Source: Saprospira sp. CCB-QB6
GTDB taxonomy: Bacteria > Bacteroidota > Bacteroidia > Chitinophagales > Saprospiraceae
Length of the DNA: 64,000 bases
Reading direction: 5' to 3'
NCBI RefSeq assembly: GCF_028464065.1
Contig: NZ_CP116808.1
Span: forward strand, 1,199,886-1,263,885
Shown here: positions 1-64,000 of the stretch, in pieces
Position numbering within the stretch: the stretch's first letter is position 1
How the letters are laid out: each line of letters starts with the position of its first letter
Position numbers and translations under genes: made by a program
The notes under the pieces: generated by a model
Databases searched by the model: none
What the model saw: the letters and a program-made list of their open reading frames with translations, nothing else
Told to the model about the DNA's origin: nothing

Positions 1-1252
1 TAAAATCATTGTCCCAAATTTGTTGGCCTGACAAATAGGCGTTCTGTTCTAAAAAGCTGGGGCGGAACTGCTGCATTTGTCCCCAAGCCGCTGCAGCTAG
101 TCCTTTAAACAAAGGACGTTCATACTGCAGTTGAAACTGATAGTCTAGGGCTTTATTGCCTCCTAAAATCTTGGCAGAAGCAGATAGGCCTTTAAGTTGG
201 TAATTGGCTCCAGCAAAAAGGCTATGGATATGTTCTAAGGCTAGTGGTTCTTGTTTTACCGCTTGGTATCTGTGTCCAAAATAAAGCTGCAGATTATTCA
301 TTCGATAAGTCAGCTGATTTTGGATCTTTTGCTGTTGCATGGCCATTCGCAAGCCGCGATTATTCACTTGAAGTGGGCCATAAAAGCTACTATCTGTAGC
401 CAGATTATTATCAAAAAACTTATAGCGCTCTTGTTGATAGCGTATTTGATGTTCCCAATTTTTCCAATTTTGGCGATAAAGCAATTCTAAAAAGCGATTT
501 TCCTGTCTGGGAGAGTCATTATCTCCTTCATTCAGTCCTATCTCTGCTGTTTCTAAAAAGTCATTGCTCAAGCCTTGCAAAGTCGTATCCTGAAGGCCTC
601 CATTTTCACTTTGATTCTGACTAGAGGAGACAAAAAACAGACTGCCTTTATAAGCTCCTTTTTTATAGTGAATTTGAGCGCCAAAATCTCGGTGTTGGCT
701 GGCCAAGCTATTAAAATAGCCTCTTTGGCTCAGCACACTATACTGTAGTCCATAATACAACTGATCATTATATTGCTGACTCAACTCGGCTTTGAGGGCA
801 ATATTTCTTAGGTTAATTTGACTATAATAGAGATTGGTTAGGGCCTTCTTATCTTCCACTTGATAAATCCGGAGCTGTTCGGGCCGAAGCCGGTAAGCTT
901 CCAGATGCTCTCCAGCGCCCAAGCGCGGCCCCAATTCTTTTTCTTCATATTGCCAAGTTTTGGCAAAAACGGGCGTTCCCCAATGGCCCAAATTCCCATA
1001 GTTTTCGGTCCAACTTTCGCCCCCCCAGCCCCAAGCAAAATCATGCATATAGCCTAAGCTAGTGTCTAACACTAGCCAGTCATTTTCTGAAAGCGCATAA
1101 CGCCATTCTATTTTTAAGCTATCGCCTAATTTCTGAAAGCGCTCGGCTTCTGTAGCCTTGGGCATACTATCCTGTTGCAGGCTATCTAAAGGGGTTTGGG
1201 CCCAACTGCTGTTTGCTAAAAAGAGGAAAACAGCCAAAAGAACAATTCGCAT
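1..1252 (-). CDS. Secreted / outer-membrane-like protein, C-terminus beyond window start (partial)
   Basis: ATG at 1252 on the minus strand. Reads MRIVLLAVFLFLANSSWAQ (signal peptide) and stays open to position 1. The product is Tyr/Gln/Trp-rich with alternating residues, like a beta-barrel. The ORF track omits it because there is no stop inside the window. Confidence 0.5.
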   Translation of the reverse strand, partial: MRIVLLAVFLFLANSSWAQTPLDSLQQDSMPKATEAERFQKLGDSLKIEWRYALSENDWLVLDTSLGYMHDFAWGWGGESWTENYGNLGHWGTPVFAKTWQYEEKELGPRLGAGEHLEAYRLRPEQLRIYQVEDKKALTNLYYSQINLRNIALKAELSQQYNDQLYYGLQYSVLSQRGYFNSLASQHRDFGAQIHYKKGAYKGSLFFVSSSQNQSENGGLQDTTLQGLSNDFLETAEIGLNEGDNDSPRQENRFLELLYRQNWKNWEHQIRYQQERYKFFDNNLATDSSFYGPLQVNNRGLRMAMQQQKIQNQLTYRMNNLQLYFGHRYQAVKQEPLALEHIHSLFAGANYQLKGLSASAKILGGNKALDYQFQLQYERPLFKGLAAAAWGQMQQFRPSFLEQNAYLSGQQIWDNDF

Positions 1253-1261
1253 AGAGCTTTA

Positions 1262-1312
1262 TTTTTTGCGCAAAAAAAAGCCATAGACACTTGGGGTCCA
1301 TGGCTTTTTATT
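1262..1312 (-). terminator. Rho-independent terminator downstream of hup
   Basis: Imperfect hairpin gccatagac..gtccatggc flanked by an A-run and a T-run, immediately 3' of the HU stop. Confidence 0.45.
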
Positions 1313-1335
1313 AAAACTTCGAAAGAAAAAGCAAC

Positions 1336-1659
1336 TTACTTTTTCTTCTTGTCAGCAGCAGCTTTAAGGCTAGTGCGTAGATCCTTGTTATCTACAGTAC
1401 CAGCAAGCTCTTTACCTGCCTTAAATTTTACAGTTACCTTATCGCTAATTTGGATTTCCTTCTGTGTAGAAGGGTTGATTCCTTTGCGAGCAGCACGATA
1501 GTTCACATCAAAAGTACCAAAACCAACCAAAGTGATTTTTTGGCCTGCTTTCAAAGTGTCTGCAATAGTTTCTAGGGTAGCGTTCAAGGCTGCAGCAGCA
1601 TCAGCTTTTTTCAAACCAGCAGCTTCTGCAATTTTGTCGATCAAATCTCCTTTGTTCAT
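1336..1659 (-). CDS. hup: DNA-binding protein HU (histone-like) with a short Lys-rich C-terminal tail
   Basis: MNKGDLIDKIAE...GFGTF...RAARKGINPSTQKEIQI matches the HU/IHF fold signature and ends in KKKK. Confidence 0.92.
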   Translation of the reverse strand: MNKGDLIDKIAEAAGLKKADAAAALNATLETIADTLKAGQKITLVGFGTFDVNYRAARKGINPSTQKEIQISDKVTVKFKAGKELAGTVDNKDLRTSLKAAADKKKK

Positions 1660-1894
1660 AGTTAAATTCTAGATTATCCAAATGATACAGTAATTCTTGC
1701 GCCCTGAAAAGCTAGCTTGGGGTAGTTTGAATAGAGCAGGGGGGCTCTCTGTCTAAGGCTTCTTACTGTTCTTCAAACCAATGGTCGAAGGTCTAGCTTT
1801 TGGCGCTTACAAATTTATGTCCTTTTGCAGCATTTCCAAACATTTCCCAAAAAAAAGCAGACAAAGGCCCTAAAAAAGGCCATTTTAGTACTGT

Positions 1895-2050
1895 TTCGGG
1901 GCCTCCGCAGCAAAGCTGCGGCGCTGCGTTTCAGGGCTCGCAGGTCTGCTCGGCCCTTCGCCAGCAAGCTGGCTCGGTCTGGCCTAGCGGCCACCCTTTC
2001 ACATCGCTAGGCCAGTTGGCCTTCGGCCAAGGCGGCTGCGCCGCCAAAAG
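1895..2050 (+). repeat. GC-rich interspersed element, variant B (GGGGCCTCCGC...GGGCTCGCAGG...CACATCGCTAGGCC)
   Basis: Shares conserved arms with more than 20 other copies in the window. The six-frame ORFs at 1800-2066 lie inside it and are artefacts. Confidence 0.85.
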
Positions 2051-2098
2051 GACCCGTCTAAAATAGCAACAGCCAGTCAGAAATCTGACTGGCTGTTG

Positions 2099-2170
2099 TT
2101 GGCCTACTAGGACTCGAACCTAGAATGACAGAACCAAAATCTGCTGTGTTACCAATTACACCATAGGCCA
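2099..2170 (-). tRNA. tRNA-Gln (anticodon UUG)
   Basis: The reverse complement folds as a cloverleaf: acceptor TGGCCTA/TAGGCCA, anticodon loop TTTTGGT, T-arm GGTTCGAGTCC. Confidence 0.85.
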
Positions 2171-2217
2171 ATAAAATCTTTGCTACGTAAAGGAGCCAAA
2201 CTCTCGTTTGAAAGTTG

Positions 2218-2289
2218 TTGGCCCACTAGGACTCGAACCTAGAATGACAGAACCAAAATCTGCTGTGTTACCAATTACACCATGGGCCA
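2218..2289 (-). tRNA. tRNA-Gln (anticodon UUG), second tandem copy
   Basis: Near-identical to the first copy with acceptor TGGCCCA/TGGGCCA, located 120 bp away. Confidence 0.85.
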
Positions 2290-2339
2290 ATTCCGTAGCG
2301 GCACAAATATAAGAAGGAAAATTAAACCTCCAAAACTTT

Positions 2340-2771
2340 TTACATTTTTTCTAGTAAAATTTGTCGTTTTCCTTCTTCTTGGACCAAGATCCGCAAATGC
2401 AGCGCATTTTCGGGCAACAAAGGTAACAAAATTTCTGGCCACTCCACAAAGAAATAATGCTCATCTTCTAGATAGTCCTCAATGCCAATTTCAAGGGCTT
2501 CTTCTAGGTTTTCTAGGCGGTAGAGGTCCGCATGCCGGACCAACAAAGGGCTATCCCTTAAGCCATACTCATTGATGAGGCTATAGCTAGGGCTACTGCT
2601 TTCTTCTTGGCCGCCTAGGGCCCTCACTAAATAATGGACCAAAGTGGTTTTTCCCGCCCCCATAGGCGCATCTAAAAAAACTTTGCGGTAAGTTTGCAGC
2701 GGTCCAGCAACTAGCTCTTGGGCCAGCGCCGCCAATTCGGCCAAATTATTTACCGTATAATCTGTTTGCAT
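2340..2771 (-). CDS. tsaE: tRNA threonylcarbamoyladenosine biosynthesis ATPase TsaE
   Basis: P-loop LDAPMGAGKTTLVHYLVRALG, about 144 aa. The start was trimmed to MQTDYTV at 2771. The longer ORF-track start at 2873 runs over the neighbouring gene. Confidence 0.8.
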   Translation of the reverse strand: MQTDYTVNNLAELAALAQELVAGPLQTYRKVFLDAPMGAGKTTLVHYLVRALGGQEESSSPSYSLINEYGLRDSPLLVRHADLYRLENLEEALEIGIEDYLEDEHYFFVEWPEILLPLLPENALHLRILVQEEGKRQILLEKM

Positions 2772-2772
2772 A

Positions 2773-3615
2773 ATGAATCTAATTTCTGCAAAGTTAGTCC
2801 AACTTAGCCTTGAAGCCAAAAAAATTGCGCTTCCCCTCTCCTTCTTTAGTCTTCTTTTTTTAGGCGCCTGCAAAAGTAGCAGCCCCCTCGCCTACTTACA
2901 AGCAGCCCCAACAAAGCAAATGCAAATTGATGGACAAAGTGAGGATTGGCCCAAAGGACTACAACGCCTAAGCGAAAGAATCAATATTCAATATGCAGCC
3001 AAAGAAGATGAGCAGTTTCTCTACCTATATATACGTATAGATGAGGCCAGCTACCAAAACTATATTTTGGCCAATGGTGCCCAAATCTGGATCGATAGCC
3101 TGGGCAAAGACAAAAAGAGCCTCGGCCTTAATTATCCCCTCCCCCTGGCCACTAACCGCCTAGAAGAATTGGCCCAAAAGGCTGGAGCAGATGAAGCTAA
3201 ATTTTTAACCCTCTATACTCAGGAATTACAAGAGTTTGAACTGCTCAATTTTGTCTCAGAAAATATTCGCGTGAGCAATTTGGCCTCTAAAGATTTTAAA
3301 ACAGCCGCCCATTTTGATGAAGGCAAACGCCTTTGCCTAGAATTTCAACTCCCTAAAAATCGCTTTGGCCTGAAAAAGAAAAGTAGTACTGCCTTTTCTT
3401 TTGGCTTTTTTGTCCGTGAAACGCCAAGTTCCCCCTTCGATCAAGCAGAACAGGCCGGAGGCAGCCTCTTTGATGAACAAGACCCCCAAAATGGAGTAAC
3501 CAGCAGTAACCCCATGCTAGGCGGCAGCAGCCAACAAATGGGCAGCCAAGGCATGTCTATGCCTACAAAAAATAATTTGCCCAAAGTTTGGATTCGCCTA
3601 GGCCAACAGCCCTAA
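2773..3615 (+). CDS. Lipoprotein, hypothetical
   Basis: Signal peptide with lipobox LFLGAC, 280-aa ORF. The exact start is uncertain because it abuts the tsaE start codon. Confidence 0.6.
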   Translation: MNLISAKLVQLSLEAKKIALPLSFFSLLFLGACKSSSPLAYLQAAPTKQMQIDGQSEDWPKGLQRLSERINIQYAAKEDEQFLYLYIRIDEASYQNYILANGAQIWIDSLGKDKKSLGLNYPLPLATNRLEELAQKAGADEAKFLTLYTQELQEFELLNFVSENIRVSNLASKDFKTAAHFDEGKRLCLEFQLPKNRFGLKKKSSTAFSFGFFVRETPSSPFDQAEQAGGSLFDEQDPQNGVTSSNPMLGGSSQQMGSQGMSMPTKNNLPKVWIRLGQQP

Positions 3616-3935
3616 AGCAAAAGCTTATTTAAATGTTTATTCAATTTTAGTGACAAAAGATTTCATCCAACTACTTTAGTCGAAAAATAGAGTCGCTTCT
3701 ATTTTTCTATTTCCTTAACACTTTTACAGGGGCTAAAAAAAGCCACCCCCCACAAAAATCACTGCAAATCAGCAATAAACATATAAAATAACTACAAGCC
3801 AAACCTATAGGTAAAACACCTAAAAAAGGAATTATAGGCCTTTTCCCGAAGTTAAAACAATCATAATACCCCATATTTGTAACACAACAAATAGTTACTG
3901 CTAAAGCAGAAAACTATTTGGGGTAAATAATGGGG

Positions 3936-3975
3936 ATTTTTATAAGCATCAAACTTGGGGGAGTTTGATGCTTTT
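3936..3975 (+). terminator. Terminator-like hairpin in an AT-rich spacer
   Basis: Perfect 12-bp stem aagcatcaaact/agtttgatgctt followed by TTTTGTTTGG. Confidence 0.35.
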
Positions 3976-3984
3976 GTTTGGTCC

Positions 3985-4150
3985 ATTTTGCGGTGGACAG
4001 GCGGCGAAGCCGCCGCAGGCTGAGGGATGGAAAAGGGTGGCCCGAAGGGCCAGACCCAGCAAAAATGCGAAGCATTTTTTGCGCAGGGCCGAGCGAGTAG
4101 CGAGCCCTGACACAGCCCGACCCGACCAAAGGGCGGGGCAGCCCCAAAAT
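3985..4150 (-). repeat. GC-rich interspersed element, variant A, reverse orientation
   Basis: Reverse complement of the 6664-6895 copy, including the gcaaaaaatgc..gcatttttgc hairpin. ORFs at 3914-4177 are artefacts. Confidence 0.85.
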
Positions 4151-4153
4151 ATC

Positions 4154-4840
4154 CTATTCTGGAATAGGATGATCTAGCATCTTGAAAGTAAAGAATTCGA
4201 GCATTTTAACGACTGCATCCAGCTGGCCTTTTTCTACAGAAACATCGGTAATAGAGGGGAAATGCTCGGCAAAATAGATATGATCGCTAGCCATTTCAAT
4301 TAGGGTAGAAGCTAGCGTATTGGGGTAGGGAAAATCGGGTTTTACAGCCTGAATGGCATCGGCAATGACCTTAGAAAGGGTTTTGTAGTTGAGAAAAAGC
4401 CCCTCCTTATTTTCATGATCGACCTCTTTGGTGTGGTAGGCCTTGATGCCCTCGGCCACGACAATGCGATGTAGGCGGTTTTCGTCTACATATTCTACAG
4501 CAGGGTTGGTTTGTGAAGAAGTGACCAAAGTGGTCAAGATTATTTTTAATCGCTTGGCGGGACAATCGATATTCATGCTATTATAATCAATTTGGAACAT
4601 GGTCCACTCCCAATACCAACAGACCAAATAGAGCAGCAATTTGTGCTTATTTTCAAAATAGCGATAAACAGAAGCCTCCGTTGATTGAATTTTGCTTGCC
4701 AGTTTTTTGAAGGTAAACTTCTCAAAACCGAGTTCCTCAATCAGGATAATGGCGTACTCAATGATTTTTCGGCCCAATTTGGTTTGCTGGGGGTCTCGTA
4801 GGTAAAGGTTCTCGTTGAGTTGAATATGAATAGCAACCAT
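4154..4840 (-). CDS. TetR/AcrR-family transcriptional regulator
   Basis: HTH KLASKIQSTEASVYRYFENKHKLL near the N-terminus. Start trimmed to M at 4840. Confidence 0.8.
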   Translation of the reverse strand: MVAIHIQLNENLYLRDPQQTKLGRKIIEYAIILIEELGFEKFTFKKLASKIQSTEASVYRYFENKHKLLLYLVCWYWEWTMFQIDYNSMNIDCPAKRLKIILTTLVTSSQTNPAVEYVDENRLHRIVVAEGIKAYHTKEVDHENKEGLFLNYKTLSKVIADAIQAVKPDFPYPNTLASTLIEMASDHIYFAEHFPSITDVSVEKGQLDAVVKMLEFFTFKMLDHPIPE

Positions 4841-4958
4841 GAAAGTGATTGTTAAGCGGTGGTTGATGAGCTGTTGGCAGCGCAAAGATAGACTTTAAAA
4901 AAGAAAAAACCCTTTTGCAACTACGCAAAAGGGCCTTATCCAAATCGCTAAGGGAAAA

Positions 4959-6581
4959 TTAGTCGGCTTCTAGCTCTAGCGGTTGTATCTGCTTGAGCTC
5001 TGCCAAGCTCTCCCCTTCCCTATCGAGGCCAAACCATTCCCAACGAATTTCTTTGAATTTGGCATAGGCCTTAAAATCCTCAAAAATATCAAGAATATCG
5101 GGATCAATATGAGCGGTTCGGCTAGCGTCAATAAGCAAATGACTTTGAGCAGGAACCTTTGATAGGTATTCCTTTAATGCACTTTTATTCAAAAAAGAAA
5201 GATCTTCTGATAGCTGAAGATGAATCCTATCGCCCTCCTTAATTTCCGTAAAAGGCAAACGATAATTATTGCGTAAAATATAGAAAATAGCCACAGCCAT
5301 CCCGATCGTAATCCCGACTAACAAATCGCTAAGCAAAATGGCGACAATCGTAACCACAAAAGGAATAAATTGCTTATACCCCTGCCTCCACATCTGTTTA
5401 AAGACGGTTGGATTAGCCAATTTGTAGCCCACCATAACCAAAATGGCCGCTAAACTGGCCAAGGGGATGAGGTTGAGCAAAAAAGGAATTGTCAAAACGG
5501 CCAAAAGCAAAAAGACCCCATGCAAAAAAGCCGCTGTCTTAGAACGTCCCCCTGACTGAATATTGGCCGAAGAGCGCACAATCACCTGAGTAACAGGCAA
5601 ACCACCCAACAAACCCGCTGCAATATTTCCCATTCCCTGGGCCTTGAGCTCTTGGTTGAGGTTGGTGGTCCGTTTATGCGGATCCAATTTATCGGTAGCT
5701 TCTGCACAAAGCAGAGACTCCATACTCCCCACAATCGCCAACGTTATGGCCGTACTATAAACGGCTGGATTAAAGAGCTCTGCAAAGTTTGGAAACTTCA
5801 TTTCATTAGAAAAGGCTGCCCAAGAATCAAAAATAGGCAAACTCACCAAATGCTCTGGGGCAATTTCCAGTTGTGGAATCCCCTTAAAGCCCAAATTCAG
5901 CAAAATGCCAGAAATAACCGCCACCAAAGGCCCCTGAATCCACAAGGCCCAAGGCTGCTTTTTAATCAGGTCCTGCTGCCAAATAATAAGAATGGTAAAA
6001 GCCACCAAAGCCGCTACCGCTGGCCCCCAATTGACATTCAAGCCCTCAAAAACATCTGTAAATGCCTTAAAAATTTCACTAAAAGTCGTCTCCCCATCTG
6101 GCTGCTGATAGGCCATCTCCCCCTCTGGGTCCTTGTCATCGCCCAAAGCATGCGGAATCTGCTTGAGGATGATAATCAAACCAATGCCCGACAACATCCC
6201 CTTAATGACCGAAGATGGAAAAAAATACCCAATGCTTCCCGCCTTCAAAAAACCGAGCAAAAGCTGAAAGATACCCGAAATCACTACCGCCAACAAAAAG
6301 GTTTCAAAACTACCCAATTGCTCAATAGCCGCAATGACAATGGCCACCAATCCAGCCGCTGGACCACTGACCCCCAAAGAGGAATTTGAAAAAAGCGTGA
6401 CCACCGTGCCCCCCACTATGCCCGCAATAATGCCCGACAAAAGAGAGGTGCCCGAAGCTAAAGCAATACCCAAACAAAGCGGTACCGCAACCAAAAAAAC
6501 GACGATAGCCGCAGGCAAATCGTTGCTTAAATACTTAAATGACAGAGGAGACTTCATAGCTATAATTGTATGTTTAGACAA
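4959..6581 (-). CDS. SulP-family anion (sulfate/bicarbonate) permease with C-terminal STAS domain
   Basis: 540 aa, multiple TM helices, C-terminal STAS-like region (LIDASRTAHIDPD...). Confidence 0.9.
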   Translation of the reverse strand: MSKHTIIAMKSPLSFKYLSNDLPAAIVVFLVAVPLCLGIALASGTSLLSGIIAGIVGGTVVTLFSNSSLGVSGPAAGLVAIVIAAIEQLGSFETFLLAVVISGIFQLLLGFLKAGSIGYFFPSSVIKGMLSGIGLIIILKQIPHALGDDKDPEGEMAYQQPDGETTFSEIFKAFTDVFEGLNVNWGPAVAALVAFTILIIWQQDLIKKQPWALWIQGPLVAVISGILLNLGFKGIPQLEIAPEHLVSLPIFDSWAAFSNEMKFPNFAELFNPAVYSTAITLAIVGSMESLLCAEATDKLDPHKRTTNLNQELKAQGMGNIAAGLLGGLPVTQVIVRSSANIQSGGRSKTAAFLHGVFLLLAVLTIPFLLNLIPLASLAAILVMVGYKLANPTVFKQMWRQGYKQFIPFVVTIVAILLSDLLVGITIGMAVAIFYILRNNYRLPFTEIKEGDRIHLQLSEDLSFLNKSALKEYLSKVPAQSHLLIDASRTAHIDPDILDIFEDFKAYAKFKEIRWEWFGLDREGESLAELKQIQPLELEAD

Positions 6582-6663
6582 TTAGATGATAGTAAAGCTA
6601 TCAAGTACAAAGGTAATTAACTTATTCTAGTTAGTTTCACTTTATTTTATCTTTTTCTCTTCT

Positions 6664-6895
6664 TTTTTGGGGCTGCCCCTCCCGCCGAGTTGAAACCGAT
6701 CGCAAAGCGGTATCGCTTTGCGAAGCGATACAAAATGAGGGTGGAAACCCTCATGAGTTATTGGTCGGGTCGGGCTGTGTCAGGGCTCGCTGCTCGCTCG
6801 GCCCTGCGCAAAAAATGCTTTGCATTTTTGCTGGGTCTGGCCCTTTGGGCCACCCTTTTCCATCCCTCAGCCGTTTGGCCTTCGGCCATTTTGAG
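6664..6895 (+). repeat. GC-rich interspersed element, variant A, with an extra hairpin insert
   Basis: TTTTGGGGCTGCCCC...GGGTCGGGCTGTG...CTCGCTCGGCCC...GGTCTGGCC..GGGCCACCC. The ORF at 6690-6932 is an artefact. Confidence 0.85.
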
Positions 6896-7084
6896 ACTGT
6901 TTGAAATTTTTTGTGCCCTTTTCTGTGCCTAGGGACAAGCCCCTAGGCGATTATTGGCTGAATCCTGCTTTTTACATAGCCAGTTATGTTTTTTACATAG
7001 CTAGTTAGCTCCCAGACATAACTTTTGCCCTTTTTGATTTTGTTACATTATTTCCATTTTTAACAGATCGATAATATATAGACA

Positions 7085-7122
7085 TAAAAAAAGGCCCAAA
7101 ACCTAGGTTTTGGGCCTTTTGC
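7085..7122 (-). terminator. Rho-independent terminator
   Basis: Perfect 24-bp palindrome ggcccaaaacctaggttttgggcc flanked by an A-run and a T-run, 3' of the 7133-7606 gene. Confidence 0.6.
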
Positions 7123-7132
7123 GGGGCATATT

Positions 7133-7606
7133 TTATTTGAGGTTAAAGCTGCCCATAAAATCTTGGATTTCTTCAGCTTTAACGGCTTGAGGTTGGCGGT
7201 TAACGATAAGGAGCTGATAGACCTTATTTTCTTTGCGGTAGAGGTCATAGACAGCGGCGGCATCGAAGCCCATAAGGGTATATCGTTTAGAATTTTTGCC
7301 CCAGGGGCCTTCTTCTCTTTGGACACTCATGGGTTGGAGGCGCATAGCGGCGCCCAGCAAGAGAATTTCGAAAAGGCTATCGGGGGCTAGGGCGAGTTGA
7401 GTTTCGCCTAACTTCATGCAGGCGGCTTGATACTCCCAGATAGAGTCTGGACTTTTGTAGAAATAGGCTTCTACTCCATTTTGTTCTAGGCTATCGAAGG
7501 GGGCGGGAAATTGGAGGCTATACTGGCCAAATTCGGAATGGGCCATTGTTTTTTGTTGGCAGGCGTAGAGGCTAAGGAGCAGGCAGAGGAGGCTAAGAAT
7601 TCGCAT
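7133..7606 (-). CDS. Small lipoprotein, hypothetical
   Basis: Start trimmed to MRILSLLCLLLSLYAC (lipobox). The longer ORF-track N-terminus lies inside the GC-rich repeat. Confidence 0.6.
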   Translation of the reverse strand: MRILSLLCLLLSLYACQQKTMAHSEFGQYSLQFPAPFDSLEQNGVEAYFYKSPDSIWEYQAACMKLGETQLALAPDSLFEILLLGAAMRLQPMSVQREEGPWGKNSKRYTLMGFDAAAVYDLYRKENKVYQLLIVNRQPQAVKAEEIQDFMGSFNLK

Positions 7607-7640
7607 AATTGATTTTGGGCCAAAAATAAGCTTTTTTTGG

Positions 7641-7812
7641 GAGGATTGGAGGCGGCGCAGCCGCCTTGGCCGCAGGCCAGTTGGCCCAGCGCTGCGGAGG
7701 GGTGGCCCGAAGGGCCAGACCAAAGCCGCCGCAGGCGGCTGCAGGGCCGAACAGCCCTGTGAGCCCCGCAGCATAGCGGCGGCCGCCCCTCATAAAAGGG
7801 CGGCCGCGGGCT
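7641..7812 (-). repeat. GC-rich interspersed element, variant B reverse, plus a GCGGCCGC hairpin module
   Basis: ccacc..gggtggcccgaagggccagacc..., then gcggcggccgcccc..ggggcggccgcgggc. ORF 7593-7793 is an artefact. Confidence 0.8.
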
Positions 7813-7813
7813 C

Positions 7814-8686
7814 CTAAAAAATACTTTGATTAGTTAGGCGGAGAGCAGCACGGAGGGCATTGAGCATATTTCCGTGAGTTTGAATTTCTTGGATATCGAG
7901 ACCAATATCGACAATAGTTTGGGCTACATTTCCGGAAATGCCAGAGAGCATAGCTTGGCAGCCCATGAGTTTGGCGGCTTTGCTCATTTTGATCAGGGCA
8001 TTGGCCACCTCGCTATCCATCACGGCGATGCCTCGGATATCGAGAATAAAGACCTTAGCATTTTTCTCGGCGATAGCTTCCAGCATAGCGTTAAGGACTT
8101 GTCGGGCTCGTTCGCTATCGAGGAAACCGACCAGAGGCAGGAGCAGGATACCTTCCCAGAGGGGGGTAATGGGGGTAGACATAGCCGAGAGGGTTTCCTC
8201 TTTTTCTTGGAGGAGTTCTTCTTGGGCTTTACTGTAGCCATCGGTCAGGGTGGAGATAGCGATTCCGGTCAGTTTTCGATAAGTTTTGAGCAGACTAAGC
8301 GTAAGCAGGCCTTCTCTTTCGAATAGGTCTTGGACCTCTTGGTGGTAATAATTTTGGAAAGCTAAATAGGCATCGAAGGGGATGCCTACACTGGCGAAGA
8401 CTTGGCCAAAAAACCGTTGGCGTTCGATATATTCGTCATCGGCTTGGCCAGCGAGCAGATCGTCCCAGAAAATATCTTCGCTATCTCGGATGGCTTGCAG
8501 GACATCCTCTGTATAATACTGTTGGAAGAAGGGGTGATTTTCTAGCCAGCTGTAGAAGCGCGAGTAGAGTTCATCTTTTTGATCATAAATTTTTTGGCCG
8601 GCTTGGGCAAGTTCTGCTAGGTCTTCATCGGTGAGAAAAAAGAGGGCTTGGTAATAGGGCCAATTTTTAGTGTTAGGATCAATCAT
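7814..8686 (-). CDS. RsbR-like protein with N-terminal globin-like sensor and C-terminal STAS domain
   Basis: C-terminal LLPLVGFLDSERARQVLNAMLEAI...FILDIRGIAVMDSEVANALIKM is a STAS/anti-sigma-antagonist fold. No RsbS or RsbT gene is adjacent. Confidence 0.75.
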   Translation of the reverse strand: MIDPNTKNWPYYQALFFLTDEDLAELAQAGQKIYDQKDELYSRFYSWLENHPFFQQYYTEDVLQAIRDSEDIFWDDLLAGQADDEYIERQRFFGQVFASVGIPFDAYLAFQNYYHQEVQDLFEREGLLTLSLLKTYRKLTGIAISTLTDGYSKAQEELLQEKEETLSAMSTPITPLWEGILLLPLVGFLDSERARQVLNAMLEAIAEKNAKVFILDIRGIAVMDSEVANALIKMSKAAKLMGCQAMLSGISGNVAQTIVDIGLDIQEIQTHGNMLNALRAALRLTNQSIF

Positions 8687-8692
8687 CTGTAC

Positions 8693-9712
8693 TTAATAGT
8701 TTTGGATATGCAGGAGGACGAGGGTTTGGTTGAGTAGCATGTAGCCCACTTCGCCAAAGGTAAAGGGGCCTTCATAATCGCCTACTTTCTGGCCATCTAG
8801 CTTAAAGTTTAGGTAATTTACGATACAGTTACAGGCAGTAACGGCATTAGTAATAGGCATTTCGTTAAGAAAGGCTTCTGGGCTATAATCAACTTTTTTG
8901 GCTAGATAATACAGTTGATCGGCCGAAACGGGGGCATAAAAATAGACAGCCTCCTCCTCTATGCGTTGGATAGTGGTATTGATTAGTGCGCCAGAGTAAT
9001 CGGCGATTAGGGGAAGGCTACCATCTATGCCATTGGCTTTGCAGTAGCTAGGAAAATCTTGTTTTTCGCCATTGATCAGGGCTTCGGAGGCGGAAAAGTC
9101 AGTTTTTAGAAACTGGATTTTATCGCCTTGGCCTTCTTCGTAGGGGTTATAAATTTCGATTTCGGCATATTGGGTATCGGCCAGTTCGACATGCATTAAG
9201 ACTGCTTTATTCGTTAACTTTTGGGCTGTTGGGCCATAATAAGTTGCTGGCAAATGAGTTTCAGGAGCCTCTAGTTGTCGGCCTGTGATCCAGCCTAGAA
9301 TGGGTTGATCATAGAGTGTTTCATATTGGCCAATTTCTAGGGCATAAGCTTTATGGACTTCAGAGAAAGCGGGCAATGCGATATAGCTAAAGCCATTTTG
9401 GGGGCGGTCGGCTAGTAACTGTTCGAGTTCTTGGGCCGAATAGCTTTTAATTTGGGCAGAAACGGCTAGCTGTGTTAGTTTAGTAACAAATAGTCGATTC
9501 AGTTCTTTTTTGGCCCCTTCTTTACTCATAAAGTAGGGGGTACTCCCGCCCAGCCATTGGCCTGCGGGCAGTTGGTCGAGTAATTTTTGGCTAGCGGCGA
9601 TTAGCAGTAGTTCGCCAGCTTTAATTAGCGCTTGCGTCTCTTCTAGAGTAAGTAATTCGTTTTGAAGCTTAGCCATATCGTTAGAAATTATAGGGTTATA
9701 AAATGAACTCAC
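8693..9712 (-). CDS. Hypothetical protein, tandem paralog 1 (possibly a FIST-like sensory domain)
   Basis: 339 aa, about 80% identical to the 9787-10770 product (LLIAxxQxLLDQLPAGQWLGGxxPYFMS). It ends 6 bp from the RsbR-like gene. Confidence 0.8.
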   Translation of the reverse strand: MSSFYNPIISNDMAKLQNELLTLEETQALIKAGELLLIAASQKLLDQLPAGQWLGGSTPYFMSKEGAKKELNRLFVTKLTQLAVSAQIKSYSAQELEQLLADRPQNGFSYIALPAFSEVHKAYALEIGQYETLYDQPILGWITGRQLEAPETHLPATYYGPTAQKLTNKAVLMHVELADTQYAEIEIYNPYEEGQGDKIQFLKTDFSASEALINGEKQDFPSYCKANGIDGSLPLIADYSGALINTTIQRIEEEAVYFYAPVSADQLYYLAKKVDYSPEAFLNEMPITNAVTACNCIVNYLNFKLDGQKVGDYEGPFTFGEVGYMLLNQTLVLLHIQNY

Positions 9713-9786
9713 AAAAAAGGAGGTCTAAAATGAGTTTTACAAAACGCTAAAATTCTTCAAAATCAGGAGGTTAGTTTAAAACTCAT

Positions 9787-10770
9787 TTACTTATTCTGAA
9801 TGTGCAAGAGGACGAGGGTTTGGTTGAGTAAAATATAAGCAATTTCTCCGAAGGTAAAGGGGCCGCCGTAGTTTCCGATTTGTTCTCCTTCTAATTGAAA
9901 ATTAGAATAAATAGAAATACAGTTAAAGGCCGTAATTGCTTCTTCTTTGGGCATAGCCTTTAGAAAAGCTTGGGGGCTGTAGTGAATATCTTTGGCCCAA
10001 TGATAAACTTGGTCGCGAGATACTGGGCCATAGAAATGGACTCTATCTTCGTCAATGCGTTCAATATCAATATTAATTAGGGCACCAGAGTAATTGGCGA
10101 CAACGGGTAGTTGGCCTTTAATCTTCTTTGCTCGGCAGTAGTGGGCAAAGTTTTGTTTTTCGTTATTGATTAGGACCTCGCCGGCGGAGAAATCATCTTC
10201 TAGAAACTGGATGCTATCGCCATTGGCTTGTTCGTAGGGATTATAGATTTCGATTTCGGCATATTGGGTTTCGGGCAATTCGATATGCATGAGTACTGCC
10301 TTATTAGCGAGGCAAGTTGCTGTTGGTCCATGATAGACTGCGGGGAACTGGTCATCCTGTTCACTAGCGTCCAAATCTTTTCCAGTTATCCATCCGAGGA
10401 TAGGTGAATCGTAGAGGGTTTCGTATTGATTTATTTCTACGGCATAGGCTTTATGAACCTCAGAAAAAACGGGTAGTGCGATATAGCTAAAGCCATTTTT
10501 GGGGCGGTCGGCTAAGAGTTCTTCAAACTCTTGAGTGGAATAACTTTTAATGCTGGCAGAGGCTGCCACTTGAGTGAGGTTACTAACAAAAAGGCGGTTA
10601 AGATCTTTTTTGGCCCCTTCTCCACTCATAAAGTAGGGAATGGTTCCGCCCAACCATTGGCCTGCGGGTAATTGGTCCAATAAATCTTGGTTGCCAGCAA
10701 TTAAAAGTAAATCCCCTTGCTCAATCAGTGCAGTGGTTTCCCTTAAGGTTAGGATTTGGTTATTGGGCAT
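9787..10770 (-). CDS. Hypothetical protein, tandem paralog 2
   Basis: 327 aa, closely related to paralog 1. Confidence 0.8.
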   Translation of the reverse strand: MPNNQILTLRETTALIEQGDLLLIAGNQDLLDQLPAGQWLGGTIPYFMSGEGAKKDLNRLFVSNLTQVAASASIKSYSTQEFEELLADRPKNGFSYIALPVFSEVHKAYAVEINQYETLYDSPILGWITGKDLDASEQDDQFPAVYHGPTATCLANKAVLMHIELPETQYAEIEIYNPYEQANGDSIQFLEDDFSAGEVLINNEKQNFAHYCRAKKIKGQLPVVANYSGALINIDIERIDEDRVHFYGPVSRDQVYHWAKDIHYSPQAFLKAMPKEEAITAFNCISIYSNFQLEGEQIGNYGGPFTFGEIAYILLNQTLVLLHIQNK

Positions 10771-10808
10771 AAGCTATATGGTTAAGCAGTAAGTTATCGT
10801 ATGGCCAA

Positions 10809-11792
10809 CTATAGTTGTTTAATATCTAGGATGACCATTGTTTGGTTAAGGACCAGATAGGCAATTTCGCCAAAGGTGAAGGGGTAAGTATAGTCTTTTG
10901 TATAATTTTCGTTCTGGCTCAATTGTAAAAAATTGGCTACACAATTATAGGCAAGCAAAGTACTTTCTGTTTTTGGGGGTAATTTAGATCGGAAACTAGC
11001 TTGTCGGTCAGCTATATTTTTGGCAAAGCGGTAAGTTTGGCTTTGGAAGACAGGAGAAGCAAAGTTTACAGCTTGGGCTCCTTCTTCGGCCTGATAAATA
11101 GAGGTATTGAGTTCGGCTCCAGCAAAATCGCCGACTAATGGGTAGTCTAGGTCTATCTGATGGGTTTGGAGATAGCTTAAAAAGTTTTGTCTCTCGCCAT
11201 CAATTAAACAATATTCAGCCTGATAACCATCTTGAAGAAACTGGATATCGGGGCCTTCATTTTGTTCATAGATATTGACAATAGACAGCTCGGCATACTT
11301 CTCGGCTGGCAAATGAGCATGTAAGGCAACCAACTGATCCAAATAAACAGTTCCATCTTGACCATTGACGACTATAGGAGCAGTGGCTTCTCCCCAAGCA
11401 ACTCCTGTTACCCAGCCTAAGGTAGGCACATCAAAAAGAGAAATATTTTGGCTAATCTCTAAGGCATAAGTTGCTTGCACATCCTGAAAAGCAGGCATGA
11501 GCAGATAGCAAAACCCATTTACTGGCCGATCGGCTAACATTTGTTCTAAGTCTTCGGCTCGATAAGCTTTAATACTAAAGTTTTCTATTTCTGTTGTTAG
11601 ATCTGTCACAAAAACCTGATCTCGGAGGAGAGCACCACCTTCTTCACTCATAAAGTAAGGGATGCTTCCTCCAATCCAGTTTCCCTTAGGCAACTGTTGT
11701 AAAAGAGCGGCATCTGCAGCGACAATTAAAGTTCGGCCCTCGCTAATCCATTGGGCACAACGTTCGGGGGAAATCAGTTGGTTTTTTTTCAT
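10809..11792 (-). CDS. Hypothetical protein, tandem paralog 3 (diverged)
   Basis: 327 aa, same length and motif positions as paralogs 1 and 2 (GxWIGGSIPYFMSEEGG...FTFGEIAY). Confidence 0.8.
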   Translation of the reverse strand: MKKNQLISPERCAQWISEGRTLIVAADAALLQQLPKGNWIGGSIPYFMSEEGGALLRDQVFVTDLTTEIENFSIKAYRAEDLEQMLADRPVNGFCYLLMPAFQDVQATYALEISQNISLFDVPTLGWVTGVAWGEATAPIVVNGQDGTVYLDQLVALHAHLPAEKYAELSIVNIYEQNEGPDIQFLQDGYQAEYCLIDGERQNFLSYLQTHQIDLDYPLVGDFAGAELNTSIYQAEEGAQAVNFASPVFQSQTYRFAKNIADRQASFRSKLPPKTESTLLAYNCVANFLQLSQNENYTKDYTYPFTFGEIAYLVLNQTMVILDIKQL

Positions 11793-11807
11793 GGGGAAGA
11801 ATGGGAA

Positions 11808-12029
11808 TTAGTGTTTAAAAATGGCTTTAAGATCGGCGGCATACATCTTTTCATTTTTGGCACAATAGGCCCAAAGCTGCTGCCTAGCGTCTTTTAAGCT
11901 TAAATTTCCTTTACGGATCTGTACCTTCAGGCTATTCAGTTTTAACTGAAGCGAGAGGCTTTTTAACTTGGGCTTGATTCGCTCTTCTAAGAGGGCAGCC
12001 CATTCTTCTTCTTGAGGATCTGCTAGCAT
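11808..12029 (-). CDS. Small hypothetical protein (73 aa)
   Basis: Co-oriented ORF 15 bp upstream of the paralog array. No similarity recognised. Confidence 0.35.
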   Translation of the reverse strand: MLADPQEEEWAALLEERIKPKLKSLSLQLKLNSLKVQIRKGNLSLKDARQQLWAYCAKNEKMYAADLKAIFKH

Positions 12030-12067
12030 GTTGTTAGTGATTTAGTGGTTTCTCCCTACAATTTAAT

Positions 12068-12098
12068 AAAAAAAGGCTTCAGATGGAAGCCTTTTTTT
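12068..12098 (-). terminator. Rho-independent terminator
   Basis: Hairpin ggcttc-agatg-gaagcc between an A-run and a T-run, 3' of the MORN lipoprotein gene. Confidence 0.55.
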
Positions 12099-12102
12099 AT
12101 TC

Positions 12103-12816
12103 TTATTTTAACGGTTCGCATTGCGGCCGCATTTTTTCAATTGTGCTTTTAGCAAAATCATTAACTCCTTCTACAGGGCCCTCCTTGGCTTTCCAAAAGG
12201 TTGCACAAGTCTTTAATTGACTGTCACAAAGCATTTTAGATTCTAAACTTCCTGTACTATCTTGATCGTAAATCCAGAGCTCACAATGCTCAATATTATC
12301 CACATACAAGCCTTTTGCTTTGAGTTGACCATTTTGATAAAACTCTTCAAAAGGACCATTGGCCATATTTTCCACCATAAAGACCCGCTCTTTGAGGCGG
12401 CCATTGGGGTAATAGGTTTTTAAGCTGTCTGCTAAAGCATCTGCCTGATAGTGTCCTTCCTGTTTAAGCTTACCATCAGGAAAATAGTACTTTACGGGGC
12501 CTTCTAATTGCCCTTTTTCATTGTATTGAAAGCTAGCAGCTAGTTGTCCGTTGGGGTAATATTGTTTCTCCTCTCCGCGACTCAAGCCATCTTTGATTGT
12601 TTTTTCTAGGAACAAAATTTTTTTCCCATCCACTAAATTATACTCCTTGTAATAACCATCTTTTTTTTGCTTGAGTGTATCAAATTCGTACTCAATCCAT
12701 AAATTTTCTTGCTGCTCCGTTTTTAGCACCTTCGTGCTTTTGCTTTTTTCTACCTCTGCGGTCTGACAGGCCAACATCAATAGCAATAGCCCTCCGAATA
12801 TTAATTTTTTCATCAT
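12103..12816 (-). CDS. Lipoprotein with MORN-variant repeats (YwqK-like)
   Basis: Signal peptide with lipobox LLMLAC and repeated YYPNGQLK / YYFPDGKLK / FYQNGQLK units. Confidence 0.75.
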   Translation of the reverse strand: MMKKLIFGGLLLLMLACQTAEVEKSKSTKVLKTEQQENLWIEYEFDTLKQKKDGYYKEYNLVDGKKILFLEKTIKDGLSRGEEKQYYPNGQLAASFQYNEKGQLEGPVKYYFPDGKLKQEGHYQADALADSLKTYYPNGRLKERVFMVENMANGPFEEFYQNGQLKAKGLYVDNIEHCELWIYDQDSTGSLESKMLCDSQLKTCATFWKAKEGPVEGVNDFAKSTIEKMRPQCEPLK

Positions 12817-12839
12817 TATTATAGTGTTTAGTTTTTATT

Positions 12840-12967
12840 TTTTTTGGGCCTCCGCCTCGCTGCGCTCGTCGGCGCTACGTTGCGGGGCTCGCAGGTCTGC
12901 TCGGCCCTTCGGCGGCTTTGCCGCCTCGGTCTAGCCTGCGGCCACCCCTCCACATCGCTAGGCCAAG
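12840..12967 (+). repeat. GC-rich interspersed element, variant B
   Basis: TTTTTGGGCCTCCGC...GGGGCTCGCAGG...CACATCGCTAGGCC. Confidence 0.85.
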
Positions 12968-13172
12968 TGCTCAATCATGAATTCAGCTGCTTAGCAAGAT
13001 AAAAATTTACCTTTTGCAAATCCCTCCTCTTTATATAGAAAAGTACAATCCCTTAAAAAGTTACGTTCTTTAAAAATCGGGGGCTTTACAAAATAGTTGT
13101 ATCTTTATATAGGCCCCGTTAAATCGACTCATTCAATTCCGCAAATCCATTTCTCCCCAACCTCAAGTTACT

Positions 13173-13688
13173 ATGAAATTTCACTTACTTCTTATTGCTT
13201 TATTTGCTTTCAGTCTCTTTTCTTGTCAATCTGGACAGCCTGGACAAATTTCCATAGAGGTGGCCCAAAAAGGGCCTTTTCCCGAAAAAGAGTTTGCAAA
13301 AATTGTCGCCTATGACTATGAGAGTATGCAAGGCGATTATATACTCAATCGAAAAGGAGAATTACATCCTTCAGTAAAGGCTCAAAAAGTGCTAAGCAAA
13401 GAGCAGGCAGCACTCTTAGTAGAGACTTTGAATAGTGAGAGTACTTATGGCGGTTCGGTAACCCGTTGTTTTTATCCTCGTTTGGGTTTTGTTTTTTATA
13501 ATGGCAGTGATGAGCCAGTAGGGCAAGTGAGTGTATGTTTTCAGTGTAACCAGCAAGTAGCTGGCCCTGAGATTCCTGTACAAGAAGCGCTGCTTACGGC
13601 TGGTAAACCAGCGGGTTATAGTTCTTTAGGACGGGAAAAGCTCAGTGCGCTTTGTCAAAGTTTAGGCTTTAGTAATTGTGCTGAATAA
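13173..13688 (+). CDS. Lipoprotein, hypothetical
   Basis: MKFHLLLIALFAFSLFSC lipobox, 171 aa, followed by a strong terminator. Confidence 0.65.
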   Translation: MKFHLLLIALFAFSLFSCQSGQPGQISIEVAQKGPFPEKEFAKIVAYDYESMQGDYILNRKGELHPSVKAQKVLSKEQAALLVETLNSESTYGGSVTRCFYPRLGFVFYNGSDEPVGQVSVCFQCNQQVAGPEIPVQEALLTAGKPAGYSSLGREKLSALCQSLGFSNCAE

Positions 13689-13703
13689 GTGATTATGTTA
13701 TAT

Positions 13704-13748
13704 AAAAATGGCCGTTTTCCCAAGCTGGAAAACGGCCATTTTATTTTG
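13704..13748 (+). terminator. Rho-independent terminator
   Basis: Perfect 16-bp stem aaaatggccgttttcc/ggaaaacggccatttt followed by a T-run. Confidence 0.65.
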
Positions 13749-13754
13749 CGTACT

Positions 13755-13850
13755 ACAGGGTCGCCGAAGGCGAAAGACCTAACGGGCGCAGCCTGCACAG
13801 GGCCAATCGAGCAGCAAGCTGCGACAACCCGCCCCAAAAAAGAGGCTATC
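13755..13850 (-). repeat. GC-rich interspersed element, degenerate or truncated copy
   Basis: gtcgccgaaggcgaaagacc..gggcgcagcc..gagcagcaagctgcgac..gccccaaaaaa resembles the reverse-orientation arm. Confidence 0.6.
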
Positions 13851-13855
13851 CCATT

Positions 13856-15304
13856 TTAATTTTCGGGGGTTAGCAAACCTTCTGTATTGGTTTTAATTAG
13901 TGTAACCATGGGGTTTGTGGCCAAGTTCATGGTCCCGGTCATGAGGTACCCCTTAAGTTCTCGGCGGGTAGTTCCAGGAACTAGCTCGCGGATGGGCATA
14001 ACTGTTCCTGCTTGGTTTCCAGCCAATGCTTGGCTACTATTATTTACAGAAGCGCGTCCAAATTCTCGAATTTGACCATCCCATTCAGGGGTTAAATCTG
14101 CGCTAATTTTGGCCATCACTAATTCATCTCCGAAATTGGCTTCATCATATTCTTTAACTGCGCTAATCACAAAGCTGGGGTCATTTCCCACAACATCTGA
14201 GGGGACCAATGCGATACTACCAGAGAGGAGGTCTTCTGTGGCATTGCTAAATCCTCCATTTGTTTTGCCTAGGTAGCGCCGCTGAATTTCTCCGAGGTCT
14301 TCACCGATTTGCAAGAGCATAAGGTCGCCTTCATTAACCTCATTTCGTGTGGGGTCACGATTTTCGACATGGCCTAAGATAGTAATTCGAGCATTGAGAG
14401 AATCGTAGCAAGATCCACCGGCTACAACAAACATATCTTGTCCGCCAAAGCCTTCTTGGCTAACTTCACCTCCAGAAGAGGCGCGAAATCGGATGGTAAG
14501 AATTTCAGTAGTAAAATTGGGATTGGCAGGAGTACTGTTCTCTTCATCTAGAGATTGAGAAGTTCCGATAACGATATAGGCGCCATTAATGACTTCTACA
14601 GAGACAGCACGATCTTCACCGACAAATCCTCTTTTTACTCTCCAGAGTACCTGGCCTTCAGTACTGAGTCGTACAGTAAGCATATCGGTTTTATCATACT
14701 CTGCATATTCTATGTATTCTGCTTTTACATTTAAATCTGTAGTTTCTCCAACTAGAACAAAGCCGCCATAGGGTAATTCTTTAATATCGTAAACAAAATC
14801 TTTATAGGTTTCTGAAGAAGCAAGCGTATTGCCATCAAAGAGCACTTTTTCCCAAACTATATTTCCATCTAGGTCTAGCTTATACAAAACGATATAAGTT
14901 GCATCTAGTGTAGATTGGCCACCGACTGTAACGACAGTTGTTCTGTTTCCGGCTACGAGGTAGCCAGATTCGTCAGAGAGGACCAGAACGCGATGTCCTG
15001 TTTCTTCGTAGCCATTTCCTCCATCACCAAAAGTTTTGCTCCATTCTTCATTCCCTAAAGAATCAGTTTTGATTAGGTAAAAGTCATTATAGCTAGAAGC
15101 ATTAACGAAAGAATTGGAAGAGCCTGCAATTATAAATCCTTTATCAGCTGTTTGTTTAACATCCTTTCCAATTTGGTCATTGACGTATCCGTAATATTTG
15201 ACAAAGGCATCTCCTTGGTTGGCTGGAGAGATATTCTCCTTTTTGCAGGAGGCTAGGCCAAGCAAGAGTAGGGCTGAGGCTGCCAGTAAATAGTGTTTTA
15301 ACAT
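13856..15304 (-). CDS. Lipoprotein, hypothetical (482 aa)
   Basis: MLKHYLLAASALLLLGLASC lipobox, long ORF with coding-like composition. Confidence 0.75.
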   Translation of the reverse strand: MLKHYLLAASALLLLGLASCKKENISPANQGDAFVKYYGYVNDQIGKDVKQTADKGFIIAGSSNSFVNASSYNDFYLIKTDSLGNEEWSKTFGDGGNGYEETGHRVLVLSDESGYLVAGNRTTVVTVGGQSTLDATYIVLYKLDLDGNIVWEKVLFDGNTLASSETYKDFVYDIKELPYGGFVLVGETTDLNVKAEYIEYAEYDKTDMLTVRLSTEGQVLWRVKRGFVGEDRAVSVEVINGAYIVIGTSQSLDEENSTPANPNFTTEILTIRFRASSGGEVSQEGFGGQDMFVVAGGSCYDSLNARITILGHVENRDPTRNEVNEGDLMLLQIGEDLGEIQRRYLGKTNGGFSNATEDLLSGSIALVPSDVVGNDPSFVISAVKEYDEANFGDELVMAKISADLTPEWDGQIREFGRASVNNSSQALAGNQAGTVMPIRELVPGTTRRELKGYLMTGTMNLATNPMVTLIKTNTEGLLTPEN

Positions 15305-15325
15305 AGGTGTAAATTTTAGGTAGAT

Positions 15326-16726
15326 TTATTTCTTCTTAATCTCAGAGGCTTTGTCTTTGATTTCATCAATCACCTTTGAGCTAGCGCGGCCACGGCGCAC
15401 ATCTTCAATGATACCAGGTTGGTCTCTTTCGAGTTCACGGACAAAGCTATTGAGTTCTTGTTTTAGTTCAGAGTCTGTAGTCCGTTTAGCGTTCCGTTTT
15501 TCTTTACTAATAATCTTATTCAGGCGACGATTGATAAAGACTTCATTGTACTGTCTTTTTTTTCTGGGTTTATAGAAAGATTTTTCAAAGCCGATTGTGA
15601 GAGAATAATTATCCATGCGAAAATCATTATCTACATGTCCGTATTCATAGAGTAGTTCTGGATTGCTATAGCGATTTTCTCTATTGACGGAATTCATTAG
15701 AAAGCGGTTGTACCGGGCTTCAATAATAACAAAATCGTGGCCCACTCGAATTTTGGCTCCAGCTCCAGCCAAAAGAGAGATATTAAATGATTCCCGTAGC
15801 GACAAGCGATCATTATTGGTTTCGCCAGTTTGTACTTCACCCTTCAGGCCAGAACCAGCAATAACAAAGCTACGTTCGCCACCTACCACGGCTCCACCTC
15901 CGTCAGATTCTCGGGTAGTACTTCTTTGAATATTTACCATACTTGCTGAGAGCAAGAAATTGGGGGCGCCTCCGATATAGGCATAAGGAATTACCTTTTT
16001 ATAGCGCTTAAAATAGTGTTCGTATCGGAGCATTAGGGGAATATCAATCCAGTATTGGCGTTCATCGAACTGTAGGTTAGAGTACAGTTGCTCAAACTGA
16101 GTTGGTGTTTGGCTGCTTGGAGACAAAAACATGCTATCTATTCCTCTGTAGCTTCTAAGTGCAAAATTTCCTTCTAAGGCAAGGGTAAAATCTCGCCAGA
16201 TTGGCATTTCCACGCCAATAGCTCCTGAAACACCCAACATAAACGTATTGTAGTTTTCTGAACGGCGGTTATTATTATCTACATTATAAGTTTCTAAGAT
16301 TTGCAATCGGCTATTATTCGCTCCAATATTTGCATAGATAGAAATGAGGGGTTTATGTCTGTAGGTTCTAGACAAATAAATTAGGTCATAAGAATTATTG
16401 GGGTTTAAAGAGTCTGCCTCATAGAGAGGGTTAATTTTGAGGAGTTCTTCAAAAGATCGAGTAGCATCGTCGAGGTCATTGCGGAACAAGTAACTTTCGG
16501 TAAGTAGTTTATAGCCTTCTTCTCTTTTTGCTTTTACAGGAAAGGCTTTTTTATTTGCTAGGCAGTCGCGGATTAGGTCGCCTACCTCTTCCAGTTGGCC
16601 TTCTTCATAAGATCTTTTGGCCTCATCTAGGTTATCGTTACAGAGATCTTCATCTAGTGATTGTGCAGATAAGATTTGAGGGCTGAGGGCTAGGGCAACA
16701 GCGGCCCAAAGCAATTTTAGTTTCAT
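15326..16726 (-). CDS. Secreted protein with an N-terminal TPR-like region and a putative beta-barrel
   Basis: Start trimmed to MKLKLLWAAVALALS (signal peptide). Co-oriented with, and 22 bp from, the upstream lipoprotein gene. Confidence 0.7.
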   Translation of the reverse strand: MKLKLLWAAVALALSPQILSAQSLDEDLCNDNLDEAKRSYEEGQLEEVGDLIRDCLANKKAFPVKAKREEGYKLLTESYLFRNDLDDATRSFEELLKINPLYEADSLNPNNSYDLIYLSRTYRHKPLISIYANIGANNSRLQILETYNVDNNNRRSENYNTFMLGVSGAIGVEMPIWRDFTLALEGNFALRSYRGIDSMFLSPSSQTPTQFEQLYSNLQFDERQYWIDIPLMLRYEHYFKRYKKVIPYAYIGGAPNFLLSASMVNIQRSTTRESDGGGAVVGGERSFVIAGSGLKGEVQTGETNNDRLSLRESFNISLLAGAGAKIRVGHDFVIIEARYNRFLMNSVNRENRYSNPELLYEYGHVDNDFRMDNYSLTIGFEKSFYKPRKKRQYNEVFINRRLNKIISKEKRNAKRTTDSELKQELNSFVRELERDQPGIIEDVRRGRASSKVIDEIKDKASEIKKK

Positions 16727-16804
16727 AATAAAAAGCGAATTAGTAATTATTAAACTCGAACTCATTTTGTGAGACGGCAGGCGTCTACATTGGCTTAGGG
16801 ATAG

Positions 16805-16925
16805 GTAGCAGGGCCACCGGAGGTGGCAGACCGAAGCCCGGAGGGCTGAAGGGCCGAGCGAACAGCGAGCTGCGATATAGCCCGACCCTAGCGCCTTTAG
16901 GCGCCTAGGGGAAGCCCCTAAATAA
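16805..16925 (-). repeat. GC-rich interspersed element, variant A reverse (degenerate)
   Basis: gggccaccgg..ggcagaccgaagcccg..gggccgagcgaacagcgagc..cccgaccc. Confidence 0.7.
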
Positions 16926-17005
16926 TAACGATAGCACCTAAAAAAGGGGAAAGCTAGCCCGGCTAGCCCTCCCCTGGCACTATCTTTTAGAGGTATATGC
17001 TAATA

Positions 17006-20000
17006 TTAGTCCCCTTGTTGGTATTCATTTCCACAGGTTGATAGAGGAACGCGTTCTCCCTCTGCGGTAATGATATAAAGGCGTTGATTACGTGGATCTC
17101 TTTCGGGATCATCTGTACCGATATATTTTCTCCATTCTTTATTAGAGAGATTTCGACGAACCATAGCACAAAGTTGGCTCGCATAGCGGAACATATCCAC
17201 TTCATAGATTTTAACTTCTCCATTAGCGCAGCCTGTGAGGACTTTTTGTCCGTCATGGGTAAAGGCAACAGAGAGCACCCAATCTTCATGGTCTTCTAAA
17301 CGGACGGGTTGGAATTTAGGATCTTTGAAGGGAAACTCCTCTTCATTATCATAATTTTCATAAGCTTGATTCCAGATTTGCCAGAGCGTTGCTCTTTTAT
17401 CTAGGCTACCTACGACTAGCATTGTTCCATCATCAGAAAAGCTAAGGTCACTAATTTTTGCACTATGATAAATTAGGCGTTCGGGGACATAACGATTTCC
17501 TTGGTGATCTAGGCCATTTTTGTAGTGATAAATGTCAAAGATTAGCAAAGATCCGTCTTGATAGCCTACAGCTACGAATCGGCCTGTGGGGCTAATAGCT
17601 ACAGCTGTCGCATTGCGTTTGTTATATGGGTTTTCGAGTTTAAAATCCTCTTGGCCAGACTTAATATTCCAAATAGAGACATCAGGAGAGCCCCCTGCAC
17701 CAGCGACATGTTGTCCGTCAGCAGAAATAGCGATTGAAGTTACACGATAAGGAGTACGTTCCACGATAGGCGTTACTTCTCCCTTCATATTCGTATACTT
17801 AATACTGCGATCATCTCCTGTTGAAATCACGGCATTGCCACTGGGTAAAAACCCAAGATCCCAGACACGGCGACCGCGGTGTACATCGACCTTAAGCATA
17901 CGTTCTTCTTTGGCTACATCCCAAATTTCCATATAATCTTCATCGCCGGCACGGACCAGGAACTTTCCTTGAGCATTCATATCCATGCAACGGTATACTC
18001 TATTATTACGGTTACGCGTCAATACCTGAGGAGCGCCAACAGTTCTTTGATCTTCTTTATTATCAAAAACCTCCAAGGGCCATTTAAATAACCAACCATC
18101 AGAACCTGTAGTATAGACTTTTTGATCCCATTCTCCTTCTGCGGTAGAGACAACGATAGAGCGCATAGCTCCTAAGTGCGAAAGGCCTTCGGGGGGAACA
18201 TTAAGGCTATTAAAGTCAGGGTTATCTCTAACCCCTTGCATTTTATCTATAGCTTTATAAAGTGCCTCATAAATATAGGCATCATGCTTTTTTCCTCCAT
18301 TTACACGATTGAGTTCAAAAGCTTCTTTAGCTAAGAGTGCTTCTAAATCTGGCTCTTCTACTTTCCAAGATTTTACAGCGACCGACTGGGCCAAAGAAAG
18401 GCCTTTTGTCATAATTGCGTTGCGGCGTTCTTCTTGAGCGCGTTTTTCAGAGGCTATTGCATCACGGCGTGCTTGCTCTGCCTTTAGTCTGGCAATTTCC
18501 GCTCTTTGACGCTCTAGCTCTGCTGTATCTAAAGCAATTAGGGCCTTAGAACGAGCTTGATTTGCAGCTCTTGACTTTAGTTCAGCAATATCTGAAGAGC
18601 GAATAGCTTTTTCAGTTGCCTGACGAGCCAAAAAGCTTTCTCTTTGTGCGCGGTTAGCATTAACCTTAGCCATATATCGGCTTTCGTTAGCTCTTTGTTT
18701 CGCTATTTCTGCCTGATAAGCGGCTAAACGAGCTTCTTTTTCTTTGCGCCCAGCAATTTGCGCTGATCGGCGAGCACTATCTAGTGCGACTCCAGCGAGG
18801 AGCAAAAGAATTAAACAAATAGCACCAAAGCCCAAAGAAAGATATGTGATAAGCATACGCGTTTTACGTTTGCGGTCATCATCCTCCTTTTTATCTCGAA
18901 GTTTTTTATCCGAGGCTTCATGACTTTTATGTAAAAAGTCAATCGTTTCATCATAAGTAGTATTGTAACGAGAAGCCCAAGCTTTAGTTGGTGCCAAGCG
19001 TTCAGGATGCTCCTCATCATAAGTATGTGGCTCATACCATTTCAGCCCTAAACTCAGTTCAGGCTCTACCCAAAGAGCCCCTTTCCCCTCAAAATAGAGA
19101 GCAGCAGCAGTAGACAAGCGCATATAGGTCTCAGCAGCTTCATGCTCCTCTTCTGCCCAATGCGCCAAACGATCCCAATAAGAAATAAGACTTTCATGTG
19201 TAATACTTATAACTGTATCTAGCTCTAAGTCATCTCTATTGGGGGGGGCCTGTAAAAAACGACGATCAGCCCGAGAAAAAGCAACAATAACAGGGGCTAA
19301 AGCTTCTATATTTTTATCTGTAAGCTTACAAAGTTCTCCAACTGTAGCTACTCTACGGCTGGCCGACCCATCGGCATTGCGCTCTGAAAGCGCCCGAAAC
19401 ATCCGTTGGCAAGTTACTTTTTGTTCCTCTGTTTTGAGCTTATTATAAGCTTCCTCTGCATGCACAGAAAGTGCCTCCTTAATTGTACCTACATTCTCAT
19501 AATGCTTAATACCTAAGGGCAAACTGGGGTCTGAATCTACCTCTACCCAATTATCCCAAACGCGCATCATCAAATGCTGTAAACGAGGTAAGTCATCAAA
19601 ATCCTCCCCAATATCGGCAATCATTCGACTCACAAGATCAGGTGCAATTGCTGCTCCTACAGCCTTAACTGGCATAATCATGACCTTTTTGAGTTCTTCT
19701 ACCTTCATCTTAGGAATTAAGAACTGCCCATCATTAATGGCCTCTGGTAAGCCCCTAAAATCTGTACAACGCCCAATATAATCCGAGCGCATTGTCAATA
19801 CAATATAAATGGGCGCCTCTCGCTGCCTAGATGCATTGAGCAATAAGTTGACAAAGGTGGCTGCATCTTCTTGTGCTGCTGAAGAAGTTTTTGCAAAAGC
19901 AAAAATCTCCTCAAACTGGTCAATGACTACCATCAAATTGGCCCGCTCTACATCCGCATCCTTATATGCGTCAACCAAACCCAAGCTTCCTCGGCGCAAG

Positions 20001-20365
20001 GTTTTCTCTACAATAGCAGGATAGTTGGGGTCCATTTTAGTATCAGGATGCAAAACCCCTCTAGAAGCCAACTGTCGACTTAAATTTCCAATAGGGTTAT
20101 TGCCAGGCTGACAAACTGCAACCCGCCAATTCTGCCCAGCCTGTCCAGCAAAACCATCATTTAGTTTAGGGACCAAGGCTGCCCGAACTAGCGAGGACTT
20201 ACCACTGCCTGCCCCCCCTACTAAAGCCAAAAAACGATTGCCACGAATCTTGCGTAACAATTCATCAAGCTGCTTATTTCTTCCAAAAAAAAGCTCTCTC
20301 TCTTTGGCCTCATAAGGACGCAAACCAGGATAAGGTTCCTTAGTTAAAATTTCAAAGGATGCCAT
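17006..20365 (-). CDS. STAND-type P-loop NTPase with one TM helix, a long coiled coil and a C-terminal WD40-like beta-propeller
   Basis: N-terminus PYPGLRPYE..FFGR..LALVGGAGSGKSSLVRAAL (Walker A), VVIDQFEE (Walker B), TM segment LITYLSLGFGAICLILLLLAGV, an Ala/Arg/Gln-rich coiled coil, then WD-like repeats. Confidence 0.85.
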   Translation of the reverse strand: MASFEILTKEPYPGLRPYEAKERELFFGRNKQLDELLRKIRGNRFLALVGGAGSGKSSLVRAALVPKLNDGFAGQAGQNWRVAVCQPGNNPIGNLSRQLASRGVLHPDTKMDPNYPAIVEKTLRRGSLGLVDAYKDADVERANLMVVIDQFEEIFAFAKTSSAAQEDAATFVNLLLNASRQREAPIYIVLTMRSDYIGRCTDFRGLPEAINDGQFLIPKMKVEELKKVMIMPVKAVGAAIAPDLVSRMIADIGEDFDDLPRLQHLMMRVWDNWVEVDSDPSLPLGIKHYENVGTIKEALSVHAEEAYNKLKTEEQKVTCQRMFRALSERNADGSASRRVATVGELCKLTDKNIEALAPVIVAFSRADRRFLQAPPNRDDLELDTVISITHESLISYWDRLAHWAEEEHEAAETYMRLSTAAALYFEGKGALWVEPELSLGLKWYEPHTYDEEHPERLAPTKAWASRYNTTYDETIDFLHKSHEASDKKLRDKKEDDDRKRKTRMLITYLSLGFGAICLILLLLAGVALDSARRSAQIAGRKEKEARLAAYQAEIAKQRANESRYMAKVNANRAQRESFLARQATEKAIRSSDIAELKSRAANQARSKALIALDTAELERQRAEIARLKAEQARRDAIASEKRAQEERRNAIMTKGLSLAQSVAVKSWKVEEPDLEALLAKEAFELNRVNGGKKHDAYIYEALYKAIDKMQGVRDNPDFNSLNVPPEGLSHLGAMRSIVVSTAEGEWDQKVYTTGSDGWLFKWPLEVFDNKEDQRTVGAPQVLTRNRNNRVYRCMDMNAQGKFLVRAGDEDYMEIWDVAKEERMLKVDVHRGRRVWDLGFLPSGNAVISTGDDRSIKYTNMKGEVTPIVERTPYRVTSIAISADGQHVAGAGGSPDVSIWNIKSGQEDFKLENPYNKRNATAVAISPTGRFVAVGYQDGSLLIFDIYHYKNGLDHQGNRYVPERLIYHSAKISDLSFSDDGTMLVVGSLDKRATLWQIWNQAYENYDNEEEFPFKDPKFQPVRLEDHEDWVLSVAFTHDGQKVLTGCANGEVKIYEVDMFRYASQLCAMVRRNLSNKEWRKYIGTDDPERDPRNQRLYIITAEGERVPLSTCGNEYQQGD

Positions 20366-20803
20366 ACTTTATATATAGTGTTAGTCTTGGGGAAGTTTTG
20401 GCAAAATAATGTTGCCTAGATGATTCTTCTCAGTGTAGTATGTTTTCAGCTTTAAGATAAGCGAATTATCCAGAATAATAAAACACCTCCTTAATTATTC
20501 CTTAAAATCAGAAGCGCCTTTTTTCTTTCTAACTTTACTTTTGCTTCTCCCCACTCGACACAAACCAACTACTGTATTAGTTCTAGCAAAAAGCTTGATG
20601 AAATACCAAAATTACCCATGAACAATAACTTAATATGCTTCAGAGACTAAACTATTCCCCAGAAAAAAATCTACTCTTTTGCACAAAATTTAATTTTGCC
20701 CTCCTACTTTAATTAGTATCTTAGCCCCGGAAAGCAGCATTTTCAGCATTCAATCCGCTTAAAATACTGCGACCCAATTCTTTAAGATCAAAACTTCAGG
20801 AAT

Positions 20804-21811
20804 ATGGCCAAGCGAAAAAAGAAGCCTGCTTTTTCAAAAGAACAGTACCTATCTTGGTACGAATTGATGTACCTCACACGCAAATTTGAAGAGCAGTGTA
20901 ATATTGTATATTATCAGAAAAAAATTCGTGGATTTCTCCACCTATGTATTGGCCAAGAAGCTATCTATGCCGCTATGCAGTCTGCCTGCCGCAAAGAAGA
21001 TTCTTGGATTACCGCCTACCGCGTTCACGGGATGGCACTAGCCGCTGGCATCTCCGCCAACGAAACTATGGCCGAACTCTATGGTAAGGCAACTGGCAAC
21101 GTTAAAGGCAAAGGAGGCTCTATGCACTTCTTTAATGCCGAACGCAATTTTTATGGCGGCCACGGTATCGTGGGCGGCCAAATCGGCCTCGGCGCAGGTA
21201 TCGCCTTTGCCGATAAATATAAAGGAAATGACAATGTAACCCTCGCCCTCTTCGGCGATGGCGCCTCTCGCCAAGGTATCCTACACGAGAGCTTTAATAT
21301 GGCCATGACCTGGAAACTTCCCGTGCTCTTTATTTGCGAAAATAATAAGTACGCTATGGGCACCTCTGTAGAACGTACCTCGAATGTGACCAACCTTCAC
21401 CTCCTAGGAGAAAGCTACAAAATGCCCAATAAAGCCATTAACGGCATGGACGTAGAAGTTCTTCACAACGAATTGAGCGAAGCTATCGACTATATCCGCC
21501 AAGGTAATGGCCCCATGCTGCTCGAAATCGAAACTTACCGCTACAAGGGCCACTCTATGTCTGACCCCGCTAAATACCGGACCAAAGACGAAGAGAAAGA
21601 ATATAAGGAGAAAGACCCCATCGGTCGCGTAGAACACATTCTCCTAGAAAACAACATGATTACGGAAGAAGAATTGAAGGAAATTCAAAACCGTCTCAAG
21701 GAAGAAGTGAAGGCCGCTGTAGATTTTGCAGAAAATTCACCCCTCCCCCAACCCGAGCAATTGTACGAAGATATGTATGTACAAGAAGATTACCCTTTTA
21801 TCAAGGATTAA
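20804..21811 (+). CDS. pdhA: Pyruvate dehydrogenase E1 component alpha subunit
   Basis: TPP-binding region GDGASRQG..ENNKYAMGT and a typical E1-alpha N-terminus. Confidence 0.92.
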   Translation: MAKRKKKPAFSKEQYLSWYELMYLTRKFEEQCNIVYYQKKIRGFLHLCIGQEAIYAAMQSACRKEDSWITAYRVHGMALAAGISANETMAELYGKATGNVKGKGGSMHFFNAERNFYGGHGIVGGQIGLGAGIAFADKYKGNDNVTLALFGDGASRQGILHESFNMAMTWKLPVLFICENNKYAMGTSVERTSNVTNLHLLGESYKMPNKAINGMDVEVLHNELSEAIDYIRQGNGPMLLEIETYRYKGHSMSDPAKYRTKDEEKEYKEKDPIGRVEHILLENNMITEEELKEIQNRLKEEVKAAVDFAENSPLPQPEQLYEDMYVQEDYPFIKD

Positions 21812-21882
21812 ATAAATCTAGCCCTCGGGACACAAAGAGCAATGGAAGCTAATTCTATTGCTCTTTGTTATGTTTTGGGGCC

Positions 21883-22130
21883 TCCCGCCACAGGCGGGCG
21901 GTTACTCCTTTTAGTCGTCGAACTGCGGCCTAAAGGCCTTGTTGTCGTTCCGCAGCTCGCTGCTGTTTTGGGGCCTCCCGCCTGCGGCGGGCGCTACGTT
22001 CCGCAGCTCGCTATTCGCTCGGCCCTGCGGCGGCTTTGCCGCCTGGGTCTGGCCCTTTGGGCCACTGCTGCACATCGCTAGGCCTGCGGCCCTTCGGGCC
22101 TGTAGATCGCAACTCCCAAAACTTTTGGCC
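21883..22130 (+). repeat. Composite GC-rich element: GTTACTCC...GTCGTCGAACTGCGG module followed by variant B
   Basis: Two abutting modules. ORFs 21842-22313 are artefacts. Confidence 0.85.
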
Positions 22131-22131
22131 C

Positions 22132-22169
22132 AAAAAAGAGCAACTGAAAATTTTCAGTTGCTCTTTTTT
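22132..22169. terminator. Bidirectional rho-independent terminator
   Basis: Perfect palindrome aaaaaagagcaactgaaaa/ttttcagttgctctttttt at the 3' end of the minus-strand injection-system cluster. Confidence 0.65.
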
Positions 22170-22183
22170 AATGATATATCTAA

Positions 22184-22975
22184 TTACTCATCCGAATCAT
22201 CATCTAAGTTCATCGCTGTAGATTGTCCCTTAGGCATCATACTCGTATCATCCCAAAGTTTAGACACCCAAAAGCGAAGAACCGCCTGTTTCTTTTCCTC
22301 TTTATCAAGATAACCATAATTTCCAGCTGTCTTGGCTTCTAATCGGAAATTGGTTTCTGTTCCCGTCCAACGGAAACTAATTTTTCGCCAAAGCAAACCA
22401 TAACTAGCTTTAACGTGCTTTACTACACCTTGACCATAAGTAGCCGTAGCAATGGCATAAGTCAAAGCATATTTAGCTCTTTTCTTTCGTCCCGCAGCAT
22501 GCGCAATAATTTCAAAGGCTTGTACGCCCTCCAAATCGGAAACGATTGGGTGCCAGCGACCATCGGCAGGGATTTCTCCTTGAACAAAGGTACCTACGCG
22601 GCCATTTGCCCCAAGCATTCCATTTACCTCTAGCTTAAAGTTGGGCAAAGTGGTCCCAATTCCAACATTACCTCCTTTGCGTAAGAAAAGGAGACTTTCA
22701 TTTTCGCCATCATTAAAGCTTAAGCCCTCGCTATGTGGAGTGGGATTCATAGAAACGCTAAACGAGGCTTGCGGGTCCCGAATGCTTTCATAGAAGCTCA
22801 TCAAGCGCTTATTTGGGCCTTGAGTGGCCAACATAAGGCCCTCCGTAGAACTTTGAGAAAAACCATCATCAACCTTATTGACGGTAGAGTCGATAAGGTC
22901 GGCAAAGTTTACTTCTGTGGGGACCATGCCCCTCTTGAATAGATTCTTGAGCGTGCTACGCGTGAGTAAAGCCAT
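22184..22975 (-). CDS. Putative baseplate-attached or tail-fibre-like protein (last gene of the cluster)
   Basis: 263 aa, co-oriented and downstream of the baseplate gene. The N-terminus (LKNLFKRGMVPTEVNFADLIDS) resembles phage fibre anchors only loosely. Confidence 0.6.
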   Translation of the reverse strand: MALLTRSTLKNLFKRGMVPTEVNFADLIDSTVNKVDDGFSQSSTEGLMLATQGPNKRLMSFYESIRDPQASFSVSMNPTPHSEGLSFNDGENESLLFLRKGGNVGIGTTLPNFKLEVNGMLGANGRVGTFVQGEIPADGRWHPIVSDLEGVQAFEIIAHAAGRKKRAKYALTYAIATATYGQGVVKHVKASYGLLWRKISFRWTGTETNFRLEAKTAGNYGYLDKEEKKQAVLRFWVSKLWDDTSMMPKGQSTAMNLDDDSDE

Positions 22976-23117
22976 TGGGTTAAATACTTTAACTTAGGTA
23001 AAGGCGGGTGAATGCCTCCAAATTTAAAAAATTGTTTGGAAAAGGCGCAGCCAAAACGATTTTATAATTTAGATTTTCTTAATAACGCCTTTATTTATTG
23101 TTTTTTGCTGCTTTTGA

Positions 23118-23285
23118 GGTGGCGGAGCCGCCTGTGAGCGAAGCGAGCCATGGCCCAGCGCTGCGCAGCAGTGGCCGCAGGCCAGACCTAGCGGGCGCAG
23201 CCCGCGCAGGGCCGAGCAGACTTGCGAGCTGCGAAGCATAGCGGCGGCCGCCCCACTATAAAGGGCGGCCGCGGGCCCCTAAAAA
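23118..23285 (-). repeat. GC-rich interspersed element, variant A reverse, plus a GCGGCCGC hairpin module
   Basis: gccagacc..gggccgagcag..., then agcggcggccgcccc..gggcggccgcgggc. Confidence 0.8.
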
Positions 23286-23307
23286 TGGTTATTCTAGGCC
23301 TAAAAAA

Positions 23308-23342
23308 GGCCCAAAAGTGCGGAAACTTCTGGGCCTAAGTTT
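23308..23342 (-). terminator. Terminator or attenuator after the baseplate gene
   Basis: On the minus strand, the hairpin ggcccagaag..cttttgggcc is followed by TTTTTT, immediately 3' of the stop at 23362. Confidence 0.45.
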
Positions 23343-23361
23343 TTATAATTTTCTAGCTCGT

Positions 23362-26300
23362 TTAATCGTCTAGTTCACGCTCTTCGGTCATTACAAAGTC
23401 TCCATCGAGCATCATATTGTCTAATCCAGCCTTGGCAGGTGATTGGAAAGCCACCTCGTCTAATAAGTAGAGTGGGTTTTTCTCGAAAGGAATGAGGACC
23501 GACCAAGGGGTAGTTGCCTTAAGTAAGGGAGAAGAAGAATTATCGATTGCGGTATCGCCTACATCAAAGCCTTCTCCGCTAGGGAATACCTGTACGGCAG
23601 AGAATTTCGTGACAAAATCGACATATTCTCTTTTTTCGATAAAGCTGAGGAGAACGTCTTTAGCTAGTGTTCCTCCTAGTTCTAATTCTCTTTGGCCGCC
23701 ATACATCCAGGGGCAGACAAAGTCCATAATATCCTTATTCAATTTTTTGAGAAAAGTACCGTTGTTCATGCCTTTTTGGAAGCGCAGACCGCCGGCTACT
23801 TTTACTCTTTCGTAAATAGGGTTACGGAGTTTAATATCGACAAAGGGGGAAGCTAAAGGAGTAAGATAATCTCGGATAGCCTCAAGAGTAGCGTTATTTA
23901 CCATAGGTAGGCGACCTTGATGAGCAGCCTTAATTCGAGGAACGACAACAAGGACCACTTGGCCTTTATCGACAAATTCTTCATGGCCAATATGGGTAAC
24001 GCATTTCACTTGAAAAATGTCGGGAAATTGATCGAGTACTAAGCGTTCATAATCCCAAGCAGACACTGCTCTTCCTTTATGGCGGAGGCGTTCGCTACTT
24101 CGGGTATAGAACTCTTTTTTATTTTCGCCAGGTCGTCCTTCAAAAGAGCCAAAAGGCTGTTGGACAGATCGAATTTGGACCAATGGATTGACCAAATTTT
24201 TGATCTTATTAGCGGCTAGTTTTTCTTCTAAGTGTTCTACTTCGTCTTCGGGTTCTCCAGCCCAGGTTGCAGAAATAGCTTGTGTTGATAGGTGAAGGAC
24301 AGTGGGCATTCGGCTTGCATCTCCGCGGAGAGAGGCTCGCAGCCAAAACTTACCTTTTTCGAAGATCGTGTTATTCTCAGAAATATCTCTGGGGATATCG
24401 AAGGTGATAATTCCAGAATTATTAAAGAAATTGGTGGTATCGTTTAGAATTTGTGTCTGAGAGAACTCCTTCCACTCATCATTTACGAGAAAGCTCCATA
24501 CAATTTCGGCTTGTTTGGCCTCACTGCTTCGGCCCTTCATCATAGAGAAATAGTCTTGATTCTCTTTGAGCTCGAAGTAGACAGAAAGAGTTGCTGGTGG
24601 GTTGAAGTCTTTGATTCCGAGGAAGAGATAAGCATCCTCGTCATAAGCGGGCAAAAGTGTGGGCTTAATTGGGCGGCCTTGAGAGAAGTTACGCATCACG
24701 CCAAAGGGGTGAATATGGAAGAGTTCTTCTACTACACCGCCAGAGCTATTCACTGTACCGATAGACATAATATTAACTTGAGCGGTTGCTGTATAGTCAA
24801 TACTCATGTTTCTGATTACAGGAGTAAAAGGTTGATTCGGAAGCTTTTTCTTCTCTTTAGTTTTGGGGTCTGCGTTATAAGCAGCCACATCAGCATAAAG
24901 ATTTGGAAACTCATCATGGGCGAATGCAGAGGGTGGATTTGTTAATTCCATACGGAAGTAGCCAGTCTGCGTTTCGCTGGTATAAGTGTCTAGTTGTTTA
25001 AGGTCTGCTTGAGGTTCGAGATCAAAAAGCTTAAGATCGATATTATCTAGGCAAGTGGCCGAGCTAATACCGTGAACGTTATCTTCATCCTGTTCAAAGA
25101 GGAAATATTCTTTGACATTATTCTTAGCTTCAGGGAAGAACTCTCCTTCTCGCAAAGCGGATAGTTTGATTCGGTAATCCTCATTTCGAACTCCTAGGCC
25201 ATACTCACGATAGTAGCCTCGGAGGCCTTTTGTATTATCGGGTAGATTATGCCAGTTAATATTGATTTTCAGATTGGTCAGTTCCTTTTTAAAGAGCTCT
25301 GTTTTTCCGATGAGAAGATAAGAACCAAGTTTTGGTGTAGGGCCAAAAGCTTGAAAAGGGATACTGCCTTCTAGTTGGCCATATTCATTGCTGAGGTTTA
25401 GGCGTTTAATTCCTTTAACCTCTACGTCGATGTTAATTCTTTCTAGGCTTAGCTCTTTAAGGAAAGAGTAAGAGTAGGTCACATTTTCATTTTGGTGAAG
25501 GACCTTCATCACAGGAAGAGTCGTGTCGAAGTCGGGGCCTAAAACGGCAGCATCGTAGCCTACAATAGCAGGAGCATTGGCTGAAACGGTAGCGAGCAGA
25601 CTAAACTCAGGGATGTTCCAATTTTCTGGAGGGAGTAGTTCGCAGCTTTTTGCTTCAATCCATCCTTCTTCTCCAGAGAGGAGTAGTTTCAGGCTATTTT
25701 TAAAAATTTTAGAGAAGGCATCTTCTTTAGAGAGCCCTTGATTACGGCTAATATCCTTAATTAAGAGATTAAGGGTATACATAGAAGACTTGTCAAATCG
25801 CATGCGCAATTTAATGCTTCTGTGTCCTTCTTCCATTTCTAAGATAGGAGCGGCCATAGCCCAACCTACTTCGGCATAGACCATTTGGCGTTCATCGGCT
25901 GCTTTCTCGAGTAGTTCTTCTCCGAAAGCGGGCCATTCCTCTTCATTATTGATAAAGCGTTTGCCTAAGCCATCTCTAGAGTTGGCAATAGGTGCGGCAT
26001 ACATATTAGTAATTAGGCGGTAAGAGCTACCGATACCAATTTTTGGATTTTTGCTTACAAAAAGCGTCTTCACCGAATCAACTTTAGCTTGATTCAATTC
26101 GATACCATAATCAGTTTTATAGCGAATAGGCTTGCCATTTTCGTCTACTCCAGCATCGAGTAGTGTACCTGCAGGCAAGAAAAAGCTATCAATATGTTTA
26201 GCTAAATTGAAATAGACATTCACCTGATCGGGTTGTAAGCCTCTTTCTTGCATTTTAAGCACATCGTAATAGTAAAAATCGAGATGCTTTTCGGTTAGGG

Positions 26301-27132
26301 TATTTAGGTGGTCCTGATTATGTTTAAAGAGTTTAACAAAAGCGATAAATAATGCTAAATCAGGGCGGTGATCATCTTTTTCTTTAAGTGATTTCTCTAG
26401 GTATTTTGGTGCTTCTTGTACGATATAGGAAAGCACACTATAAAAGGTCCGGAATTGCAGGCGGATCTTTTTGGTATAATCTTGAATTTTAAAATTGGCT
26501 CTAGGATCTTCTACTTCAATAGCGCGAGCAGAGAGCAACTTTTTAGAGGGGAACCAAATGCTATGAAAGTTCTCTTCAATTTCGTTGGGGCTATAAATCC
26601 CTGTTTGGTGAAACTCTAGATAGCGATCTTGTTCTAAGAGTTCGAGTAGGTTAGAAGAAAGCTGTTGTTTAATTGCGTTTTCCAATTCATTTTCCAGTTC
26701 ATCGGTATCGCCTGGTTGCAAGGTATTCATTTTGAGTGCATGCTCATACCAATCATTGAACTGTTTGGCCATATCGAAGACCTGGGTATACAGAGCCTTA
26801 AGCGCTTCTAGGCGACCAGCTGTGCGGGCTGCATTTTCTAGCTCAGTAATATATTTGGCGTGTTCCTGCTCAATTTTTTTAAGGTCGGTTGCAATAATTG
26901 AGGCCAAAAATACAGAAAGGTCATTGCGCAAAAAGCGCGACCAATCTCCTGCGGGGGAGTTAGTTTGGTCATAGAACTGGACCATTTCGGCATATTTGGC
27001 AGAAAAGGCAAGGAGGTCACTAGTAGAGCGTTCATCTACCTTAATATATTCTGGGATGAGGGCTTTGAGCAATCGTTGGCTCTGCGTTACGCCATTCCAG
27101 GATAGGCTAGATTTATTCTTTTTGGTACTCAT
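23362..27132 (-). CDS. Large baseplate protein (Afp11/gp6 baseplate-J-like, possibly fused with a gp7-like part)
   Basis: 1256 aa, directly downstream of the gp25-like and PAAR genes. Size and position match eCIS baseplate wedge proteins. No motif confirmed by eye. Confidence 0.7.
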   Translation of the reverse strand: MSTKKNKSSLSWNGVTQSQRLLKALIPEYIKVDERSTSDLLAFSAKYAEMVQFYDQTNSPAGDWSRFLRNDLSVFLASIIATDLKKIEQEHAKYITELENAARTAGRLEALKALYTQVFDMAKQFNDWYEHALKMNTLQPGDTDELENELENAIKQQLSSNLLELLEQDRYLEFHQTGIYSPNEIEENFHSIWFPSKKLLSARAIEVEDPRANFKIQDYTKKIRLQFRTFYSVLSYIVQEAPKYLEKSLKEKDDHRPDLALFIAFVKLFKHNQDHLNTLTEKHLDFYYYDVLKMQERGLQPDQVNVYFNLAKHIDSFFLPAGTLLDAGVDENGKPIRYKTDYGIELNQAKVDSVKTLFVSKNPKIGIGSSYRLITNMYAAPIANSRDGLGKRFINNEEEWPAFGEELLEKAADERQMVYAEVGWAMAAPILEMEEGHRSIKLRMRFDKSSMYTLNLLIKDISRNQGLSKEDAFSKIFKNSLKLLLSGEEGWIEAKSCELLPPENWNIPEFSLLATVSANAPAIVGYDAAVLGPDFDTTLPVMKVLHQNENVTYSYSFLKELSLERINIDVEVKGIKRLNLSNEYGQLEGSIPFQAFGPTPKLGSYLLIGKTELFKKELTNLKININWHNLPDNTKGLRGYYREYGLGVRNEDYRIKLSALREGEFFPEAKNNVKEYFLFEQDEDNVHGISSATCLDNIDLKLFDLEPQADLKQLDTYTSETQTGYFRMELTNPPSAFAHDEFPNLYADVAAYNADPKTKEKKKLPNQPFTPVIRNMSIDYTATAQVNIMSIGTVNSSGGVVEELFHIHPFGVMRNFSQGRPIKPTLLPAYDEDAYLFLGIKDFNPPATLSVYFELKENQDYFSMMKGRSSEAKQAEIVWSFLVNDEWKEFSQTQILNDTTNFFNNSGIITFDIPRDISENNTIFEKGKFWLRASLRGDASRMPTVLHLSTQAISATWAGEPEDEVEHLEEKLAANKIKNLVNPLVQIRSVQQPFGSFEGRPGENKKEFYTRSSERLRHKGRAVSAWDYERLVLDQFPDIFQVKCVTHIGHEEFVDKGQVVLVVVPRIKAAHQGRLPMVNNATLEAIRDYLTPLASPFVDIKLRNPIYERVKVAGGLRFQKGMNNGTFLKKLNKDIMDFVCPWMYGGQRELELGGTLAKDVLLSFIEKREYVDFVTKFSAVQVFPSGEGFDVGDTAIDNSSSPLLKATTPWSVLIPFEKNPLYLLDEVAFQSPAKAGLDNMMLDGDFVMTEERELDD

Positions 27133-27196
27133 GCTAAGGTGCGCTTAAGAGGATGGTTATTGTTGTTCTGATAGTGATAGTTGGGGCTATAGTGAT

Positions 27197-27613
27197 TTAG
27201 AGCTCGGTACCTTCTGCAAGGTAGAAAGGATAGACCATGTTATTACGAGCATTCACCCCCTTAATTTCATAAACTACATTTACATTTACACGGCCACGGA
27301 GTTGTTCGCTTTCATCTACATCGACAGAGATGAGGCGAATACGGGGCTCATGATACAGGATGGCTGTAGTAATGAGATCTTGAATCCGAATTCGGGTAGC
27401 ATTGTTAATGCTTTGAAAAGCTTGGCTATGGATATCGCAACCATAGCTAGGGTTCATGATTCGTTCGCCGGGGAGTGTAGATAATAAGATATTAAGAGAC
27501 TCCTTAATATCTTCTTCGTCTTGAGACATAACAATTCCGCGGGTAGAGTCGCTAAAACGTGGAGGGAAGCTCCAGCCTGAGCCTAAAAATGATTTTTGGA
27601 TATCGTCTGACAT
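27197..27613 (-). CDS. gp25-like baseplate wedge protein (GPW/gp25 family, Afp9-like)
   Basis: 138 aa with LSTLPGERIMNPSYGCDIH, matching the GPW_gp25 core motif. Confidence 0.85.
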   Translation of the reverse strand: MSDDIQKSFLGSGWSFPPRFSDSTRGIVMSQDEEDIKESLNILLSTLPGERIMNPSYGCDIHSQAFQSINNATRIRIQDLITTAILYHEPRIRLISVDVDESEQLRGRVNVNVVYEIKGVNARNNMVYPFYLAEGTEL

Positions 27614-27679
27614 GCTTAGAAATTTCTTATCGTCTAAAAAATTGGGATCAACTATTTATTTTAGGAGCAAAGCAGGCGC

Positions 27680-27808
27680 TGAATTGGCCTAGCGCTGTGG
27701 AAGGGTGGCCCTCAGGCCAGACCGAGGCGGCAAAGCCGCGGCCGAAGGGCCGAGCAGTCCTGCGAGCCCTGAAACCTAGCGCCGCAGCAAAGCTGCGGAG
27801 GCCCCTAA
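27680..27808 (-). repeat. GC-rich interspersed element, variant B reverse, inside the cluster
   Basis: cctagcgctgtgg..gccagaccgaggcggcaaagccgc..cctgcgagccc..gcagctttgctgcggaggcccc. Confidence 0.85.
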
Positions 27809-27812
27809 ACTA

Positions 27813-28103
27813 CTAACCAATAAGCACCGTAGGGGCTCCAGCTACCACTGCTCCGCCATGGCCACAAGAATCACCAATACGGGCAGCGGGTTTACCTTCA
27901 ATCATGACTGTTCCTGAGCCAGAAGCAATAGAGTCGCCAGCGCAGGCACAGACGGCAGAATCGCCAAGGCGGGCCGCGGGGATTCCAGTCACCATAACAG
28001 TTCCGGCACCGCTAACAATAGGTCCTCCAACATGAGGAGCTGGACCGGGGCAAACGGCGGGGCAAACGTGCATATCGCCAATTCGGGCAGAGGGCATTCC
28101 CAT
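27813..28103 (-). CDS. PAAR-domain spike tip protein
   Basis: 96 aa, Gly/Ala-rich, with two PAAR motifs (GIPAARLGD, GKPAARIGD). Confidence 0.85.
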   Translation of the reverse strand: MGMPSARIGDMHVCPAVCPGPAPHVGGPIVSGAGTVMVTGIPAARLGDSAVCACAGDSIASGSGTVMIEGKPAARIGDSCGHGGAVVAGAPTVLIG

Positions 28104-28124
28104 AGTATATTGATTTTAAACGTA

Positions 28125-29969
28125 CTAGTTAATTTTCACTAAACCACCTTTCACTTCACATAGTCCGCCGCCTTCTAGCTTAGCAGAGGCAGAACCTTTG
28201 AGTTCCATAGTGGTTGAGCCTTCTCCTTTTACAGCCAAGGCCTTAATAGAGAAATTGGCTGTGGCTTCCATTTTTGTATCGGAACCTGATTTGGTCTCGA
28301 TGTTAATGTCTGCCTCCATTTTAATATTTTTCTTGGCTTTAACGACAAAGTCTCCATCCGTTTCGAAGAGAATTCCATTTTTGTCCATCAACATTTTGTT
28401 GACATTCACGGGGTCTTCGATCAAGATCGTATCTTCATCGTCATTAAGCTCCACGATCATTTTATCCTCTGTAATAATCTTGACGATATTTTTGCCAGGA
28501 TCATCTTGAAGTTCGATACGTGTTTTTCCTTTATTGATAGAGATAGCTTTAAAGATATTGGGATCGGCAGGAATATGCGTTTCCTCGGTGGTAATACCTC
28601 TTCCGCTACTATACATAGAGCCCAAAATGACGGGATAAGTGGGATCAGCATTAAAAAAGCCAACAACCACTTCATCGCCTACTTCGGGATAAAATACAAA
28701 TCCGCAATCTTCGGTGGCATAATAATGCGCCATACGCGCCCAAACGCCTTCACCAGCTTGATCATCAATAATTGGGATATTGATTAAAACGCGAAACTCA
28801 CCATCTGGATCTGAGTCAATTTGCTTAACTACACCATGTTGTAGGCCATGAATAGCCGGTAAAGTTCCTCCTGCTGGGCGAGAGCTGGCCGTAAGGTTGG
28901 CCTCCATATAAGGTTGAGGATCCATACCTAAGCCCACCTCTGTTAACCATTGTCCTTTAAGGATAGTGTGGCGAACTTTGCTTACATAAGCATCGCCGAC
29001 AAAGCGGGTTCCAAAACCAAAAAGCTCAATTGTTTTACCCAATTCTGCTTTGGCCGAACCATAAAACTTCAGACTACCTCGAATTCGAGAGAGATGTCCT
29101 CTTTGATAAACGGAGTCTGCCCAAGACTGGATCACATCTTTAGTTACAGGAGGAGTGGTTTTGACCGTATTTTTGGGTTCAATAACGGCCCCCAACTTAG
29201 CAGAGTCCAAGTCTCCCTGTGCATTAACCTTTGGTTTAGCGCCATCAGCTGTTACAATAGCCAAATCTGTATGACTCCAACTGGTTGCACCAACCTCTTT
29301 ATATTGATAGGTTGAGTCAATATTCATATCCATCTCTACCAAGTCATTTCCATAAGAAATAACGAGTTCAGACTTCTCACTAACCGTAGGTTTCTTAATA
29401 CTAATTTCACCATCATCAATGATAGTCACCAAGCTATTCACATCAGCCCGAGAGTGTATAAAATCCCAATCAGTGCTCCAATATTGAATTAACTTCTTGT
29501 GCTTTCCTTTCGTTGCTTCCACATCCGCAGAAAGTCCAGCCTCACTCACAACTGCCGAAATAATATCCGAATCAAGCTGATCATAAAAAACCTTGTTTTT
29601 CCGGCCAACAGTTAGTTTAAGCGCTTTATCCTTACACTTGAGCACTAGAGCTGCTCCACTATAATTAGACTGCTTAATACCATGCTCTACTAAGATACCT
29701 TTATAAAGGGTTTGCTCTTTACCAGGACCATAACCTGCTTTTACCTCCACTTCTTTTCCCGGCTCAAACATGGCATCCTCAGAGGTCGGAAACTTCTGTT
29801 CCCGAGTATCTCCGTCCTTAAGCGTAATAAGAGCATAAGGAATCTTATTCAATTCCTTTACAATATCTACGCTCTCCACGACCATTGTTTTAGGCACCTC
29901 GGTTCCATCTATCAGTACAAGTACCGACAGATAGCCTTCGCCCATGCCTTTTACTGGAGAATCTGCCAT
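28125..29969 (-). CDS. VgrG / phage late-control-D-like spike protein (gp27-gp5-like, Afp8-like)
   Basis: 614 aa, with beta-rich repeats at the C-terminus and the expected position between the tube genes and PAAR. Confidence 0.75.
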   Translation of the reverse strand: MADSPVKGMGEGYLSVLVLIDGTEVPKTMVVESVDIVKELNKIPYALITLKDGDTREQKFPTSEDAMFEPGKEVEVKAGYGPGKEQTLYKGILVEHGIKQSNYSGAALVLKCKDKALKLTVGRKNKVFYDQLDSDIISAVVSEAGLSADVEATKGKHKKLIQYWSTDWDFIHSRADVNSLVTIIDDGEISIKKPTVSEKSELVISYGNDLVEMDMNIDSTYQYKEVGATSWSHTDLAIVTADGAKPKVNAQGDLDSAKLGAVIEPKNTVKTTPPVTKDVIQSWADSVYQRGHLSRIRGSLKFYGSAKAELGKTIELFGFGTRFVGDAYVSKVRHTILKGQWLTEVGLGMDPQPYMEANLTASSRPAGGTLPAIHGLQHGVVKQIDSDPDGEFRVLINIPIIDDQAGEGVWARMAHYYATEDCGFVFYPEVGDEVVVGFFNADPTYPVILGSMYSSGRGITTEETHIPADPNIFKAISINKGKTRIELQDDPGKNIVKIITEDKMIVELNDDEDTILIEDPVNVNKMLMDKNGILFETDGDFVVKAKKNIKMEADINIETKSGSDTKMEATANFSIKALAVKGEGSTTMELKGSASAKLEGGGLCEVKGGLVKIN

Positions 29970-30005
29970 TTTTCTTTATTTATCTTCTAGTTAATTGAGT
30001 CAATT

Positions 30006-30194
30006 CTATCGATTCATTTTGTACTCCCAAGCTTCCATTGCCCGTCGTACTGCTTCCTGAATCAAAATTTCTTTATCTTTTTCGGTCATTCCCTTTCCCT
30101 GATCCTTCCCATCTTTTTTCCCTTGACCTTTGCCTCCACCATTTTCTGCATTCACATTGGTGTTGACATTCATCTCTTTTACTGTTACTGCCAT
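30006..30194 (-). CDS. Small Lys/Gly-rich protein (62 aa), Afp6-like position
   Basis: Co-oriented small ORF between the Afp5-like tube and the spike genes. Confidence 0.45.
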   Translation of the reverse strand: MAVTVKEMNVNTNVNAENGGGKGQGKKDGKDQGKGMTEKDKEILIQEAVRRAMEAWEYKMNR

Positions 30195-30228
30195 AAGGTT
30201 AGTGTTTTATCTTTGAGCAGATTATTTA

Positions 30229-30346
30229 GGGGCCTGCGGGCTACGCCCGCCGCTATGTTTCAGGGCTCGCAAGCCTGCTCGGCCCTTCAGCCGCCTTTGG
30301 CGGCTTCGGTCTGGCCCTGCGGGCCACCCTTCCACAGCGCTAGGCC
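30229..30346 (+). repeat. GC-rich interspersed element, variant B, inside the cluster
   Basis: GGGGCCTGCGGG...GGGCTCGCAAG...CACAGCGCTAGGCC. Confidence 0.85.
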
Positions 30347-30360
30347 ATAAACGGCTTCGC

Positions 30361-31050
30361 TTAATGTGCTACTACCTTAGAGAATGCATAAGAAAGTTCA
30401 ATCTCCTGAACCAACAAATCCTCTGAAGTAGAATTCAATGAGCTCAAACTCATTTTAGACGGATACGCAAAATTAAATTCCATAGAAATCAAAATCTGCG
30501 GCTTTCCCGATTGTGTAAGGTTAGGATGCATAACATTAACCTGAACTCCCTTCAACTTAAGCTGCTTATTCCAAGAAGCCATAGCATCAAAACTCTCCTC
30601 ACACCACTGTGTCCAAGGGTCAGAACTTTTAATCACATCTGGCCGAACTAGACGCTTAAGCGTAATTGCAGAGTTTTTCATCTTATCAGGTAAGTCAATA
30701 GGATAATTGTATCCCCCCTCATTATAAGTCTTCTTCCCCTCTAGTCCAATCTCTAATCCACTCACCTCTATAAATGAGTTGTGAATATTGGTGTCGCCTG
30801 GCGTAGGCAAGCCATTCGCACCACCACCATCAAGTTTGTTAATCCCCTGTTTAAGCAATCCTCCGGCCATGCCCCCAACAAAAGTATCGACAGCTCCTTT
30901 GGCTACTCCTGCCAAAAAGCTATTTCCCTCATGCTTTTGATCATACATCTGCACATCAAAGTAAAAAGCGGGAATGGGCGAGGTTGTTTTCTCGTCCTCT
31001 TTCATTACTTCATCTAAAAAGCGCTCAAATGGGCTAATGGTATTATTCAT
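30361..31050 (-). CDS. Tube-family protein with insertion (Afp5/Pvc5-like)
   Basis: PAFYFDVQM...FIEVSGLEIGLE echoes the tube-protein core of the two neighbouring tube genes. Confidence 0.65.
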   Translation of the reverse strand: MNNTISPFERFLDEVMKEDEKTTSPIPAFYFDVQMYDQKHEGNSFLAGVAKGAVDTFVGGMAGGLLKQGINKLDGGGANGLPTPGDTNIHNSFIEVSGLEIGLEGKKTYNEGGYNYPIDLPDKMKNSAITLKRLVRPDVIKSSDPWTQWCEESFDAMASWNKQLKLKGVQVNVMHPNLTQSGKPQILISMEFNFAYPSKMSLSSLNSTSEDLLVQEIELSYAFSKVVAH

Positions 31051-31110
31051 ATCTTATTGGGATTATCTATAGCTATTGGTCTAAAAGTTAATTTGCTAAG
31101 CAGTTTCAAT

Positions 31111-31569
31111 TTAACCGCCTACCTGCGTTTCAAAATGACGGAAGGCAAATTCCATCTCCTCTACCGCTACTTCATTTTCAGATTCAGCATCAAAATTAGA
31201 GGGAATGTACTTTGTAATAAAAGCCTTTTCAAGCCGCCAAATAAACTGCGTCTCCATATTGTGATCCAAGAGATGAATTTCAATTGTCCGACGAGAAGTA
31301 TACTCCCGACTCACCGCTACCTGATCAAACAAACGACTCATTTGATCATCCTGAGAGAAAGAGCCTTTCTTAAGTGTAATCCGACTATATTGCAACATGC
31401 CAGGCATGCGCTCCTTTCCAAAAAAGGGAGAATTACCATCTCGGTACTCAATCACCCCAATCTCCGCTTCCAAACCATCTACAGTCTGAAAAGACATTTC
31501 AATTGGACCAATAAACACCCGAAAGCTAAAGCGCGTTAGGGGCCATGTCATTGTGGAATCTGAACTCAT
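31111..31569 (-). CDS. Phage-tail tube protein (T4 gp19 / Hcp-like fold), copy 2
   Basis: WPLTRFSFRV...FQTVDGLEAEIGVIEYRDGN, paralogous to the 31818-32273 product. Confidence 0.85.
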   Translation of the reverse strand: MSSDSTMTWPLTRFSFRVFIGPIEMSFQTVDGLEAEIGVIEYRDGNSPFFGKERMPGMLQYSRITLKKGSFSQDDQMSRLFDQVAVSREYTSRRTIEIHLLDHNMETQFIWRLEKAFITKYIPSNFDAESENEVAVEEMEFAFRHFETQVGG

Positions 31570-31757
31570 AACATCTATTTTTAAGAAAGCAGCTGCCCAA
31601 GTTAACTAGCTAAATACTAGCGTCAAGGCATGGATTTTTTGGGCCTATGCCCTGAAAATAGCGCTTAGCGATATCACCTTTAATAATCAGGCAGTTAAGA
31701 CTCGCTATAAGTTAAGCGCTTTAGGCTACTAAATTAAAGAAAAAATCTTAATAGCAC

Positions 31758-31792
31758 AAAAAAAACCTAGCAGGTTTTTACCTGCCAGGTTT
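31758..31792 (-). terminator. Hairpin plus T-run (attenuator) after the major tube gene
   Basis: On the minus strand, the hairpin cctggcagg..cctgctagg is followed by T8, directly 3' of the stop at 31818. Confidence 0.45.
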
Positions 31793-31817
31793 AATTTATT
31801 GCTAAGCTAAATTAAGC

Positions 31818-32273
31818 TTATGCAGTTTCCATAGTCCACTCTTCGCAGCAGAACTCAAGTTCTTCGATAGCGACTTCAGAGTCAGCTTCTGCGTCAAAAG
31901 GAGTAGGAGTAAACTTAGTAACGAAAGCGTTGAGAAGAGTCCAAGTGAAAACGATCTCATCAGCTTCATTCATCAAGTGAATGATTACAGTACGACGCTC
32001 AGTGTGCTGGTGGTCAACTGAAAGCTCTTTGTACCACTGATATAGGTAGTCATCGCTCTGGAAAGTACCCTTCTTCAAGGTGATGTTGCTATAAGACATC
32101 AAACCAGGACGCTTAGTCTTGTAGAAGTTGGTAGAGTTACCTGCGCGGTACTCCATTACAGAAATCTCAGTCTCAAGACCTTCGATTGTCTGGAAGCCCA
32201 AAGTGTTGGGGATATTGTCAATCTCGATAGAGAAGTAAAACTTAGGCAGTGGCCATTCTGTTGTTGCAGACAT
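31818..32273 (-). CDS. Phage-tail tube protein (T4 gp19-like, Afp1/Pvc1-like), major copy
   Basis: WPLPKFYFSIEI...FQTIEGLETEISVMEYRAGN. Codon usage is strongly biased, consistent with high expression. Confidence 0.9.
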   Translation of the reverse strand: MSATTEWPLPKFYFSIEIDNIPNTLGFQTIEGLETEISVMEYRAGNSTNFYKTKRPGLMSYSNITLKKGTFQSDDYLYQWYKELSVDHQHTERRTVIIHLMNEADEIVFTWTLLNAFVTKFTPTPFDAEADSEVAIEELEFCCEEWTMETA

Positions 32274-32385
32274 GATATATGGCGTTTAAAAGTATGATCT
32301 AAATTTAAATTGTTGATGCTCTCTTGTTTAAGCCCAAGAGAAAGGCTCAATGCTTTAGATGTCATCTCTAAGTTAAGCGCAAAGC

Positions 32386-33879
32386 TTACTCAGCACCACC
32401 GGGCATTTTTTGCTGGAAGGTGATAACGATGAATTCAGCAGGACGAGAGATAGCTACTTTCACAGAAACTTTCATGTAACCATCTAGGATATCCTGAGGA
32501 GTCATAGTTGTACCCAAACCAACTTCTACTTGGAAAGCTTGGTCTTCAGTAGCACCTACCAAAGCACCTGCTTGCCACTGGCTACGCAAGAATGAACCAA
32601 TCATTGATTTAACTGCGATCCAAGTGTTAGCGTCATTGGGACGGAATACGAAAGGCTCACAAGCGAACTTCACAGACTGCTCCAACATGATCATAGTACG
32701 ACGTACGTTGATGTAGCGCCAGTCTTGGCTGTTACCGTCTAGAGTACGAGCACCCCATACCAAAGTACCTTTTCCAACGAAAGGACGGATAGCGTTGATT
32801 GCTTTACCACTCAAAGGCAAGTTCAAGTCTTCTTGCTCAGTAGCAGAAATGTTAACAGTAGGTCCAGTTACAGAAGAAACTGATACGTTAGCAGGAGCTT
32901 TGAATACACCTACAGTGCTGTCTACCAAAGAGTAAAGACCAGCGATAGCACCAGAAGGAGGCAATACGTTCAACATATCGCGCATTTGACCCAATACATC
33001 GTTGTATACAGGGCTTACAGCCTTCATGATGTTGTGTACAGCAGTTACGTTAGCATCAGCGTCAGCCATCTTAGCGATCTCAGCTTTGATCAACTCACCT
33101 TTTTCAGCTTTAACGAAACCAGCAGCTACGTTGTCATCAACTTCTTTGTTAAGCAATTCAACGAAACCTTCTAGGTTAGCAACGTTAGTGTAGTCAAACT
33201 CATCAGCTTGAACAACAGTAGCTTTCAACCAAGGGTAGTAAGCAGCACCAAAGTCTAGGAAGTTGTTGCCATAAGCCTCACGAGCGCGAGTTACAACATC
33301 ATCATCTAGCATGCTGCGAGATTCGTTACCGTTCCATACATCTAGGATAGCGAAGCGGCTGCGAGTATCAGCACCACAGTGCTTCAACATAGCTTGCTGT
33401 ACAGTAGCACAGTCACCTTCTTCCAAAGAGATAGCATCGGGAACTACAACCAAAGTAGGCTCTTGCTCCTTCAACAAAGCAGTGATACCACCGCCGTTCT
33501 CAGTACCAACTAGTGTTTTGGGAGAAACGTCATCGCCGTATCCACCAACAGAAACGATGTAGCAAGTTCCACCACCGTTAGCGTAGAACATTTGAAGGCT
33601 ACGGAACAACATGTAGTTACCGCCATCAACAGAAACGGTGTAGTTGTCACCTTCAGCATCAACGTTGAAAGTAGTTTTGGGAGCACCACCGAAGTAAGAT
33701 AGGTACTCAACCAAAGAAGTAATGCGCATTGGCGTGTTAGTCAAGTCGCGCTTACCAGCAGCGGCTTTCTCAGTGTGGCCAATGAAAGCAGGGATAGCAG
33801 TTCCTACTGCTACAACAGAATTCGAGAAGGCGCTTTTTTCTTCGATATAAACGCCTGGTGTTGCATACTGTTTTGCCAT
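32386..33879 (-). CDS. Contractile tail sheath protein
   Basis: N-terminus MAKQYATPGVYIEEKS is the phage/eCIS sheath signature. 497 aa with strongly biased codon usage (gct/ggt/gtt/aac/gaa). Confidence 0.9.
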   Translation of the reverse strand: MAKQYATPGVYIEEKSAFSNSVVAVGTAIPAFIGHTEKAAAGKRDLTNTPMRITSLVEYLSYFGGAPKTTFNVDAEGDNYTVSVDGGNYMLFRSLQMFYANGGGTCYIVSVGGYGDDVSPKTLVGTENGGGITALLKEQEPTLVVVPDAISLEEGDCATVQQAMLKHCGADTRSRFAILDVWNGNESRSMLDDDVVTRAREAYGNNFLDFGAAYYPWLKATVVQADEFDYTNVANLEGFVELLNKEVDDNVAAGFVKAEKGELIKAEIAKMADADANVTAVHNIMKAVSPVYNDVLGQMRDMLNVLPPSGAIAGLYSLVDSTVGVFKAPANVSVSSVTGPTVNISATEQEDLNLPLSGKAINAIRPFVGKGTLVWGARTLDGNSQDWRYINVRRTMIMLEQSVKFACEPFVFRPNDANTWIAVKSMIGSFLRSQWQAGALVGATEDQAFQVEVGLGTTMTPQDILDGYMKVSVKVAISRPAEFIVITFQQKMPGGAE

Positions 33880-33935
33880 GATTTAATTTATTTTGAAAAG
33901 TTTAATTGATTTACAAATTTATTTCTATCAACTGA

Positions 33936-35063
33936 TTACAAATATACAATTATTTCGGAAAACACAGCATCCTCAACGTTAAAATCTGTTTTTAATATTG
34001 ATTTTGCTGAATGATTAGGTAAATCTGTAATCCATTCAATTCCATTTTTGCCTCTTTTGGTCCTGAGTTTAAAGCGACTAAGTTGTTTCTCCTTAAAGGG
34101 AACAGGCTCTGAAGTTTTGACCAATATAGCCATTTCGCCAGAAGGCATTTCCACCTCTTCCGCTTCTTCAAAGTCTACTGTTTCGCCAGCTCGACCATTA
34201 TCGTAAGCTTCATGTCCTTTGTGCTGCTTATCCTCTGACATTTCCACTATATAGTAGTGCCAAGGCAGTGAACGAGCGGGAAAATGAATATTATAATCTC
34301 TTTTGGGCAACAACTTCCCTTCTGCATCAAAAAAGCGGTAAGGGCTGTCATCCTCCTTGTCAATATAAATATCCACTACGCCCCAAATACCTGCGGTTCC
34401 TTCTGGAGCCATATAAAAAGTATATTCTTCCAAACCATCTAGCTGCAAAATATACTTTCCGGCAGGTGCATCAGGCATGACCACATCTACATGTGCATTT
34501 TCGCCCTCCTGTTCCAAAAAGAAATAAGATTGACCCAATTCATCAACGACCTCAATTTCCGCATCTTCCTCTTCATCATCAAATTCGTAGCGAAAAACGG
34601 GGCCTTCAATTGGTAAGCGATCCATTTCAGAAACTAACTCATCATTAGAGAGATTGCCAGCTTCATCTTCAATCTTATCTTCAGCCCGGTTAGTGAAGTG
34701 ATAAAGATAGTCACCAAACTCATAAGGAAGACCTGTATAGTTAAGGAAGAAAGCATCTTCTACCTTCATCCAAAAACTAAGCTTTAGGGGCTTTTCCAAA
34801 CTTTCTAAAGCAGGGCCTCCTGAAACTGTTTCCCCATAACCAATCAGCAAATTATTGCCTTCAAAGGCAGTTTTAAGCTGAGTTTGTTTTAGGCGAAAAA
34901 CCGTGTCGGAAGTAGGGCTAAGAACTACATCTTGACAGATCTGCTCATCAAAGTAATCGTGCAATATAGCTATGTTCAATAGCTGATTATAGCGAGTTTG
35001 GATGTTCAGCAGCATATGATGCTCCATCGGATTCCGTCGCCTGCTAATTTTACGTCTCTTCAT
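33936..35063 (-). CDS. Acidic hypothetical protein (375 aa) between the cap and sheath genes
   Basis: Long co-oriented ORF. The N-terminus may start later (MEHHMLL). No recognisable domain. Confidence 0.6.
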   Translation of the reverse strand: MKRRKISRRRNPMEHHMLLNIQTRYNQLLNIAILHDYFDEQICQDVVLSPTSDTVFRLKQTQLKTAFEGNNLLIGYGETVSGGPALESLEKPLKLSFWMKVEDAFFLNYTGLPYEFGDYLYHFTNRAEDKIEDEAGNLSNDELVSEMDRLPIEGPVFRYEFDDEEEDAEIEVVDELGQSYFFLEQEGENAHVDVVMPDAPAGKYILQLDGLEEYTFYMAPEGTAGIWGVVDIYIDKEDDSPYRFFDAEGKLLPKRDYNIHFPARSLPWHYYIVEMSEDKQHKGHEAYDNGRAGETVDFEEAEEVEMPSGEMAILVKTSEPVPFKEKQLSRFKLRTKRGKNGIEWITDLPNHSAKSILKTDFNVEDAVFSEIIVYL

Positions 35064-35251
35064 TAAGCTCTTCTGCTTTAAGTCCCTTAAAATTAGAGAA
35101 TTTAATTTTGGTCTGCAAAGTTTATATGCAGTTTTTTTTCATTTTTTTTAACAAAAGCTAAAATTTAGCTGAAGTTAAGTCTAGAAGCCCGATGAGCAGG
35201 GCTTTTCGCCTCATTAGTTAACTGTCTGAGGCTTTAGCGCTAGCTCATTTT

Positions 35252-35370
35252 GGCCTAGCGATGTGTAGGGGTGGCCGAAGGCCAGACCGAAGCGCGCAGC
35301 GCTGAAGGGCCGAGCGAACAGCGAGCCCCGAAACGTAGCGCCGACGAGCGTAGCGAGACGGAGGCCCCAA
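35252..35370 (-). repeat. GC-rich interspersed element, variant B reverse, inside the cluster
   Basis: ggcctagcgatgtg..gccagaccgaagcg..gggccgagcgaacagcgagcccc..ggaggcccc. Confidence 0.85.
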
Positions 35371-35376
35371 ATTCTT

Positions 35377-35937
35377 CTAAATCTTGCGAATAGATGGAAT
35401 TTCTAGCTCTGGTTTCTTATGCTCAATCGGAATCGTTTTGAAACGATAAAGGACCGAAGGCAAATACTTGGCCCCTACCCCATTCCAAACATTAGATACA
35501 TCCCTAAAATCAGGAGAAACCATTTCGGCCACCAAACGCGTAAGGCTACCCGAAAGCGCTGGCGTATTTTGCTCATTAAAGACGCCTTGGCGACTCTGGA
35601 AAAAAGCAATCACCGAGCTCACAAACTTAAGGCCCTCCAAATAATTTTCATTGGTAAAATAGGCCGAAAACAACATATATATATTGACTTCAACCGGCGG
35701 AATAACCTTAGTAAAATTCCCTCGCTTGTTGGGCTGATAGGTAGCCGTCGTGCTCTTATTTCGCTCTGCCTCAATATTGATGATCGTCATCACGATCTTA
35801 TCGGCCTCTTGCACCGCCATCGATCCATCGGCATTTACTAGATGCGAAATGATGACCTTATCCTCTAAAATATTGTGTTTAGACTGCAAAAAGCGATTGA
35901 GCTCGCCCACCACAGCCGTGACAACTTTATCAATCAT
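35377..35937 (-). CDS. Tail terminator / cap protein, DUF4255-like (Afp16-like)
   Basis: 186 aa. It is the first gene upstream of the sheath module, as in many eCIS loci. The assignment rests on size and position only. Confidence 0.55.
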   Translation of the reverse strand: MIDKVVTAVVGELNRFLQSKHNILEDKVIISHLVNADGSMAVQEADKIVMTIINIEAERNKSTTATYQPNKRGNFTKVIPPVEVNIYMLFSAYFTNENYLEGLKFVSSVIAFFQSRQGVFNEQNTPALSGSLTRLVAEMVSPDFRDVSNVWNGVGAKYLPSVLYRFKTIPIEHKKPELEIPSIRKI

Positions 35938-35942
35938 AATCC

Positions 35943-36200
35943 TTATTCTTCTTCCTCCTCAGGCTCTGGCTGAGTCAGTGTTTTGATAGAAAGCGCAATA
36001 AAACGCATAATATAAATGCCCAAAAAAGAGGTAAAATACCCTATCAAGTACATCCAGAATACCCAGTTGCGCTCAATTTCACTCATATTTACCACCTCTC
36101 TGGTATAACCAAAGAACCAAAGGAACACCACCGCCATGGGCAGCGAGACGATCAGGGCCACAATCAGCCAAATGAACTCTCTTGCGATTATTTTAAACAT
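35943..36200 (-). CDS. Small membrane protein (2 TM helices, poly-Glu C-terminus)
   Basis: 85 aa ending 6 bp before the cap gene, with hydrophobic segments LIVALIVSLPMAVVFLWFF and MYLIGYFTSFLGIYIM. Confidence 0.5.
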   Translation of the reverse strand: MFKIIAREFIWLIVALIVSLPMAVVFLWFFGYTREVVNMSEIERNWVFWMYLIGYFTSFLGIYIMRFIALSIKTLTQPEPEEEEE

Positions 36201-36252
36201 GCTCTATTTTTGTTAGCCTCGATATCGCACAAGGTTGTTTTTGATTTTTATG

Positions 36253-36405
36253 TTTTGGGGCTGCCCCTCCTTTCAGTCGGGTCGGGCTGTGCCGTGGCTC
36301 GCTAATCGCTCGGCCCTGCGCCAGCAAGCTGGCTGGGTCTGCGGCTTCGCCGCACCACTTTCCATCCCTCAGCCTGCGGCGGCTTTGCCGCCTGCTCACC
36401 GCAAA
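36253..36405 (+). repeat. GC-rich interspersed element, variant A
   Basis: TTTTGGGGCTGCCCC..GGGTCGGGCTGTG..CTCGCT..CGGCCC. ORF 36193-36507 is an artefact. Confidence 0.85.
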
Positions 36406-36410
36406 AGGAC

Positions 36411-38588
36411 CTAAGGCAATCGTTTTTGCTGGCGCTTGAGCAACATACTGGCTACCCAAGTCAGAATCCCCCCCAAAATGGTTCCTACCAAAAAGGTAGC
36501 TACCCAATTATTAAACAAGCCCAAATTATTGCCGATGAACAAAACGATTGTGGCAAAAAGGACCAAGTAGAAAATTCGAAAAGCACCACTATAAAACATT
36601 ACATCTCGCACCTTCCAATCTAATAAAGAGAAGGCAAAACCCACAGCCATAAAAAATAACATGGCCAAAAGGGTCGAGAACACCACCCCATTTGCCTTTT
36701 TGATTTGATAAGCTATGGTGTAATGAATTTTATTGCTCTTTGCTACTTTATAGCGTTCAATTTTCTCCAACTTGGTATTCCAAACCTCTCTGGCCGCAAA
36801 CTTTTCTTCCAAGGTGCGCCACAATTCGGTATACCCATGATCATAACTAAGGGCCCAAACAGCAACTCCCCCCATTTTCTTCTCTAGGGCCAAGTCCATC
36901 TTCAAGCCCAAACTCGTCGAGTTATCAAAGTAAATCTCTTTGAGCGGATTGCCCAAAGTATCTACCAAAACGCCAATCATGCTATTGTGCATTTTGTCAT
37001 AACGCACTTTTAATCGGTTGGCCCGAGCCAGATTTCGAATTTCTGAATAAGCCATATAGCCCTCAAAACTTACCCCTGCATCACCTTCCAAGGCCCAAAC
37101 TGCCCCATGATAAGGCAGGGCAAGGACAAGACTAGTACTATGTTTGGCTCCAATTGCTTGAATGTAGCGATCAATAGTTTCCTCCAGACTTTCTTCCAAG
37201 CTATCCGATTCCGAAATAATCCCCTCTAAACCAGAGAAAAGATCAAATTCATGAATCTGAATAGTATCCTGTTCAGGTTCGAACAAGAACATATTGATTG
37301 GATTTCGGGCCGCATAATATTTAGCCAACTCAGCCTGGCAAGCAGTTGCTTTTAATGCTCTGCGGAGATACGGATTATCACGAAGCTCTTTGGTCGCTCG
37401 GATAATGCCCAAAACAGTCCCCAAATCATAGGTATTATACTCCAAATTTGTAATCCCCGCTCTGAGGATGTACATGTTTAAGGTATCCAGCAACTGTCGT
37501 TGATAACCTTCTGTATGTAGCAGTTCAATATTCTTAATTGCAGAAGAAGTCCGAAGCACAGAGTCTAAGCTAATCTTCTCTGAGTAACTCATATAGCTAC
37601 GCTTCCATTTTGCTTCGGGCTTGAGCAAAGGCGTCAAAGGTCCTTTGCTTACGCCTGTTGGTCGCAAATGAAAATTGTAGGCAGAAACAATAAAAATATC
37701 TACCCAATTTTGCAAAAAGCCTAGATCATAGACCTTTTCAGGATCGCGTAAAGGCAAGCTCATCGCAATAGTAAAGTTGGGATTTTCTTCGCGTAGTGCA
37801 AAAGAGAGCTCACGAACAAAATCCTCAAAATCTGCTTTATACTCGATAGGTAATTCTTCAAAGTTAATTTCTACTCCATCTCCCCCAGCATAATTGAGCA
37901 CAGCAATCAAGCTATCAATAAGGTTGCGTTGAACTACCTTTGCTGAAGTAAAAAAGATTTCACTACGCTCCCCTCTATGGCAAGAAAGCGTAAGCATAGC
38001 TTTACAACTATCTTTATGCGCTGTTTTTACAAAATCCCCATTCTTAAACTGATCAATGGCTTCAAAATCTTCATAGCCACCAGTAAAGGGATTCAATTTA
38101 TAGGCATAAAAAGAGGCATGGGTCAATAAACCAAAATTATAGTTGTGGTATTTTTCGCCGGCCCAAGAGGGATGCCAACCCCAAACCACCAAGTTTTGCT
38201 TACTATTGATTTCGGTAGACTGAACATAGAGTGCTGGCTCTTGCTCATACATCTCCTCTGCGCCCAATGGTTTTTCATAACGCGAATAGCGTCCCTTGGC
38301 CATTACTTTAAGGTCCGTTTCTGTCGGCATGCCCCACCAATGGCGAGCTAGCGTTCTAAAACGAGTTTGGCTTAGTTCTAAGACCACCTTATTTTCAATA
38401 ATAGTATCCTTCTCCCGAAGCTTTTCGAGTCGTTGCAAACGCAACTCTGAAGAATCCTCTGCCGTAGGGGTTAGGATTTGGGTGCCATTCAATTCTTTAC
38501 CGTCTAGCTGTGCCAAAAGACCAGAAGTTGCCCAGGCAAAACAAAAGAGTAAGAGTAAAATGGTCCGTATATGTGTCCACATCAACAT
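36411..38588 (-). CDS. Membrane-anchored protein with a GH18 (chitinase-like) domain carrying a degenerate catalytic motif, copy 1
   Basis: Signal peptide, then GGDGVEINFEEL in place of DGxDxDWE, then three C-terminal TM helices. 725 aa. Confidence 0.8.
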   Translation of the reverse strand: MLMWTHIRTILLLLFCFAWATSGLLAQLDGKELNGTQILTPTAEDSSELRLQRLEKLREKDTIIENKVVLELSQTRFRTLARHWWGMPTETDLKVMAKGRYSRYEKPLGAEEMYEQEPALYVQSTEINSKQNLVVWGWHPSWAGEKYHNYNFGLLTHASFYAYKLNPFTGGYEDFEAIDQFKNGDFVKTAHKDSCKAMLTLSCHRGERSEIFFTSAKVVQRNLIDSLIAVLNYAGGDGVEINFEELPIEYKADFEDFVRELSFALREENPNFTIAMSLPLRDPEKVYDLGFLQNWVDIFIVSAYNFHLRPTGVSKGPLTPLLKPEAKWKRSYMSYSEKISLDSVLRTSSAIKNIELLHTEGYQRQLLDTLNMYILRAGITNLEYNTYDLGTVLGIIRATKELRDNPYLRRALKATACQAELAKYYAARNPINMFLFEPEQDTIQIHEFDLFSGLEGIISESDSLEESLEETIDRYIQAIGAKHSTSLVLALPYHGAVWALEGDAGVSFEGYMAYSEIRNLARANRLKVRYDKMHNSMIGVLVDTLGNPLKEIYFDNSTSLGLKMDLALEKKMGGVAVWALSYDHGYTELWRTLEEKFAAREVWNTKLEKIERYKVAKSNKIHYTIAYQIKKANGVVFSTLLAMLFFMAVGFAFSLLDWKVRDVMFYSGAFRIFYLVLFATIVLFIGNNLGLFNNWVATFLVGTILGGILTWVASMLLKRQQKRLP

Positions 38589-38630
38589 AAGTCTTGGGAA
38601 TAAAATCGTCTGAATAAGAAATTGGGAGAA

Positions 38631-40517
38631 TTAAGGGGCTTTGGCTTGTTGCTTATCTACTAAATAGATGATACCATAAGTAAAGAATCCCCCAATAACC
38701 AGCCCCAACAATAAAATAGATGCTCCACCACGGAAAAGTCCATAGTAAGACCCCACCATAAGCAAGAGAGCCGAAAACCAGCCCAGATAAAGCATTCTAA
38801 AACGTCCATTATTAAAGAGGGTTCTGCGCACCTGCTTATTAAAGAGGGCCATGCAAAAACCAGCAGAAGCAAAAATGGCCCAGAAAAGGAGTACTGCTAA
38901 AAGCGTAGCCCCCCAACTTCTAGCCGCCTTACTTGCTGCCCCTAATTTTTCATATGCTTCTAATTGAGGCATCTCTATGGTTGTAAACTCCGAAGAAAGC
39001 GTATTCCATACATTATAATAGCCCAAATCATACCCCAAAGGCCAAACACCTACACCAGCCAAGCCCATATCATTGATAAATTGATACTTGAGCTGTAAAG
39101 TCCGCACATCATCATAATAAAGCTCCGTCCGTACGATATCATCAATTTGTAAGGCTCCTCCTACTTTCTTGAACAAAGTATCTTCTTTGGACCAAACATA
39201 AGAGTAGTAGTTCGAGTCAATTCCCACGGCCTTACTATCACGCATTACAAAATCATTTTGGATTTTGCTATAGGGTACATATCCCTCTAAATCAAAGCCC
39301 CGATTACTACTCTTCCAAAGTGTTCCATAATTGGGCAAAGCCAAAATGAGACGATTCGCTGCATCTCTACCAATAGATGCAATATAATGCTCTACCGATG
39401 AGCGAATATCTTCTTCGCCTGAGGCTGCCGTAAAATTGAGTGGAGCAACAGGCTTCTTAATGATTTCTCCCGTCTTGGGATCATTGTGGTAATCAACCGC
39501 CTTAATAATAAAGAAATCGACATGTTCTTTTAATTTGCTCAAATTAAATACGCCCTCAATATCCACAGCTGGCACACTCATGCAAACTGCTAAATCTGGA
39601 GAGACCGCCCGCAAGGTGAATGAAAGCTGTCGTACAAATTTGAGGAATTCTATTTGAGCAAGAGCAGGTACATTTTCAAAGTTAATTTCTACTCCATCGG
39701 CCTTAGAGGTATCCATCAAATAGACAATATTATCTATGAGGTTTTGCCGCTGCTTTGCATTTTCAGGCGCCAAGAAAAAAGCATTGTTATCATAACTATG
39801 ACTCGTAATACTCAACAAAACTTTACAGTCTTTGGCATGAGCCGTAGGCACAATCCCATTATCAGGATCATCCCCACCCAAAAAGTCATGTATCACTGTC
39901 GAATCTAAAGCTTCGCCTGTATAAGGATCAATATCATAACCATAATAAGCAATAGCCGAAAGCAACCCATAATCATAGGTCTTATATGCATTGCCATTAA
40001 AATGCGCATGCCAACCAAAGACAGTAACAAATTGGCTAGCTGTCCCTTTTACCAGTTTGGGCACCCGAAATTCCGAGCTATCAATTGCACTAATAGAATC
40101 TCTTTGACGCTCAAACTTCAATTTAGCTTCCAAATCAGCATCACTAGGCGTCATCCACCACTGCCCCAAAAGATCAATAAAACGCTTTTTGTTATTGGGG
40201 TTTTCTATTTCCCGCTTTGCATTTTCGTCCTCTATCAACTCTTCTAAAGTAGGATCGTTCTCTGGGATAAAATCTTCCTTCTTAAAAGAAGGCAATTGCT
40301 TATACTCATCAGATTTGGTCCGATAAGCATTCTTAACGGTAGTTTTTCGACTCTCAAACTCATCCCGTAAGGCCCTAGTCGCTTTTTTCTCTAGAGCATT
40401 TCCACCACCTTTTTTGGCAGTTTGGATGGCAATACGGCTCTGTCCCCAGCTATTTGTTGCCAATAATAAGCAACTTAACAAGAGTAGTTTGGCCGTTGTA
40501 TTGATGAAAATTCGCAT
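38631..40517 (-). CDS. Membrane-anchored GH18-like protein, copy 2 (paralog)
   Basis: 628 aa with ADGVEINFENV and the same C-terminal TM architecture. Confidence 0.8.
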   Translation of the reverse strand: MRIFINTTAKLLLLSCLLLATNSWGQSRIAIQTAKKGGGNALEKKATRALRDEFESRKTTVKNAYRTKSDEYKQLPSFKKEDFIPENDPTLEELIEDENAKREIENPNNKKRFIDLLGQWWMTPSDADLEAKLKFERQRDSISAIDSSEFRVPKLVKGTASQFVTVFGWHAHFNGNAYKTYDYGLLSAIAYYGYDIDPYTGEALDSTVIHDFLGGDDPDNGIVPTAHAKDCKVLLSITSHSYDNNAFFLAPENAKQRQNLIDNIVYLMDTSKADGVEINFENVPALAQIEFLKFVRQLSFTLRAVSPDLAVCMSVPAVDIEGVFNLSKLKEHVDFFIIKAVDYHNDPKTGEIIKKPVAPLNFTAASGEEDIRSSVEHYIASIGRDAANRLILALPNYGTLWKSSNRGFDLEGYVPYSKIQNDFVMRDSKAVGIDSNYYSYVWSKEDTLFKKVGGALQIDDIVRTELYYDDVRTLQLKYQFINDMGLAGVGVWPLGYDLGYYNVWNTLSSEFTTIEMPQLEAYEKLGAASKAARSWGATLLAVLLFWAIFASAGFCMALFNKQVRRTLFNNGRFRMLYLGWFSALLLMVGSYYGLFRGGASILLLGLVIGGFFTYGIIYLVDKQQAKAP

Positions 40518-40554
40518 TTCTTTCTGCTTTTCAAATTCTCAATGGGGTGTCTGA

Positions 40555-41595
40555 CTAGCCTTCTTCGGCCTTGAATACTGGAATCTTCTTTTGCAAAAAG
40601 ATCTCTTGGACTCGCTCCCGCTTGATAATCTCCAAGATTTCGGCTCGCTTGAGTTGAAATTTGGCCACCTTAATATAAACCCGCACTCCTGTCACCGTAT
40701 TGAGGTTCCTAAAACACATTTTCAACTGCTTGTAGGTACCCGCCTTATAAGCAGGGATTACCCCAAATGGAGGAGGATTCAAGCCCTGCGTCCCCACATA
40801 ATTATCATTGGCCCTAGGATCCTTAAAATCATAGCGAAGGTTTCGAGCCAAAGAATTATTTGCCATCGGCAAAGTTTCTGTCAAACCTAAACCATACGCC
40901 ATAAGCGGTTCCGTCACCTCTGCCGCAATCCAACTAAGCTTAGGGTTGCTCTTGAGATTTTGATACTCTTGATGGGCCTTATCCCCAATGCCAATCCAAT
41001 AGACAGCATATTGATAATCCCCCTCCAATAAAGCTTCCGTAATGCAACTATCGGCCAAAGACTGATAGTCTAGGGCCGGCTGTAGATCCAACTGAATTTC
41101 TGTAATATCTGGATAGGGAATCGTATCGGGATAAGCCGTGCGCATGGTATCTATTGAGGTCGTTACCATCACATCATCCAATACCAAAGAGTCTTGAAAA
41201 GACATGGCCGGAAACTTATAAATCTGCATACGAAAAGCACGACCAAACAACCCCCGATTTTTCATCACAAAATTATGCACTCCATCCTTAGACGCAATAA
41301 ATGACTCCCGCTCTAAACTACGCACCTTCTTCATGCGCATCTTAAACTGAGTGCCTGGCAATTCCACAATGAGACGGCCCAATTTACGGGCGCCAATGGT
41401 TTGCATATCAATAACAACCTGCTCGCCTTGCTTGAGGTCATAGGAAAGTAGCTTCTTTTTCCAAGCGCCTAATTCTACCAACTCATCAAAGAGAACAATG
41501 CGTTCATCATAAGATTGTTGGGCCTGCATGGGGCTATACAGTAGGCATAACAATAGGGCAAACCACTGCCAATGCAGCTTTTTGGGTATTCTCAT
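40555..41595 (-). CDS. Secreted hypothetical protein
   Basis: Start trimmed to MRIPKKLHWQWFALLLCLLYSPMQAQQ (signal peptide). First gene of the co-oriented block. Confidence 0.65.
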   Translation of the reverse strand: MRIPKKLHWQWFALLLCLLYSPMQAQQSYDERIVLFDELVELGAWKKKLLSYDLKQGEQVVIDMQTIGARKLGRLIVELPGTQFKMRMKKVRSLERESFIASKDGVHNFVMKNRGLFGRAFRMQIYKFPAMSFQDSLVLDDVMVTTSIDTMRTAYPDTIPYPDITEIQLDLQPALDYQSLADSCITEALLEGDYQYAVYWIGIGDKAHQEYQNLKSNPKLSWIAAEVTEPLMAYGLGLTETLPMANNSLARNLRYDFKDPRANDNYVGTQGLNPPPFGVIPAYKAGTYKQLKMCFRNLNTVTGVRVYIKVAKFQLKRAEILEIIKRERVQEIFLQKKIPVFKAEEG

Positions 41596-41790
41596 ATATC
41601 CGTAGCATCTAAGGTTCTGGGGCAAAATTGGCAATTAAAAGTATAGTGTGTGGGCCAAAATCTGCTAGTACAAGCCCAAATTAAAGCTTTTTTCAAAATT
41701 AACCTTAAAATTCTAGGGCCTTTTCTAAACAAAACCTTAAAGGTCCATCAATCGTCTAGCTGTCAAAGTTTTAACAGAGATTAGTTTTTT

Positions 41791-41923
41791 GTGAACTGTT
41801 TTTTTGGGGCCTCCGCTGCGGCTTCGCCTTGCGGCGCTACGTTCCGCAGCTCGCTCTTCGCTCGGCCCTGCGGCGCAAGCGCCTTGGTCTGGCCTGACGG
41901 CCACTGCTGCACATCGCTAGGCC
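41791..41923 (+). repeat. GC-rich interspersed element, variant B
   Basis: TTTTTGGGGCCTCCGC..CGCAGCTCGCT..CACATCGCTAGGCC. Confidence 0.85.
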
Positions 41924-41964
41924 AAATGGATACCCTCCGCTTCAAATATCCTTTCTAATCTTTT

Positions 41965-42258
41965 GGATGGCATATATCTGCGCAAAAAATAGTGGTCCAA
42001 GCTTTCAGATGGTATGTATCTGCGCAAAAAATAGTGGTCCAAGCTTTCGGATGGCATGTATCTGCACAAAAAATAGCCGTCTAAGCTTTTGGACGGCATA
42101 TATCTGTGCAAAAAATAGCTGTCTAGGCTTTTAGACGACACATATCTCCACAAAAAATAACCGTCTAGGCTTTTGGACGACACATATCTCCACAAAAAAT
42201 AACCGTCTAGGCTTTTGGACGATACATATCTCCACAAAAAATAGCGGTCAACTCTTGG
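41965..42258. repeat. Tandem direct repeat, 42-bp unit x 7
   Basis: Units ggatggcatatatctgcgcaaaaaatagtggtccaagctttc diverge progressively. Copies 5 and 6 are identical. No spacers, so it is not a CRISPR array. Confidence 0.9.
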
Positions 42259-42304
42259 GGAGGGGGTATAAGTTGCCTAGAGACAATAAAAGCAGGGACA
42301 ACGC

Positions 42305-42452
42305 CCTAGCTGCGGCTTGGCAGCCGCAGCATCGGCCTAGCGATGTGGAGGGGGGGCCGCAGGCCAGACCGAGGCGGCAAAGCCGCCGAAGGGCCGAGCG
42401 AATAGCGAGCCCCGCAACGTAGCGCCGCAGCTTTGCTGCGGAGGCCCCAAAA
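42305..42452 (-). repeat. GC-rich interspersed element, variant B reverse
   Basis: ggcctagcgatgtgg..gccagaccgaggcggcaaagccgcc..gcagctttgctgcggaggcccc. Confidence 0.85.
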
Positions 42453-42524
42453 ACAAAAAAGCCTAACCCTAATAGAGTTAGACCTTTTTGATTACATCAA
42501 ACGTGAATAATGGGGAAAATTAGC

Positions 42525-45200
42525 TTAGTGTTGGATGACCAACTTTTGGCTCTTAATGAGTTTTCCGGCTTTGTTGCGGAGTAAAACCACATAATGGCCA
42601 TTAGTCCAAGACTGAATATTAAGTTCTAGGCTACCTTCAGCGGCTAAGCCTTGGCGTTGGAAGACCGATTTACCATCTAGGTTAATGATGCCAATTTGCA
42701 AACCTGCTTCTTCGGCAGCAAAGCGCAGTTGGAGCATTGTTGCGGCTGGATTAGGATTAACCAAGAGATAGTTACCCGCAGTCAAACTAATTCCTCCATT
42801 ATTGGGCAAAGTTCCTGCATTTAGGCTATCGCAATCTTGAAATAGCTGAACATGGCCGAGGCATTCTTGTTGGCAGCCGTTAAGATCGATAAGTTGGTAA
42901 GTATATTGGCCAGCGGCTAGGCCTGTAAACTGACCATTGTTGTTATTCTGTACCGTTTGAGTACTCAAGTTAGCTAGGCTAATTTGGAAGGGGGGAGTTC
43001 CGCCGCTAACGGCTAGTTGTAATGCGCCATCATTATTTGCACAGCTAGGCTCTTGGCTACTTAGCACAGCTAAGTTAATGGGAGCGGGTTCAACTATGAT
43101 TACTTGAGTTTGTTCTGTACAGCCGCTAGAGTCTGTTACTTCTACGGTATAGGTTCCAGCGCAGAGTTGGTTAATTTGATTAGTTGTTGCACCGTTGCTC
43201 CAGTTATAGGTATATCCAGAGCTACCTGAGGCGACTACCGTTGCGCTACCATTGCAATCACCAGCACAGCTAAGGCTAGTCACTTTAGTTCTTAAACCAA
43301 AGTTGGGGGTACTACTTAGCGTAACGGTTGTATCATAAGAACAGCCGTTGACATCCATTAGAGCAATTTGGTAGGTACCTTCGGCTAGGCCTGTGATTGT
43401 GTTGCCTACGGATTGTCCGTTAGCAGTTAGGATATAGGGGGCTGTTCCGCCTGATACATTTAGGCTAATGCTTCCGTTGGCTTGGCCACAATTAGGTGCA
43501 GTAAGGCCTGTAAAATAGAGATCCAAGGGGGCGGGGATCGTTACTGTTACTGAATCGACAAAAGCACAGCCGTTGGCATCTAGGACCACCACTTGATAAT
43601 TTCCTGCGGCCAATTGATTAAACTGCGGGTCAGACGAGAAGCCAGCACCGATAGAATAGAGATAGGGAGCGGTACCGCCAAAGGCCGCAATTCCGATACT
43701 TCCGCCATCTCCGCTTGTGGCGCAACTTGGATTTATCACATCAATTTGGGCATTTAGGGGGCGGACTTGGCCATCAATTTCGAAAGAGAGACTAGAGCAA
43801 TTGGGTTCGCAGCCGTTGGCATCTTCTACCCAGATTCCATATTGGCCAGCAGTAAGGTTAGTGAAGACACCTGAGCTATTTTGGAAAATCTCTCCTGTGG
43901 TCCAGTTAATCACTGAATATTGGTAGGGGGCCGCTCCGCCTGTAGCGTTAATCATAGCTTGGCCATCATTGGTTGTGCAAGCTAGGTCTTGGATGGTATC
44001 CAGATTGACGATTAAGCCAGCGCAGTTGGAGCTATCATTATTTCCACCGACTACATTGATAGAGTAGGTATAAGTATTTTGGCCCACCAAGGGACAGGCA
44101 TCATCTTGCACATTGAGGGTAAAGCTATGAAATCCTAGGTCTGCGGCGCTGGGGGTCCAGCAGAACAATCCGTTTTGGAAAGGGTTGCCAGAGGTTGTAA
44201 ATACTGCGTTAGGAATAGCGTTATTGCCGTAAATAAAAGTCTGTTGTCCGGAGTCTACATCATAGGAAAGCACCTCAAAGCAAAGTTGTTGCCCCACGGC
44301 AATTGTGGTGTCGAAAACGGCTCCGCCATTCATACCCGTTAGTGTGGGGGCTTGGTTTTGGCAGTTGACCACGGTAAATTGGATATCGCGAACAATTTCT
44401 CCGATTTTCTGGCCATTTCTAAATTCTTCGACCAATACACAAAGAACCCCCACCTGTGGAGATGAGGGAGTAAAACTGATTGCCCCAGTAGCGGGATTGA
44501 TACTCACGCCATTGTTCGTTATTAGCGGTGAGCTAGCAGAGATCCCTTGAGTAGCATCATAGGTTACGGGAGTATTGGCTGCGCTATAGCAATCTGTGAG
44601 TGAATAATATAGCGAATCGCCGTCTGTGTCTACTGCTCCATGATTATAGAAGACCGATTGGCCGACGCAAGCAAAGGGCGTAGGGTTATTGAGAAAAGTG
44701 GGCGAGTTGTTGCAGGCTGCTAGTCCAGTATTTAGTTCTGTCTCTACATACATTGTATTAGAGCCTGGATTAGTTAGAGTAGTAATGGCATTATTTCTAC
44801 AACAGAGGCTCCAGCTTGCCGTCCAATCTGTACAAGTAGTGGGAATGGTTACAGTTGCTTCGTAGGTATATTTTTCGATACCATAAATACCGTTACCGCC
44901 ATTGCAGGCTGTACCTACAATACCAGGACAAGAGGGGGTAATTTCTACAATAGAAGTTCTTACCATAGTAGTTGTAAATGCGCTACAATTGGGGGAGCTT
45001 AACCTTAGGTTTGTAGTAGTTCCCATATACACGCCATTACAATCTCTATAAGCTTGTAGGCTAAACTTATATTGATTGTTGCCTAGGCAGACATAGGTTA
45101 AATCGACTCCCATAACGTGGGTAGCCTTGGCTTCTTGGGAGGAGAATCCTAGCAAGAAGAGCATAAAGAACAGCATTGTTCTTAGCATAGATGTTTGCAT
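42525..45200 (-). CDS. SprB-repeat cell-surface adhesin with a T9SS (Por) C-terminal sorting domain
   Basis: Signal peptide, repeated GGxAPYxYS motifs, and a C-terminal roughly 80-aa CTD ending KLIKSQKLVIQH. Confidence 0.85.
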   Translation of the reverse strand: MQTSMLRTMLFFMLFLLGFSSQEAKATHVMGVDLTYVCLGNNQYKFSLQAYRDCNGVYMGTTTNLRLSSPNCSAFTTTMVRTSIVEITPSCPGIVGTACNGGNGIYGIEKYTYEATVTIPTTCTDWTASWSLCCRNNAITTLTNPGSNTMYVETELNTGLAACNNSPTFLNNPTPFACVGQSVFYNHGAVDTDGDSLYYSLTDCYSAANTPVTYDATQGISASSPLITNNGVSINPATGAISFTPSSPQVGVLCVLVEEFRNGQKIGEIVRDIQFTVVNCQNQAPTLTGMNGGAVFDTTIAVGQQLCFEVLSYDVDSGQQTFIYGNNAIPNAVFTTSGNPFQNGLFCWTPSAADLGFHSFTLNVQDDACPLVGQNTYTYSINVVGGNNDSSNCAGLIVNLDTIQDLACTTNDGQAMINATGGAAPYQYSVINWTTGEIFQNSSGVFTNLTAGQYGIWVEDANGCEPNCSSLSFEIDGQVRPLNAQIDVINPSCATSGDGGSIGIAAFGGTAPYLYSIGAGFSSDPQFNQLAAGNYQVVVLDANGCAFVDSVTVTIPAPLDLYFTGLTAPNCGQANGSISLNVSGGTAPYILTANGQSVGNTITGLAEGTYQIALMDVNGCSYDTTVTLSSTPNFGLRTKVTSLSCAGDCNGSATVVASGSSGYTYNWSNGATTNQINQLCAGTYTVEVTDSSGCTEQTQVIIVEPAPINLAVLSSQEPSCANNDGALQLAVSGGTPPFQISLANLSTQTVQNNNNGQFTGLAAGQYTYQLIDLNGCQQECLGHVQLFQDCDSLNAGTLPNNGGISLTAGNYLLVNPNPAATMLQLRFAAEEAGLQIGIINLDGKSVFQRQGLAAEGSLELNIQSWTNGHYVVLLRNKAGKLIKSQKLVIQH

Positions 45201-45370
45201 AATAATTTAGTTTTAACACGTTTGATGATGTATTAAGGTAACGATTTGTTAAGATATTTGGCTGCTTTAGGGGAATATAATTCCTTATTCGTGAAATGTT
45301 TAGTGGGTTTAATTTAACAATTGTTAAAGTTGATAATTCTATATAACAATGTTGAAAAAGCTACTACATT

Positions 45371-45847
45371 GTGCGCCTAATAGCTACAATACCACTCATT
45401 AGATTGATGAAACAATTAGATCACATACAGCCAAAATGCTCTACATTCTCCTATTTGGGACGAATGCTTTTGCTGTTTTTGTTTCTCTTTAATGCGGGAG
45501 CTGGTTTTGCTGCTCATCCTATTCAGCAGCAGGATCATCATTTGAGTTTTAGCAAGAAGCCAGCATCAGACTGGCAGCAACATCTTTATGATTTTGATGG
45601 CGAGGAGAAAGACACCAATGAGGAAGAAATAGAGGGAGAAGAAGCTGAAGAACTAAAACAGCTCTTGTTTTGGTCTATAGATGTTCTTCCTTCTTTTTCT
45701 AGATGGTCTCCTCCCCTTCCTTCCTTTCACAGTTTTTTTATTCCTAAGCCGCATCCTTCTGCTTGTCGCTTTTTGCCTAATACAGAGGCTCAAAAGCAGC
45801 AGAAGCTCTATTTGCGCTTACATTCCTTGAAATTAGATTTGGCTTAA
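45371..45847 (+). CDS. Hypothetical low-complexity protein
   Basis: ORF only. Contains an acidic low-complexity stretch. The start is uncertain. Confidence 0.25.
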   Translation: MRLIATIPLIRLMKQLDHIQPKCSTFSYLGRMLLLFLFLFNAGAGFAAHPIQQQDHHLSFSKKPASDWQQHLYDFDGEEKDTNEEEIEGEEAEELKQLLFWSIDVLPSFSRWSPPLPSFHSFFIPKPHPSACRFLPNTEAQKQQKLYLRLHSLKLDLA

Positions 45848-45983
45848 GTCTATCTGCATTTAGGCAGATACACACACCTATTGATTTACAACAGTTTGTA
45901 AATCCAATAACCTATTTCCTTTATTCAACTAGGTATTGGGCAACTTCTTTCTGTCCAATATGTAGACTTAAGCCTTCTGAATC

Positions 45984-46967
45984 ATGAATTTTCTTTTTGA
46001 TATGTCTATGGTGACTGGTAACATCCTTTCACCTCCCGTTCTCTTCTTCTTTTTGGGCCTTATTGCCGTTGCCCTCAAATCTGATCTCGAAATTCCGCAG
46101 CCGCTGCCCAAACTCTTTTCGCTATATCTCTTGATGGATATTGGCTTGCATGGTGGGCATGAGCTTTATCATAGTGGTTTTTCTTGGGAATTGGTTACTG
46201 TATTAGGCGCTTGTTTCCTTATGGCTTCTGCTATACCTATTTATAGTTTCTTTATTCTCAAAGCTCGATTTGGAACAGCCGATGCTGCTGCTATTGCGGC
46301 CACCTTTGGTTCTATTAGTGCCGTTACCTTTATTACAGGGATATCTTTCCTCGAAAGCCAGCAAGTAGCCTATAAAGGATATATGGTTGCGGGCATGGCG
46401 CTTATGGAGTCTCCTGCGATTATTATTGGGGTACTTCTCTATAATATCTATGGCAAAAAGGAACAAAACAGTAACAAGAAAACCAATTGGGGACATATTC
46501 TCCGAGATGCCTTTTTCAATGGCTCTATTTTGCTTCTAGTTGGCGCGCTGCTCATTGGTATCCTTTCTGGAGATAAGGGCTGGCACGACTTCCAACCCTT
46601 TGATAGTATCTTTAAAGGTATGCTTTGCTTCTACCTACTTGATAATGGTATTGTAGCGGCTCGTCGTCTAAAAGCTTTGCGTGGAAACCTTGGTTTCTTG
46701 CTTTCTTTTAGTGTGCTTATGCCTCTATTCAACGCTGCCTTAGGAATCGGTATCGCCTACCTGATTGGCCTAAGCAAAGGGAACGCCCTTTTGTTCTGTC
46801 TACTTACGGCTAGTGCCTCTTATATTGCCGTTCCTGCGGCTATGCGCTTGGCCATTCCAAAATCTAATCCCGCCTTTACGGTCCCTGTGGCCTTAGGTAT
46901 TGTTTTCCCCTTTAACGTAATTGTAGGGATTCCTCTCTACTATTATATCATCCAACAAATTCTCTAA
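45984..46967 (+). CDS. sbtA: SbtA-like sodium-dependent bicarbonate transporter (DUF897 family permease)
   Basis: About 10 TM helices and an internal repeat. Followed within 3 bp by a PII-like gene. Confidence 0.75.
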   Translation: MNFLFDMSMVTGNILSPPVLFFFLGLIAVALKSDLEIPQPLPKLFSLYLLMDIGLHGGHELYHSGFSWELVTVLGACFLMASAIPIYSFFILKARFGTADAAAIAATFGSISAVTFITGISFLESQQVAYKGYMVAGMALMESPAIIIGVLLYNIYGKKEQNSNKKTNWGHILRDAFFNGSILLLVGALLIGILSGDKGWHDFQPFDSIFKGMLCFYLLDNGIVAARRLKALRGNLGFLLSFSVLMPLFNAALGIGIAYLIGLSKGNALLFCLLTASASYIAVPAAMRLAIPKSNPAFTVPVALGIVFPFNVIVGIPLYYYIIQQIL

Positions 46968-46969
46968 TT

Positions 46970-47269
46970 ATGAATATTGTAAAATCGGTCAAAATAGAGG
47001 TCATCCTTGAAAGTATTCAGGTGGAGCGCTTTATTGAAATGCTTGAAGAAGCAGGCGCTCATGGCTATACGCTTTTTGGCAATATTTCGGGTAAGGGCCA
47101 AAATGGCATGCTCGACCATAACTGCCGAGCCAAAATTTTCTCTAATAGCTACCTCTTTACGATCTGCTCTGAAGAGCTGGCCCAAGAAATCCTCCCTCAG
47201 ATTGCCCTCTTTTTAGAGGATTGTTCGGGGACCTGTTTCACCTCTGAGGTGAATCATCTAAAGGCGTAA
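46970..47269 (+). CDS. sbtB: PII-like signalling protein SbtB
   Basis: 99 aa. KIEVILESIQVERFIEMLEEAGAHGYTLFGNISGKG fits the GlnB-like fold. Confidence 0.7.
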   Translation: MNIVKSVKIEVILESIQVERFIEMLEEAGAHGYTLFGNISGKGQNGMLDHNCRAKIFSNSYLFTICSEELAQEILPQIALFLEDCSGTCFTSEVNHLKA

Positions 47270-47342
47270 AAGGGCGTTTTTATCCCTTTTCTTTTTTGTA
47301 GCTTGGGACCGTCAGTTTTCTGATGGTCCCTTTTTTTATTCT

Positions 47343-47610
47343 TTTTTGGGGCCTCCGCAGCAAAGCTGCGGCGCTATGTGTACTCCCGTTGGTCATCGAA
47401 CTGGCGCCCCTATAGGGGCTGGTTGTCGCAGCTCGCAAGGCTGCTCGGCCCTTCGTATTTCGCTATGCTCAATACTCGGTCTGGCCTACGGCCACCCCTG
47501 CACAGCGCTAGGCCCTTGCAGCGGCAAAGCCGCTGCAAAATCGCATTTTGTTTAGACAGCCCTGCGGGCTGAATGGACCCGGCCGGCGGTAGGCGGCTGG
47601 TCCGTTTTTT
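47343..47610 (+). repeat. Composite GC-rich element (variant B plus a GTCATCGAACTG module and extras)
   Basis: TTTTTGGGGCCTCCGCAGCAAAGCTGCGG ... CACAGCGCTAGGCC ... ORFs 47346-47572 are artefacts. Confidence 0.8.
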
Positions 47611-47664
47611 CTTCGCTCCAATTTAATTTTGGTCCTCAATATATTTCATTTCAGGCTAAGAGTG

Positions 47665-47908
47665 TAGCAAAGCCGCCTCCGCCTGGGGGCAGCTAGATTT
47701 TGGCCTTGGGGGCCAAAACTAGCTGCATAGCCTTCGGCCCTTCGGGCCTCAGCTCTTGGATATTGCAGGCGGCAAAGCCGCCGCAGGCTGAGGGGCTGGA
47801 GCAGGGCCGCCGAAGGCGGCAGACCAAGGTGCTGCAAGCGCCGCAGGGCCGAGCGAGCAGCGAGCTGCGCAATGGCCCGACCCGACCGAAGGGAGGGGCA
47901 GCCCCAAA
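47665..47908 (-). repeat. GC-rich interspersed element, variant A reverse (extended)
   Basis: ...gggccgagcgagcagcgagc..cccgacccgac..gggaggggcagccccaaaac. ORFs 47646-48014 are artefacts. Confidence 0.8.
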
Positions 47909-47970
47909 ACAAAAACATCCAGCCCCTCAAAAGAGACTGGATGTTTTGCTTATCGAAAAAGAGAGATCAA

Positions 47971-49998
47971 TTACTCTTTTTCTTCTGTATCCTCTTCGCC
48001 TAATTCAGGCTTAGGATCTTGTAAGGTATCTACGCCATGATTTTCGCTAACGGCCTCGCCATCTTCGCCAGGCAGCTCATCAAAAGGACGTTTACCGATC
48101 AATTGTTCTACGGCATCCTTGTTAAGGACCTCCTTATTGAGGAGTTCATTGGCCAATAATTCTAGTTCTTGGCGTTTTTCTCTCAACAAGTTTTTGGCGC
48201 GTTCATATTGGGCTTCAATTAGCTTGCGGGTTTCCTGATCGATTAGGTCGGCTGTAGCCTCAGAATAAGGCTTACTAAAGCCGCCGCTTTCGTTCATCAT
48301 GCCATAATAAGAGACATTACCGACCTTTTCATTCATACCATAAACCGTAATCATAGAATAAGCCATGCGGGTAACATGATCAAGGTCAGATTGTGCGCCA
48401 GTAGAAATCTTTCCGAAAATAATTTCTTCTGCAGCGCGGCCCCCCATAGTCATACACATTCGGTCCAGTAGCTGCTCTACGGTAGTAATGTGTTGTTCTT
48501 TGGGCAAATATTGGGCATAACCGAGGGCAGCGATACCGCGGGGGACAATCGTCACCTTAACTAGCGGCATGGCATTTTCCAAAAACCAGCCACAGAGGGT
48601 ATGTCCAGCCTCATGATAAGCAATCACGCGTTTTTCTTCTGGAGAGATCAATTTGTTCTTTTTCTCCAAACCGCCGATTACTCTGTCAATAGCGTCATTA
48701 AAGTCATTCATTTCTACAAACTGCTTGCCTCGGCGGGCAGCAATAAGGGCAGCCTCATTACAAACATTGGCAATTTCGGCACCAGCAAAACCGGGAGTTT
48801 GGGTGGCCAAATTCTTGGCATCCACATCTCCAGAGATTTTGATATTTTTGAGGTGAACGGCAAAGATTTGCTCACGTCCAACCAAGTCAGGTTTATCGAT
48901 AGAAATTTGGCGATCGAAGCGGCCTGGGCGCAAAAGCGCTTGGTCCAAAATATCGGGGCGGTTAGTGGCCGCCATCATAATCACGCCTTTTTCGGTGCTA
49001 AAGCCATCCATTTCGACCAACAACTGGTTGAGGGTATTTTCTCTTTCGTCATTGCCACCTTGCATGGCTCCTCGTCCGCGAGCGCGACCGATAGCATCGA
49101 TTTCATCAATAAAGATAATACAGGGGGCTTTTTCGCGAGCTTGGCGGAAGAGGTCACGAACTCTAGATGCACCAACTCCGACAAACATTTCTACGAAATC
49201 GGAACCAGAGATGCTGAAGAAAGGCACGCCAGCCTCGCCGGCAACGGCTTTGGCCAAAAGCGTTTTACCCGTACCGGGAGGGCCTACCAAAAGTACACCT
49301 TTGGGGATTTTACCGCCTAGAGAGGTGTATTTTTTAGGTTTTTTCAGGAAGTCGACCACTTCCATAACTTCTTCCTTAGCCTCATCAAGGCCAGCAACAT
49401 CTTTAAAGCTAGCATTTACTTTACCATCTTTATCAAATAAAGTGGCTTTAGAGCGGCCAATATTAAAGATTTGCGAGCCTGGTCCAGCACCACCACCGCC
49501 AACGCGGCGCATGATAAAGATCCAGATAATGATTAGAATAGCGAAAGGCAGAATCCAGCTTAGCAAGCCGCCGACATAATCGTAGCGGATTTCATTTTTT
49601 AGGTTAATGCCAAAGTTAGGATCATCTTGAGCAATTTTTTGCTCCAAATTGTCCAACTTATTGAGGAAGTACTCCATATCGCCCACGGTATAGCTATAAT
49701 TGGGCGCATTGTTATTGAAGGAAGAGCGGGGTAATTTGCTGTACTCCTCTTTTTTTAGGGCATCTTCGGTCAAGTAAATTTCTGCTTGACTTTTATTGAC
49801 GATGATAATTTTATCAACATCTTTTTGAGCGATAATTGGCTCTAACTCATTCCAACTTAGTTCTGTGGTTTTGGGACCTACCCAAATCAGGTTGACACTA
49901 ATGAGCAACAGGGCAAGAAGACCATAAATCCAATAATAATTGAATTTTGGGCCGTTATTCTTATCTCCCTGTGGTTGGTTATTGGGATTGTTTTGCAT
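47971..49998 (-). CDS. ftsH: ATP-dependent zinc metalloprotease FtsH
   Basis: Walker [12 protein letters not shown] region and the HEAGH zinc site. 675 aa. Confidence 0.95.
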
Positions 49999-50113
49999 AA
50001 TAAAATATCAGAAAATGTATAATAATGGGCCGATGGAAAAGATAGGCCCAAACTATGAGAAAGACAAGATTGCCTTTGTGTTCGTTCTTACTGAATGCTA
50101 ATCTATATCAAGT

Positions 50114-50470
50114 CTAGACTGCAGGATATTCCTTGCGTTTAGCATCGCTCCACAAACCTTCTAGGTTATAAAACTCTCTTTTCTCTTTACCGAAAACATG
50201 GATAACTAATGTGAAGTAATCCAATAGCCGCCAATGTCCACCTTGTTTACCTTCGATATGATTTGGGCGCTCGCCCAATTCTTCCCAAAGTGTTTTTTCT
50301 ATATTTTTGGCAATGCCGTTGATATGTGTAGAGGAATTACCATGACAAATCAAGAAAATGTTTGTGCTAGCCTCATCTACTGCAGAGAGGTCCAAAGAGA
50401 CGATATCTATAGCCTTACGGTCTTGCATAGCTTCTACAGCAACAGCTAGTAGGTCCTGTAATTGAGGCAT
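50114..50470 (-). CDS. rsfS: Ribosomal silencing factor RsfS (Iojap)
   Basis: IDIVSLDL..IFLICHGNS..DYFTLVIHVFGKEKREFYNLEGLW. Start trimmed to M at 50470. Confidence 0.8.
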   Translation of the reverse strand: MPQLQDLLAVAVEAMQDRKAIDIVSLDLSAVDEASTNIFLICHGNSSTHINGIAKNIEKTLWEELGERPNHIEGKQGGHWRLLDYFTLVIHVFGKEKREFYNLEGLWSDAKRKEYPAV

Positions 50471-50599
50471 TTTTTCTTCTTTTTGCGAAAGCTCTTGTTT
50501 ATTCAAATCGACTTATATTAAATTGTGGTCCTATTAAAAGACCAAGGAAAAATGAAAAGCCCTAAAGTTAGGGTTTAAATTCAAAAAAGCAGCTATGTT

Positions 50600-51373
50600 A
50601 TGCCCAAGCAATCAGATAACAGTCTTTTTGTCGGAAAGGTTGCCATCCGTCATAAACGCCTAGATTCGACCAACCGCTATGCGCTTGACTTCTTGTCAAA
50701 AAGTTTACCAACGGAAGGAACTGCCATTATTGCAGACGAACAGTGGGCTGGTCGTGGCCAAAAAGGCAATGCTTGGCTATCCGAAGCGGGGCAAAACATA
50801 GCTTTAAGCCTAATATTGCGTCCAAAGTTCCTTTTAGTCAAAGAGCAATTCCTTTGGAACATAGTGATTTCCTTAGCGGTGCATGAGGTACTGACAAATT
50901 GCCAGCTTAAACTGCCGCACTACATTAAGTGGCCCAATGATATTTATGTGGGTGACTTCAAAGTTGGAGGTATTCTGATTGAGAACCAATTGCGGAGCAG
51001 TTATCTTGACTGGTCTGTGGTGGGTATCGGGCTCAATATTTTCCAAAAAAGCTTTCACCCTAACTTACCTAACCCCAATGCTTTAGCCTCTCTTACAGAT
51101 AAAAAGTTGAACATTGATTCAATTCTTTCACAACTATATGTAGCGATAGAGCGTCTATACCTCAAACTGCGGCAGGGAGACCAAAACCAAGCGCTTTGGG
51201 CCCAATACGAAAGCAAGCTTTGGCGCTATAAGGAATGGGCAAAATTTCGCTGGCAGGGCCAAGAGCGAGAAGGTCGTATTTGGGGCGTAGCGCCTACGGG
51301 CCAGCTCAAAATTATTGACCGCCAAGGCCAATTACAGTTATTCAACTTTAAAGAAGTAGAATATATACTATAA
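50600..51373 (+). CDS. birA: Biotin--[acetyl-CoA-carboxylase] ligase
   Basis: GRGQKGNAWLSEAG matches the BPL motif GRGRRGRxWxS. 257 aa with no N-terminal HTH. Confidence 0.85.
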   Translation: MPKQSDNSLFVGKVAIRHKRLDSTNRYALDFLSKSLPTEGTAIIADEQWAGRGQKGNAWLSEAGQNIALSLILRPKFLLVKEQFLWNIVISLAVHEVLTNCQLKLPHYIKWPNDIYVGDFKVGGILIENQLRSSYLDWSVVGIGLNIFQKSFHPNLPNPNALASLTDKKLNIDSILSQLYVAIERLYLKLRQGDQNQALWAQYESKLWRYKEWAKFRWQGQEREGRIWGVAPTGQLKIIDRQGQLQLFNFKEVEYIL

Positions 51374-51489
51374 TTTCCTTTTTATGGGGCATATTATTTG
51401 ATATTAGATTTTTTACAATACTGACGATGTTGTAAGTTAGAGAATTCGAGGGACGAGCTTGGATTCTCTTTTTTCATGCCCTTGAGACA

Positions 51490-51921
51490 CTACTGCAGTA
51501 ATGGCGGTTCTTCTTTATCTTTGCCCTCCTCCTTAATTTCTTCTATATCTGAAAAGGGGATGTCTAAAGGTTTTTTTTCCTTTTTGGCAGACAATAAGGT
51601 CGAGCTACCAAAATCCCAAAGTGTTTTTAAGTATAAAAAGCCCAAGAATGGGCTAAAGGCTGCGATGGCCAATAAAGTTGCGCCTAGTCCCAACCAGATA
51701 TTTTTGGTATATAGTCCTTTAATGTAGTTATAAATTCTACGCAATAGCTGCCGATTGATGAGCAGAACCCCAACCGACAAAGCCGCAACGATCCACCAAA
51801 CAAACTGTTTGAGGAAACCAATTACCAAATAAATGACTATGGCCACAACAATCAGGGCTAATAGTAATTGTATAAAACGAGCCAAGGGGCTGCTCTTTTC
51901 TTTTTCTTCTAAGTTCAACAT
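51490..51921 (-). CDS. Hypothetical membrane protein
   Basis: 143 aa with three predicted TM helices. Confidence 0.5.
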   Translation of the reverse strand: MLNLEEKEKSSPLARFIQLLLALIVVAIVIYLVIGFLKQFVWWIVAALSVGVLLINRQLLRRIYNYIKGLYTKNIWLGLGATLLAIAAFSPFLGFLYLKTLWDFGSSTLLSAKKEKKPLDIPFSDIEEIKEEGKDKEEPPLLQ

Positions 51922-51994
51922 AGATCCTTATCTTTAGTCTGCTTTAAATATAGACACTTTTTGAAGGAGCTGCCTTATATTGCCTCCCTTTTTA

Positions 51995-52145
51995 GCTGCT
52001 ACAGAGGCGCGAAGCGCCTTGGCTGAGGGATGGAAAGTGGTGCGGCGCAGCCGCAGACCCAGCGGGCGTAGCCCGCGCAGGGCCGAGCGAACAGCGAGCC
52101 ACGACACAGCCCGACCCGCCCGCAGGGTGGGGCAGCCCCAAAATA
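51995..52145 (-). repeat. GC-rich interspersed element, variant A reverse
   Basis: ...gggccgagcgaacagcgagcc..cacagcccgacccg..ggggcagccccaaaat. Confidence 0.85.
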
Positions 52146-52179
52146 AAATGCCAAACAAGCCGCCAATTTTTAGTCTATT

Positions 52180-53991
52180 ATGAATAAAGAGGATTACCAA
52201 AAGCTTTTGCCCAGCTTGCCTACAGATCCGGGTGTTTATCGATTTATTGGGGCTGATGAGGAGATTTTATACATTGGAAAAGCCAAAAATCTCAAGAAGC
52301 GGATTGCCTCCTATTTTACGAGTCGCAAAGATATGCGCCGTAAAACGAAGCGGATGGTTATGGCTGCCAAAAAGCTCAATTATACGCTGGTAGAAACGGA
52401 GCAAGATGCGCTTTTGCTAGAGGCCACGTTAATCAAAAAGCATCAGCCGCGTTATAATGTGGCGCTCAAACACAGCCGCCCCTACCCTTATATTTGCATC
52501 AAAAAAGAGCGTTTTCCGAGGATTATGATTAGCCGAAAAGTGGTACAGGATGGCTCTAAATATTATGGCCCATATGTCTCTAAAAAGCGGATGTACACGC
52601 TCTTAGAGCTAATCAAAGAGTTGTTCCAACTGCGCAGTTGTGCCCTCAATTTATCAGAGGAAAGCATTGCGGCGGGCAAGCATAAAGTTTGCCTTGAGTA
52701 CCATATTAAAAACTGCAAAGCGCCCTGTGTGGGTTTTGAATCTGAGGCCAATTATATGGACAAAATGGAGCAGGTCCAAAATATGCTAAAAGGCCAGTTG
52801 GGAGCGGTGCGCAAATACCTCAAATCGGAAATGGGTCGCTATGCCGAGGAGCTCAATTTTGAGCAGGCGCAGCGGACTAAGGTTCAATTAGCTTTGCTTG
52901 AAAATTATCAGGGAAAATCGACGGTGGTCAATGCCAATATCCGAGATTTGGATGTATTTACCTTGGCCCAAGATGAAAAAGGCGAGATGGCGTACATCAA
53001 TTACCTCAAGGTAGTGGAAGGGGCGATTATTAACACCTTTATGCTGGAGCTCAAGCAGAATTTGGATACCGAAGCTGAGGATTTACTGCTTTTTGGGATT
53101 CGAGAATTACGGGAGAAATTCCAAAGTATTGCTCCTGAAATTGTTGCGCCCTTCGAGGTTCAGCTCCCTTGGTCCGAGATCCAGCTGACGGTCCCAAAAA
53201 TTGGCGATAAGAAAAAACTGCTGGAGCTTTCTGAGAAAAATGCCAAATATTTCATCCTCCAAAAGCAAAAACAAGCCTTGGCCAAGGCCAACAAAATGGG
53301 CAAGGCCGAGCAGCTCTTAGAGATCATGAAAAAAGACCTACAAATTGATGATTTGCCCATTCATATTGAGTGTTTTGACAACTCCAATTTGCAGGGAAAC
53401 CAGCCTGTTTCGGCTATGGTGGTCTTCAAAAATGGGCGACCAGCCAAAAAAGAATATCGGCATTATCATGTCAAAACGGTAGTTGGTCCAGATGATTTTG
53501 CCTCTATGGAAGAGGTCGTTTTTCGCCGATACAAGCGCCTTTTGGAAGAGAAAAAGCCCCTCCCCCAACTGATTGTAATTGATGGGGGCAAGGGACAGCT
53601 TTCTGCGGCTGTCAAAAGCCTCAAAGCACTAGGCATTTTTGAGCGTTTGGCCATTATTGGCATTGCCAAGCGACTAGAGGAAATCTTCTTTCCCAATGAT
53701 CCCGTTCCGCTTTTGCTCTCTAAAAAATCGCCTACGCTCAAGGTCATTCAGCAAGCTCGAGATGAGGCTCACCGCTTCGCGATTAGCTTCCACCGAGATG
53801 TTCGCTCTAAGCAATTTTTGCAAAATGAGCTGCGGCAAATTCCGGGCGTTGGCGAAAAAAACCAAGAGAAATTGCTCTTGGCCTTGGGCTCTGTCAAAGA
53901 GGTCAAAAAGGCCAATTTAAGCCAATTAGAAGCCATTGTTGGGCTCAATTTGGCCCAAAAAATCCGTACTTACTTCGATGAACAAAGCTGA
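52180..53991 (+). CDS. uvrC: Excinuclease ABC subunit C
   Basis: GIY-YIG N-terminus GVYRFIGADEEILYIGKAKNLKKR, a UvrBC-like region and a C-terminal HhH. 603 aa. Confidence 0.95.
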   Translation: MNKEDYQKLLPSLPTDPGVYRFIGADEEILYIGKAKNLKKRIASYFTSRKDMRRKTKRMVMAAKKLNYTLVETEQDALLLEATLIKKHQPRYNVALKHSRPYPYICIKKERFPRIMISRKVVQDGSKYYGPYVSKKRMYTLLELIKELFQLRSCALNLSEESIAAGKHKVCLEYHIKNCKAPCVGFESEANYMDKMEQVQNMLKGQLGAVRKYLKSEMGRYAEELNFEQAQRTKVQLALLENYQGKSTVVNANIRDLDVFTLAQDEKGEMAYINYLKVVEGAIINTFMLELKQNLDTEAEDLLLFGIRELREKFQSIAPEIVAPFEVQLPWSEIQLTVPKIGDKKKLLELSEKNAKYFILQKQKQALAKANKMGKAEQLLEIMKKDLQIDDLPIHIECFDNSNLQGNQPVSAMVVFKNGRPAKKEYRHYHVKTVVGPDDFASMEEVVFRRYKRLLEEKKPLPQLIVIDGGKGQLSAAVKSLKALGIFERLAIIGIAKRLEEIFFPNDPVPLLLSKKSPTLKVIQQARDEAHRFAISFHRDVRSKQFLQNELRQIPGVGEKNQEKLLLALGSVKEVKKANLSQLEAIVGLNLAQKIRTYFDEQS

Positions 53992-54470
53992 GTAATGGCC
54001 GTCTGCATCAAAATGCCAAAACTGACGGCTACATTCAAACAAGAGGTTTGTCCATGCCCTTCAATATAAATTTTCTGATCGATCAAGGGCGCAATTTCTT
54101 CAGGCAAACCCGTTTTTTCATTGCCCACAATTAGCAAATCCTGGGCTTCAAACTGGACCTCATGCAGCATTTTGGCGCTAGGATCTACCCAAGTGGCCAT
54201 TTTTCGGCCTGAATAATTGGCGAGAAAATCGGCTACATTCAGAACGGGAATCACTTCAATGTGCTCAATGGCGCCAGCCGTCCAAACCCTAGCCATTTTC
54301 TCCATTTCGGCTCTGGCAAATTTGCTCTTGCCTGGCGGTAGCAACAAATCGTTTTGGTCGTAAATATAGATTTTCTTCAAGCCATAAAATTCTGCGGTCC
54401 GAATCATCGAGGATAAGTTCGGGCGATATTGAGGCGCATGTAATAAGGCGGCAAGTTGAGGTACTGACAT
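53970..54470 (-). CDS. SpoU/TrmH-family RNA 2'-O-methyltransferase
   Basis: LLIVGNEKTGLPEEI...SLNVAVSFGI, the SPOUT motifs. 166 aa. Confidence 0.8.
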   Translation of the reverse strand: MSVPQLAALLHAPQYRPNLSSMIRTAEFYGLKKIYIYDQNDLLLPPGKSKFARAEMEKMARVWTAGAIEHIEVIPVLNVADFLANYSGRKMATWVDPSAKMLHEVQFEAQDLLIVGNEKTGLPEEIAPLIDQKIYIEGHGQTSCLNVAVSFGILMQTAITQLCSSK

Positions 54471-54483
54471 ATTTATTTTTGTT

Positions 54484-54745
54484 TTTTTGGGGCGTTACTC
54501 CTTACAGTCGTCGAACTGCGGCTTGTAGCCTTGTTGTCTGCCTGCGGCAGGCGGTTACTCCCTTCGGTCGTCGAACTGCGCCCTAAAGGGCTTGTTGTCG
54601 TTTCGCAGCTCGCTATTACTTGCTTCGCTGCGTCGGCTCCCGTTGGTCGGGTCGCTCGGCCCTGCGCGGGCTTCGCCCGCTGGGTCTGCGGCTAAGCCGC
54701 CCCCCTCCACATCGGTTATTCCCTTCGGTCATCGAACTGCGGACT
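54484..54745 (+). repeat. Composite GC-rich element (three GTTACTCC..GTCGTCGAACTGCGG modules plus variant A core)
   Basis: Triplicated module with different hairpin stems (gcggcttgtagcc / gcgccctaaagggc / gcggactaaagtcc). Confidence 0.8.
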
Positions 54746-54823
54746 AAAGTCCTTGTTGTGGCCAAAAAAGAGAGCCCCCAGCTAGCTGCGCTGGCTGGGG
54801 GCTCTTGCGTAATAGAGCAAAGT

Positions 54824-55765
54824 CTAGAGCTTCACTTCCATCAAGTTTTGGAAAGCTTTCTTACGAGCATTCAAAGCAGCCTCATCAATTTCTTTGAGGC
54901 GGTTAGGACCAAAAGCTTCAACACAGAAAGAAGCGACTACAGAACCATAAACCAAAGCACGCTTCATGCTTTCCAAAGAGTGGTCATCTTCCTGAGCCAA
55001 ATAGCCCATGAATCCACCAGCAAAGCTATCACCAGCTCCAGTAGGATCAAATACTTCTTCCAAAGGCAAAGCAGGAACAAAGAAAGTAGATTCGCCATGG
55101 AACAATAAGGCGCCATGCTCTCCTTTCTTAATTACCAAATATTTGGGCCCCATTTCACGGATTACACGAGCAGCTTTTACCAAAGAGTACTCCCCAGACA
55201 ACTGACGAGCTTCCTCATCATTGATAATTAAAATATCTACCTGCTTTAGAGCCTCTTTGAGCTCCTCCATGGCAATATCCATCCAGAAGTTCATCGTATC
55301 CATAGCGACCAATTTAGGGCGCTTTTCTAGCTGGTTCAAGACCTGCATTTGTACAGCTGGGGCAAAGTTACCCAACAAAAGATATTCTGGGCTTTTATAG
55401 CTTTCGGGCAATTGAGGGCTATAATTCTCCAATACATTGAGCTCTGTGGCCAAGGTATCCCGAGCATTCATATTCATGTGATAACGCCCTGCCCAAAAGA
55501 AAGACTTTTCGCCTTCGCGTTTCTCCAATCCATCCAAATTAACGCCTCTGGCTTCCAAAGCCGCCAACTCCTCAGCAGGAAAATCCTCACCAATTACAGA
55601 TAGCAATTGTAAATCTTTGTGAAAATGAGAAGCTGCCCAAGCAATATAAGTACCAGCACCACCAATGATGCGGTCTGCCTTGCCAAAAGGAGTTTCAATG
55701 GTATCAAAGGCAACAGTGCCCAATGTCAATAAGCTCATAGTAAAATTGATTTTTTTTCTGGGCAC
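54824..55765 (-). CDS. PfkB-family carbohydrate kinase (ribokinase-like)
   Basis: DPTGAGDSFAGGFMGYL is the PfkB signature 2. 313 aa. Confidence 0.85.
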   Translation of the reverse strand: MPRKKINFTMSLLTLGTVAFDTIETPFGKADRIIGGAGTYIAWAASHFHKDLQLLSVIGEDFPAEELAALEARGVNLDGLEKREGEKSFFWAGRYHMNMNARDTLATELNVLENYSPQLPESYKSPEYLLLGNFAPAVQMQVLNQLEKRPKLVAMDTMNFWMDIAMEELKEALKQVDILIINDEEARQLSGEYSLVKAARVIREMGPKYLVIKKGEHGALLFHGESTFFVPALPLEEVFDPTGAGDSFAGGFMGYLAQEDDHSLESMKRALVYGSVVASFCVEAFGPNRLKEIDEAALNARKKAFQNLMEVKL

Positions 55766-55936
55766 AAAAAAACAGAAAAAGGCCGAAAAAACGGCAGCCT
55801 AGCCTCCTTTTTTTGCCCTAGTCCAAAGAAACTCCATTTTTTTTATGTCTTTTTTTGCAAAAAGTTTGGCAAAACCAAAAAGGGCTCCTATATTTGCATA
55901 CGCAAAGAGGGAACAGCCCTCTAAATGCAAATATAC

Positions 55937-56010
55937 GCTTCCATAGCTCAGTTGGTTAGAGCATCTGACTGTTAATCAGAGGGTCCCTGGTTCGAGCCCA
56001 GGTGGGAGCG
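55937..56010 (+). tRNA. tRNA-Asn (anticodon GUU)
   Basis: Cloverleaf: acceptor GCTTCCA/TGGGAGC, anticodon loop CTGTTAA, T-arm GGTTCGAGCCC. Confidence 0.9.
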
Positions 56011-56035
56011 CTACTCATACACAACAATATATTTT

Positions 56036-56109
56036 GCTTCCATAGCTCAGTTGGTTAGAGCATCTGACTGTTAATCAGAGGGTCCCTGGTTCGAGCCCAG
56101 GTGGGAGCG
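56036..56109 (+). tRNA. tRNA-Asn (anticodon GUU), identical tandem copy
   Basis: Same sequence as the first copy, 26 bp downstream. Confidence 0.9.
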
Positions 56110-56112
56110 CAA

Positions 56113-56148
56113 AAGCCTGACTTCATTTGAAGTTGGGCTTTTTTATTC
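56113..56148 (+). terminator. Terminator-like hairpin after the tRNA pair
   Basis: agcctgacttca..tgaagttgggct followed by TTTTTT. Confidence 0.4.
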
Positions 56149-56991
56149 CTGCAAGCGCTTTAAGGCCTTAGGCCGCAAGCGCCACAACTTGGCCCCCGAT
56201 AAAATTGAGCGCTCTGTAGTTAAATATAATTCCGCATCTGGCCCAAAACAAAGGGCCTCTTGCTGCCGCAAAGGCAGAGCTATGCGCTGCTCTAATGGAC
56301 CAAAACGGCCCCGCTCAAAAGAAAAGCGGTACAAATGCCGCATACTTAATAAATAAAGACTTTGCTCTTCTTCTCGATAAGCTGCGGCCGTAACCGATTG
56401 CCATAAACCGCCTCTTTTTAGCTGTACACTATCGCAGAGGCGGGCCGCTTGCGGCCCCGCCTCTTTGCCCAAGGCATAGAGATAATGCCAGCCATCATGC
56501 GGGCGATGGCGGTTTTTGGTCACTATATACAAGCTATCGCCTTGGGCAAAAAGGGCCTCGGCATCAAAGTGGCGCTGCCAAGGGGCGGCGGGAAAAGCAA
56601 TTTGCTCTGGATAATAAAAGCTAATTTTTTGAGGCTGAATTTCTTTTTGGTCCAAAGCCGATTTGGGGAAAAAATAGATGCAAAGATCTTTGCGCTGATT
56701 TAAATTATTGCCCATATCGGCCAAATAGATAAATGCGCTATCAGTAGAAAGCGCCTCCCAATCTACATTAGGTGCTAAAATGTTTATACTGCGCTGCAAA
56801 TGCCCTTTTTGGTCCAATACATAAAGTAAAGCGGGATTTCCACCATCATTATGGGTATAAAAACTGCCACTGCTGTCAATCCAAAGACCAGAACTTTCCG
56901 AAATAGGCAGGCGGCCCAAAGAGCTCAAGCGGCAAGCCGATAAACTTAGGCAAAGAAGCAAAATGCCAATACAACTTTTCATAGACAGCAA
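56143..56991 (-). CDS. Lipoprotein, hypothetical (possibly a beta-propeller fold)
   Basis: MLSMKSCIGILLLCLSLSAC lipobox, 282 aa. Confidence 0.65.
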   Translation of the reverse strand: MLSMKSCIGILLLCLSLSACRLSSLGRLPISESSGLWIDSSGSFYTHNDGGNPALLYVLDQKGHLQRSINILAPNVDWEALSTDSAFIYLADMGNNLNQRKDLCIYFFPKSALDQKEIQPQKISFYYPEQIAFPAAPWQRHFDAEALFAQGDSLYIVTKNRHRPHDGWHYLYALGKEAGPQAARLCDSVQLKRGGLWQSVTAAAYREEEQSLYLLSMRHLYRFSFERGRFGPLEQRIALPLRQQEALCFGPDAELYLTTERSILSGAKLWRLRPKALKRLQE

Positions 56992-56994
56992 TTT

Positions 56995-57232
56995 TTGCGG
57001 TGGACAGGCGGCGAAGCCGCCGCAGGCTGAGGGATGGGCAGCAGTGGCCGCAGGCCAGACCGAAGCCCGCAGGGCTGAAGGGCCGAGCGAATAGCGAGCT
57101 GCGAAACGTAGCGCCCGCCGAAGGCGGGAGGCCCCAAAACAGCAGCGAGCTGCGAAACGACAACAAGGCCTTTAGACCGCAGTTCGACGACCAAAGGGAG
57201 TAACCGCCGACGAGCAAAGCGAGACGGAGGCC
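56995..57232 (-). repeat. Composite GC-rich element (variant reverse core plus GTTACTCC module reverse)
   Basis: gcggtggacaggcggcgaagccgcc..., then cgcagttcgacgaccaaagggagtaacc. ORFs 56876-57247 are artefacts. Confidence 0.8.
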
Positions 57233-57274
57233 CAAATAAAAAGGCATCTAGCCTAAGCCAAATGCCTTTATCTC

Positions 57275-58417
57275 TTAATCGACAATCATGGTATTTTTAT
57301 CCAGTTCTTGTTGACGAATATTTTCGGGTAGTTCTAAATACTCATATTCCTGATTGCGCAATTGCGGGCGGAAACCTGCCTCGCGGATGGCGTCTTGAAT
57401 CCCTTGGGCCGTAAATCGGAAGGCAGCACCAGCGGCAGAAACCACATTTTCCTCAATCATAATGCTTCCAAAATCGTTGGCGCCAGCATGTAGACAAGCT
57501 TGGGCCACCTGTTTCCCTACGGTCAGCCAAGAAGCCTGAATATTGGTCACATTGGGCAACATAATGCGGCTGAGGGCAATCATGCGGATATATTCATCGC
57601 CGCTCACATCTCGGCGTTTGATTTTCAGGCGAGACAAAATCGTGTCTTCATCCATAAACGGCCAGGGAATAAAGGCCAAAAAGCCCTTGGCGTCCTTGGG
57701 TTTTTCGTTTTGCACCTCTCTCAACCAAACCAAATGCTCCATGCGCTCATAATTGGTCTCGATATGGCCAAACATCATGGTTCCGCTGGTCGTCAGATGC
57801 AGTTGATGAGCAGCCCGCATCACATCTAGCCACTCTTGGCCCCCGCATTTTCCTCGAGAAATACGGCGACGCACCCGATCATTGAGAATTTCGGCTCCAG
57901 CCCCAGGCAAAGAATCTAGGCCCGCTTCTTTGAGGCGGCTGAGCACCTCGGTATGCGAAAGCTGATCAATTTTGGCGATATGCGCGATTTCGGGCGGGCC
58001 CAAAGCATGCAATTTGAGGTTCGGATAAAGCGATTTAAGCTCCTTAAACAAGTCGCAATAGTAATCAATGCCCAAATCGGGATGGTGTCCACCTTGCAAA
58101 AGCAACTGCTGGCCGCCATACTCCATCAACTCATCAATTTTGCGCTTATAAGTATCTATAGAAGTAATATATGACTCCTCATGGCCAGGGCGGCGGAAGA
58201 AATTACAAAACTTACAGTTGGCAATACAGACATTGGTGGTATTCGAGTTGCGGTCGATAATCCAGGTCACCACATCATTAGGGACATGATGCTGCCGCAG
58301 GCGGTTGCCCACATACATCAACTCGGCGGTGCTTGCCTCTTCCAGCAAAAAAACACCCTCCTCAATACTGAGCTCTTCTAGTTGCAGGGCTCTATGCAAT
58401 AAATCGCTTACATTCAT
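57275..58417 (-). CDS. Radical SAM enzyme of the MqnC/MqnE (CofH-like, futalosine pathway) family
   Basis: CIANCKFC (CxxxCxxC). About 380 aa. Start trimmed to MNVSDLL. The longer N-terminus is possible but approaches the repeat. Confidence 0.75.
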   Translation of the reverse strand: MNVSDLLHRALQLEELSIEEGVFLLEEASTAELMYVGNRLRQHHVPNDVVTWIIDRNSNTTNVCIANCKFCNFFRRPGHEESYITSIDTYKRKIDELMEYGGQQLLLQGGHHPDLGIDYYCDLFKELKSLYPNLKLHALGPPEIAHIAKIDQLSHTEVLSRLKEAGLDSLPGAGAEILNDRVRRRISRGKCGGQEWLDVMRAAHQLHLTTSGTMMFGHIETNYERMEHLVWLREVQNEKPKDAKGFLAFIPWPFMDEDTILSRLKIKRRDVSGDEYIRMIALSRIMLPNVTNIQASWLTVGKQVAQACLHAGANDFGSIMIEENVVSAAGAAFRFTAQGIQDAIREAGFRPQLRNQEYEYLELPENIRQQELDKNTMIVD

Positions 58418-58513
58418 AGCTTTTTGTTTCCAGATTCTCTCTTTTAACAGCCCTTTGGGCCTATGGTTGCCGCAAAGATACAACTTTTTTCATCTGTTAT
58501 TGAAAGTAGGAAT

Positions 58514-58660
58514 ATTTTGGGGCTGCCCCTGCGGCCGTTGGCCTTGGGTCGGGCTGTCTCGCAGCTCGCTGTTCGCTCGGCCCTTCGCCGCCTATGGCGG
58601 CTCGGTCTGGCCTTCGGCCACTGCTGCCCATCCCTCAGCCAAGGCGCTGCGCGCCTTTCT
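58514..58660 (+). repeat. GC-rich interspersed element, variant A
   Basis: TTTTGGGGCTGCCCC..GGGTCGGGCTGTCTCGCAGCTCGCT..CGGCCC.. ORFs 58305-58836 are artefacts. Confidence 0.85.
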
Positions 58661-58865
58661 ATAGCTTGGAGCAAAGGGGTAGGGACAAAAAAATGAGCAG
58701 CTACTTTCCCCAAAGTAACTGCTCTGTAATCCCCATGATTTACCCCAAACTTAATTGAAGTTAGAGCAAGTATTTCCTTTTGCTCTATTGCAAATCTACG
58801 ATAAGCAATAATCAGTTTTCTAGGCCATTTAGGCAAAACTAGAAATTAGGTATTTCTCTTATAAT

Positions 58866-61800
58866 TTAATTTTGTGCTTCTAGCTTTTGTAGATAAGCCA
58901 CCACCTCCATGGCCATATTGTCCAACTCAGGTTGTACGGCCTCTACGGCATTGCGCTCTTCTAACCAAGCAAAATACTTCTGCTCAAACTCTCTCATCTC
59001 GTTAATATCCAGATAATAGAAGTTGATGTTAATATGCGCAGGCGCATTCACACTAAATACAGCATGCATAAGGTCTTGAAAGTCCTCATTTTGGAAACGA
59101 GAGGGCCAAGAGGGCAAAATGATACTCATATCTAATGAATAGAAGTCGTGGCGAACATCCAAATTGGGACGTTCTTCCAAAAAGAACTGAATGTTACTTT
59201 GCAAAGGAATAGCTCCAGACTTAAAGCTATACACATAGGCTACAATATCATCAATCTGTTCTTTGGCACCTTCTAGGGTATAGAAAATCTCTGGACAGCG
59301 AGCAATTTTATGATCATACTCCTTCAATACCACCTGATAACTTTCGCCATCTTCCAAGGTTTCTACAATGAAGTTCTCTTTTTTGCTGGCCAACAAATCT
59401 AGTTGATTACTCAAGTTGCGCTGCTCATCAAAAGCTCCAAATTCATAGCTTTCGAGCAAGGGGCGATCCTGATCATTAACCAAGCGGAAAGCGTGACGAT
59501 CTTGGGCCTGTGGACGAAGCAAAATATGCTCGACCACATGCATCCCCTCCGTTTGGTGGTTGATGCGAGCAAAGAATTTAATCAGCTTTTCCAACTCGAC
59601 CTGAGCCGCCAAAATGCTACTATATTCTCTAATCTTTACACAACCTAAATCGGGATTTCCCTTATAGTATACACTATACATTTCCTCCCCATCGCGATCT
59701 TCCAATAGGGCCAAATAATTATAGCTAAAAATACCATTGGCCAAAAGATCTTGCATGAGCTCATCCATGTCCTGCGCTCTAAAGATAAATTTAGAGCGGT
59801 AGTCTAGGGTTTCGGGCAATCGCTCAGGAGCGGGACCAGGATCTTCTCCTTTTTCAATTTTTTCCAAACGCTCTAGCTCTACATCTAAGTCCACATAGCC
59901 TTCAGGCAACATAGGTGATTCAATCTGTATCAAATCATGGAAGCTATCGATGCCATCTTCCAAAGGAATGTTTTCATCCTCCTCAAAAATGCGAACCAAT
60001 GACTCATTCCCCCCCTGATTGAGGTTGAGCAACAAACAAACCCGACGCTCTAAGCCAGCTACTTCCGTCTCTAGCAATTCCAACATCTTCTGGGTATATT
60101 TCAAATTGGTCTCTGAAATAGCCGCTGTCAAGGTTTCGGGCAAATCGAGATCTTTGAGCATTTTTTTCGTCTGCTCTTTGGCTACATCCTCTGGTTTGCG
60201 ATAGTTAATCGCCATAGAAAAAGCATCTTTCTGATGCTGACGAAGCGGATAGTTCTCCCGTAGCTGTTGATACTGCTTGCGAATCAAATCTCTTTCCGCC
60301 TCTTCTTTATATTGCTTAATGAGCGGCTCAAAAAGCTCTGCCCACTCTAACTCTTGCTCATAAATGACATTGTACAAGGCCATGTAATTAAAGCCACGAC
60401 TACGGTTGCGACTAATGTCTACATAGTTACGCAAAAACTCCAACTTGGCATTGACCAACTCATGCTCTGGACTCTTGGCCTCCCCTTCCGACATATCATA
60501 ACCCACATACTGACTCACCTTCAATAGAAAGTCCGTAGTGAAACGCTCCCCAAAACGAGCCAATAAATGGTCCAGCAAACGGTTGCGACGCTCCACAAAA
60601 GGATCAAATTCCTCTACCGTTTCCTCTAGCTTCTTTAACCTCGCCTCATTGTCTTTCCCCTTCAAGATGTATTGCATCTCAGGCATATTCTCTGGCAATT
60701 GCGAGAAATAACTGCGATCCAAATCGCTATCCAAAGAGAAAAACTTCTTCACATTGCCCAATTGGGCCAAGTAATTCGCCATCAACTGCTCAAAAAAGGA
60801 CAAATACCCTCTGAGCTGCTTAATCATGCCCAAACGCTCCCGAGTAGGACGCACACTATTGGGCAAGCCAAAAGGACTCAAACCATAAGTCGCCGGAAAA
60901 GTATTCTGTACCGAATAGTAACGCTTGATGTCCTCCTCTTTCAATACCGAGGGATAATCCTTCTCATTATAGAGCATCTTCATCTGATAGCCCTTCTTAT
61001 AACGAGCATAAAGCGAATACAACAACTGACTGGCCGTATTCAAATCCAAATCATAATTCAAGCTCCCTCGCTGAAAACGAATCGGATAAGCATCAGTTTT
61101 CCAACGTGCATCAATCGTGTCCATATCCAAAACGGGATAAGTCTTTTCGGCAATCCGAATGACATCTCCCTCCACAGGAAAACCATCTTTCTCTACCCGA
61201 AAATAATTGATGCGACGAACGCCCTCAATATCCGAGATGATTTCAATAATCTTCGAAATATAAACCTCCCGCTTCATGGCTTTGAGGTCCTCTTTTTTAA
61301 TGATACCATGCACCGGCACAGGACCATCAAAAATATCTTCGATCGCATAGCCCTCTTCCAAAAGCTCATCAATCGTATGATACTGAATGGAGGGCGTGAG
61401 ATGCTCCTCTAACTTAAAGAGAATTTCGGCCAACACTTCCTCCGCCACCACATCCGAACTAATGTCCAAATCAGTATAGATGATAATCTTGTCTACATCC
61501 AAGATCTCTATGGCCTCCAAATCCTCACAAAGATTGCGATGCGCCGCAAACAAAGCATATACTTCTCTCTTGATCTCTTTCATCCGCTGCGGATGACGAG
61601 CACTGTCGCTCACCTGCAACAAAATCCGATACAAGCCCTTAATCCCTTGCAAATGATCCCGTACAGGCTCTACCCAGGCATTTTTCACCCCATTCACCCG
61701 ATCAATAATCAAGCGGCGATAATCCTCTATCGTTACCGGATTGGTCGGCAATATCTCCGAAGCATCGTAAAAGGTGTTGTTCAAAGCCTTACGACGGCCC

Positions 61801-62036
61801 TTCCCTCTCGCATTCAATAAATCCTGAATGCTAAAATCCGTGCGAAAGCCCAAATCGGCCAATGCATAACAAAGTTGCTCCAAAATGGTCACCCCAGGGT
61901 CATGGGTGTTGTAATCGGTCCAAACTTTACCCGATAGTTCTTGCACCATCTGCAATCCCTCTTCCTTCAAAAAGAAGAAGTCCATACTCTTGTGCGGCGG
62001 GGTTTCGCGGAAAATCTGAATTGGTTTCTGCGCCAT
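58866..62036 (-). CDS. Large hypothetical protein (1056 aa), no recognisable domain
   Basis: Long ORF with uniform coding composition. Acidic, no TM helix or signal peptide. Confidence 0.8.
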   Translation of the reverse strand: MAQKPIQIFRETPPHKSMDFFFLKEEGLQMVQELSGKVWTDYNTHDPGVTILEQLCYALADLGFRTDFSIQDLLNARGKGRRKALNNTFYDASEILPTNPVTIEDYRRLIIDRVNGVKNAWVEPVRDHLQGIKGLYRILLQVSDSARHPQRMKEIKREVYALFAAHRNLCEDLEAIEILDVDKIIIYTDLDISSDVVAEEVLAEILFKLEEHLTPSIQYHTIDELLEEGYAIEDIFDGPVPVHGIIKKEDLKAMKREVYISKIIEIISDIEGVRRINYFRVEKDGFPVEGDVIRIAEKTYPVLDMDTIDARWKTDAYPIRFQRGSLNYDLDLNTASQLLYSLYARYKKGYQMKMLYNEKDYPSVLKEEDIKRYYSVQNTFPATYGLSPFGLPNSVRPTRERLGMIKQLRGYLSFFEQLMANYLAQLGNVKKFFSLDSDLDRSYFSQLPENMPEMQYILKGKDNEARLKKLEETVEEFDPFVERRNRLLDHLLARFGERFTTDFLLKVSQYVGYDMSEGEAKSPEHELVNAKLEFLRNYVDISRNRSRGFNYMALYNVIYEQELEWAELFEPLIKQYKEEAERDLIRKQYQQLRENYPLRQHQKDAFSMAINYRKPEDVAKEQTKKMLKDLDLPETLTAAISETNLKYTQKMLELLETEVAGLERRVCLLLNLNQGGNESLVRIFEEDENIPLEDGIDSFHDLIQIESPMLPEGYVDLDVELERLEKIEKGEDPGPAPERLPETLDYRSKFIFRAQDMDELMQDLLANGIFSYNYLALLEDRDGEEMYSVYYKGNPDLGCVKIREYSSILAAQVELEKLIKFFARINHQTEGMHVVEHILLRPQAQDRHAFRLVNDQDRPLLESYEFGAFDEQRNLSNQLDLLASKKENFIVETLEDGESYQVVLKEYDHKIARCPEIFYTLEGAKEQIDDIVAYVYSFKSGAIPLQSNIQFFLEERPNLDVRHDFYSLDMSIILPSWPSRFQNEDFQDLMHAVFSVNAPAHININFYYLDINEMREFEQKYFAWLEERNAVEAVQPELDNMAMEVVAYLQKLEAQN

Positions 62037-62116
62037 AGGTCTTATAAATCTGATAGGGCCTTGCCCTTGGGGTTCTGTTCCGTTCTAAAATATCTTGCGG
62101 TAGTGTGTGCTTGTCC

Positions 62117-62299
62117 TTATTTGTCCAATTGCTTGGGGGGCTCTTCTGCATGCATCTGGGCATTCGCCTGCTCATGAATCTTTCCGATCAACTCATAAAC
62201 TTCATTAAAGGGACGCTGCCCCAATGCCTGCAAAATCTTATTGATTTCTTGCATATCCAACTGCAAAAGCAAAGGTTTTTCTTCTTTTGTCTTGCCCAT
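62117..62299 (-). CDS. Small hypothetical protein (60 aa)
   Basis: Co-oriented ORF 80 bp upstream of the 1056-aa gene. Weak support. Confidence 0.3.
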   Translation of the reverse strand: MGKTKEEKPLLLQLDMQEINKILQALGQRPFNEVYELIGKIHEQANAQMHAEEPPKQLDK

Positions 62300-62402
62300 C
62301 GATCTTGTTTTTGTAAAAGCCTAGCGAATTTAAGAAAAAAAGCGCTTTGTGCCAATTTATACAAATTTGATTATAGAATTATAGAAGTACGGATTCTTTT
62401 TA

Positions 62403-62555
62403 TTTTGGGGCTGCCCCACCCTTCGGGCGGGTCGGGCTGTGTCGCAGCTCGCTACTCGCTCGGCCCTTCGGCGCTTGCAGCGCCTCGGTCTGGCCTACGC
62501 GCCCCCCCTGCCCATCCCTCAGCCAAGAAAAGCTGGCTGCGCCAGCCCCCAAAAC
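62403..62555 (+). repeat. GC-rich interspersed element, variant A
   Basis: TTTTGGGGCTGCCCCACCC..GGGTCGGGCTGTGTCGCAGCTCGCTACTCGCTCGGCCC.. ORF 62105-62698 is an artefact. Confidence 0.85.
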
Positions 62556-62609
62556 AAAAAAAAGCTCCAGTTGAATTAACTGGAGCTTTTGCGCAAATTA
62601 AGGCCTCGC

Positions 62610-63977
62610 CTATTCTGCATTGTTTATTTCCATGGCCCATTTGTCCCGATCATCAGGAGAAAAAGCCCAAGGCGCACCATTGTTTTCAATGGTGTTGAAC
62701 ATCCCGTTCCACTCTTCTGGAGAATCAGATTGCTCCAAAATTAAGTTGCGACGCAACTCTATAATAATATCTAATGGATTGATCAATACAGGACAAGCCT
62801 CTACACAAGCATTACAAGAGGTACAAGCCCGCAATTCTTCCGCACTGATGTAGTCAAATAGCGTTTTGCCATCATCATAATTGGCCGCCGTTAACTTAGA
62901 GGTTTCTGCCTTCTGCTCCTCATTGATGAACTCGGTCTTGTTGAGGTCCAAATTCTGCCCAACTTCATCAGCACGATCCCGAACGTCCATCATGATTTTA
63001 CGAGGCGATAATTTCTTGCCCGTCAAGTTAGCGGGACACATAGAAGTACAACGACCACATTCCGTACAAGTATAAGCACTCATGATCTGCTGACGCTTGA
63101 GATCAAAGACATCGCTTACCCCAAACTTGGGAATCTCCTCCGATACAGGCGCATCAAAGGCAGCGTTGGGATCCATCATAGAAGCTACTTCTTCTTGGAC
63201 CTCTTTCATGTTGGCCATTTCGCCCTTTTTGTTCAATCTGGCCCAAAAGGTATTCGGAAAAGCAAAGATGATGTGCAAATGCTTAGAATAAGGCAAATAA
63301 CCCAAAAAGACAAAGACCATCAAAATGTGCCCCCACCAGCCAATGCGCTCCAAAATGTGCAAGCTCTCATTGCTGATGCCCTCCCAAATGGGAGAAATCA
63401 ACCCACTGACCAAAAAGCCATACTCATTGCGATGAATCGCCATGTCTGTACTGTTCATCAAAAAGATGCAACAAACCAAAATGATCTCCGCAAAGAGGAT
63501 GAGGTTTGCATCTAGCTTGGGCCAACCGTTCATCTCCGATTTGACAAAACGAGGCAGCTTGAGCAAATTGCGTCTAGACAAAAAGGCAAAAGTAGCCACT
63601 AAAGCCATGACCGACAAAACCTCTATGAAACTGACCAAAAAGGTATAAAAGCCACGGAGGAAGTCGCTGCCTTCCCACCAAGCCCAAAACAAACGATGCT
63701 GGCCCGTTAAACCATCAATTACGATCTCAATCAACTCGATTTGCGTAACTAGAAAGGCAGCATACACACAAAGGTGTAGAAAAGCCGCCAAGGGCCGCTT
63801 GAACATTTTTTGCTGGCCCAAAGCCACCATGATGGTATTGCGCCAACGCTCTGGACTAGGCTGCGCTTCCTCATCTACTTTTCCCAGCTGTATGTTACGA
63901 ATAACAAAGCTGTACTTTTTGTAGGAAAAGGCCGCCGTCCCTAGCAATACTAGCGCAAAAAGGATAGGTCCTATCAT
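62610..63977 (-). CDS. Membrane-bound (Fe-S)-binding protein with two 4Fe-4S ferredoxin-type motifs (HdrD/GlpC-like)
   Basis: N-terminal roughly 250-aa multi-TM domain, then CTECGRCTSMCP and CTSCNACVEACP cluster motifs. Confidence 0.8.
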   Translation of the reverse strand: MIGPILFALVLLGTAAFSYKKYSFVIRNIQLGKVDEEAQPSPERWRNTIMVALGQQKMFKRPLAAFLHLCVYAAFLVTQIELIEIVIDGLTGQHRLFWAWWEGSDFLRGFYTFLVSFIEVLSVMALVATFAFLSRRNLLKLPRFVKSEMNGWPKLDANLILFAEIILVCCIFLMNSTDMAIHRNEYGFLVSGLISPIWEGISNESLHILERIGWWGHILMVFVFLGYLPYSKHLHIIFAFPNTFWARLNKKGEMANMKEVQEEVASMMDPNAAFDAPVSEEIPKFGVSDVFDLKRQQIMSAYTCTECGRCTSMCPANLTGKKLSPRKIMMDVRDRADEVGQNLDLNKTEFINEEQKAETSKLTAANYDDGKTLFDYISAEELRACTSCNACVEACPVLINPLDIIIELRRNLILEQSDSPEEWNGMFNTIENNGAPWAFSPDDRDKWAMEINNAE

Positions 63978-64000
63978 AATTAAATTGTATTTGAATTGAT

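Follow-up and report, generated by a model that had tools for sequence, protein, structure and literature searches.

What kind of element are the GC-rich, hairpin-forming blocks that lie between ordinary genes in the 64-kb stretch of Saprospira DNA analysed here (the window), and what keeps their fold intact? The analysis described below identifies them as copies of a lineage-specific, non-coding, non-autonomous, mosaic and interspersed repeat family. No record of a Saprospira GC-rich repeat family was found in the literature, and the family is apparently undescribed.

Census and distribution of the repeat

A search of the window with nhmmer, using a profile of the 92-nt core, returned 22 copies between 1923 and 62524, 11 on each strand. 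This is exactly the number given in the original prediction, which had also placed copies in both orientations and whose outermost positions (1895 and 62555) fit the first and last copies. GC-rich islands were found where it had located them; these measured 103-256 nt at 58-68% GC, in a window of 37-54% GC per kb, and together came to about 3.95 kb (6.2% of the window). Similarity among the copies exceeds chance, the core pattern GCTCGCN{4,6}GCTCGGCCCTN{12,30}GGTCTG being matched 18 times in the window and not once in 100 shuffles. Repeat units are 115-290 nt long and occur at a density of about 0.34 copies per kb. Many open reading frames of at least 100 aa overlap copies (among them 21939-22313, 36193-36507, 47700-48014, 56876-57247, 58305-58664 and 62105-62698) and are spurious.

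The repeat was also found to be dispersed outside the window. In S. grandis DSM 2844, at least 108 blocks of 8 kb contain it, across the whole 4.42-Mb scaffold and on a 56-kb scaffold, and each Saprospira plasmid gave 13-15 BLAST matches, with core copies numbering about 21 per 50 kb. Among 72,556 plasmids only those of Saprospira were matched, and none of the phage records searched gave a match. The repeat fills the S. grandis chromosome and plasmids; a few other MAGs of Saprospiraceae and Lewinellaceae have it sparsely, and 959 kb of DNA from other Saprospiraceae yielded none. At the density seen in the window, a Saprospira genome would hold roughly 1,500 copies, making up about 6% of its DNA. 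Almost all intergenic gaps are occupied, as in the case of plasmid pur-gene gaps of 154-198 nt, which hold one copy each.

Subfamilies and modules of the window copies

Where two arm variants had been proposed, at least four terminal variants were distinguished among 218 parsed copies (GGCCT, 111; GGCTG, 78; GGCCC, 21; GGCTT, 8), and several copies are composites or contain nested modules of 35-45 nt. Type A (GGCCT/AGGCC) is represented by copy 1 (1893..2056, minus strand, H0 variant 2), whose core at 1923-2013 is followed by two distal hairpins up to about 2056; copy 5 (12838..12964, minus), whose T-run end and the start codon of the gene at 12103-12816 are about 22 nt apart; copy 10 (27686..27809, plus), immediately 3' of a small PAAR-like gene; copy 11 (30225..30346, minus); copy 12 (35252..35371, plus), with an H1 of the CGA-GC-GTA-GC-GAG module type; copy 14 (41799..41923, minus); copy 15 (42309..42453, plus); and copy 16 (47342..47545, minus), which carries a 45-nt M2 module. 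Copy 1 adjoins two tRNA genes.

Type B (GGCTG/CAGCC) comprises copy 2 (3986..4149, plus), with a 5' extension (H5/H4 hairpins), an AT-rich H2 stem and the end GGGGCAGCCCCAAAA; copy 3 (6663..6891, minus), with an additional, AT-richer hairpin block of about 75 nt within H1; copy 13 (36253..36415, minus), with distal H4/H5 hairpins and the end ...CACCGCAAAAGGACC; copy 17 (47754..47909, plus), which has a 5' extension and stands opposite copy 16 over a convergent gap; copy 18 (51995..52143, plus), flanked by divergent genes, the right one being uvrC; copy 21 (58515..58663, minus), whose T-run end lies about 20 nt from the ATG read upstream of an mqnC/cofH-like gene; and copy 22 (62403..62555, minus). 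That ATG was read from the sequence, and the start given for the mqnC/cofH-like frame in the ORF list is 58483 (TTG). A separate intrinsic-terminator hairpin, belonging to the gene at 62610-63977, lies just past copy 22, and canonical terminators separate from the repeat adjoin some copies.

Copies 4 (7648..7826, plus; core variant GTTCGGCCCT) and 9 (23115..23285, plus) are of type C (GGCCC/GGGCC), copy 7 (16792..16922, plus) has the arms GGCTT/AAGCC, and copy 6 (13757..13841, plus; core GATTGGCCCT) is truncated or degenerate. Two copies are composites: copy 8 (21871..22106, minus) consists of a half-element with an M1 module (21871-21965), a complete type A copy (21966-22084) and a distal hairpin, while copy 20 (56993..57232, plus) has a complete copy first (to 57139) and then a half-element that carries an M1 module. 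Copy 19 (54482..54766, minus) belongs to a long subfamily, with three M1 modules and, in the H0 loop, a J module of 35 nt.

Fold and strand asymmetry

Instead of the one central hairpin of the original prediction, four or five hairpins and long-range helices were found. In the sense-strand fold, an irregular stalk (P1, P3, P2) closes a junction from which the three crown hairpins H3, H2 and H0 arise, and the stalk also bears a side hairpin, H1. The sense strand reads 5'-GGCYN-AGCG/AGGG...CAGACC-nAG-[H2]-nnAGGGCCGAGC-[loop]-GCGAGC...[H1]...NRGCC-CC-A(3 to 10+)-3', within which a core of about 30 nt, CAGACC...AGGGCCGAGC...GCGAGC, is almost invariant. Conserved G·A and G·T pairs occur in the stalk, with T·G at stalk pair 11-87 in 14 of the 29 copies of an alignment, and the junction and H1 modules follow the form CGA-[stem]-GAA/GAACA/GACC-[stem]-GAG. 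Local hairpins are near-perfect palindromes (Watson-Crick pairs, 3453; G·T, 7; A·C, 9); the crown stems are nearly without wobble pairs, and triloops predominate. A T-run, 3 to 10 or more nt in length and present in 293 copies, stands 5' of the non-structured strand and is equivalent to an A-run at the sense 3' end.

The two strands are not alike. On the T-run-first strand the H3 loops read TTC (115), TGC (79), TTT (38) and TAC (16), with their complements practically missing there, and the sense strand therefore carries C-GNA-G triloops; these, together with the tandem G·A pairs and the recurrent G·T pair, are confined to one strand. Of 120 copies, 110 had the lower predicted energy on the sense strand when DNA parameters were used, and 78 when RNA parameters were used; as RNA, the two orientations had predicted energies of about -57 and -58 kcal/mol.

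Several helices meeting at a junction of conserved nucleotides, with stems that vary and a core common to different bacterial families, could suggest that the repeat carries free-standing genes for small RNAs or a family of self-cleaving ribozymes, and hammerhead and twister ribozymes do occur in repetitive DNA. This was nevertheless judged very improbable, as Rfam returned no match for the whole window at gathering thresholds or for three copies at E-values up to 5, the flanks hold no conserved promoter-like or terminator-like sequence, the loop and pair statistics are DNA-like, and a bacterial RNA gene with some 1,500 copies lying both ways round would be without precedent.

Long-range pairing and covariation

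In 217 of 290 copies the P1 5-mers were complementary, whereas shuffled partners gave 97 (maximum 117); for the 4-mers of P2 the figures were 263 of 302 and 124 (maximum 143). Covariation was assessed on a gap-free alignment of 29 sequences with 500 shuffles and slid controls. Pairing was seen in 90.2% of cells (78.4% in shuffles), double changes in 81 cells (23 in shuffles), and the covariation score of 0.34 (0.14 shuffled) was reached by none of the 500 shuffles, with slid controls at 0.03-0.07. Covariation of P1 and P2 was also seen in copies from Aureispira, other Saprospiraceae and Lewinellaceae MAGs. The helix partners of P1, P2 and P3 still match across 60-110 nt, even though the intervening modules reassort freely; no association was found between arm type and H0 variant (Cramer's V 0.01, p 0.997), and the linkage of P2a to P2b is tight (V 0.94). 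Extra modules are placed in loops, internal loops or junctions and not in helices; on the sense strand, M1 takes the exact place of TAG or AAG.

As P1, P2 and P3 stay matched over such distances while modules reassort, the constraint on the fold is argued to be real, and for these helices the original argument, that compensatory changes imply selection, was supported. It fails for the local hairpins, which change by whole-hairpin swaps; these swaps and the loop inversions can be produced by gene conversion and template switching, so that selection is not required there. Such hairpin signatures can be left without selection by gene conversion and replication template switching (PMC8794818, PMC8604942).

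Taken further, the repeat as a whole might be a mutational by-product, in which template switching makes and keeps GC-rich palindromes, gene conversion spreads them and the fold is unselected. Stems that are practically perfect and free of wobble intermediates, loop inversions on unchanged stems, hairpin swaps between nearly identical plasmids and the fit to the published template-switch signatures all point this way, and for the local hairpins the explanation is probably true. As a full explanation it is improbable, being largely refuted by the long-range pairing, covariation and linkage results: it accounts neither for distant partners matched amid freely assorting modules nor for the one-sided orientation of the H3 loop, the near-invariant core in Lewinellaceae and Aureispira copies or the avoidance of helices by extra modules.

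Site persistence and module exchange

Sites were common to the window and DSM 2844 in six of six cases (78-88% identity) and to two plasmids in about 20 of 20 (95-99%), and none of these approximately 26 orthologous sites showed a whole element gained or lost. The two plasmids differ by whole-crown swaps, single-hairpin swaps, the presence or absence of M1 modules, and loop inversions on an unchanged stem (AAA to TTT, GAA to TTC, AGA to TCT). In DSM 2844, a type B copy occupies the site of copy 14, the ortholog of copy 15 has exchanged H2 arms and an inverted H1 loop, that of copy 16 is missing the M2 module, and that of copy 19 is plain type A; the ortholog of copy 18 differs in H2, H3, H0 variant and P2, every difference being compensatory. 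Elements diverge about three times as much as their flanks, and near-identical copies are few (median nearest-neighbour identity 0.90). These comparisons show that the copies are intergenic, fixed in site between strains and evolving by whole-module exchange with distant partners kept matched; mobility we infer from their dispersal.

Orientation showed no bias relative to co-directional neighbour genes (57 versus 59 copies) or, with replichores undefined and GC skew weak, to chromosome strand (T-run-first strand on plus, 150; on minus, 138). No target-site duplication was detected, the longest word shared by the flanks averaging 5.43 nt against 5.50 nt with shuffled partners.

The original prediction had likened the family to REP/BIMEs or MITEs. 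Behaviour of the REP/BIME kind was borne out (extragenic, high-copy, mosaic, in both orientations, at long-fixed sites); the MITE comparison was not. A classical MITE would derive by deletion from an insertion sequence with a DDE transposase and move by cut-and-paste via terminal inverted repeats, and small, numerous, non-coding, intergenic copies with complementary ends would suit such an origin. It is highly unlikely, however, given terminal complementarity of only about 5 bp, ends that vary by subfamily around an invariant interior (the opposite of a MITE), direct flanking repeats at the shuffled level, orthologous sites without whole-element gain or loss, and the scarcity of near-identical copies. 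Scarcely credible is a SINE-like retroposon, whose sense RNA would be reverse-transcribed from its 3' A-run at T-rich targets: the A-run of 3 to 10 or more nt and a body resembling a cloverleaf recall one, but target-site duplications are absent, no truncation pattern was seen, sites are stable between strains, and to our knowledge bacteria possess no LINE-like machinery.

Proposed mechanism

The reading tentatively favoured, at slightly less than an even chance, is that of a new REP/BIME/REPIN-like non-autonomous family that folds as single-stranded DNA and is subject to inter-copy gene conversion and template switching under fold constraint. The fold would form during replication, in transcription bubbles or by cruciform extrusion, and would be the substrate of a trans-acting, structure-specific protein, which would once have spread copies beside T-runs and may still act on them; the leading candidate would be an HUH/RAYT-like nuclease. 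Template switching and short-tract gene conversion would keep the local hairpins perfect and flip their loops. A cognate enzyme was sought with E. coli RayT (tblastn) and an HuH...Y motif scan; neither gave a match in the roughly 1 Mb of Saprospira DNA searched, which amounts to about 22% of a genome. Also counting against the favoured reading are the lack of chromosome-strand orientation bias, in contrast to IS200/IS605, and the position of the T-run 5' of the non-structured strand, contrary to the IS200/IS605 rule. Protection of mRNA 3' ends and separation of transcription units are plausible as putative side effects on the host.

Retention of all six sites at 12-22% divergence, and pairing kept by about 87% of copies despite recombination, fit host-level selection, for example for an RNA role, at least as well. 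A host-selected RNA element, its fold kept by selection in the host, would place multi-hairpin blocks in transcripts that protect mRNA 3' ends, process or separate polycistronic RNAs (punctuation) or attenuate read-through. The filling of almost all gaps, including the short plasmid pur gaps, the same sites in diverged strains, long-range pairing that survives module reassortment and a predicted RNA that is very stable in either orientation argue for it, as do the comparable roles of E. coli REPs, for which they are well established. It was still considered rather unlikely. Because orientation is unbiased, half of the copies would be transcribed antisense and would gain nothing from the GNA triloops, tandem G·A and T·G, which are specific to one strand; moreover, triloops outnumber the GNRA and UNCG tetraloops usual in RNA, crown stems are nearly without G·U, no U-tract follows the fold in either orientation, and distinct canonical terminators stand beside some copies. 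For E. coli REPs, mRNA-level roles of this type are described in PMC2817692.

Comparison with known repeat systems

The ends of IS200/IS605 elements and of their miniature derivatives, PATEs, likewise combine strand-specific folding of single-stranded DNA, absence of target duplication and a short specific flank (in Saprospira, the T-run). IS200/IS605 has two subterminal hairpins, whereas the Saprospira repeat has one closed multi-branch fold, and neither TnpA nor TnpB was found near its copies. Yeast mitochondrial GC clusters and the double-hairpin elements of fungal and algal organelles are mutually nesting, GC-rich palindromic modules in AT-richer intergenic DNA, much shorter and without conserved multi-helix architecture; a further likeness lies in small modules at short specific sites, as where M1 replaces TAG or AAG in the Saprospira repeat. 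Correia (NEMIS), ERIC and BOX elements are structured intergenic repeats of 100-200 nt, often co-transcribed; BOX is modular (boxA, boxB, boxC), and Correia and ERIC end in long inverted repeats and show TA duplications. The Saprospira repeat resembles them in structure, location, size and modularity, but none of them is known to have a conserved junction core or module reassortment under preserved long-range pairing.

Closest in behaviour are the REP/BIMEs of enterobacteria and pseudomonads and the REPIN-RAYT systems, which are likewise extragenic, GC-rich, hairpin-forming and high-copy in both orientations, with mosaic module combinations and several subfamilies per genome; REPINs likewise show vertical inheritance, long persistence and little trace of recent jumping. 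GTAG 2 nt 5' of the H1 hairpin in type A copies is a further REP-like trait. REP proper was rejected as a classification: a REP is an imperfect palindrome of 20-40 nt with a GT[AG]G foot, whereas the Saprospira unit is a far longer multi-helix fold around an invariant core, has no foot conserved across subfamilies and mostly stands singly, not in the manner of REP doublets. It is also far denser, and no RAYT gene, such as accompanies REPINs, was found in the portion of the genome searched. The REPIN-RAYT paper reports plasmids to be without RAYT genes, whereas the Saprospira repeat occurs on plasmids too.

Within the same phylum as Saprospira, TnpA_REP subclass 2.6 ('REPtrons') is found mostly in Bacteroidetes and, according to Quentin et al. 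2018 (PMC6006769), is flanked by repeats with atypical secondary structures; these repeats are without a GT[AG]G foot, and further copies of them lie in other parts of the genome. Saprospira is not named in the text or supplements of that paper as far as these were available, and the subclass 2.6 structures are described as weaker. A link between subclass 2.6 and the Saprospira repeat is a possible lead.

The element family in Saprospira and its relatives

Searched with a profile HMM built on the 92-nt core, the window gave exactly 22 matches, 11 per strand, which reproduces the number of copies in the original prediction and agrees with its first and last positions. The GC-rich islands had sharp edges, measured 103-256 nt and contained 58-68% GC, in a window of about 44% GC on average (37-54% per kb). 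Together they made up 6.2% of the window (about 3.95 kb), so that one structured repeat family accounts for some 6% of this DNA. Island sequences were mutually alignable, and the core pattern GCTCGCN{4,6}GCTCGGCCCTN{12,30}GGTCTG occurred 18 times in the window vs 0 times in shuffles; the similarity between copies therefore exceeds chance. Copies were also dispersed over the scaffolds of S. grandis DSM 2844, the draft genome used for comparison (78-88% identical in the overlap to the window, which is from another Saprospira strain), and over Saprospira plasmids, and were thus not confined to the window.

When 185,579 species genomes were scanned for the core pattern, at least 108 8-kb blocks were returned, spread across the whole 4.42-Mb DSM 2844 scaffold and its 56-kb scaffold. 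The matches listed further included single blocks from MAGs of Saprospiraceae, Aureispira and Lewinellaceae, together with two matches in GC-rich genomes that resembled chance. The copies in the sparse relatives retained the core, and their P1/P2 arms covaried (for example GACCT/AGGTC, GCGCC/GGCGC, GCGTG/CACGC and AGAG/CTCT), for which reasons they were regarded as true homologs. When 72,556 plasmids were searched, the element was found in two Saprospira plasmids only, NC_016936.1 and NZ_CP110855.1, with 15 and 13 BLAST matches and about 21 core copies per 50 kb; no copy was found in 50,697 phage records. Eighty metagenomic loci (959 kb) retrieved via the pfkB gene, with pfkB orthologs of 59-76% identity, contained no copy; the only same-species metagenomic pfkB locus (97% identity) carried one. 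The family is therefore dispersed genome-wide, hugely expanded in Saprospira and sparse in some relatives. Extrapolation from the density in the window, as opposed to a count, gives about 1,500 copies per Saprospira genome.

A remote relative of the element was seen at 4500-4760 of locus L121 (IMGVR_UViG_3300017971_000039), in the form of GAGCTCGCTATACGCTCGGCCCTTCGGG...GGTCTG and a CCG-CTCGCTGCGCTCG-CGG module. This 67-kb sequence of 43.8% GC carries a viral classification, which may be mistaken; otherwise it could be a prophage or a phage of Saprospiraceae. The two plasmids (53-55 kb) carry guaAB, pur genes and pyrF, of purine and pyrimidine biosynthesis, as well as paa genes, which gives them a chromid-like look. 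Several gaps of 154-198 nt between plasmid pur genes were each filled by one element, in alternating orientations. In the DSM 2844 draft (L005 and L023), N-runs marking assembly gaps directly adjoined element copies, which suggests that the copies break short-read assemblies. As the copies also create false ORFs, they should be masked or modeled in the annotation of Saprospiraceae.

Fold and covariation

The sense strand was defined as the strand ending in the A-run, which was always present at its 3' end and 3 to 10 or more nt long; the corresponding T-run lies at the 5' end of the complementary strand. A typical type A copy reads, in the sense direction, 5'-GGCCT AGCG ATGT GCA GGGG [TGGCC GAA GGCCA] GACCGAG [GCGGC AAA GCCGC] CGAAGGGC [CGA GC GAACA GC GAG] CCCC GAA ACGT AGCG [CCGCAGC TTT GCTGCGG] AGGCC CC AAAA-3'. 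The terminal 5-mers that form the stalk helix P1 were complementary in 217 of 290 copies vs 97 (maximum 117) with shuffled partners, and the 4-mers of P2, the stalk helix beside the crown, matched in 263 of 302 copies vs 124 (maximum 143).

Because an alignment of 70 full-length copies with MAFFT misaligned the variable hairpins, a gap-free subset of 29 copies and anchored script parsing were used instead. In the 29-copy alignment, a structure of 26 pairs was paired in 90.2% of cells vs 78.4% in shuffles, with 81 double-change cells vs 23.3. The covariation score was 0.340, compared with 0.137 in shuffles, none of 500 of which reached the observed value, and with 0.03-0.07 in slid controls. 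P2 was paired in 100% of cells with three of its four pairs covarying, and all six pairs of the crown hairpin H2 covaried. Because the 29 copies are related paralogs, the shuffle figures should not be taken as clean probabilities; their direction is shared by the slid controls and by the covariation across species.

Extra modules (M1 and M2 of 45 nt, J of 35 nt) were placed in loops, internal loops or the junction and never within helices, which, like the complementarity and the covariation, supports the fold. Two variants of crown hairpin H0 (GAANA and AGACCT) were distinguished, and the distal hairpins H4 and H5 were optional. The two arm variants originally described proved too few, as at least four arm types were present among 218 parsed copies. 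A second family of small hairpins, richer in AT, occurred in or beside main elements at unrelated loci, at 6700-6770 of the window and at about 5420-5520 of plasmid NC_016936.1; examples are ATGAGGGTGGAAACCCTCAT / TGAGGGTTTTAACCCTCA and GCATCGCGAAGCGATAC / GTATCGCTTTGCGAAGCGATAC. Beside several copies, a short recurrent motif consisting of GGCC(C), an A/T run and GGCC was also seen (1865-1885, 7612-7628, 22128-22142 and 23305-23325; for example AAGGCCCTAAAAAAGGCC and TTTTGGCCCAAAAAAG).

Strand asymmetry of the fold

On the T-run-first strand, the loops of crown hairpin H3 were TTC (115 copies), TGC (79), TTT (38) and TAC (16), and the complementary loops essentially never occurred there; the sense strand accordingly has C-GAA-G, C-GCA-G and C-GTA-G triloops. 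The conserved junction hairpin and frequent variants of the side hairpin H1 follow the form CGA-[short covarying stem]-GAA/GAACA/GACC-[stem]-GAG, in which, on the sense strand alone, tandem G·A pairs abut the stem. A·G/G·A positions occur in the stalk, as does T·G, at pair 11-87 in 14 of the 29 aligned copies; read on the opposite strand, all of these would be mismatches, of the C·T and C·A kinds. Hyper-stable DNA motifs reported by Hirao, Yoshizawa and colleagues include C-GNA-G triloops and mini-hairpins of the GCGAAGC type. With DNA parameters, 110 of 120 copies had the lower predicted free energy on the sense strand (p ~8e-20); with RNA parameters, 78 of 120 did. Crown stems contained 3453 Watson-Crick pairs vs 7 G·T and 9 A·C; in structured RNAs, tetraloops of the GNRA and UNCG kinds usually prevail and G·U pairs are tolerated. 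From the triloops, the G·A pairs, the energies and the wobble-poor stems we infer that the element would fold as single-stranded DNA, a reading drawn from sequence statistics.

Genomic setting

The original prediction had named a bias in orientation relative to the flanking genes, and target-site duplications, as features to look for, and neither was present. Between co-directional genes, the two orientations were represented by 57 and 59 copies, with 57 more in convergent and 45 in divergent gaps. The longest word shared by the two flanks averaged 5.43 nt vs 5.50 nt with shuffled partners (n=263), so that flanking direct repeats were at chance level. The A-run end tended to lie nearer the neighboring gene than the other end did. 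By a strict test, a terminator-like hairpin adjoined the T-run in 9 of 293 copies, and in the copies inspected by eye no Bacteroidetes-type promoter (TAnnTTTG) fitted the T-run/GGGG junction.

The flanking genes in the window were ordinary (ftsH, uvrC, a pfkB-family kinase, a mqnC/cofH-like gene, a SprB-repeat protein and a VgrG/PAAR cluster), and near the copies of low-copy relatives (Lewinellaceae and Aureispira MAGs) the search for a telltale neighbor gene found housekeeping genes only. The cluster, at 27815-35063, encodes a small PAAR-like protein (judged by eye from the translation), a VgrG-like protein with a Phage_base_V domain (28125-29969) and, downstream, genes that matched no Pfam family. 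The cluster may encode an injection system of the contractile type, which is of interest because Saprospira has rhapidosomes. Copies 10-12, numbered from the left of the window, punctuate the cluster. Three tandem paralogous genes at 8693-11792 (339, 327 and 327 aa; paired DNA segments 67-76% identical) have no element between them. Tandem tRNA pairs lie at 55937-56109, where the two are identical copies 99 nt apart, and at 2099-2289, where copy 1 adjoins the pair. Between copies 14 and 15, a tandem array of at least six 42-nt units (41909-42270; 66-84% identity) overlaps an ORF of 106 aa; in DSM 2844, the orthologous gap holds other GC-rich hairpins and lacks the array. GC-rich hairpins outside the family also occupy the stretch (47545-47750) that separates copies 16 and 17, which face each other. 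These hairpins are nearly unchanged in the DSM 2844 alignment; one is a near-perfect hairpin of about 17 bp, GCAGCTAGATTTTGGCC-TTGG-GGGCCAAAACTAGCTGC.

Persistence of sites and exchange of modules

Each of the six window copies in the region common with DSM 2844 had a counterpart there, with site and orientation unchanged. Their interiors differed by whole modules: one site was type A in one strain and type B in the other, and at another H2, H3, the H0 variant and P2 had all changed, every change being compensatory, with flanks judged by eye to be about 90-95% identical. One extra module in one window copy and four in another were missing from their DSM 2844 orthologs. A similar picture was obtained with the Lewin (NC_016936.1) and WHT plasmids, which were 95-99% identical in shared stretches and had about 20 of 20 elements at the same sites. 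In 12 clean pairs the divergence of the elements was about three times that of their flanks (0.116 vs 0.035 differences per column), and the differences fell in blocks. The whole crown from one P2 strand to the other (P2a-P2b) was exchanged for another family variant in three cases; H2 and H0 were replaced once, and H2 alone once. In one further case H1 was replaced, paired P3 and P2 positions were changed and the H2 loop was inverted (AGA to TCT). M1 modules differed in two copies (three modules), each replacing exactly 3 nt, sense TAG twice and AAG once, and one of these copies also showed an inversion of the H1 loop (GAA to TTC). No presence/absence difference of a whole element was found among the 6 chromosomal and approximately 20 plasmid orthologous sites.

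Across the 218 parsed copies, adjacent modules were nearly unlinked (adjusted mutual information at most 0.07 among H3, H2 and H0), as were arm type and H0 variant (Cramer's V 0.01, p 0.997). Distant partners were tightly linked, with an adjusted mutual information of 0.57 and V of 0.94 for P2a-P2b, and 0.57 for the two stalk strands. Near-identical copies were rare, the median nearest-neighbor identity being 0.90 and a neighbor of at least 0.98 existing in 8 of 204 copies. We read the population as old and positionally stable, with short-tract gene conversion between copies homogenizing and reshuffling them, template switching keeping local hairpins perfect and at times flipping them, and a real constraint keeping the long-range helices matched. 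Signatures of template switching have been documented (PMC8794818, PMC8604942). The earlier argument from compensatory changes to selection on structure thus holds for the long-range helices, which stay matched under constraint; the local hairpins are ascribed to template switching instead. Hundreds of paralogous copies that recombine by module while partners 60-110 nt apart stay complementary amount to a natural experiment, in which template switching and gene conversion can be separated from fold constraint within one genome.

The main rival to an amplified repeat is that selection at the level of the host, for a role as RNA or DNA, keeps the elements in place. The high occupancy of gaps, the conservation of sites and the maintained pairing would all fit; a role as RNA, however, sits poorly with the lack of orientation bias despite strand-specific features, although the orientation data are compatible with an orientation-independent stable block in mRNAs. 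It is also conceivable, though we think it unlikely, that the fold could be a conserved single-strand aptamer, with a stalk, a three-hairpin junction and an invariant core (CAGACC / AGGGCCGAGC / GCGAGC) common to Saprospirales, actively maintained at some 1,500 fixed intergenic sites and no passive relic. A dedicated novel protein system could then recognize the fold and swap modules between copies like cassettes, which would be a partnership in the style of REPIN-RAYT with a different enzyme. Alternatively, the aptamer could serve as the host's genome-wide punctuation for transcript processing or chromosome organization, by analogy with tRNA punctuation in mitochondria.

Comparison with known element classes

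Several known classes were rejected. A DDE-type MITE was discarded given the lack of target-site duplication and of turnover and the invariant interior; furthermore, the terminal complementarity is limited to some 5 bp (P1), of which four or more covarying versions exist, as opposed to family-wide terminal inverted repeats of at least about 10 bp. A miniature derivative of IS200/IS605, which would insert 3' of a fixed tetra- or pentanucleotide on the structured strand, was rejected since the T-run lies 5' of the complementary and not of the structured strand; the T-run-first strand in DSM 2844 was + in 150 and - in 138 copies, a lack of chromosome-strand bias that is weak evidence here, as the GC skew of the draft scaffold was too weak to define replichores. 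An intrinsic terminator does not agree with a T-run that precedes the fold and an A-run that follows on the other strand, and separate canonical terminators stand beside some copies. For an integron attC array, the R''/R' sites (RYYYAAC / GTTRRRY) were not in the consensus, orientation was random and the flanks were housekeeping genes. A known Rfam RNA family was likewise rejected, no covariance model matching the element: at gathering scores the whole window gave four tRNAs only, and three copies in 56900-62700 gave no match at E values up to 5. A search, not exhaustive, of the literature on Saprospira, REP/RAYT and MITE elements found no description of the element. These interspersed structured extragenic repeats, for which neither Rfam nor the literature that could be searched gave a match, have an unusually elaborate and deeply conserved fold, an unusually high density and an informative pattern of module reassortment that preserves long-range pairing.

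The original proposal of a REP/BIME- or MITE-like family survives in its first half as a description of behavior, the element being extragenic, high-copy and mosaic; the MITE half fails on the absent duplication and the variable ends, and size and architecture exclude a REP in the strict sense. The explanation to which we commit, tentatively and with a little less than even confidence, is a REPIN/BIME-like system. The element would be a non-autonomous repeat structured as single-stranded DNA, which a trans-acting, structure-specific enzyme would have amplified in the Saprospira lineage, inserting copies beside T-runs without duplication; the copies would thereafter have persisted vertically, as REPIN-RAYT systems are described as doing. 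Of this account, the fold, the strand asymmetry, the unbiased orientation, the missing duplication, the persistence of sites and the exchange of modules are shown by the data, and the single-stranded state of the DNA, the enzyme and the way of insertion are inferred. The leading candidate for this enzyme would be a HUH/RAYT-like nuclease. It is favored because a TnpA_REP subclass occurs mostly in Bacteroidetes, flanked by atypical secondary structures (Quentin et al., PMC6006769), because GTAG lies 2 nt from the foot of H1 in type A copies and because exactly this motif supplies the TAG that M1 modules replace. The cognate Y1 transposase that had originally been suggested as a partner was not found in the approximately 1 Mb of Saprospira DNA searched (some 22% of a genome), where tblastn with E. 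coli RayT gave no match below E = 1 and a scan for the HuH...Y motif gave 0.

Like the repeats of REP/REPIN-RAYT systems, the Saprospira element is extragenic, high-copy and present as several subfamilies in one genome. The unit of those systems, however, is an imperfect palindrome of 20-40 nt, whereas the Saprospira element spans 115-290 nt and comprises a stalk (P1, P3 and P2) and hairpins H0-H3. Where those systems have a conserved GT[AG]G (or CGTC) at the foot of the hairpin, type A reads GTAG-CG-[H1], type C ATAG and type B ACAG/CCCG, so that the tetranucleotide is not constant across subfamilies. A BIME is a mosaic of palindromic units that alternate in orientation and are joined by conserved linkers; the Saprospira element has mosaic modules and conserved linkers, but its hairpins belong to a single fold and all lie on the same strand of it. 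A cognate enzyme, if there is one, would bring Bacteroidota into the range of long-term partnerships of the REPIN-RAYT type, and its DNA substrate would be far more elaborate.

What the first reader, a model, noticed from the sequence alone, without database searches (positions are those of the whole stretch)
7814..12029. Operon of an orphan RsbR-like globin-STAS protein with three tandem paralogous ~330-aa genes
Genes 10809-11792, 9787-10770 and 8693-9712 are paralogs. The last two are about 80% identical; the first is diverged. They are preceded by a 73-aa ORF and followed, 6 bp later, by an RsbR-type non-haem globin plus STAS protein. No RsbS, RsbT or sigma-B genes are present, so this is not a canonical stressosome. 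The paralogs carry a conserved GxW(L/I)GG..PYFMS..EG motif and may be FIST-like sensory modules. That is a tentative call. Tandem diversification suggests a set of alternative partner or sensor subunits for one STAS scaffold.
Basis: partly seen in the sequence, partly recalled or inferred. Interest (0 to 1): 0.6.

Follow-up and report, generated by a model that had tools for sequence, protein, structure and literature searches.

The report
FIST-like sensor triplet with orphan RsbR
A five-gene Saprospira operon joins a tiny helical docking protein, three diverged copies of an uncharacterised FIST-like (DUF6976) protein and a probably haem-less stressosome-type RsbR protein that has no RsbS/RsbT partners nearby, pointing to a widespread, unstudied bacterial signalling module.

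Summary
On the minus strand, 12029→7814, lie a 73-aa ORF, three DUF6976 (PF22396) paralogs and a Protoglobin+STAS gene that starts 6 bp after the last paralog. Paralogs B and C are 69% identical in amino acids, not ~80%. The window is Saprospira sp. CCB-QB6.

A ~69-aa four-helix domain lies directly upstream in 82 of 87 loci across many phyla. Elsewhere it is fused to ISL3-type DNA-binding modules or a cyclase, or repeated 2–6 times.

The STAS protein is a true RsbR relative (E 1e-58 to Vibrio stressosome RsbR). It has Phe at the position I take to be the haem-ligand His, and keeps both phospho-acceptor serines. Among homologs, His forms sit beside RsbT (24 of 26). Phe forms never do (0 of 7), and 5 of 7 follow DUF6976.

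Most likely this is a cytoplasmic sensory module with three alternative FIST-like inputs. Ligand, physical contacts and output are all inferred. It is a new variant of known kinds.

The parts
12065..12101 (.). Bidirectional terminator-like hairpin flanked by A and T runs. It lies between the upstream MORN-repeat gene and the operon and marks the operon's 5' boundary.
   Evidence: Terminator scan, 16-pair stem. 73 nt separate the MORN stop from the small-ORF start.
11808..12029 (-). 73-aa protein consisting of a single ~69-aa four-helix 'docking' domain with one invariant Trp (W10). No Pfam or NCBIfam model covers it. It is the near-universal upstream partner of DUF6976.
   Evidence: No Pfam/NCBIfam hit. 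Homologous ORF directly upstream of DUF6976 in 82 of 87 loci. Near-gapless alignment. AF2 pLDDT 92.4, four helices. dN/dS 0.09, 93% identical to S. grandis. 929 representative clusters.
10809..11792 (-). DUF6976 paralog A (327 aa), a FIST-fold cytoplasmic protein and the most diverged copy.
9787..10770 (-). DUF6976 paralog B (327 aa).
   Evidence: PF22396 E 1.5e-114. 68-69% identical to C and 39% to A. Ortholog in S. grandis at 78-79%.
8693..9676 (-). DUF6976 paralog C. Probably 327 aa from the ATG at 9676; the mechanical ORF extends to a GTG at 9712.
   Evidence: PF22396 E 3.6e-119. The S. grandis ortholog is 327 aa and 79-80% identical.
7814..8686 (-). RsbR-type protein (290 aa): N-terminal sensor globin with Phe97 at the presumed haem-ligand His position (so probably haem-less), plus a C-terminal STAS domain that keeps both phospho-acceptor positions as Ser191 and Ser225.
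   Evidence: Protoglobin 4e-15 and STAS 4e-13. Full-length E 1e-58 to V. vulnificus stressosome RsbR 7o0i_B. Column analysis of homologs. Residue numbering.
7779..7807 (-). GC-rich 13-bp stem-loop (contains NotI sites) starting 7 nt after the STAS stop codon. Likely the operon's 3' end or a REP-like element. No T-run follows it.
   Evidence: Sequence. RNA fold of the 56-nt segment: -31.4 kcal/mol, z = -2.5.

Best explanation
The locus is one operon encoding a cytoplasmic signalling module.

Its ancient core is a two-gene pair: a ~70-aa four-helix docking domain and a FIST-fold protein (DUF6976) that binds it. DUF6976 acts as the sensor or regulatory subunit, either binding a small ligand or cofactor as the FIST protein NosP does, or recognising a protein as the FBXO22 FIST domain does. 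The docking domain tethers it to an output. In other lineages that output is fused to the docking domain: an ISL3-transposase-derived Zn-ribbon/HTH DNA-binding module, or a HAMP-PAS-cyclase. In some Gammaproteobacteria the docking domain is repeated 4-5 times in a protein encoded next to a Pil-Chp-like chemosensory operon.

In the Saprospira lineage the docking protein stands alone. The module is instead coupled to an RsbR-like globin-STAS protein that has lost the presumed haem-ligand His and has no neighbouring RsbS/RsbT. It keeps both phosphorylatable serines, so it probably still works through STAS oligomerisation or partner switching with unlinked components. Saprospira triplicated DUF6976 before its species diverged, giving three alternative input subunits for one docking protein and one STAS protein.

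Shown: gene anatomy, family assignments, FIST fold, near-universal small-ORF/DUF6976 synteny, docking-domain architectures, the His-to-Phe substitution, absence of RsbS/T locally, and purifying selection.
Inferred: physical binding, sensing, the ligand, that Phe97 abolishes haem binding, and signal flow to STAS.
For: **Anatomy.** Five same-strand genes with gaps of 15, 38, 74-110 and 6 nt. A terminator-like hairpin lies before the operon and a GC-rich hairpin after it; none was found at any gene junction.

**FIST fold.**
- AF2 pLDDT 92.9.
- Foldseek: only three FBXO22 entries are significant.
- FIST_C matches 20 of 65 members weakly, colinear with residues 220-317.

**Docking partner.**
- Small-domain ORF directly upstream in 82 of 87 non-redundant loci from many phyla.
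- One natural fusion, P0064.
- 929 representative clusters, many with 2-6 repeats.
- Fused to Zn_ribbon_ISL3 (12 of 22) and HTH_Tnp_ISL3 (7 of 22, best 3e-9), and to HAMP-PAS-cyclase-TPR in P0229.
- DUF6976 itself is fused to TPR repeats in L040.
- REC, CheW, MCP and CheA genes, or a GAF histidine kinase, lie downstream in several lineages.

**STAS link.**
- 73-aa ORF + DUF6976 + globin-STAS recurs in S. grandis, in a 97%-identical metagenome contig, and in three diverged contigs (STAS ~50%, DUF6976 ~42% identical) with different flanking genes.
- Among globin-STAS genes with at least 1.5 kb on both sides: His form, 24 of 26 with RsbT and 0 with DUF6976; Phe form, 0 of 7 with RsbT and 5 of 7 with DUF6976.

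**Function retained.** dN/dS 0.07-0.12 for all five genes. The paralogs evolve 2-4 times faster in dN than the docking and STAS genes. All family-invariant residues are kept in all three paralogs.

**Precedent.** The stand-alone FIST protein NosP binds and controls an adjacently encoded kinase (PMC12570481).
Against: - No direct evidence of any protein-protein contact. Multimer modelling was not possible, and a fusion-based model failed for technical reasons.
- Most DUF6976 loci (including Aureispira, in the same family) have no STAS neighbour. Phe-type globin-STAS genes also occur without DUF6976, as tandem arrays of three. The coupling rests on only about four independent lineages.
- FIST_N and FIST_C are below the Pfam thresholds, so the FIST link is mainly by fold.
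- DUF6976 is unusually well conserved across phyla (~38-40% identity, with invariant N, C, E, Y and Q residues). That would also suit an enzyme.
- No ligand or output can be named.
- That Phe97 abolishes haem binding rests on my own identification of the aligned His as the ligand; the V. vulnificus paper does not name the residue.
- The 74-110-nt gap before paralog C could hold an internal promoter.
Confidence: 0.55

Rival explanations
1. There are two unrelated systems in one operon. The docking-protein/DUF6976 pair is self-contained, and the RsbR-like gene is an orphan stressosome remnant (or works with RsbS/RsbT encoded elsewhere in the genome) that merely sits downstream.
For: STAS is absent from 84 of 87 DUF6976 loci, including Aureispira. 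Phe-type globin-STAS genes occur without DUF6976 in L096 and L100. Both phospho-acceptor serines are kept, as expected if an unlinked RsbT-like kinase still acts on it.
Against: The same three-gene order recurs in about four independent lineages, with ~50% (STAS) and ~42% (DUF6976) identity and unrelated flanking genes. The junction is 6 nt in Saprospira. No Phe-type homolog has RsbT nearby, against 24 of 26 His-type homologs.
Confidence: 0.25
2. DUF6976 is an enzyme of the YjgF-derived three-repeat fold, like chorismatase or cyanuric acid hydrolase/barbiturase. The small protein is an accessory subunit, and the three paralogs have different substrates.
Confidence: 0.15
3. It is a toxin-antitoxin, defence or mobile-element cassette: a small upstream ORF with a larger downstream effector, and transposase-like domains in relatives.
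For: The small-ORF-then-large-ORF layout. ISL3 transposase N-terminal modules occur in proteobacterial partners.
Against: No PADLOC match for any of the five proteins. The Pfam hits on the extended partners are limited to the ISL3 Zn-ribbon and HTH modules. Loci are single-copy with ordinary housekeeping neighbours. Strong purifying selection and 1:1 orthology between the two Saprospira species.
Confidence: 0.03

Closest known systems
FIST-domain sensors, especially NosP (stand-alone haem-binding FIST protein that controls an adjacently encoded histidine kinase)
   Same: Stand-alone, cytoplasmic, ~330-aa single-domain protein with the FIST three-repeat fold. Encoded next to, and presumably regulating, a signalling partner. 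The C-terminal third is recognisable as FIST_C.
   Different: Below the Pfam FIST thresholds; it is a separate family (DUF6976). The partner is not a histidine kinase but a dedicated ~70-aa docking domain (plus a STAS protein here). Haem or NO binding is unknown. Present as three tandem paralogs.
FBXO22 FIST domain (8ua3, 8ua6, 8s7e)
   Different: It is a eukaryotic E3-ligase substrate receptor. Only 9-12% identical over the aligned region, and it has no docking-domain partner.
Stressosome RsbR, in particular the haem-globin RsbR of Vibrio vulnificus/V. brasiliensis (7o0i)
   Same: Same two-domain architecture. Full-length similarity, E 1e-58. Conserved STAS core and both phospho-acceptor positions.
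   Different: The His aligned to the Vibrio 'GEIHARVGLP' motif, which I take to be the haem ligand, is Phe97 here. No rsbS, rsbT or rsbX in 64 kb, whereas 24 of 26 His-type homologs have RsbT adjacent. It is preceded instead by DUF6976 genes.
B. subtilis non-haem RsbR paralogs (RsbRA-RD, YtvA) as alternative inputs to one stressosome
   Same: The concept of multiple paralogous sensor subunits feeding one STAS-based hub. The globin fold is probably non-haem.
   Different: In Bacillus the paralogy lies in the RsbR proteins themselves. Here there is one RsbR-like gene, and the paralogy is in a separate FIST-like protein. A related metagenome lineage (L096, L100) does multiply the globin-STAS gene instead.
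ISL3-family transposase N-terminal Zn-ribbon + HTH module (relevant to proteobacterial relatives only)
   Same: Zn_ribbon_ISL3 and HTH_Tnp_ISL3 hits in the right order in the N-terminal extensions of docking proteins.
   Different: The Pfam hits are limited to these two modules. Most members have lost the zinc-binding cysteines. The module is absent from the 73-aa window protein.

Membership tests
Pfam DUF6976 (PF22396) | Full-length HMM match above the gathering score (27 bits) | tested here: met
   375-398 bits over profile positions 2-321 of 321 for all three paralogs.
FIST domain (Pfam FIST_N PF08495 + FIST_C PF10442) | HMM matches above the gathering scores | tested here: not met
   FIST_C best E 0.0013 and 18 bits against a cut-off of 28.5, in 20 of 65 members. 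The window paralogs themselves give no hit. FIST_N was never hit.
FIST domain (fold level) | Three-repeat pseudo-threefold fold as in FBXO22, with chorismatase and cyanuric-acid-hydrolase-class enzymes as next neighbours | tested here: met
NosP-type NO sensor | Haem bound by the FIST domain; co-operonic histidine kinase and response regulator | tested here: not met
   Neighbours within ~6 kb were checked by Pfam (the MORN gene and downstream ORF in the window; the orthologous S. grandis locus) and none is a histidine kinase or REC gene. No HATPase-type (RsbT-like) kinase was detected in the 64-kb window; the window was not scanned specifically for HisKA or REC domains. Haem binding cannot be tested with these tools.
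RsbR (stressosome scaffold/sensor) | N-terminal sensor domain plus C-terminal STAS with RsbR-type sequence | tested here: met
   Protoglobin + STAS. Residues 15-286 align to V. vulnificus RsbR at E 1e-58, and the STAS domain to Listeria RsbR at E 1e-27.
RsbR (stressosome scaffold/sensor) | Conserved phospho-acceptor residues (BsRsbR T171/T205; VvRsbR S199/T233) | tested here: met
   Ser191 and Ser225. S/T or S/S in 92 of 97 homologs.
RsbR (stressosome scaffold/sensor) | Encoded in an rsbR-rsbS-rsbT(-rsbX) module | tested here: not met
   None in the 64-kb window, nor in L088-L090. The same RsbT query finds RsbT beside 24 of 26 His-type homologs. The rest of the genome could not be searched.
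RsbR (stressosome scaffold/sensor) | Assembly with RsbS into a pseudo-icosahedral complex that sequesters RsbT | not testable with these tools
   Needs biochemistry or cryo-EM.
Haem-based globin-coupled sensor | Proximal (F8) histidine that ligates haem | tested here: not met
   Phe97 aligns with the His of the Vibrio 'GEIHARVGLP' motif. Phe throughout the close clade, His in the distant clade. That this His is the haem ligand comes from my general knowledge of globin-coupled sensors; the V. vulnificus paper confirms haem binding but does not name the residue.
Known anti-phage defence or toxin-antitoxin systems | Match to a PADLOC model | tested here: not met
   No hits for any of the five proteins.

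The most novel reading that the evidence does not exclude
The docking domain plus DUF6976 is an unrecognised, phylum-spanning modular sensory system. A FIST-like sensor is plugged, through a dedicated 70-aa docking domain, into interchangeable outputs: a domesticated ISL3 transposase DNA-binding head, nucleotidyl cyclases, multi-docking scaffolds next to Pil-Chp-type chemosensory operons and, in Saprospiraceae, an RsbS/RsbT-less, haem-less RsbR scaffold. In Saprospira, three sensor paralogs multiplex onto that scaffold and functionally replace the globin's lost haem sensor.
Probability: 0.3. Interest if true: 0.75.

Novelty: new variant of a known kind. Interest (0 to 1): 0.58.

Why it matters
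DUF6976 and its docking partner form a sizeable protein pair with no literature: the searches found 815 DUF6976 clusters (90% identity) and 929 docking-domain clusters (50% identity), across Bacteroidota, Proteobacteria, Spirochaetota, Myxococcota, Bdellovibrionota, Acidobacteriota, Gemmatimonadota and others.

Placing it in the FIST fold, and identifying a dedicated docking domain that is fused to DNA-binding, cyclase and multi-repeat scaffold architectures, gives concrete and testable hypotheses for what an entire DUF does.

The analysis also defines a clade of RsbR-like proteins that have lost both the presumed haem ligand and the neighbouring RsbS/RsbT genes. That bears on the open question of what stressosome-type STAS proteins sense, and how they signal outside the sigma-B paradigm.

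The Saprospira triplication offers a natural system for asking how input specificity diversifies around a fixed hub.

Tried and rejected
- **Literature:** no paper mentions DUF6976, and none mentions both stressosome and FIST.
- **Sequence search of PDB:** the DUF6976 profile and the docking-domain profile gave only noise.
- **AFDB fold search:** library unavailable.
- **Modelling the docking-domain/DUF6976 interface on the natural fusion P0064:** MAFFT always aligned the small proteins to the wrong region, under every option tried and even with the fusion row duplicated. Abandoned.
- **The strong-looking PDB hit of the N-terminal extension to 8vd6 'CAP REPEAT' (E 2e-17):** this is the sum of five weak matches to one HTH-like motif in a designed repeat protein. 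It only indicates HTH character.
- **Strict coupling between loss of the presumed haem-ligand His and DUF6976 linkage:** rejected. Phe-type genes in L096 and L100 form tandem globin-STAS arrays without DUF6976.
- **Promoter scans:** sigma-70 matches were at chance level. The Bacteroidota -7 motif TAnnTTTG is absent from all intergenic regions, so promoters could not be placed.
- **PADLOC:** no defence-system matches.
- **Deep word-indexed search with the docking-domain profile:** only 15 hits, because of the prefilter. The exhaustive search was needed.

Full report
**1. Observation.** The window is from Saprospira sp. CCB-QB6; paralog A is 100% identical to an NCBI protein of that strain. On the minus strand there are five consecutive ORFs:

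| Gene | Coordinates | Length |
|---|---|---|
| Small ORF | 12029-11808 | 73 aa |
| Paralog A | 11792-10809 | 327 aa |
| Paralog B | 10770-9787 | 327 aa |
| Paralog C | 9712-8693 | 339 aa (327 aa from the ATG at 9676) |
| Globin-STAS | 8686-7814 | 290 aa |

The S. grandis ortholog of C is 327 aa, which favours the ATG start. Gaps between genes are 15, 38, 74-110 and 6 nt. A bidirectional terminator-like hairpin (12065-12101) precedes the cluster. A GC-rich 13-bp stem-loop (7779-7807; -31.4 kcal/mol for the 56-nt segment) follows the last stop codon.

B and C are 68-69% identical in amino acids and 70.8% in nucleotides. A is 39-42% identical to either (53% in nucleotides).

All five genes are under purifying selection against S. 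grandis DSM 2844 (dN/dS 0.07-0.12). The small ORF is 93% and the STAS protein 91% identical, against 77-80% for the paralogs. None has a membrane segment.

**2. What the paralogs are.** Each is a full-length member of Pfam DUF6976 (PF22396, E 1e-112 to 1e-119). There is no NCBIfam model and no paper.
- An AlphaFold2 model of paralog A, built on a 65-sequence alignment, is confident (pLDDT 92.9, pTM 0.91).
- Foldseek finds only three FBXO22 entries at E ≤ 1e-3.
- At sequence level, FIST_C matches 20 of 65 family members weakly (best E 0.0013). The match is colinear: DUF6976 residues ~220-317 align to FIST_C positions 17-130 of 131.

DUF6976 is therefore a divergent FIST-fold family. It does not pass the Pfam FIST thresholds. 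The three paralogs keep every family-invariant residue.

**3. The real conserved partner.** A survey covered 80 genome loci plus loci fetched by exact protein look-up.
- Tandem DUF6976 copies occur only in Saprospiraceae: Saprospira has three, Aureispira two or three. Everywhere else the gene is single-copy.
- The duplications in Saprospira and Aureispira are independent. A, B and C each have a 1:1 ortholog in S. grandis.
- A homolog of the 73-aa ORF lies directly upstream of the first DUF6976 gene in 82 of 87 non-redundant loci. Of the five exceptions, two contigs are cut off upstream (L021, L040), two are Aureispira arrays in which the small ORF sits between copies, and one (L083) is unresolved.
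- The ~69-aa domain aligns almost without gaps and has one invariant Trp. It has no Pfam or NCBIfam model. It is predicted as a compact four-helix domain (pLDDT 92.4), with no informative fold neighbour.
- An exhaustive profile search finds 929 representative clusters, many with 2-6 tandem copies.
- One natural fusion of the small domain to DUF6976 exists (P0064).

**4. What the partner is attached to elsewhere.**
- In 24 loci the domain follows a conserved ~160-aa N-terminal extension, and in 6 loci it is repeated 4-5 times.
- The extension matches Zn_ribbon_ISL3 in 12 of 22 members and HTH_Tnp_ISL3 in 7 of 22 (best E 3e-9), in the right order. One further member scores above the HTH gathering threshold. 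This is a transposase-derived DNA-binding head; the Pfam hits are limited to these two modules.
- Another member has the architecture HAMP-PAS-nucleotidyl cyclase-TPR-docking domain (P0229).
- In one Gemmatimonadales locus, DUF6976 itself carries C-terminal TPR repeats.
- In the Gammaproteobacteria with 4-5 repeats, the pair lies directly upstream of REC-CheY-CheW-MCP-hybrid CheA genes (Pil-Chp-like). Methylibium has a REC protein downstream, and Xanthomonas a GAF histidine kinase nearby.

All of this points to signalling. The small domain behaves as a docking module that brings a FIST-like subunit to various outputs. No defence-system model matches any of the five proteins.

**5. The STAS protein.** It carries Protoglobin and STAS domains. 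It aligns over its full length to the Vibrio vulnificus stressosome RsbR (7o0i_B, E 1e-58), and its STAS domain aligns to Listeria RsbR.
- VvRsbR binds haem through its N-terminal globin (PMC9237108). The His in its "GEIHARVGLP" motif aligns with Phe97 here ("GQVFASVGIP"). I take that His to be the proximal haem ligand from general knowledge of globin-coupled sensors; the paper does not name it.
- The two phospho-acceptor positions are Ser191 and Ser225 here. They correspond to VvRsbR S199/T233, BsRsbR T171/T205 and Listeria T175/T209.
- Across homologs, the closest clade has Phe at the haem-ligand position and the more distant ones have His.

For globin-STAS genes with at least 1.5 kb of sequence on both sides (using loci):

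| Residue at the ligand position | With RsbT nearby | With DUF6976 nearby |
|---|---|---|
| His | 24 of 26 | 0 of 26 |
| Phe | 0 of 7 | 5 of 7 |
| Leu | 0 of 1 | 0 of 1 |

The other two Phe genes are tandem globin-STAS copies in one locus (L100). L096 shows the same triple array.

Profile and phmmer searches at maximum sensitivity find no other STAS, RsbS, RsbT or SpoIIE gene in the 64-kb window. So this is a genuine RsbR relative that has lost the presumed haem ligand and its usual neighbours.

**6. Is STAS functionally tied to DUF6976?**
- For: the order small ORF, DUF6976, globin-STAS recurs in S. grandis, in a 97%-identical metagenome contig (L099), and in three diverged contigs (L088-L090). 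In those three, STAS is ~50% and DUF6976 ~42% identical to the window genes, there is a single DUF6976 copy, and the flanking genes are unrelated.
- Against: 84 of 87 DUF6976 loci lack STAS, and Phe-type STAS genes exist without DUF6976.

I read this as a lineage-specific recruitment of an RsbS/T-less RsbR onto an older two-gene module, with moderate confidence.

**7. Mechanism proposed.** DUF6976 is the input subunit. It either binds a small ligand, as the stand-alone FIST protein NosP does when it controls its neighbouring kinase (PMC12570481), or recognises a protein, as FBXO22 FIST does. The four-helix domain docks it. In Saprospira the complex acts on, or through, the RsbR-like STAS protein, whose conserved serines suggest that phosphorylation-dependent partner switching continues with unlinked enzymes. 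Three paralogs supply alternative inputs; they evolve 2-4 times faster in dN than the docking and STAS genes.

Synteny, folds, architectures and substitutions are shown. Binding, sensing, the loss of haem binding and the direction of signal flow are inferred.

**8. Verdict.** Rivals, with my confidence in each, are coincidental operon neighbours (0.25), an enzyme of the related YjgF-derived fold (0.15) and a toxin-antitoxin or defence system (0.03). This is a new variant of known kinds (FIST sensors, RsbR/STAS), with an undescribed docking domain. Interest is moderate to good.

Noticed in passing
window 4036, 6839, 7701, 22051, 30313, 47736; inverted pair 6834-6888 / 7667-7721: A GC-rich dispersed repeat (core GGCCCTTCGGGCCACC) occurs 6 times in a ~43% GC window (0.01 expected). 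Two inverted copies bracket the region just downstream of the STAS gene. It looks REP- or MITE-like, and it probably inflates the mechanical ORF 7133-7774 at its N-terminus.
   Followed up: partly
window 4959-6581 (minus strand): A SulP-family transporter lies ~1.2 kb downstream of the RsbR-like gene, and the same arrangement occurs in S. grandis (L007). By eye its C-terminus looks STAS-like; this was not confirmed, and the RsbR-STAS profile did not hit it. Probably coincidental.
   Followed up: no
window 11793-11810: The 73-aa ORF and paralog A are in the same reading frame, separated only by one TAA and five codons. A natural fusion of the two domains exists elsewhere (P0064, 420 aa).
   Followed up: partly
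window 9713-9786: The B-C intergenic region contains a 9-nt perfect inverted repeat (ATGAGTTTT ... AAAACTCAT) with a ~40-nt loop, followed by TTTTAG. It could be an attenuator, a processing site or an internal regulatory element.
   Followed up: no
window 6966-7007: Two tandem copies of a 21-nt unit (TGCTTTTTACATAGCCAGTTA, 90% identical) in the intergenic region downstream of the operon.
   Followed up: no
L096 6396-9077; L100 (three copies): Metagenome contigs carry three tandem Phe-type globin-STAS paralogs with no RsbS, RsbT or DUF6976. In this lineage the RsbR-like gene itself was multiplied, rather than the FIST-like gene.
   Followed up: partly
L046, L054, L078, L080, L085, L087 (positions ~6000-16700): In a group of Gammaproteobacteria (for example Methylohalomonas lacus), a protein with an ISL3-like head and 4-5 docking-domain repeats, plus DUF6976, lies directly upstream of a REC-CheY-CheW-MCP-hybrid CheA (Pil-Chp-like) operon.
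   Followed up: partly
L019-L087 N-terminal extensions (alignment A7): This looks like domestication of the ISL3 transposase N-terminal Zn-ribbon/HTH module as the head of a non-transposase protein. Most members have lost the zinc-binding cysteines, and only L020, L063, L078 and L080 keep CxxC.
   Followed up: partly
window 12103-12816 (minus strand): A MORN-repeat protein with a lipoprotein-like N-terminus lies directly upstream. Its position is conserved in S. grandis, but a terminator-like hairpin separates it from the operon.
   Followed up: no

What the first reader, a model, noticed from the sequence alone, without database searches (positions are those of the whole stretch)
17006..20365. 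1119-aa membrane-spanning STAND NTPase with coiled coil and WD40 propeller near the injection-system locus
The order is an N-terminal NTPase (PYPGLRPYE..FFGR..GGAGSGKSS, Walker B VVIDQFEE), a helical domain, one TM helix, an Ala/Arg/Gln-rich coiled coil of about 170 aa, then WD40-like repeats. A TM helix placed between a STAND module and the propeller is an unusual topology for this class. It implies that the NTPase and the repeat domain sit on opposite sides of the membrane. The gene lies 1.8 kb from the injection-system cluster and is divergent from pdhA. It could be a signalling switch. A role in regulating firing or defence is possible but unsupported.
Basis: partly seen in the sequence, partly recalled or inferred. 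Interest (0 to 1): 0.6.

Follow-up and report, generated by a model that had tools for sequence, protein, structure and literature searches.

The report
Envelope-spanning STAND NTPase with ruler stalk
This Saprospira gene encodes a switch-type ATPase predicted to sit in the cytoplasm and reach across the periplasm on a fixed-length helical stalk to a propeller domain, as part of a widespread but unstudied gene cassette that includes an outer-membrane protein and is not tied to the neighbouring injection system.

Summary
ORF 17006-20365 (minus strand, 1119 aa) has four parts in order: an nSTAND1-clade STAND NTPase (Pfam E=2.4e-88), one strongly hydrophobic TM helix (residues 504-528), a continuous helix of about 131 aa, and a 7-bladed WD40 propeller.

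The architecture is the norm for a very large uncharacterised subfamily. About 145 of the 150 best relatives found with the NTPase alone carry the same single TM.

- The stalk has Ala at every 7th residue for 18 heptads. Its length is fixed across phyla (median 131 aa, IQR 130-134).
- The gene is the core of a modular cassette. Its partners are an outer-membrane barrel or TonB-type receptor with a shared periplasmic N-terminal domain (49/56 Bacteroidota loci), a lipoprotein, and, in most lineages but not here, a TIR protein and a membrane HEAT/cNMP-binding protein.

Flank charges (212/247, p~1e-35) indicate NTPase-in, propeller-out.

The proposed link to the injection system is not supported. 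Contractile-system genes lie within 10 kb in 1 of 84 homologue loci and in none of six Saprospiraceae-type loci.

Best reading: a trans-envelope STAND receptor. Its signal and its output in Saprospira are unknown. No published description was found.

The parts
17006..20365 (-). Gene C: nSTAND1 NTPase - TM - Ala-heptad stalk - neck - 7-bladed WD40 - Cys-pair tail (1119 aa)
   Evidence: ORF; Pfam; AlphaFold2 model; best PDB match is full-length Apaf-1, E=2.8e-22
19094..20335 (-). Cytoplasmic STAND module (residues 11-424), with Walker A at 20192-20218 and Walker B at 19907-19936. There is no N-terminal effector domain.
   Evidence: PF20703 E=2.4e-88; invariant GKSS and DQ; pLDDT about 90
18782..18856 (-). 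Single transmembrane helix, residues 504-528
   Evidence: KD19 2.55, Hessa sum -3.0. A single TM at the equivalent place in 119/120 and about 145/150 homologues. N-flank K+R 6.29 against C-flank 3.41
18389..18781 (-). Periplasmic helical stalk, residues 529-659. Ala at every 7th residue from A531 to A650 (18 heptads). The small-residue seam continues into the TM (S510, C517, A524).
   Evidence: maximum run of 9 in 20,000 shuffles; length median 131 aa, IQR 130-134, n=151; single helix 533-666
17195..18388 (-). Helical neck (residues 660-719) and 7-bladed WD40 propeller (720-1057)
   Evidence: pLDDT about 95 with 27 strands in 7 blades; TM-score 0.86-0.88 to 7-bladed WD40 structures
17009..17194 (-). 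C-terminal tail domain with conserved C1066 ... W1078 ... C1111
   Evidence: Both Cys are 97% conserved, against 7-18% for the other two Cys of the C-terminal half
16945..16975 (-). Terminator-like hairpin (14-bp stem, 8 G-C pairs, T-run) 31 nt after the stop codon of gene C
15326..16765 (-). Gene D: outer-membrane beta-barrel protein. It has a signal peptide, a conserved TPR-like N-terminal domain with a Cys...Cys pair, and a charged C-terminal helical tail. The true start is probably M14 at 16726.
   Evidence: OMP_b-brl_2. Homologue directly downstream of C in 49/56 Bacteroidota loci. N-terminal domain shared with TonB-receptor-type D proteins
13856..15304 (-). Gene E: lipoprotein (LLGLAS|C lipobox), no Pfam match
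   Evidence: Homologue follows D in 32/51 Bacteroidota loci; lipobox in 28/34

Best explanation
Gene C encodes an inner-membrane STAND (nSTAND1-clade) NTPase with an N-in/C-out topology. The nucleotide switch module is cytoplasmic. One TM helix continues without a break into a helix of about 131 residues (about 19-20 nm) that carries an Ala seam. That helix holds a neck, a 7-bladed WD40 propeller and a small Cys-pair domain in the periplasm, near the outer membrane. The protein works with the two genes downstream. D is an outer-membrane barrel whose conserved N-terminal TPR-like domain faces the periplasm, and E is a lipoprotein. Together they form an envelope-spanning module. The proposed mechanism is as follows. 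An event at or beyond the outer membrane is read by D/E and the propeller. It is transmitted along the stalk and TM seam. It then changes the nucleotide and oligomeric state of the STAND module, which drives a cytoplasmic output. In most lineages the output is probably the translationally coupled TIR protein (B) and a membrane HEAT/cNMP-binding protein (A). The Saprospiraceae version (C-D-E only) lacks both, so its output is unknown. Shown by computation: the domain order, the TM, the conservation of topology indicators, the stalk periodicity and length, and the gene-neighbourhood conservation. Inferred: a physical C-D-E contact, the outside-in direction of signalling, and the nature of the signal and the output.
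For: Domain order and fold. TM: a single segment well above membrane-insertion thresholds, and not amphipathic. It is conserved in position but not in sequence in 119/120 full-length hits and in about 145/150 hits obtained with the NTPase alone. Topology: K+R in the 15 residues before the TM averages 6.29 against 3.41 after it, with N>C in 212/247 (p~1e-35). The NTPase needs cytoplasmic nucleotide (established knowledge). The C1066/C1111 pair is 97% conserved. Stalk: 18 uninterrupted Ala heptads, where 20,000 shuffles gave a mean of 3 and a maximum of 9. 95 of 257 homologues have 15 or more. Length is fixed at a median of 131 aa (IQR 130-134) despite about 22% identity. The seam extends four heptads into the TM, with 75-82% small residues against a 35% background. 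Partners: unbiased ORF clustering of 84 loci finds D in 49/56 and E in 32/51 Bacteroidota loci with enough flank, B in 20/20 Acidobacteriota and 31/56 Bacteroidota loci, and A in 39/46 Bacteroidota loci. D occurs with two unrelated barrels (a small OMP_b-brl_2 barrel, or a Plug plus TonB-dependent-receptor barrel) that share only the N-terminal domain just after the signal peptide (E=1e-9 and 3e-11). That pattern is what one expects of a docking module. The same C-D-E order is found in the Saprospiraceae loci L001, L002, L085 and L086.
Against: No topology experiment and no dedicated TM predictor was available; hydropathy scales and charge statistics were used instead. AlphaFold confidence is low for residues 510-610 (pLDDT 41-62), and only a monomer could be modelled, so the oligomeric state of the stalk is unknown. 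The Cys-pair tail also occurs in at least 2 of the 6 homologues where no TM was detected, so it does not prove an oxidising location. In the window a strong terminator-like hairpin separates C from D/E, so they may not be co-transcribed here. L087 and L088 lack D/E. The window protein has no effector domain and no A or B partner. No PADLOC or NCBIfam family matches C, B, D or E.
Confidence: 0.55

Rival explanations
1. Regulator, trigger or structural part of the neighbouring contractile injection system. In Saprospiraceae this is a membrane-anchored T6SS subtype iv, whose C6 trans-envelope complex (OM, periplasmic and IM parts) has no assigned proteins.
For: The gene lies 1.8 kb from the cluster in the window. 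One other locus, L006 (Sporocytophaga), has a full A-B-C-D cassette followed by Pvc16, sheath, tube and VgrG homologues. The Aureispira study reports an unassigned IM-periplasm-OM complex and speculates that it relays a firing signal. C, D and E together would span the same compartments.
Against: 83 of 84 homologue loci (about 1.2 Mb of flanks) have no sheath, tube, VgrG or Pvc16 homologue. None of L001, L002 (Aureispira anguillae) or L085-L088 has one within 10 kb. pdhA, a housekeeping gene on the other strand, separates the two in the window. The family is abundant in Acidobacteriota with a TIR partner instead. The sheath-preparation supplement held for the Aureispira paper mentions no WD40 or NTPase protein.
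Confidence: 0.07
2. A TolA/TonB-like periplasm-spanning tether that couples an outer-membrane barrel or TonB-type receptor to the inner membrane for transport or envelope integrity. The NTPase would act as a regulator, and the system would not be a conflict or immune system.
For: The layout of a TM followed by a long Ala-rich helix and a globular C-terminal domain resembles TolA and TonB (own knowledge). 14 of 54 D proteins are Plug plus TonB-dependent-receptor barrels. Stalk length is fixed like a periplasmic ruler. Component A is a polytopic membrane protein that could be a transporter. No known defence family matches.
Against: STAND NTPases are oligomerisation switches, not motors (established knowledge). 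No ExbBD/TolQR-type partner is conserved in the cassette. A TIR-domain partner in 51/76 loci points to NAD-based signalling or killing rather than transport.
Confidence: 0.15
3. The hydrophobic helix is itself the effector. On activation the STAND ring bundles the TM/stalk helices into a membrane-disrupting pore (abortive-infection logic), which would explain the effector-less C-D-E form.
For: The window protein has no effector domain. The small-residue seam runs through the TM, which favours tight helix bundling. STANDs oligomerise on activation (established knowledge; PMC7159879 as quoted).
Against: The TM sequence is poorly conserved (14-24% identity) and wholly apolar, with no polar lining. 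The same TM and stalk occur where a TIR effector is present. This is pure inference without any test.
Confidence: 0.12
4. The hydrophobic segment does not span the membrane (it is buried or peripheral), and the protein is an ordinary cytoplasmic STAND-WD40 sensor.
For: AlphaFold confidence is low around 517-536. Classic WD40 STANDs such as Apaf-1 are cytosolic.
Against: 25 consecutive apolar residues with KD19 2.55 and a low hydrophobic moment, flanked by charge clusters. Hydrophobicity is conserved without sequence conservation in about 97% of homologues. The positive-inside asymmetry is strong. The partners carry signal peptides or lipoboxes.
Confidence: 0.05

Closest known systems
nSTAND1 clade of STAND NTPases (Pfam PF20703; Kaur, Iyer, Burroughs & Aravind 2021, PMC8195603)
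   Same: The NTPase module matches the family model end to end (E=2.4e-88), and repeat-type C-terminal domains are typical. NCBI already names relatives 'nSTAND1 domain-containing NTPase'.
   Different: Described nSTAND1 systems carry N-terminal effector or adaptor domains (TIR, caspase, trypsin, EADs, death-like) and are treated as intracellular. This protein has no N-terminal domain. It inserts a TM and a fixed-length stalk between the NTPase and the sensor, and it comes with outer-membrane partners. I found no text describing that arrangement.
Apaf-1 / AP-ATPase-WD40 apoptosome proteins
   Same: Best structural match to the whole model (3shf, E=2.8e-22). Both have a STAND NTPase followed by a 7-bladed WD40 sensor.
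   Different: Apaf-1 is soluble, has an N-terminal CARD, and senses a cytosolic ligand. Sequence identity is 12%, and it has no TM or stalk.
TonB-dependent cell-surface signalling (FecA-FecR-FecI type) and TolA/TonB
   Same: An outer-membrane barrel (in 14 loci a Plug plus TonB-receptor barrel) carries an extra periplasmic N-terminal domain. Its partner is a single-pass inner-membrane protein that reaches across the periplasm.
   Different: The cassette has no STN domain, FecR-like anti-sigma factor, ECF sigma factor or ExbBD/TolQR. The cytoplasmic module is a STAND NTPase. This is an analogy of layout, not membership.
Toll-like receptors (extracellular repeat sensor - TM - cytoplasmic TIR)
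   Same: In the commonest B-C form, a repeat-domain sensor outside the cytoplasm is coupled through one TM to cytoplasmic TIR signalling.
   Different: Here the TIR is a separate protein, an NTPase switch is interposed, and the sensor is WD40 rather than LRR. The window's own cassette has no TIR. This is an analogy only.
Alacoil / alanine-zipper helix packing
   Same: Ala at every seventh residue with small or polar residues at +3 and partly hydrophobic flanks. This is the signature of unusually close helix-helix packing (own knowledge; the term is used in papers listed).
   Different: The length (18-23 heptads), the continuation into a TM helix and the strict length conservation are not features of described alacoils. 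Oligomeric state and orientation are untested.

Membership tests
STAND NTPase, nSTAND1 clade | Match to the curated family model above its threshold | tested here: met
   PF20703 scores 297.8 bits against a cut-off of 27.1, covering model positions 1-371 of 379
STAND NTPase, nSTAND1 clade | Intact Walker A (GxxxxGKS/T) and Walker B (hhhhD followed by acidic residues) | tested here: met
   GGAGSGKSS at 50-58 and VVIDQFEE at 146-153. G55, K56, S57, S58, D149 and Q150 are invariant in 60 sequences
STAND NTPase, nSTAND1 clade | Helical and winged-helix domains after the P-loop, and a C-terminal repeat (sensor) domain | tested here: met
   AlphaFold model with pLDDT about 90 for residues 1-490. The whole-chain best PDB match is Apaf-1. 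The propeller has 7 WD40 blades
STAND NTPase, nSTAND1 clade | N-terminal effector or effector-associated adaptor domain (typical of the described systems) | tested here: not met
   The family model starts at residue 11, with no other domain. The effector candidate (TIR protein B) is a separate gene in relatives and is absent from the window
Known anti-phage STAND systems (Avs, bNACHT and others in PADLOC-DB) | Match to a defence-system protein model | tested here: not met
   Only P-loop-level hits (E=0.01-0.1) for C, and none for B, D or E
Known anti-phage STAND systems (Avs, bNACHT and others in PADLOC-DB) | Protection against phage when expressed | not testable with these tools
   Needs experiments
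Accessory gene of eCIS / T6SS subtype iv | Conserved co-localisation with sheath, tube and baseplate genes across genomes | tested here: not met
   1 of 84 loci (L006). 0 of 6 Saprospiraceae-type loci within 10 kb
Accessory gene of eCIS / T6SS subtype iv | Co-occurrence in the same genome (phylogenetic profile) and physical presence in the machine | not testable with these tools
   Whole genomes could not be profiled. The held supplement of the Aureispira paper had no relevant entry
TonB-dependent cell-surface signalling | TonB-dependent transducer with an STN signalling domain, plus a FecR-type anti-sigma factor and an ECF sigma factor | tested here: not met
   D-long has Plug plus barrel but a different N-terminal domain. 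No FecR or ECF sigma cluster appears among the conserved neighbours
Single alpha-helix (ER/K) rod | Very high E/K/R content with dense i->i+4 salt bridges and few hydrophobic residues | tested here: not met
   E+K+R is 0.35, opposite-charge pairs are 0.17 per residue (1.38 in the AEEEKKK design), and 17% of residues are hydrophobic

The most novel reading that the evidence does not exclude
The C-D-E cassette is a bacterial NLR-like receptor that senses outside the cytoplasm. In ixotrophic Saprospiraceae it would be the missing sensor or trans-envelope module that couples prey contact at the outer membrane to firing of the T6SS subtype iv ('rhapidosome') encoded next to it in Saprospira.
Probability: 0.07. 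Interest if true: 0.9.

Novelty: new variant of a known kind. Interest (0 to 1): 0.66.

Why it matters
All STAND/NLR-type receptors characterised so far, in bacteria, plants and animals, sense ligands inside the cell. A STAND whose sensor sits in the periplasm at a fixed distance of about 19-20 nm from the inner membrane would extend that paradigm to surveillance of the cell envelope, especially as it is paired with an outer-membrane protein and usually with a TIR protein. It would also give a bacterial counterpart to the layout of a Toll-like receptor. The family is very large: 43,906 clusters at 50% identity match the NTPase module at E<=1e-3, and 8,163 at E<=1e-30. No member has been studied. 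The strictly conserved Ala-heptad stalk is a testable molecular ruler. For Saprospira specifically, it is a candidate, though an unlikely one, for the unassigned trans-envelope part of the predatory T6SSiv.

Tried and rejected
1. eCIS/T6SSiv linkage. I ran tblastn with the window's sheath, two tube proteins, VgrG, Pvc16 and three unassigned cluster ORFs against 84 homologue loci. Only L006 was positive. Six Saprospiraceae-type loci inspected by Pfam annotation were negative.
2. Known families. NCBIfam, PADLOC and a PDB sequence search gave only P-loop background for C. PADLOC gave nothing for B, D or E.
3. TIR (B) or HEAT/cNMP (A) partner or remnant in the window. None was found (best tblastn E=0.4 for B; no hit at E<=1 for A).
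4. Single-alpha-helix rod as an explanation of the stalk. Rejected on composition and salt-bridge density.
5. Stalk as an intramolecular antiparallel hairpin. AlphaFold predicts one straight helix, but with low confidence, so this is not excluded for oligomers.
6. A regex for the C-terminal Cys motif was too strict (43/232) and was discarded in favour of alignment columns. It did show that the motif also occurs in at least 2 of 6 TM-less homologues, which weakens the disulphide argument.
7. Supplements of the ixotrophy preprint and of the 2026 STAND survey. Nothing usable was held.
8. Literature phrase searches for membrane-anchored or transmembrane STAND/NLR in bacteria found no relevant description.
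9. Conserved antisense 'ORF clusters' inside gene C are shadow ORFs and were ignored.
Full report
1. THE OBSERVATION

The window holds an ATG-started ORF of 1119 aa at 17006..20365 on the minus strand. Pfam places a full-length nSTAND1 (PF20703) module at residues 11-424 (E=2.4e-88), with WD40 repeats towards the C-terminus. Walker A (GGAGSGKSS, 50-58) and Walker B (VVIDQFEE, 146-153) can be read directly in the translation, and their key residues are invariant in a 60-sequence alignment.

Hydropathy analysis finds exactly one membrane-grade segment, residues 504-528. Its KD19 maximum is 2.55 and its position-independent Hessa sum is -3.0 kcal/mol, against +8.4 for the next-best window. Its hydrophobic moment is low, so it is not amphipathic.

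AlphaFold2 on a 60-sequence alignment gives mean pLDDT 88. The NTPase module (about 90) and the neck plus propeller (about 95) are confident. One continuous helix runs from 533 to 666. It has low confidence, as expected for a lone helix modelled as a monomer.

The best PDB match for the whole chain is full-length Apaf-1 (E=2.8e-22). The propeller superposes on 7-bladed WD40 domains with TM-score 0.86-0.88.

The helical stalk is about 131 aa, not about 170. It is Ala/Arg/Glu/Lys-rich rather than Gln-rich.

2. THE SOURCE

The closest database protein is 96% identical and comes from Saprospira grandis. The window therefore comes from a Saprospira strain (Bacteroidota, Saprospiraceae).

3. HOW UNUSUAL THE ARCHITECTURE IS

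I searched 1.84 billion cluster representatives with residues 1-500 only, leaving out the TM, stalk and propeller. That search returned 43,906 hits at E<=1e-3 and 8,163 at E<=1e-30. Of the best 150, about 145 carry a single strong hydrophobic segment directly after the NTPase module, at about residues 475-547. Among the 120 best full-length hits, the figure is 119.

The TM residues themselves are poorly conserved (14-24% identity), and only the hydrophobicity is kept. So the arrangement is unusual relative to every characterised STAND, but it is the rule for a very large uncharacterised branch of nSTAND1. That branch is found mainly in Bacteroidota and Acidobacteriota, with a few members in Cyanobacteria.

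4. TOPOLOGY

Across 247 homologues, the 15 residues before the TM hold 6.29 Lys+Arg on average, against 3.41 after it. The N-side exceeds the C-side in 212 cases and falls below it in 17 (Wilcoxon p~1e-35). Together with the NTPase's need for cytoplasmic nucleotide, this gives N-in/C-out.

In the C-terminal tail, C1066 and C1111 are each conserved in 97% of aligned sequences. The other two cysteines of the C-terminal half are conserved in 7-18%. That is compatible with a periplasmic disulphide. The same tail also occurs in at least 2 of the 6 homologues in which I detected no TM, so I treat it as supportive only.

The strongest independent support comes from the partner proteins described in section 6.

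The query has alanine at 531, 538... 650. That makes 18 consecutive heptads with Ala in the same position. In 20,000 shuffles of the same 127 residues, the longest run averaged 3 and never exceeded 9.

The pattern runs through the family. 158 of 257 homologues have runs of at least 8 heptads, 95 have at least 15, and the longest has 23. Pooled over the family, the +3 position is Ala/Gln/Ser, and the +1 and +6 positions are about 30% hydrophobic. The helix therefore has a seam of small residues with partly hydrophobic flanks.

The seam keeps its register back into the membrane. In the query the seam positions there are S510, C517 and A524. In 40 homologues, 75-82% of the four preceding heptad positions are Gly/Ala/Ser/Cys, against 35% for TM residues in general.

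The distance from the TM end to the conserved neck domain is strikingly constant. The median is 131 aa, the interquartile range is 130-134, and n=151. This holds although the stalk shares only about 22% identity between distant members. As a straight helix, 131 residues span about 19-20 nm, which is of the order of the width of a Gram-negative periplasm (own knowledge).

I tested the alternative that the stalk is a monomeric ER/K-type single alpha-helix, prompted by the designed AEEEXXX rods of PMC5347031. It does not fit. E+K+R content is 0.35 and opposite-charge i/i+3,4 pairs are 0.17 per residue, against 1.38 in the design. 17% of residues are hydrophobic. A helix-helix packing seam of the alacoil or alanine-zipper kind (own knowledge) is the better reading. 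The oligomeric state and orientation remain untested.

6. GENOMIC CONTEXT: THE REAL PARTNERS

I collected 88 homologue loci with flanks of up to 10 kb. Eight came from exact-protein look-ups and 80 from a one-genome-per-species scan. The clustering and counts below use the first 84, L001-L084.

Unbiased all-against-all clustering of every flanking ORF gave four conserved same-strand neighbours of the STAND gene, which I call C. The counts below use only loci with enough flank to see each partner.

- A: about 1,050 aa, with 7-10 predicted TM segments in the first ~430 residues, then HEAT repeats and a cNMP-binding domain. Found in 39/46 Bacteroidota loci and 0/16 Acidobacteriota loci.
- B: about 500 aa, soluble, with a TIR domain plus a TIR-like DUF4062 domain. 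It usually overlaps or abuts C's start codon. Found in 20/20 Acidobacteriota loci and 31/56 Bacteroidota loci.
- D: an outer-membrane protein directly after C. Found in 49/56 Bacteroidota loci and 4/18 Acidobacteriota loci.
- E: a lipoprotein directly after D, with a lipobox in 28/34. Found in 32/51 Bacteroidota loci.

The commonest patterns are ABCDE (20 loci), BC (22, mostly Acidobacteriota), ACDE (10) and CDE (5).

D comes in two forms. One is a small OMP_b-brl_2 barrel (40 loci) and the other a Plug plus TonB-dependent-receptor barrel (14 loci). The two forms share only an N-terminal domain of 80-120 aa that starts right after the signal peptide. This domain has a TPR-like sequence pattern and two aligned cysteines. 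The window's D against a Thermoanaerobaculia TonB-type D gives E=1e-9. Marinoscillum D against Mucilaginibacter D gives E=3e-11.

A periplasmic domain that stays constant while the barrel behind it is exchanged, and that always sits next to C, behaves like a docking module for C's periplasmic part. That is an inference.

The window carries the reduced C-D-E form. D is 15326-16765 and E is 13856-15304. No A or B homologue or remnant is present. The same C-D-E order is found in other Saprospiraceae-type loci: L001 (65% identity), L002 (Aureispira anguillae), L085 and L086. L087 and L088 have C without D/E.

In the window, a 14-bp-stem terminator-like hairpin lies 31 nt after C's stop codon. D/E may therefore be a separate transcription unit here, whereas in Marinoscillum the C-D gap is 3 bp.

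7. THE INJECTION-SYSTEM IDEA

The neighbouring cluster (about 22.2-36 kb, minus strand) encodes sheath, two gp19-type tube proteins, a VgrG-like spike and a Pvc16-N protein. According to the Aureispira ixotrophy study, the homologous Saprospiraceae cluster is a membrane-anchored T6SS subtype iv. The study says the classical 'rhapidosomes' of Saprospira are probably these structures. It also describes a C6-symmetric trans-envelope complex with OM, periplasmic and IM parts, to which no proteins are assigned, and speculates that this complex relays a firing signal.

Homologues of the window's sheath, tube, VgrG and Pvc16 proteins are present in only 1 of 84 homologue loci, L006, a Sporocytophaga MAG where the cluster follows the cassette. 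None of six Saprospiraceae-type loci has such genes within 10 kb, and that includes Aureispira, the genus in which the machine was studied. In the window itself, the housekeeping gene pdhA, on the opposite strand, lies between the two.

One chance-level repeat of the adjacency is worth noting but is not evidence of linkage. I keep the idea as a low-probability rival (0.07).

8. MECHANISM

Best-supported model (confidence 0.55): C is a trans-envelope STAND receptor. The nucleotide switch module is cytoplasmic. The propeller is held near the outer membrane by a fixed-length helix and contacts D and/or E. A change there is passed along the continuous seam-bearing stalk and TM helix to the STAND module, whose oligomeric or nucleotide state controls a cytoplasmic output.

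In B-C and A-B-C-D-E systems the obvious output is the TIR protein, with the cNMP-binding membrane protein A as a possible downstream element. In the Saprospiraceae C-D-E form the output is unknown. It may be an unlinked partner, or the bundling of the TM helices themselves.

Shown: the architecture, its conservation, the topology indicators and the neighbourhood statistics. Inferred: the contacts, the direction of signalling, the signal and the output.

Rivals are a TolA/TonB-like tether serving transport or envelope integrity (0.15), the TM bundle acting as effector (0.12), a T6SSiv trigger or component (0.07), and a non-spanning hydrophobic segment (0.05).

9. COMPARISON WITH WHAT IS KNOWN

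Membership in the nSTAND1 clade of STAND NTPases is met on the family model, the motifs and the fold. The typical N-terminal effector or adaptor is absent.

The protein is not a member of any PADLOC defence family. It is not part of FecA/FecR-type cell-surface signalling, because no STN domain, FecR or ECF sigma factor is present. It is not an ER/K rod.

It resembles TonB-dependent cell-surface signalling and TolA in layout. The B-C form resembles Toll-like receptors in logic: an outside repeat sensor, one TM and a cytoplasmic TIR.

The papers that define nSTAND1 and survey bacterial STANDs mention WD40 sensors and TM effectors. In the text I could search, they do not mention a TM placed between the NTPase and the sensor. 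The library is incomplete, so a description elsewhere cannot be excluded.

10. VERDICT

The feature is real. The topology inference is well supported computationally. The link to the injection system is not supported. The gene is the core of a widespread, modular, envelope-spanning STAND system that appears to be undescribed.

Novelty: new variant of a known kind. Interest: 0.66.

Limitations: no dedicated TM or topology predictor and no multimer modelling were available. Most loci come from metagenome-assembled genomes. The 80 scanned loci are the best of a hit list truncated at 600 stretches.

Noticed in passing
window 22184-35937 (minus strand): A contractile-tail gene cluster with sheath 32386-33879, gp19-type tube genes 31818-32273 and 30361-31050, VgrG-like spike 28125-29969, and Pvc16-N 35377-35937. 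It also holds large ORFs with no Pfam hit (1256 aa at 23362-27132, 375 aa at 33936-35063, 263 aa at 22184-22975). By homology with the Aureispira system described in 10.1101/2024.01.29.577165, this is probably the T6SS subtype iv, the 'rhapidosome' machine of Saprospira.
   Followed up: partly
window 36411-40517 (minus strand): Two large tandem GH18 (chitinase-like) proteins of 725 and 628 aa lie immediately upstream of the contractile-system cluster on the same strand. They could be cargo or accessory enzymes.
   Followed up: no
window 8693-11792 (minus strand): Three tandem paralogues of DUF6976 (339, 327 and 327 aa; E about 1e-112 to 1e-119), a family of unknown function.
   Followed up: no
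window 7814-8686 (minus strand): A protoglobin-STAS fusion protein (290 aa). It looks like a haem-based sensor coupled to an anti-sigma-antagonist-type domain.
   Followed up: no
window 13705-13742: A perfect 16-bp-stem hairpin flanked by A/T runs lies between the convergent genes E (13856-15304, minus strand) and 13173-13688 (plus strand). It is probably a bidirectional terminator.
   Followed up: no
L006 (Sporocytophaga MAG) 5234-22952: This is the only other locus where the STAND cassette (A, B, C and a split D) is followed within about 3 kb by Pvc16, sheath, tube and VgrG homologues of the window's contractile system. The D gene here appears split into two overlapping ORFs (13000-13572 and 13397-14077).
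   Followed up: partly
L087 13771-15345 and L088 228-1724: In the two Saprospiraceae-type loci that lack D/E, a stand-alone WD40 protein of about 500 aa lies close to the STAND gene.
   Followed up: no
L002 16674-17579, L085 18562-19467, L086 16667-17596: In Aureispira-type loci a gene of 301-309 aa with a faint TerB match lies downstream of the C-D-E cassette (directly after E in L002 and L086; one ORF intervenes in L085). It has no counterpart after gene E in the window.
   Followed up: no
L003 5193-8465 and 46 other loci (component A): Component A combines a polytopic membrane domain (7-10 predicted TM segments, no Pfam match at E<=0.01) with HEAT repeats and a C-terminal cNMP-binding domain. 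In loci where D is the TonB-receptor type, A lies downstream of D instead of upstream of B.
   Followed up: partly
window 16987-17289 (minus strand); L001-L084 inside gene C: Short ORFs overlap gene C. One is in another frame of the same strand in the window, and others are antisense and 'conserved' in 24-41 loci. They are shadow ORFs of the conserved coding sequence, not genes.
   Followed up: yes
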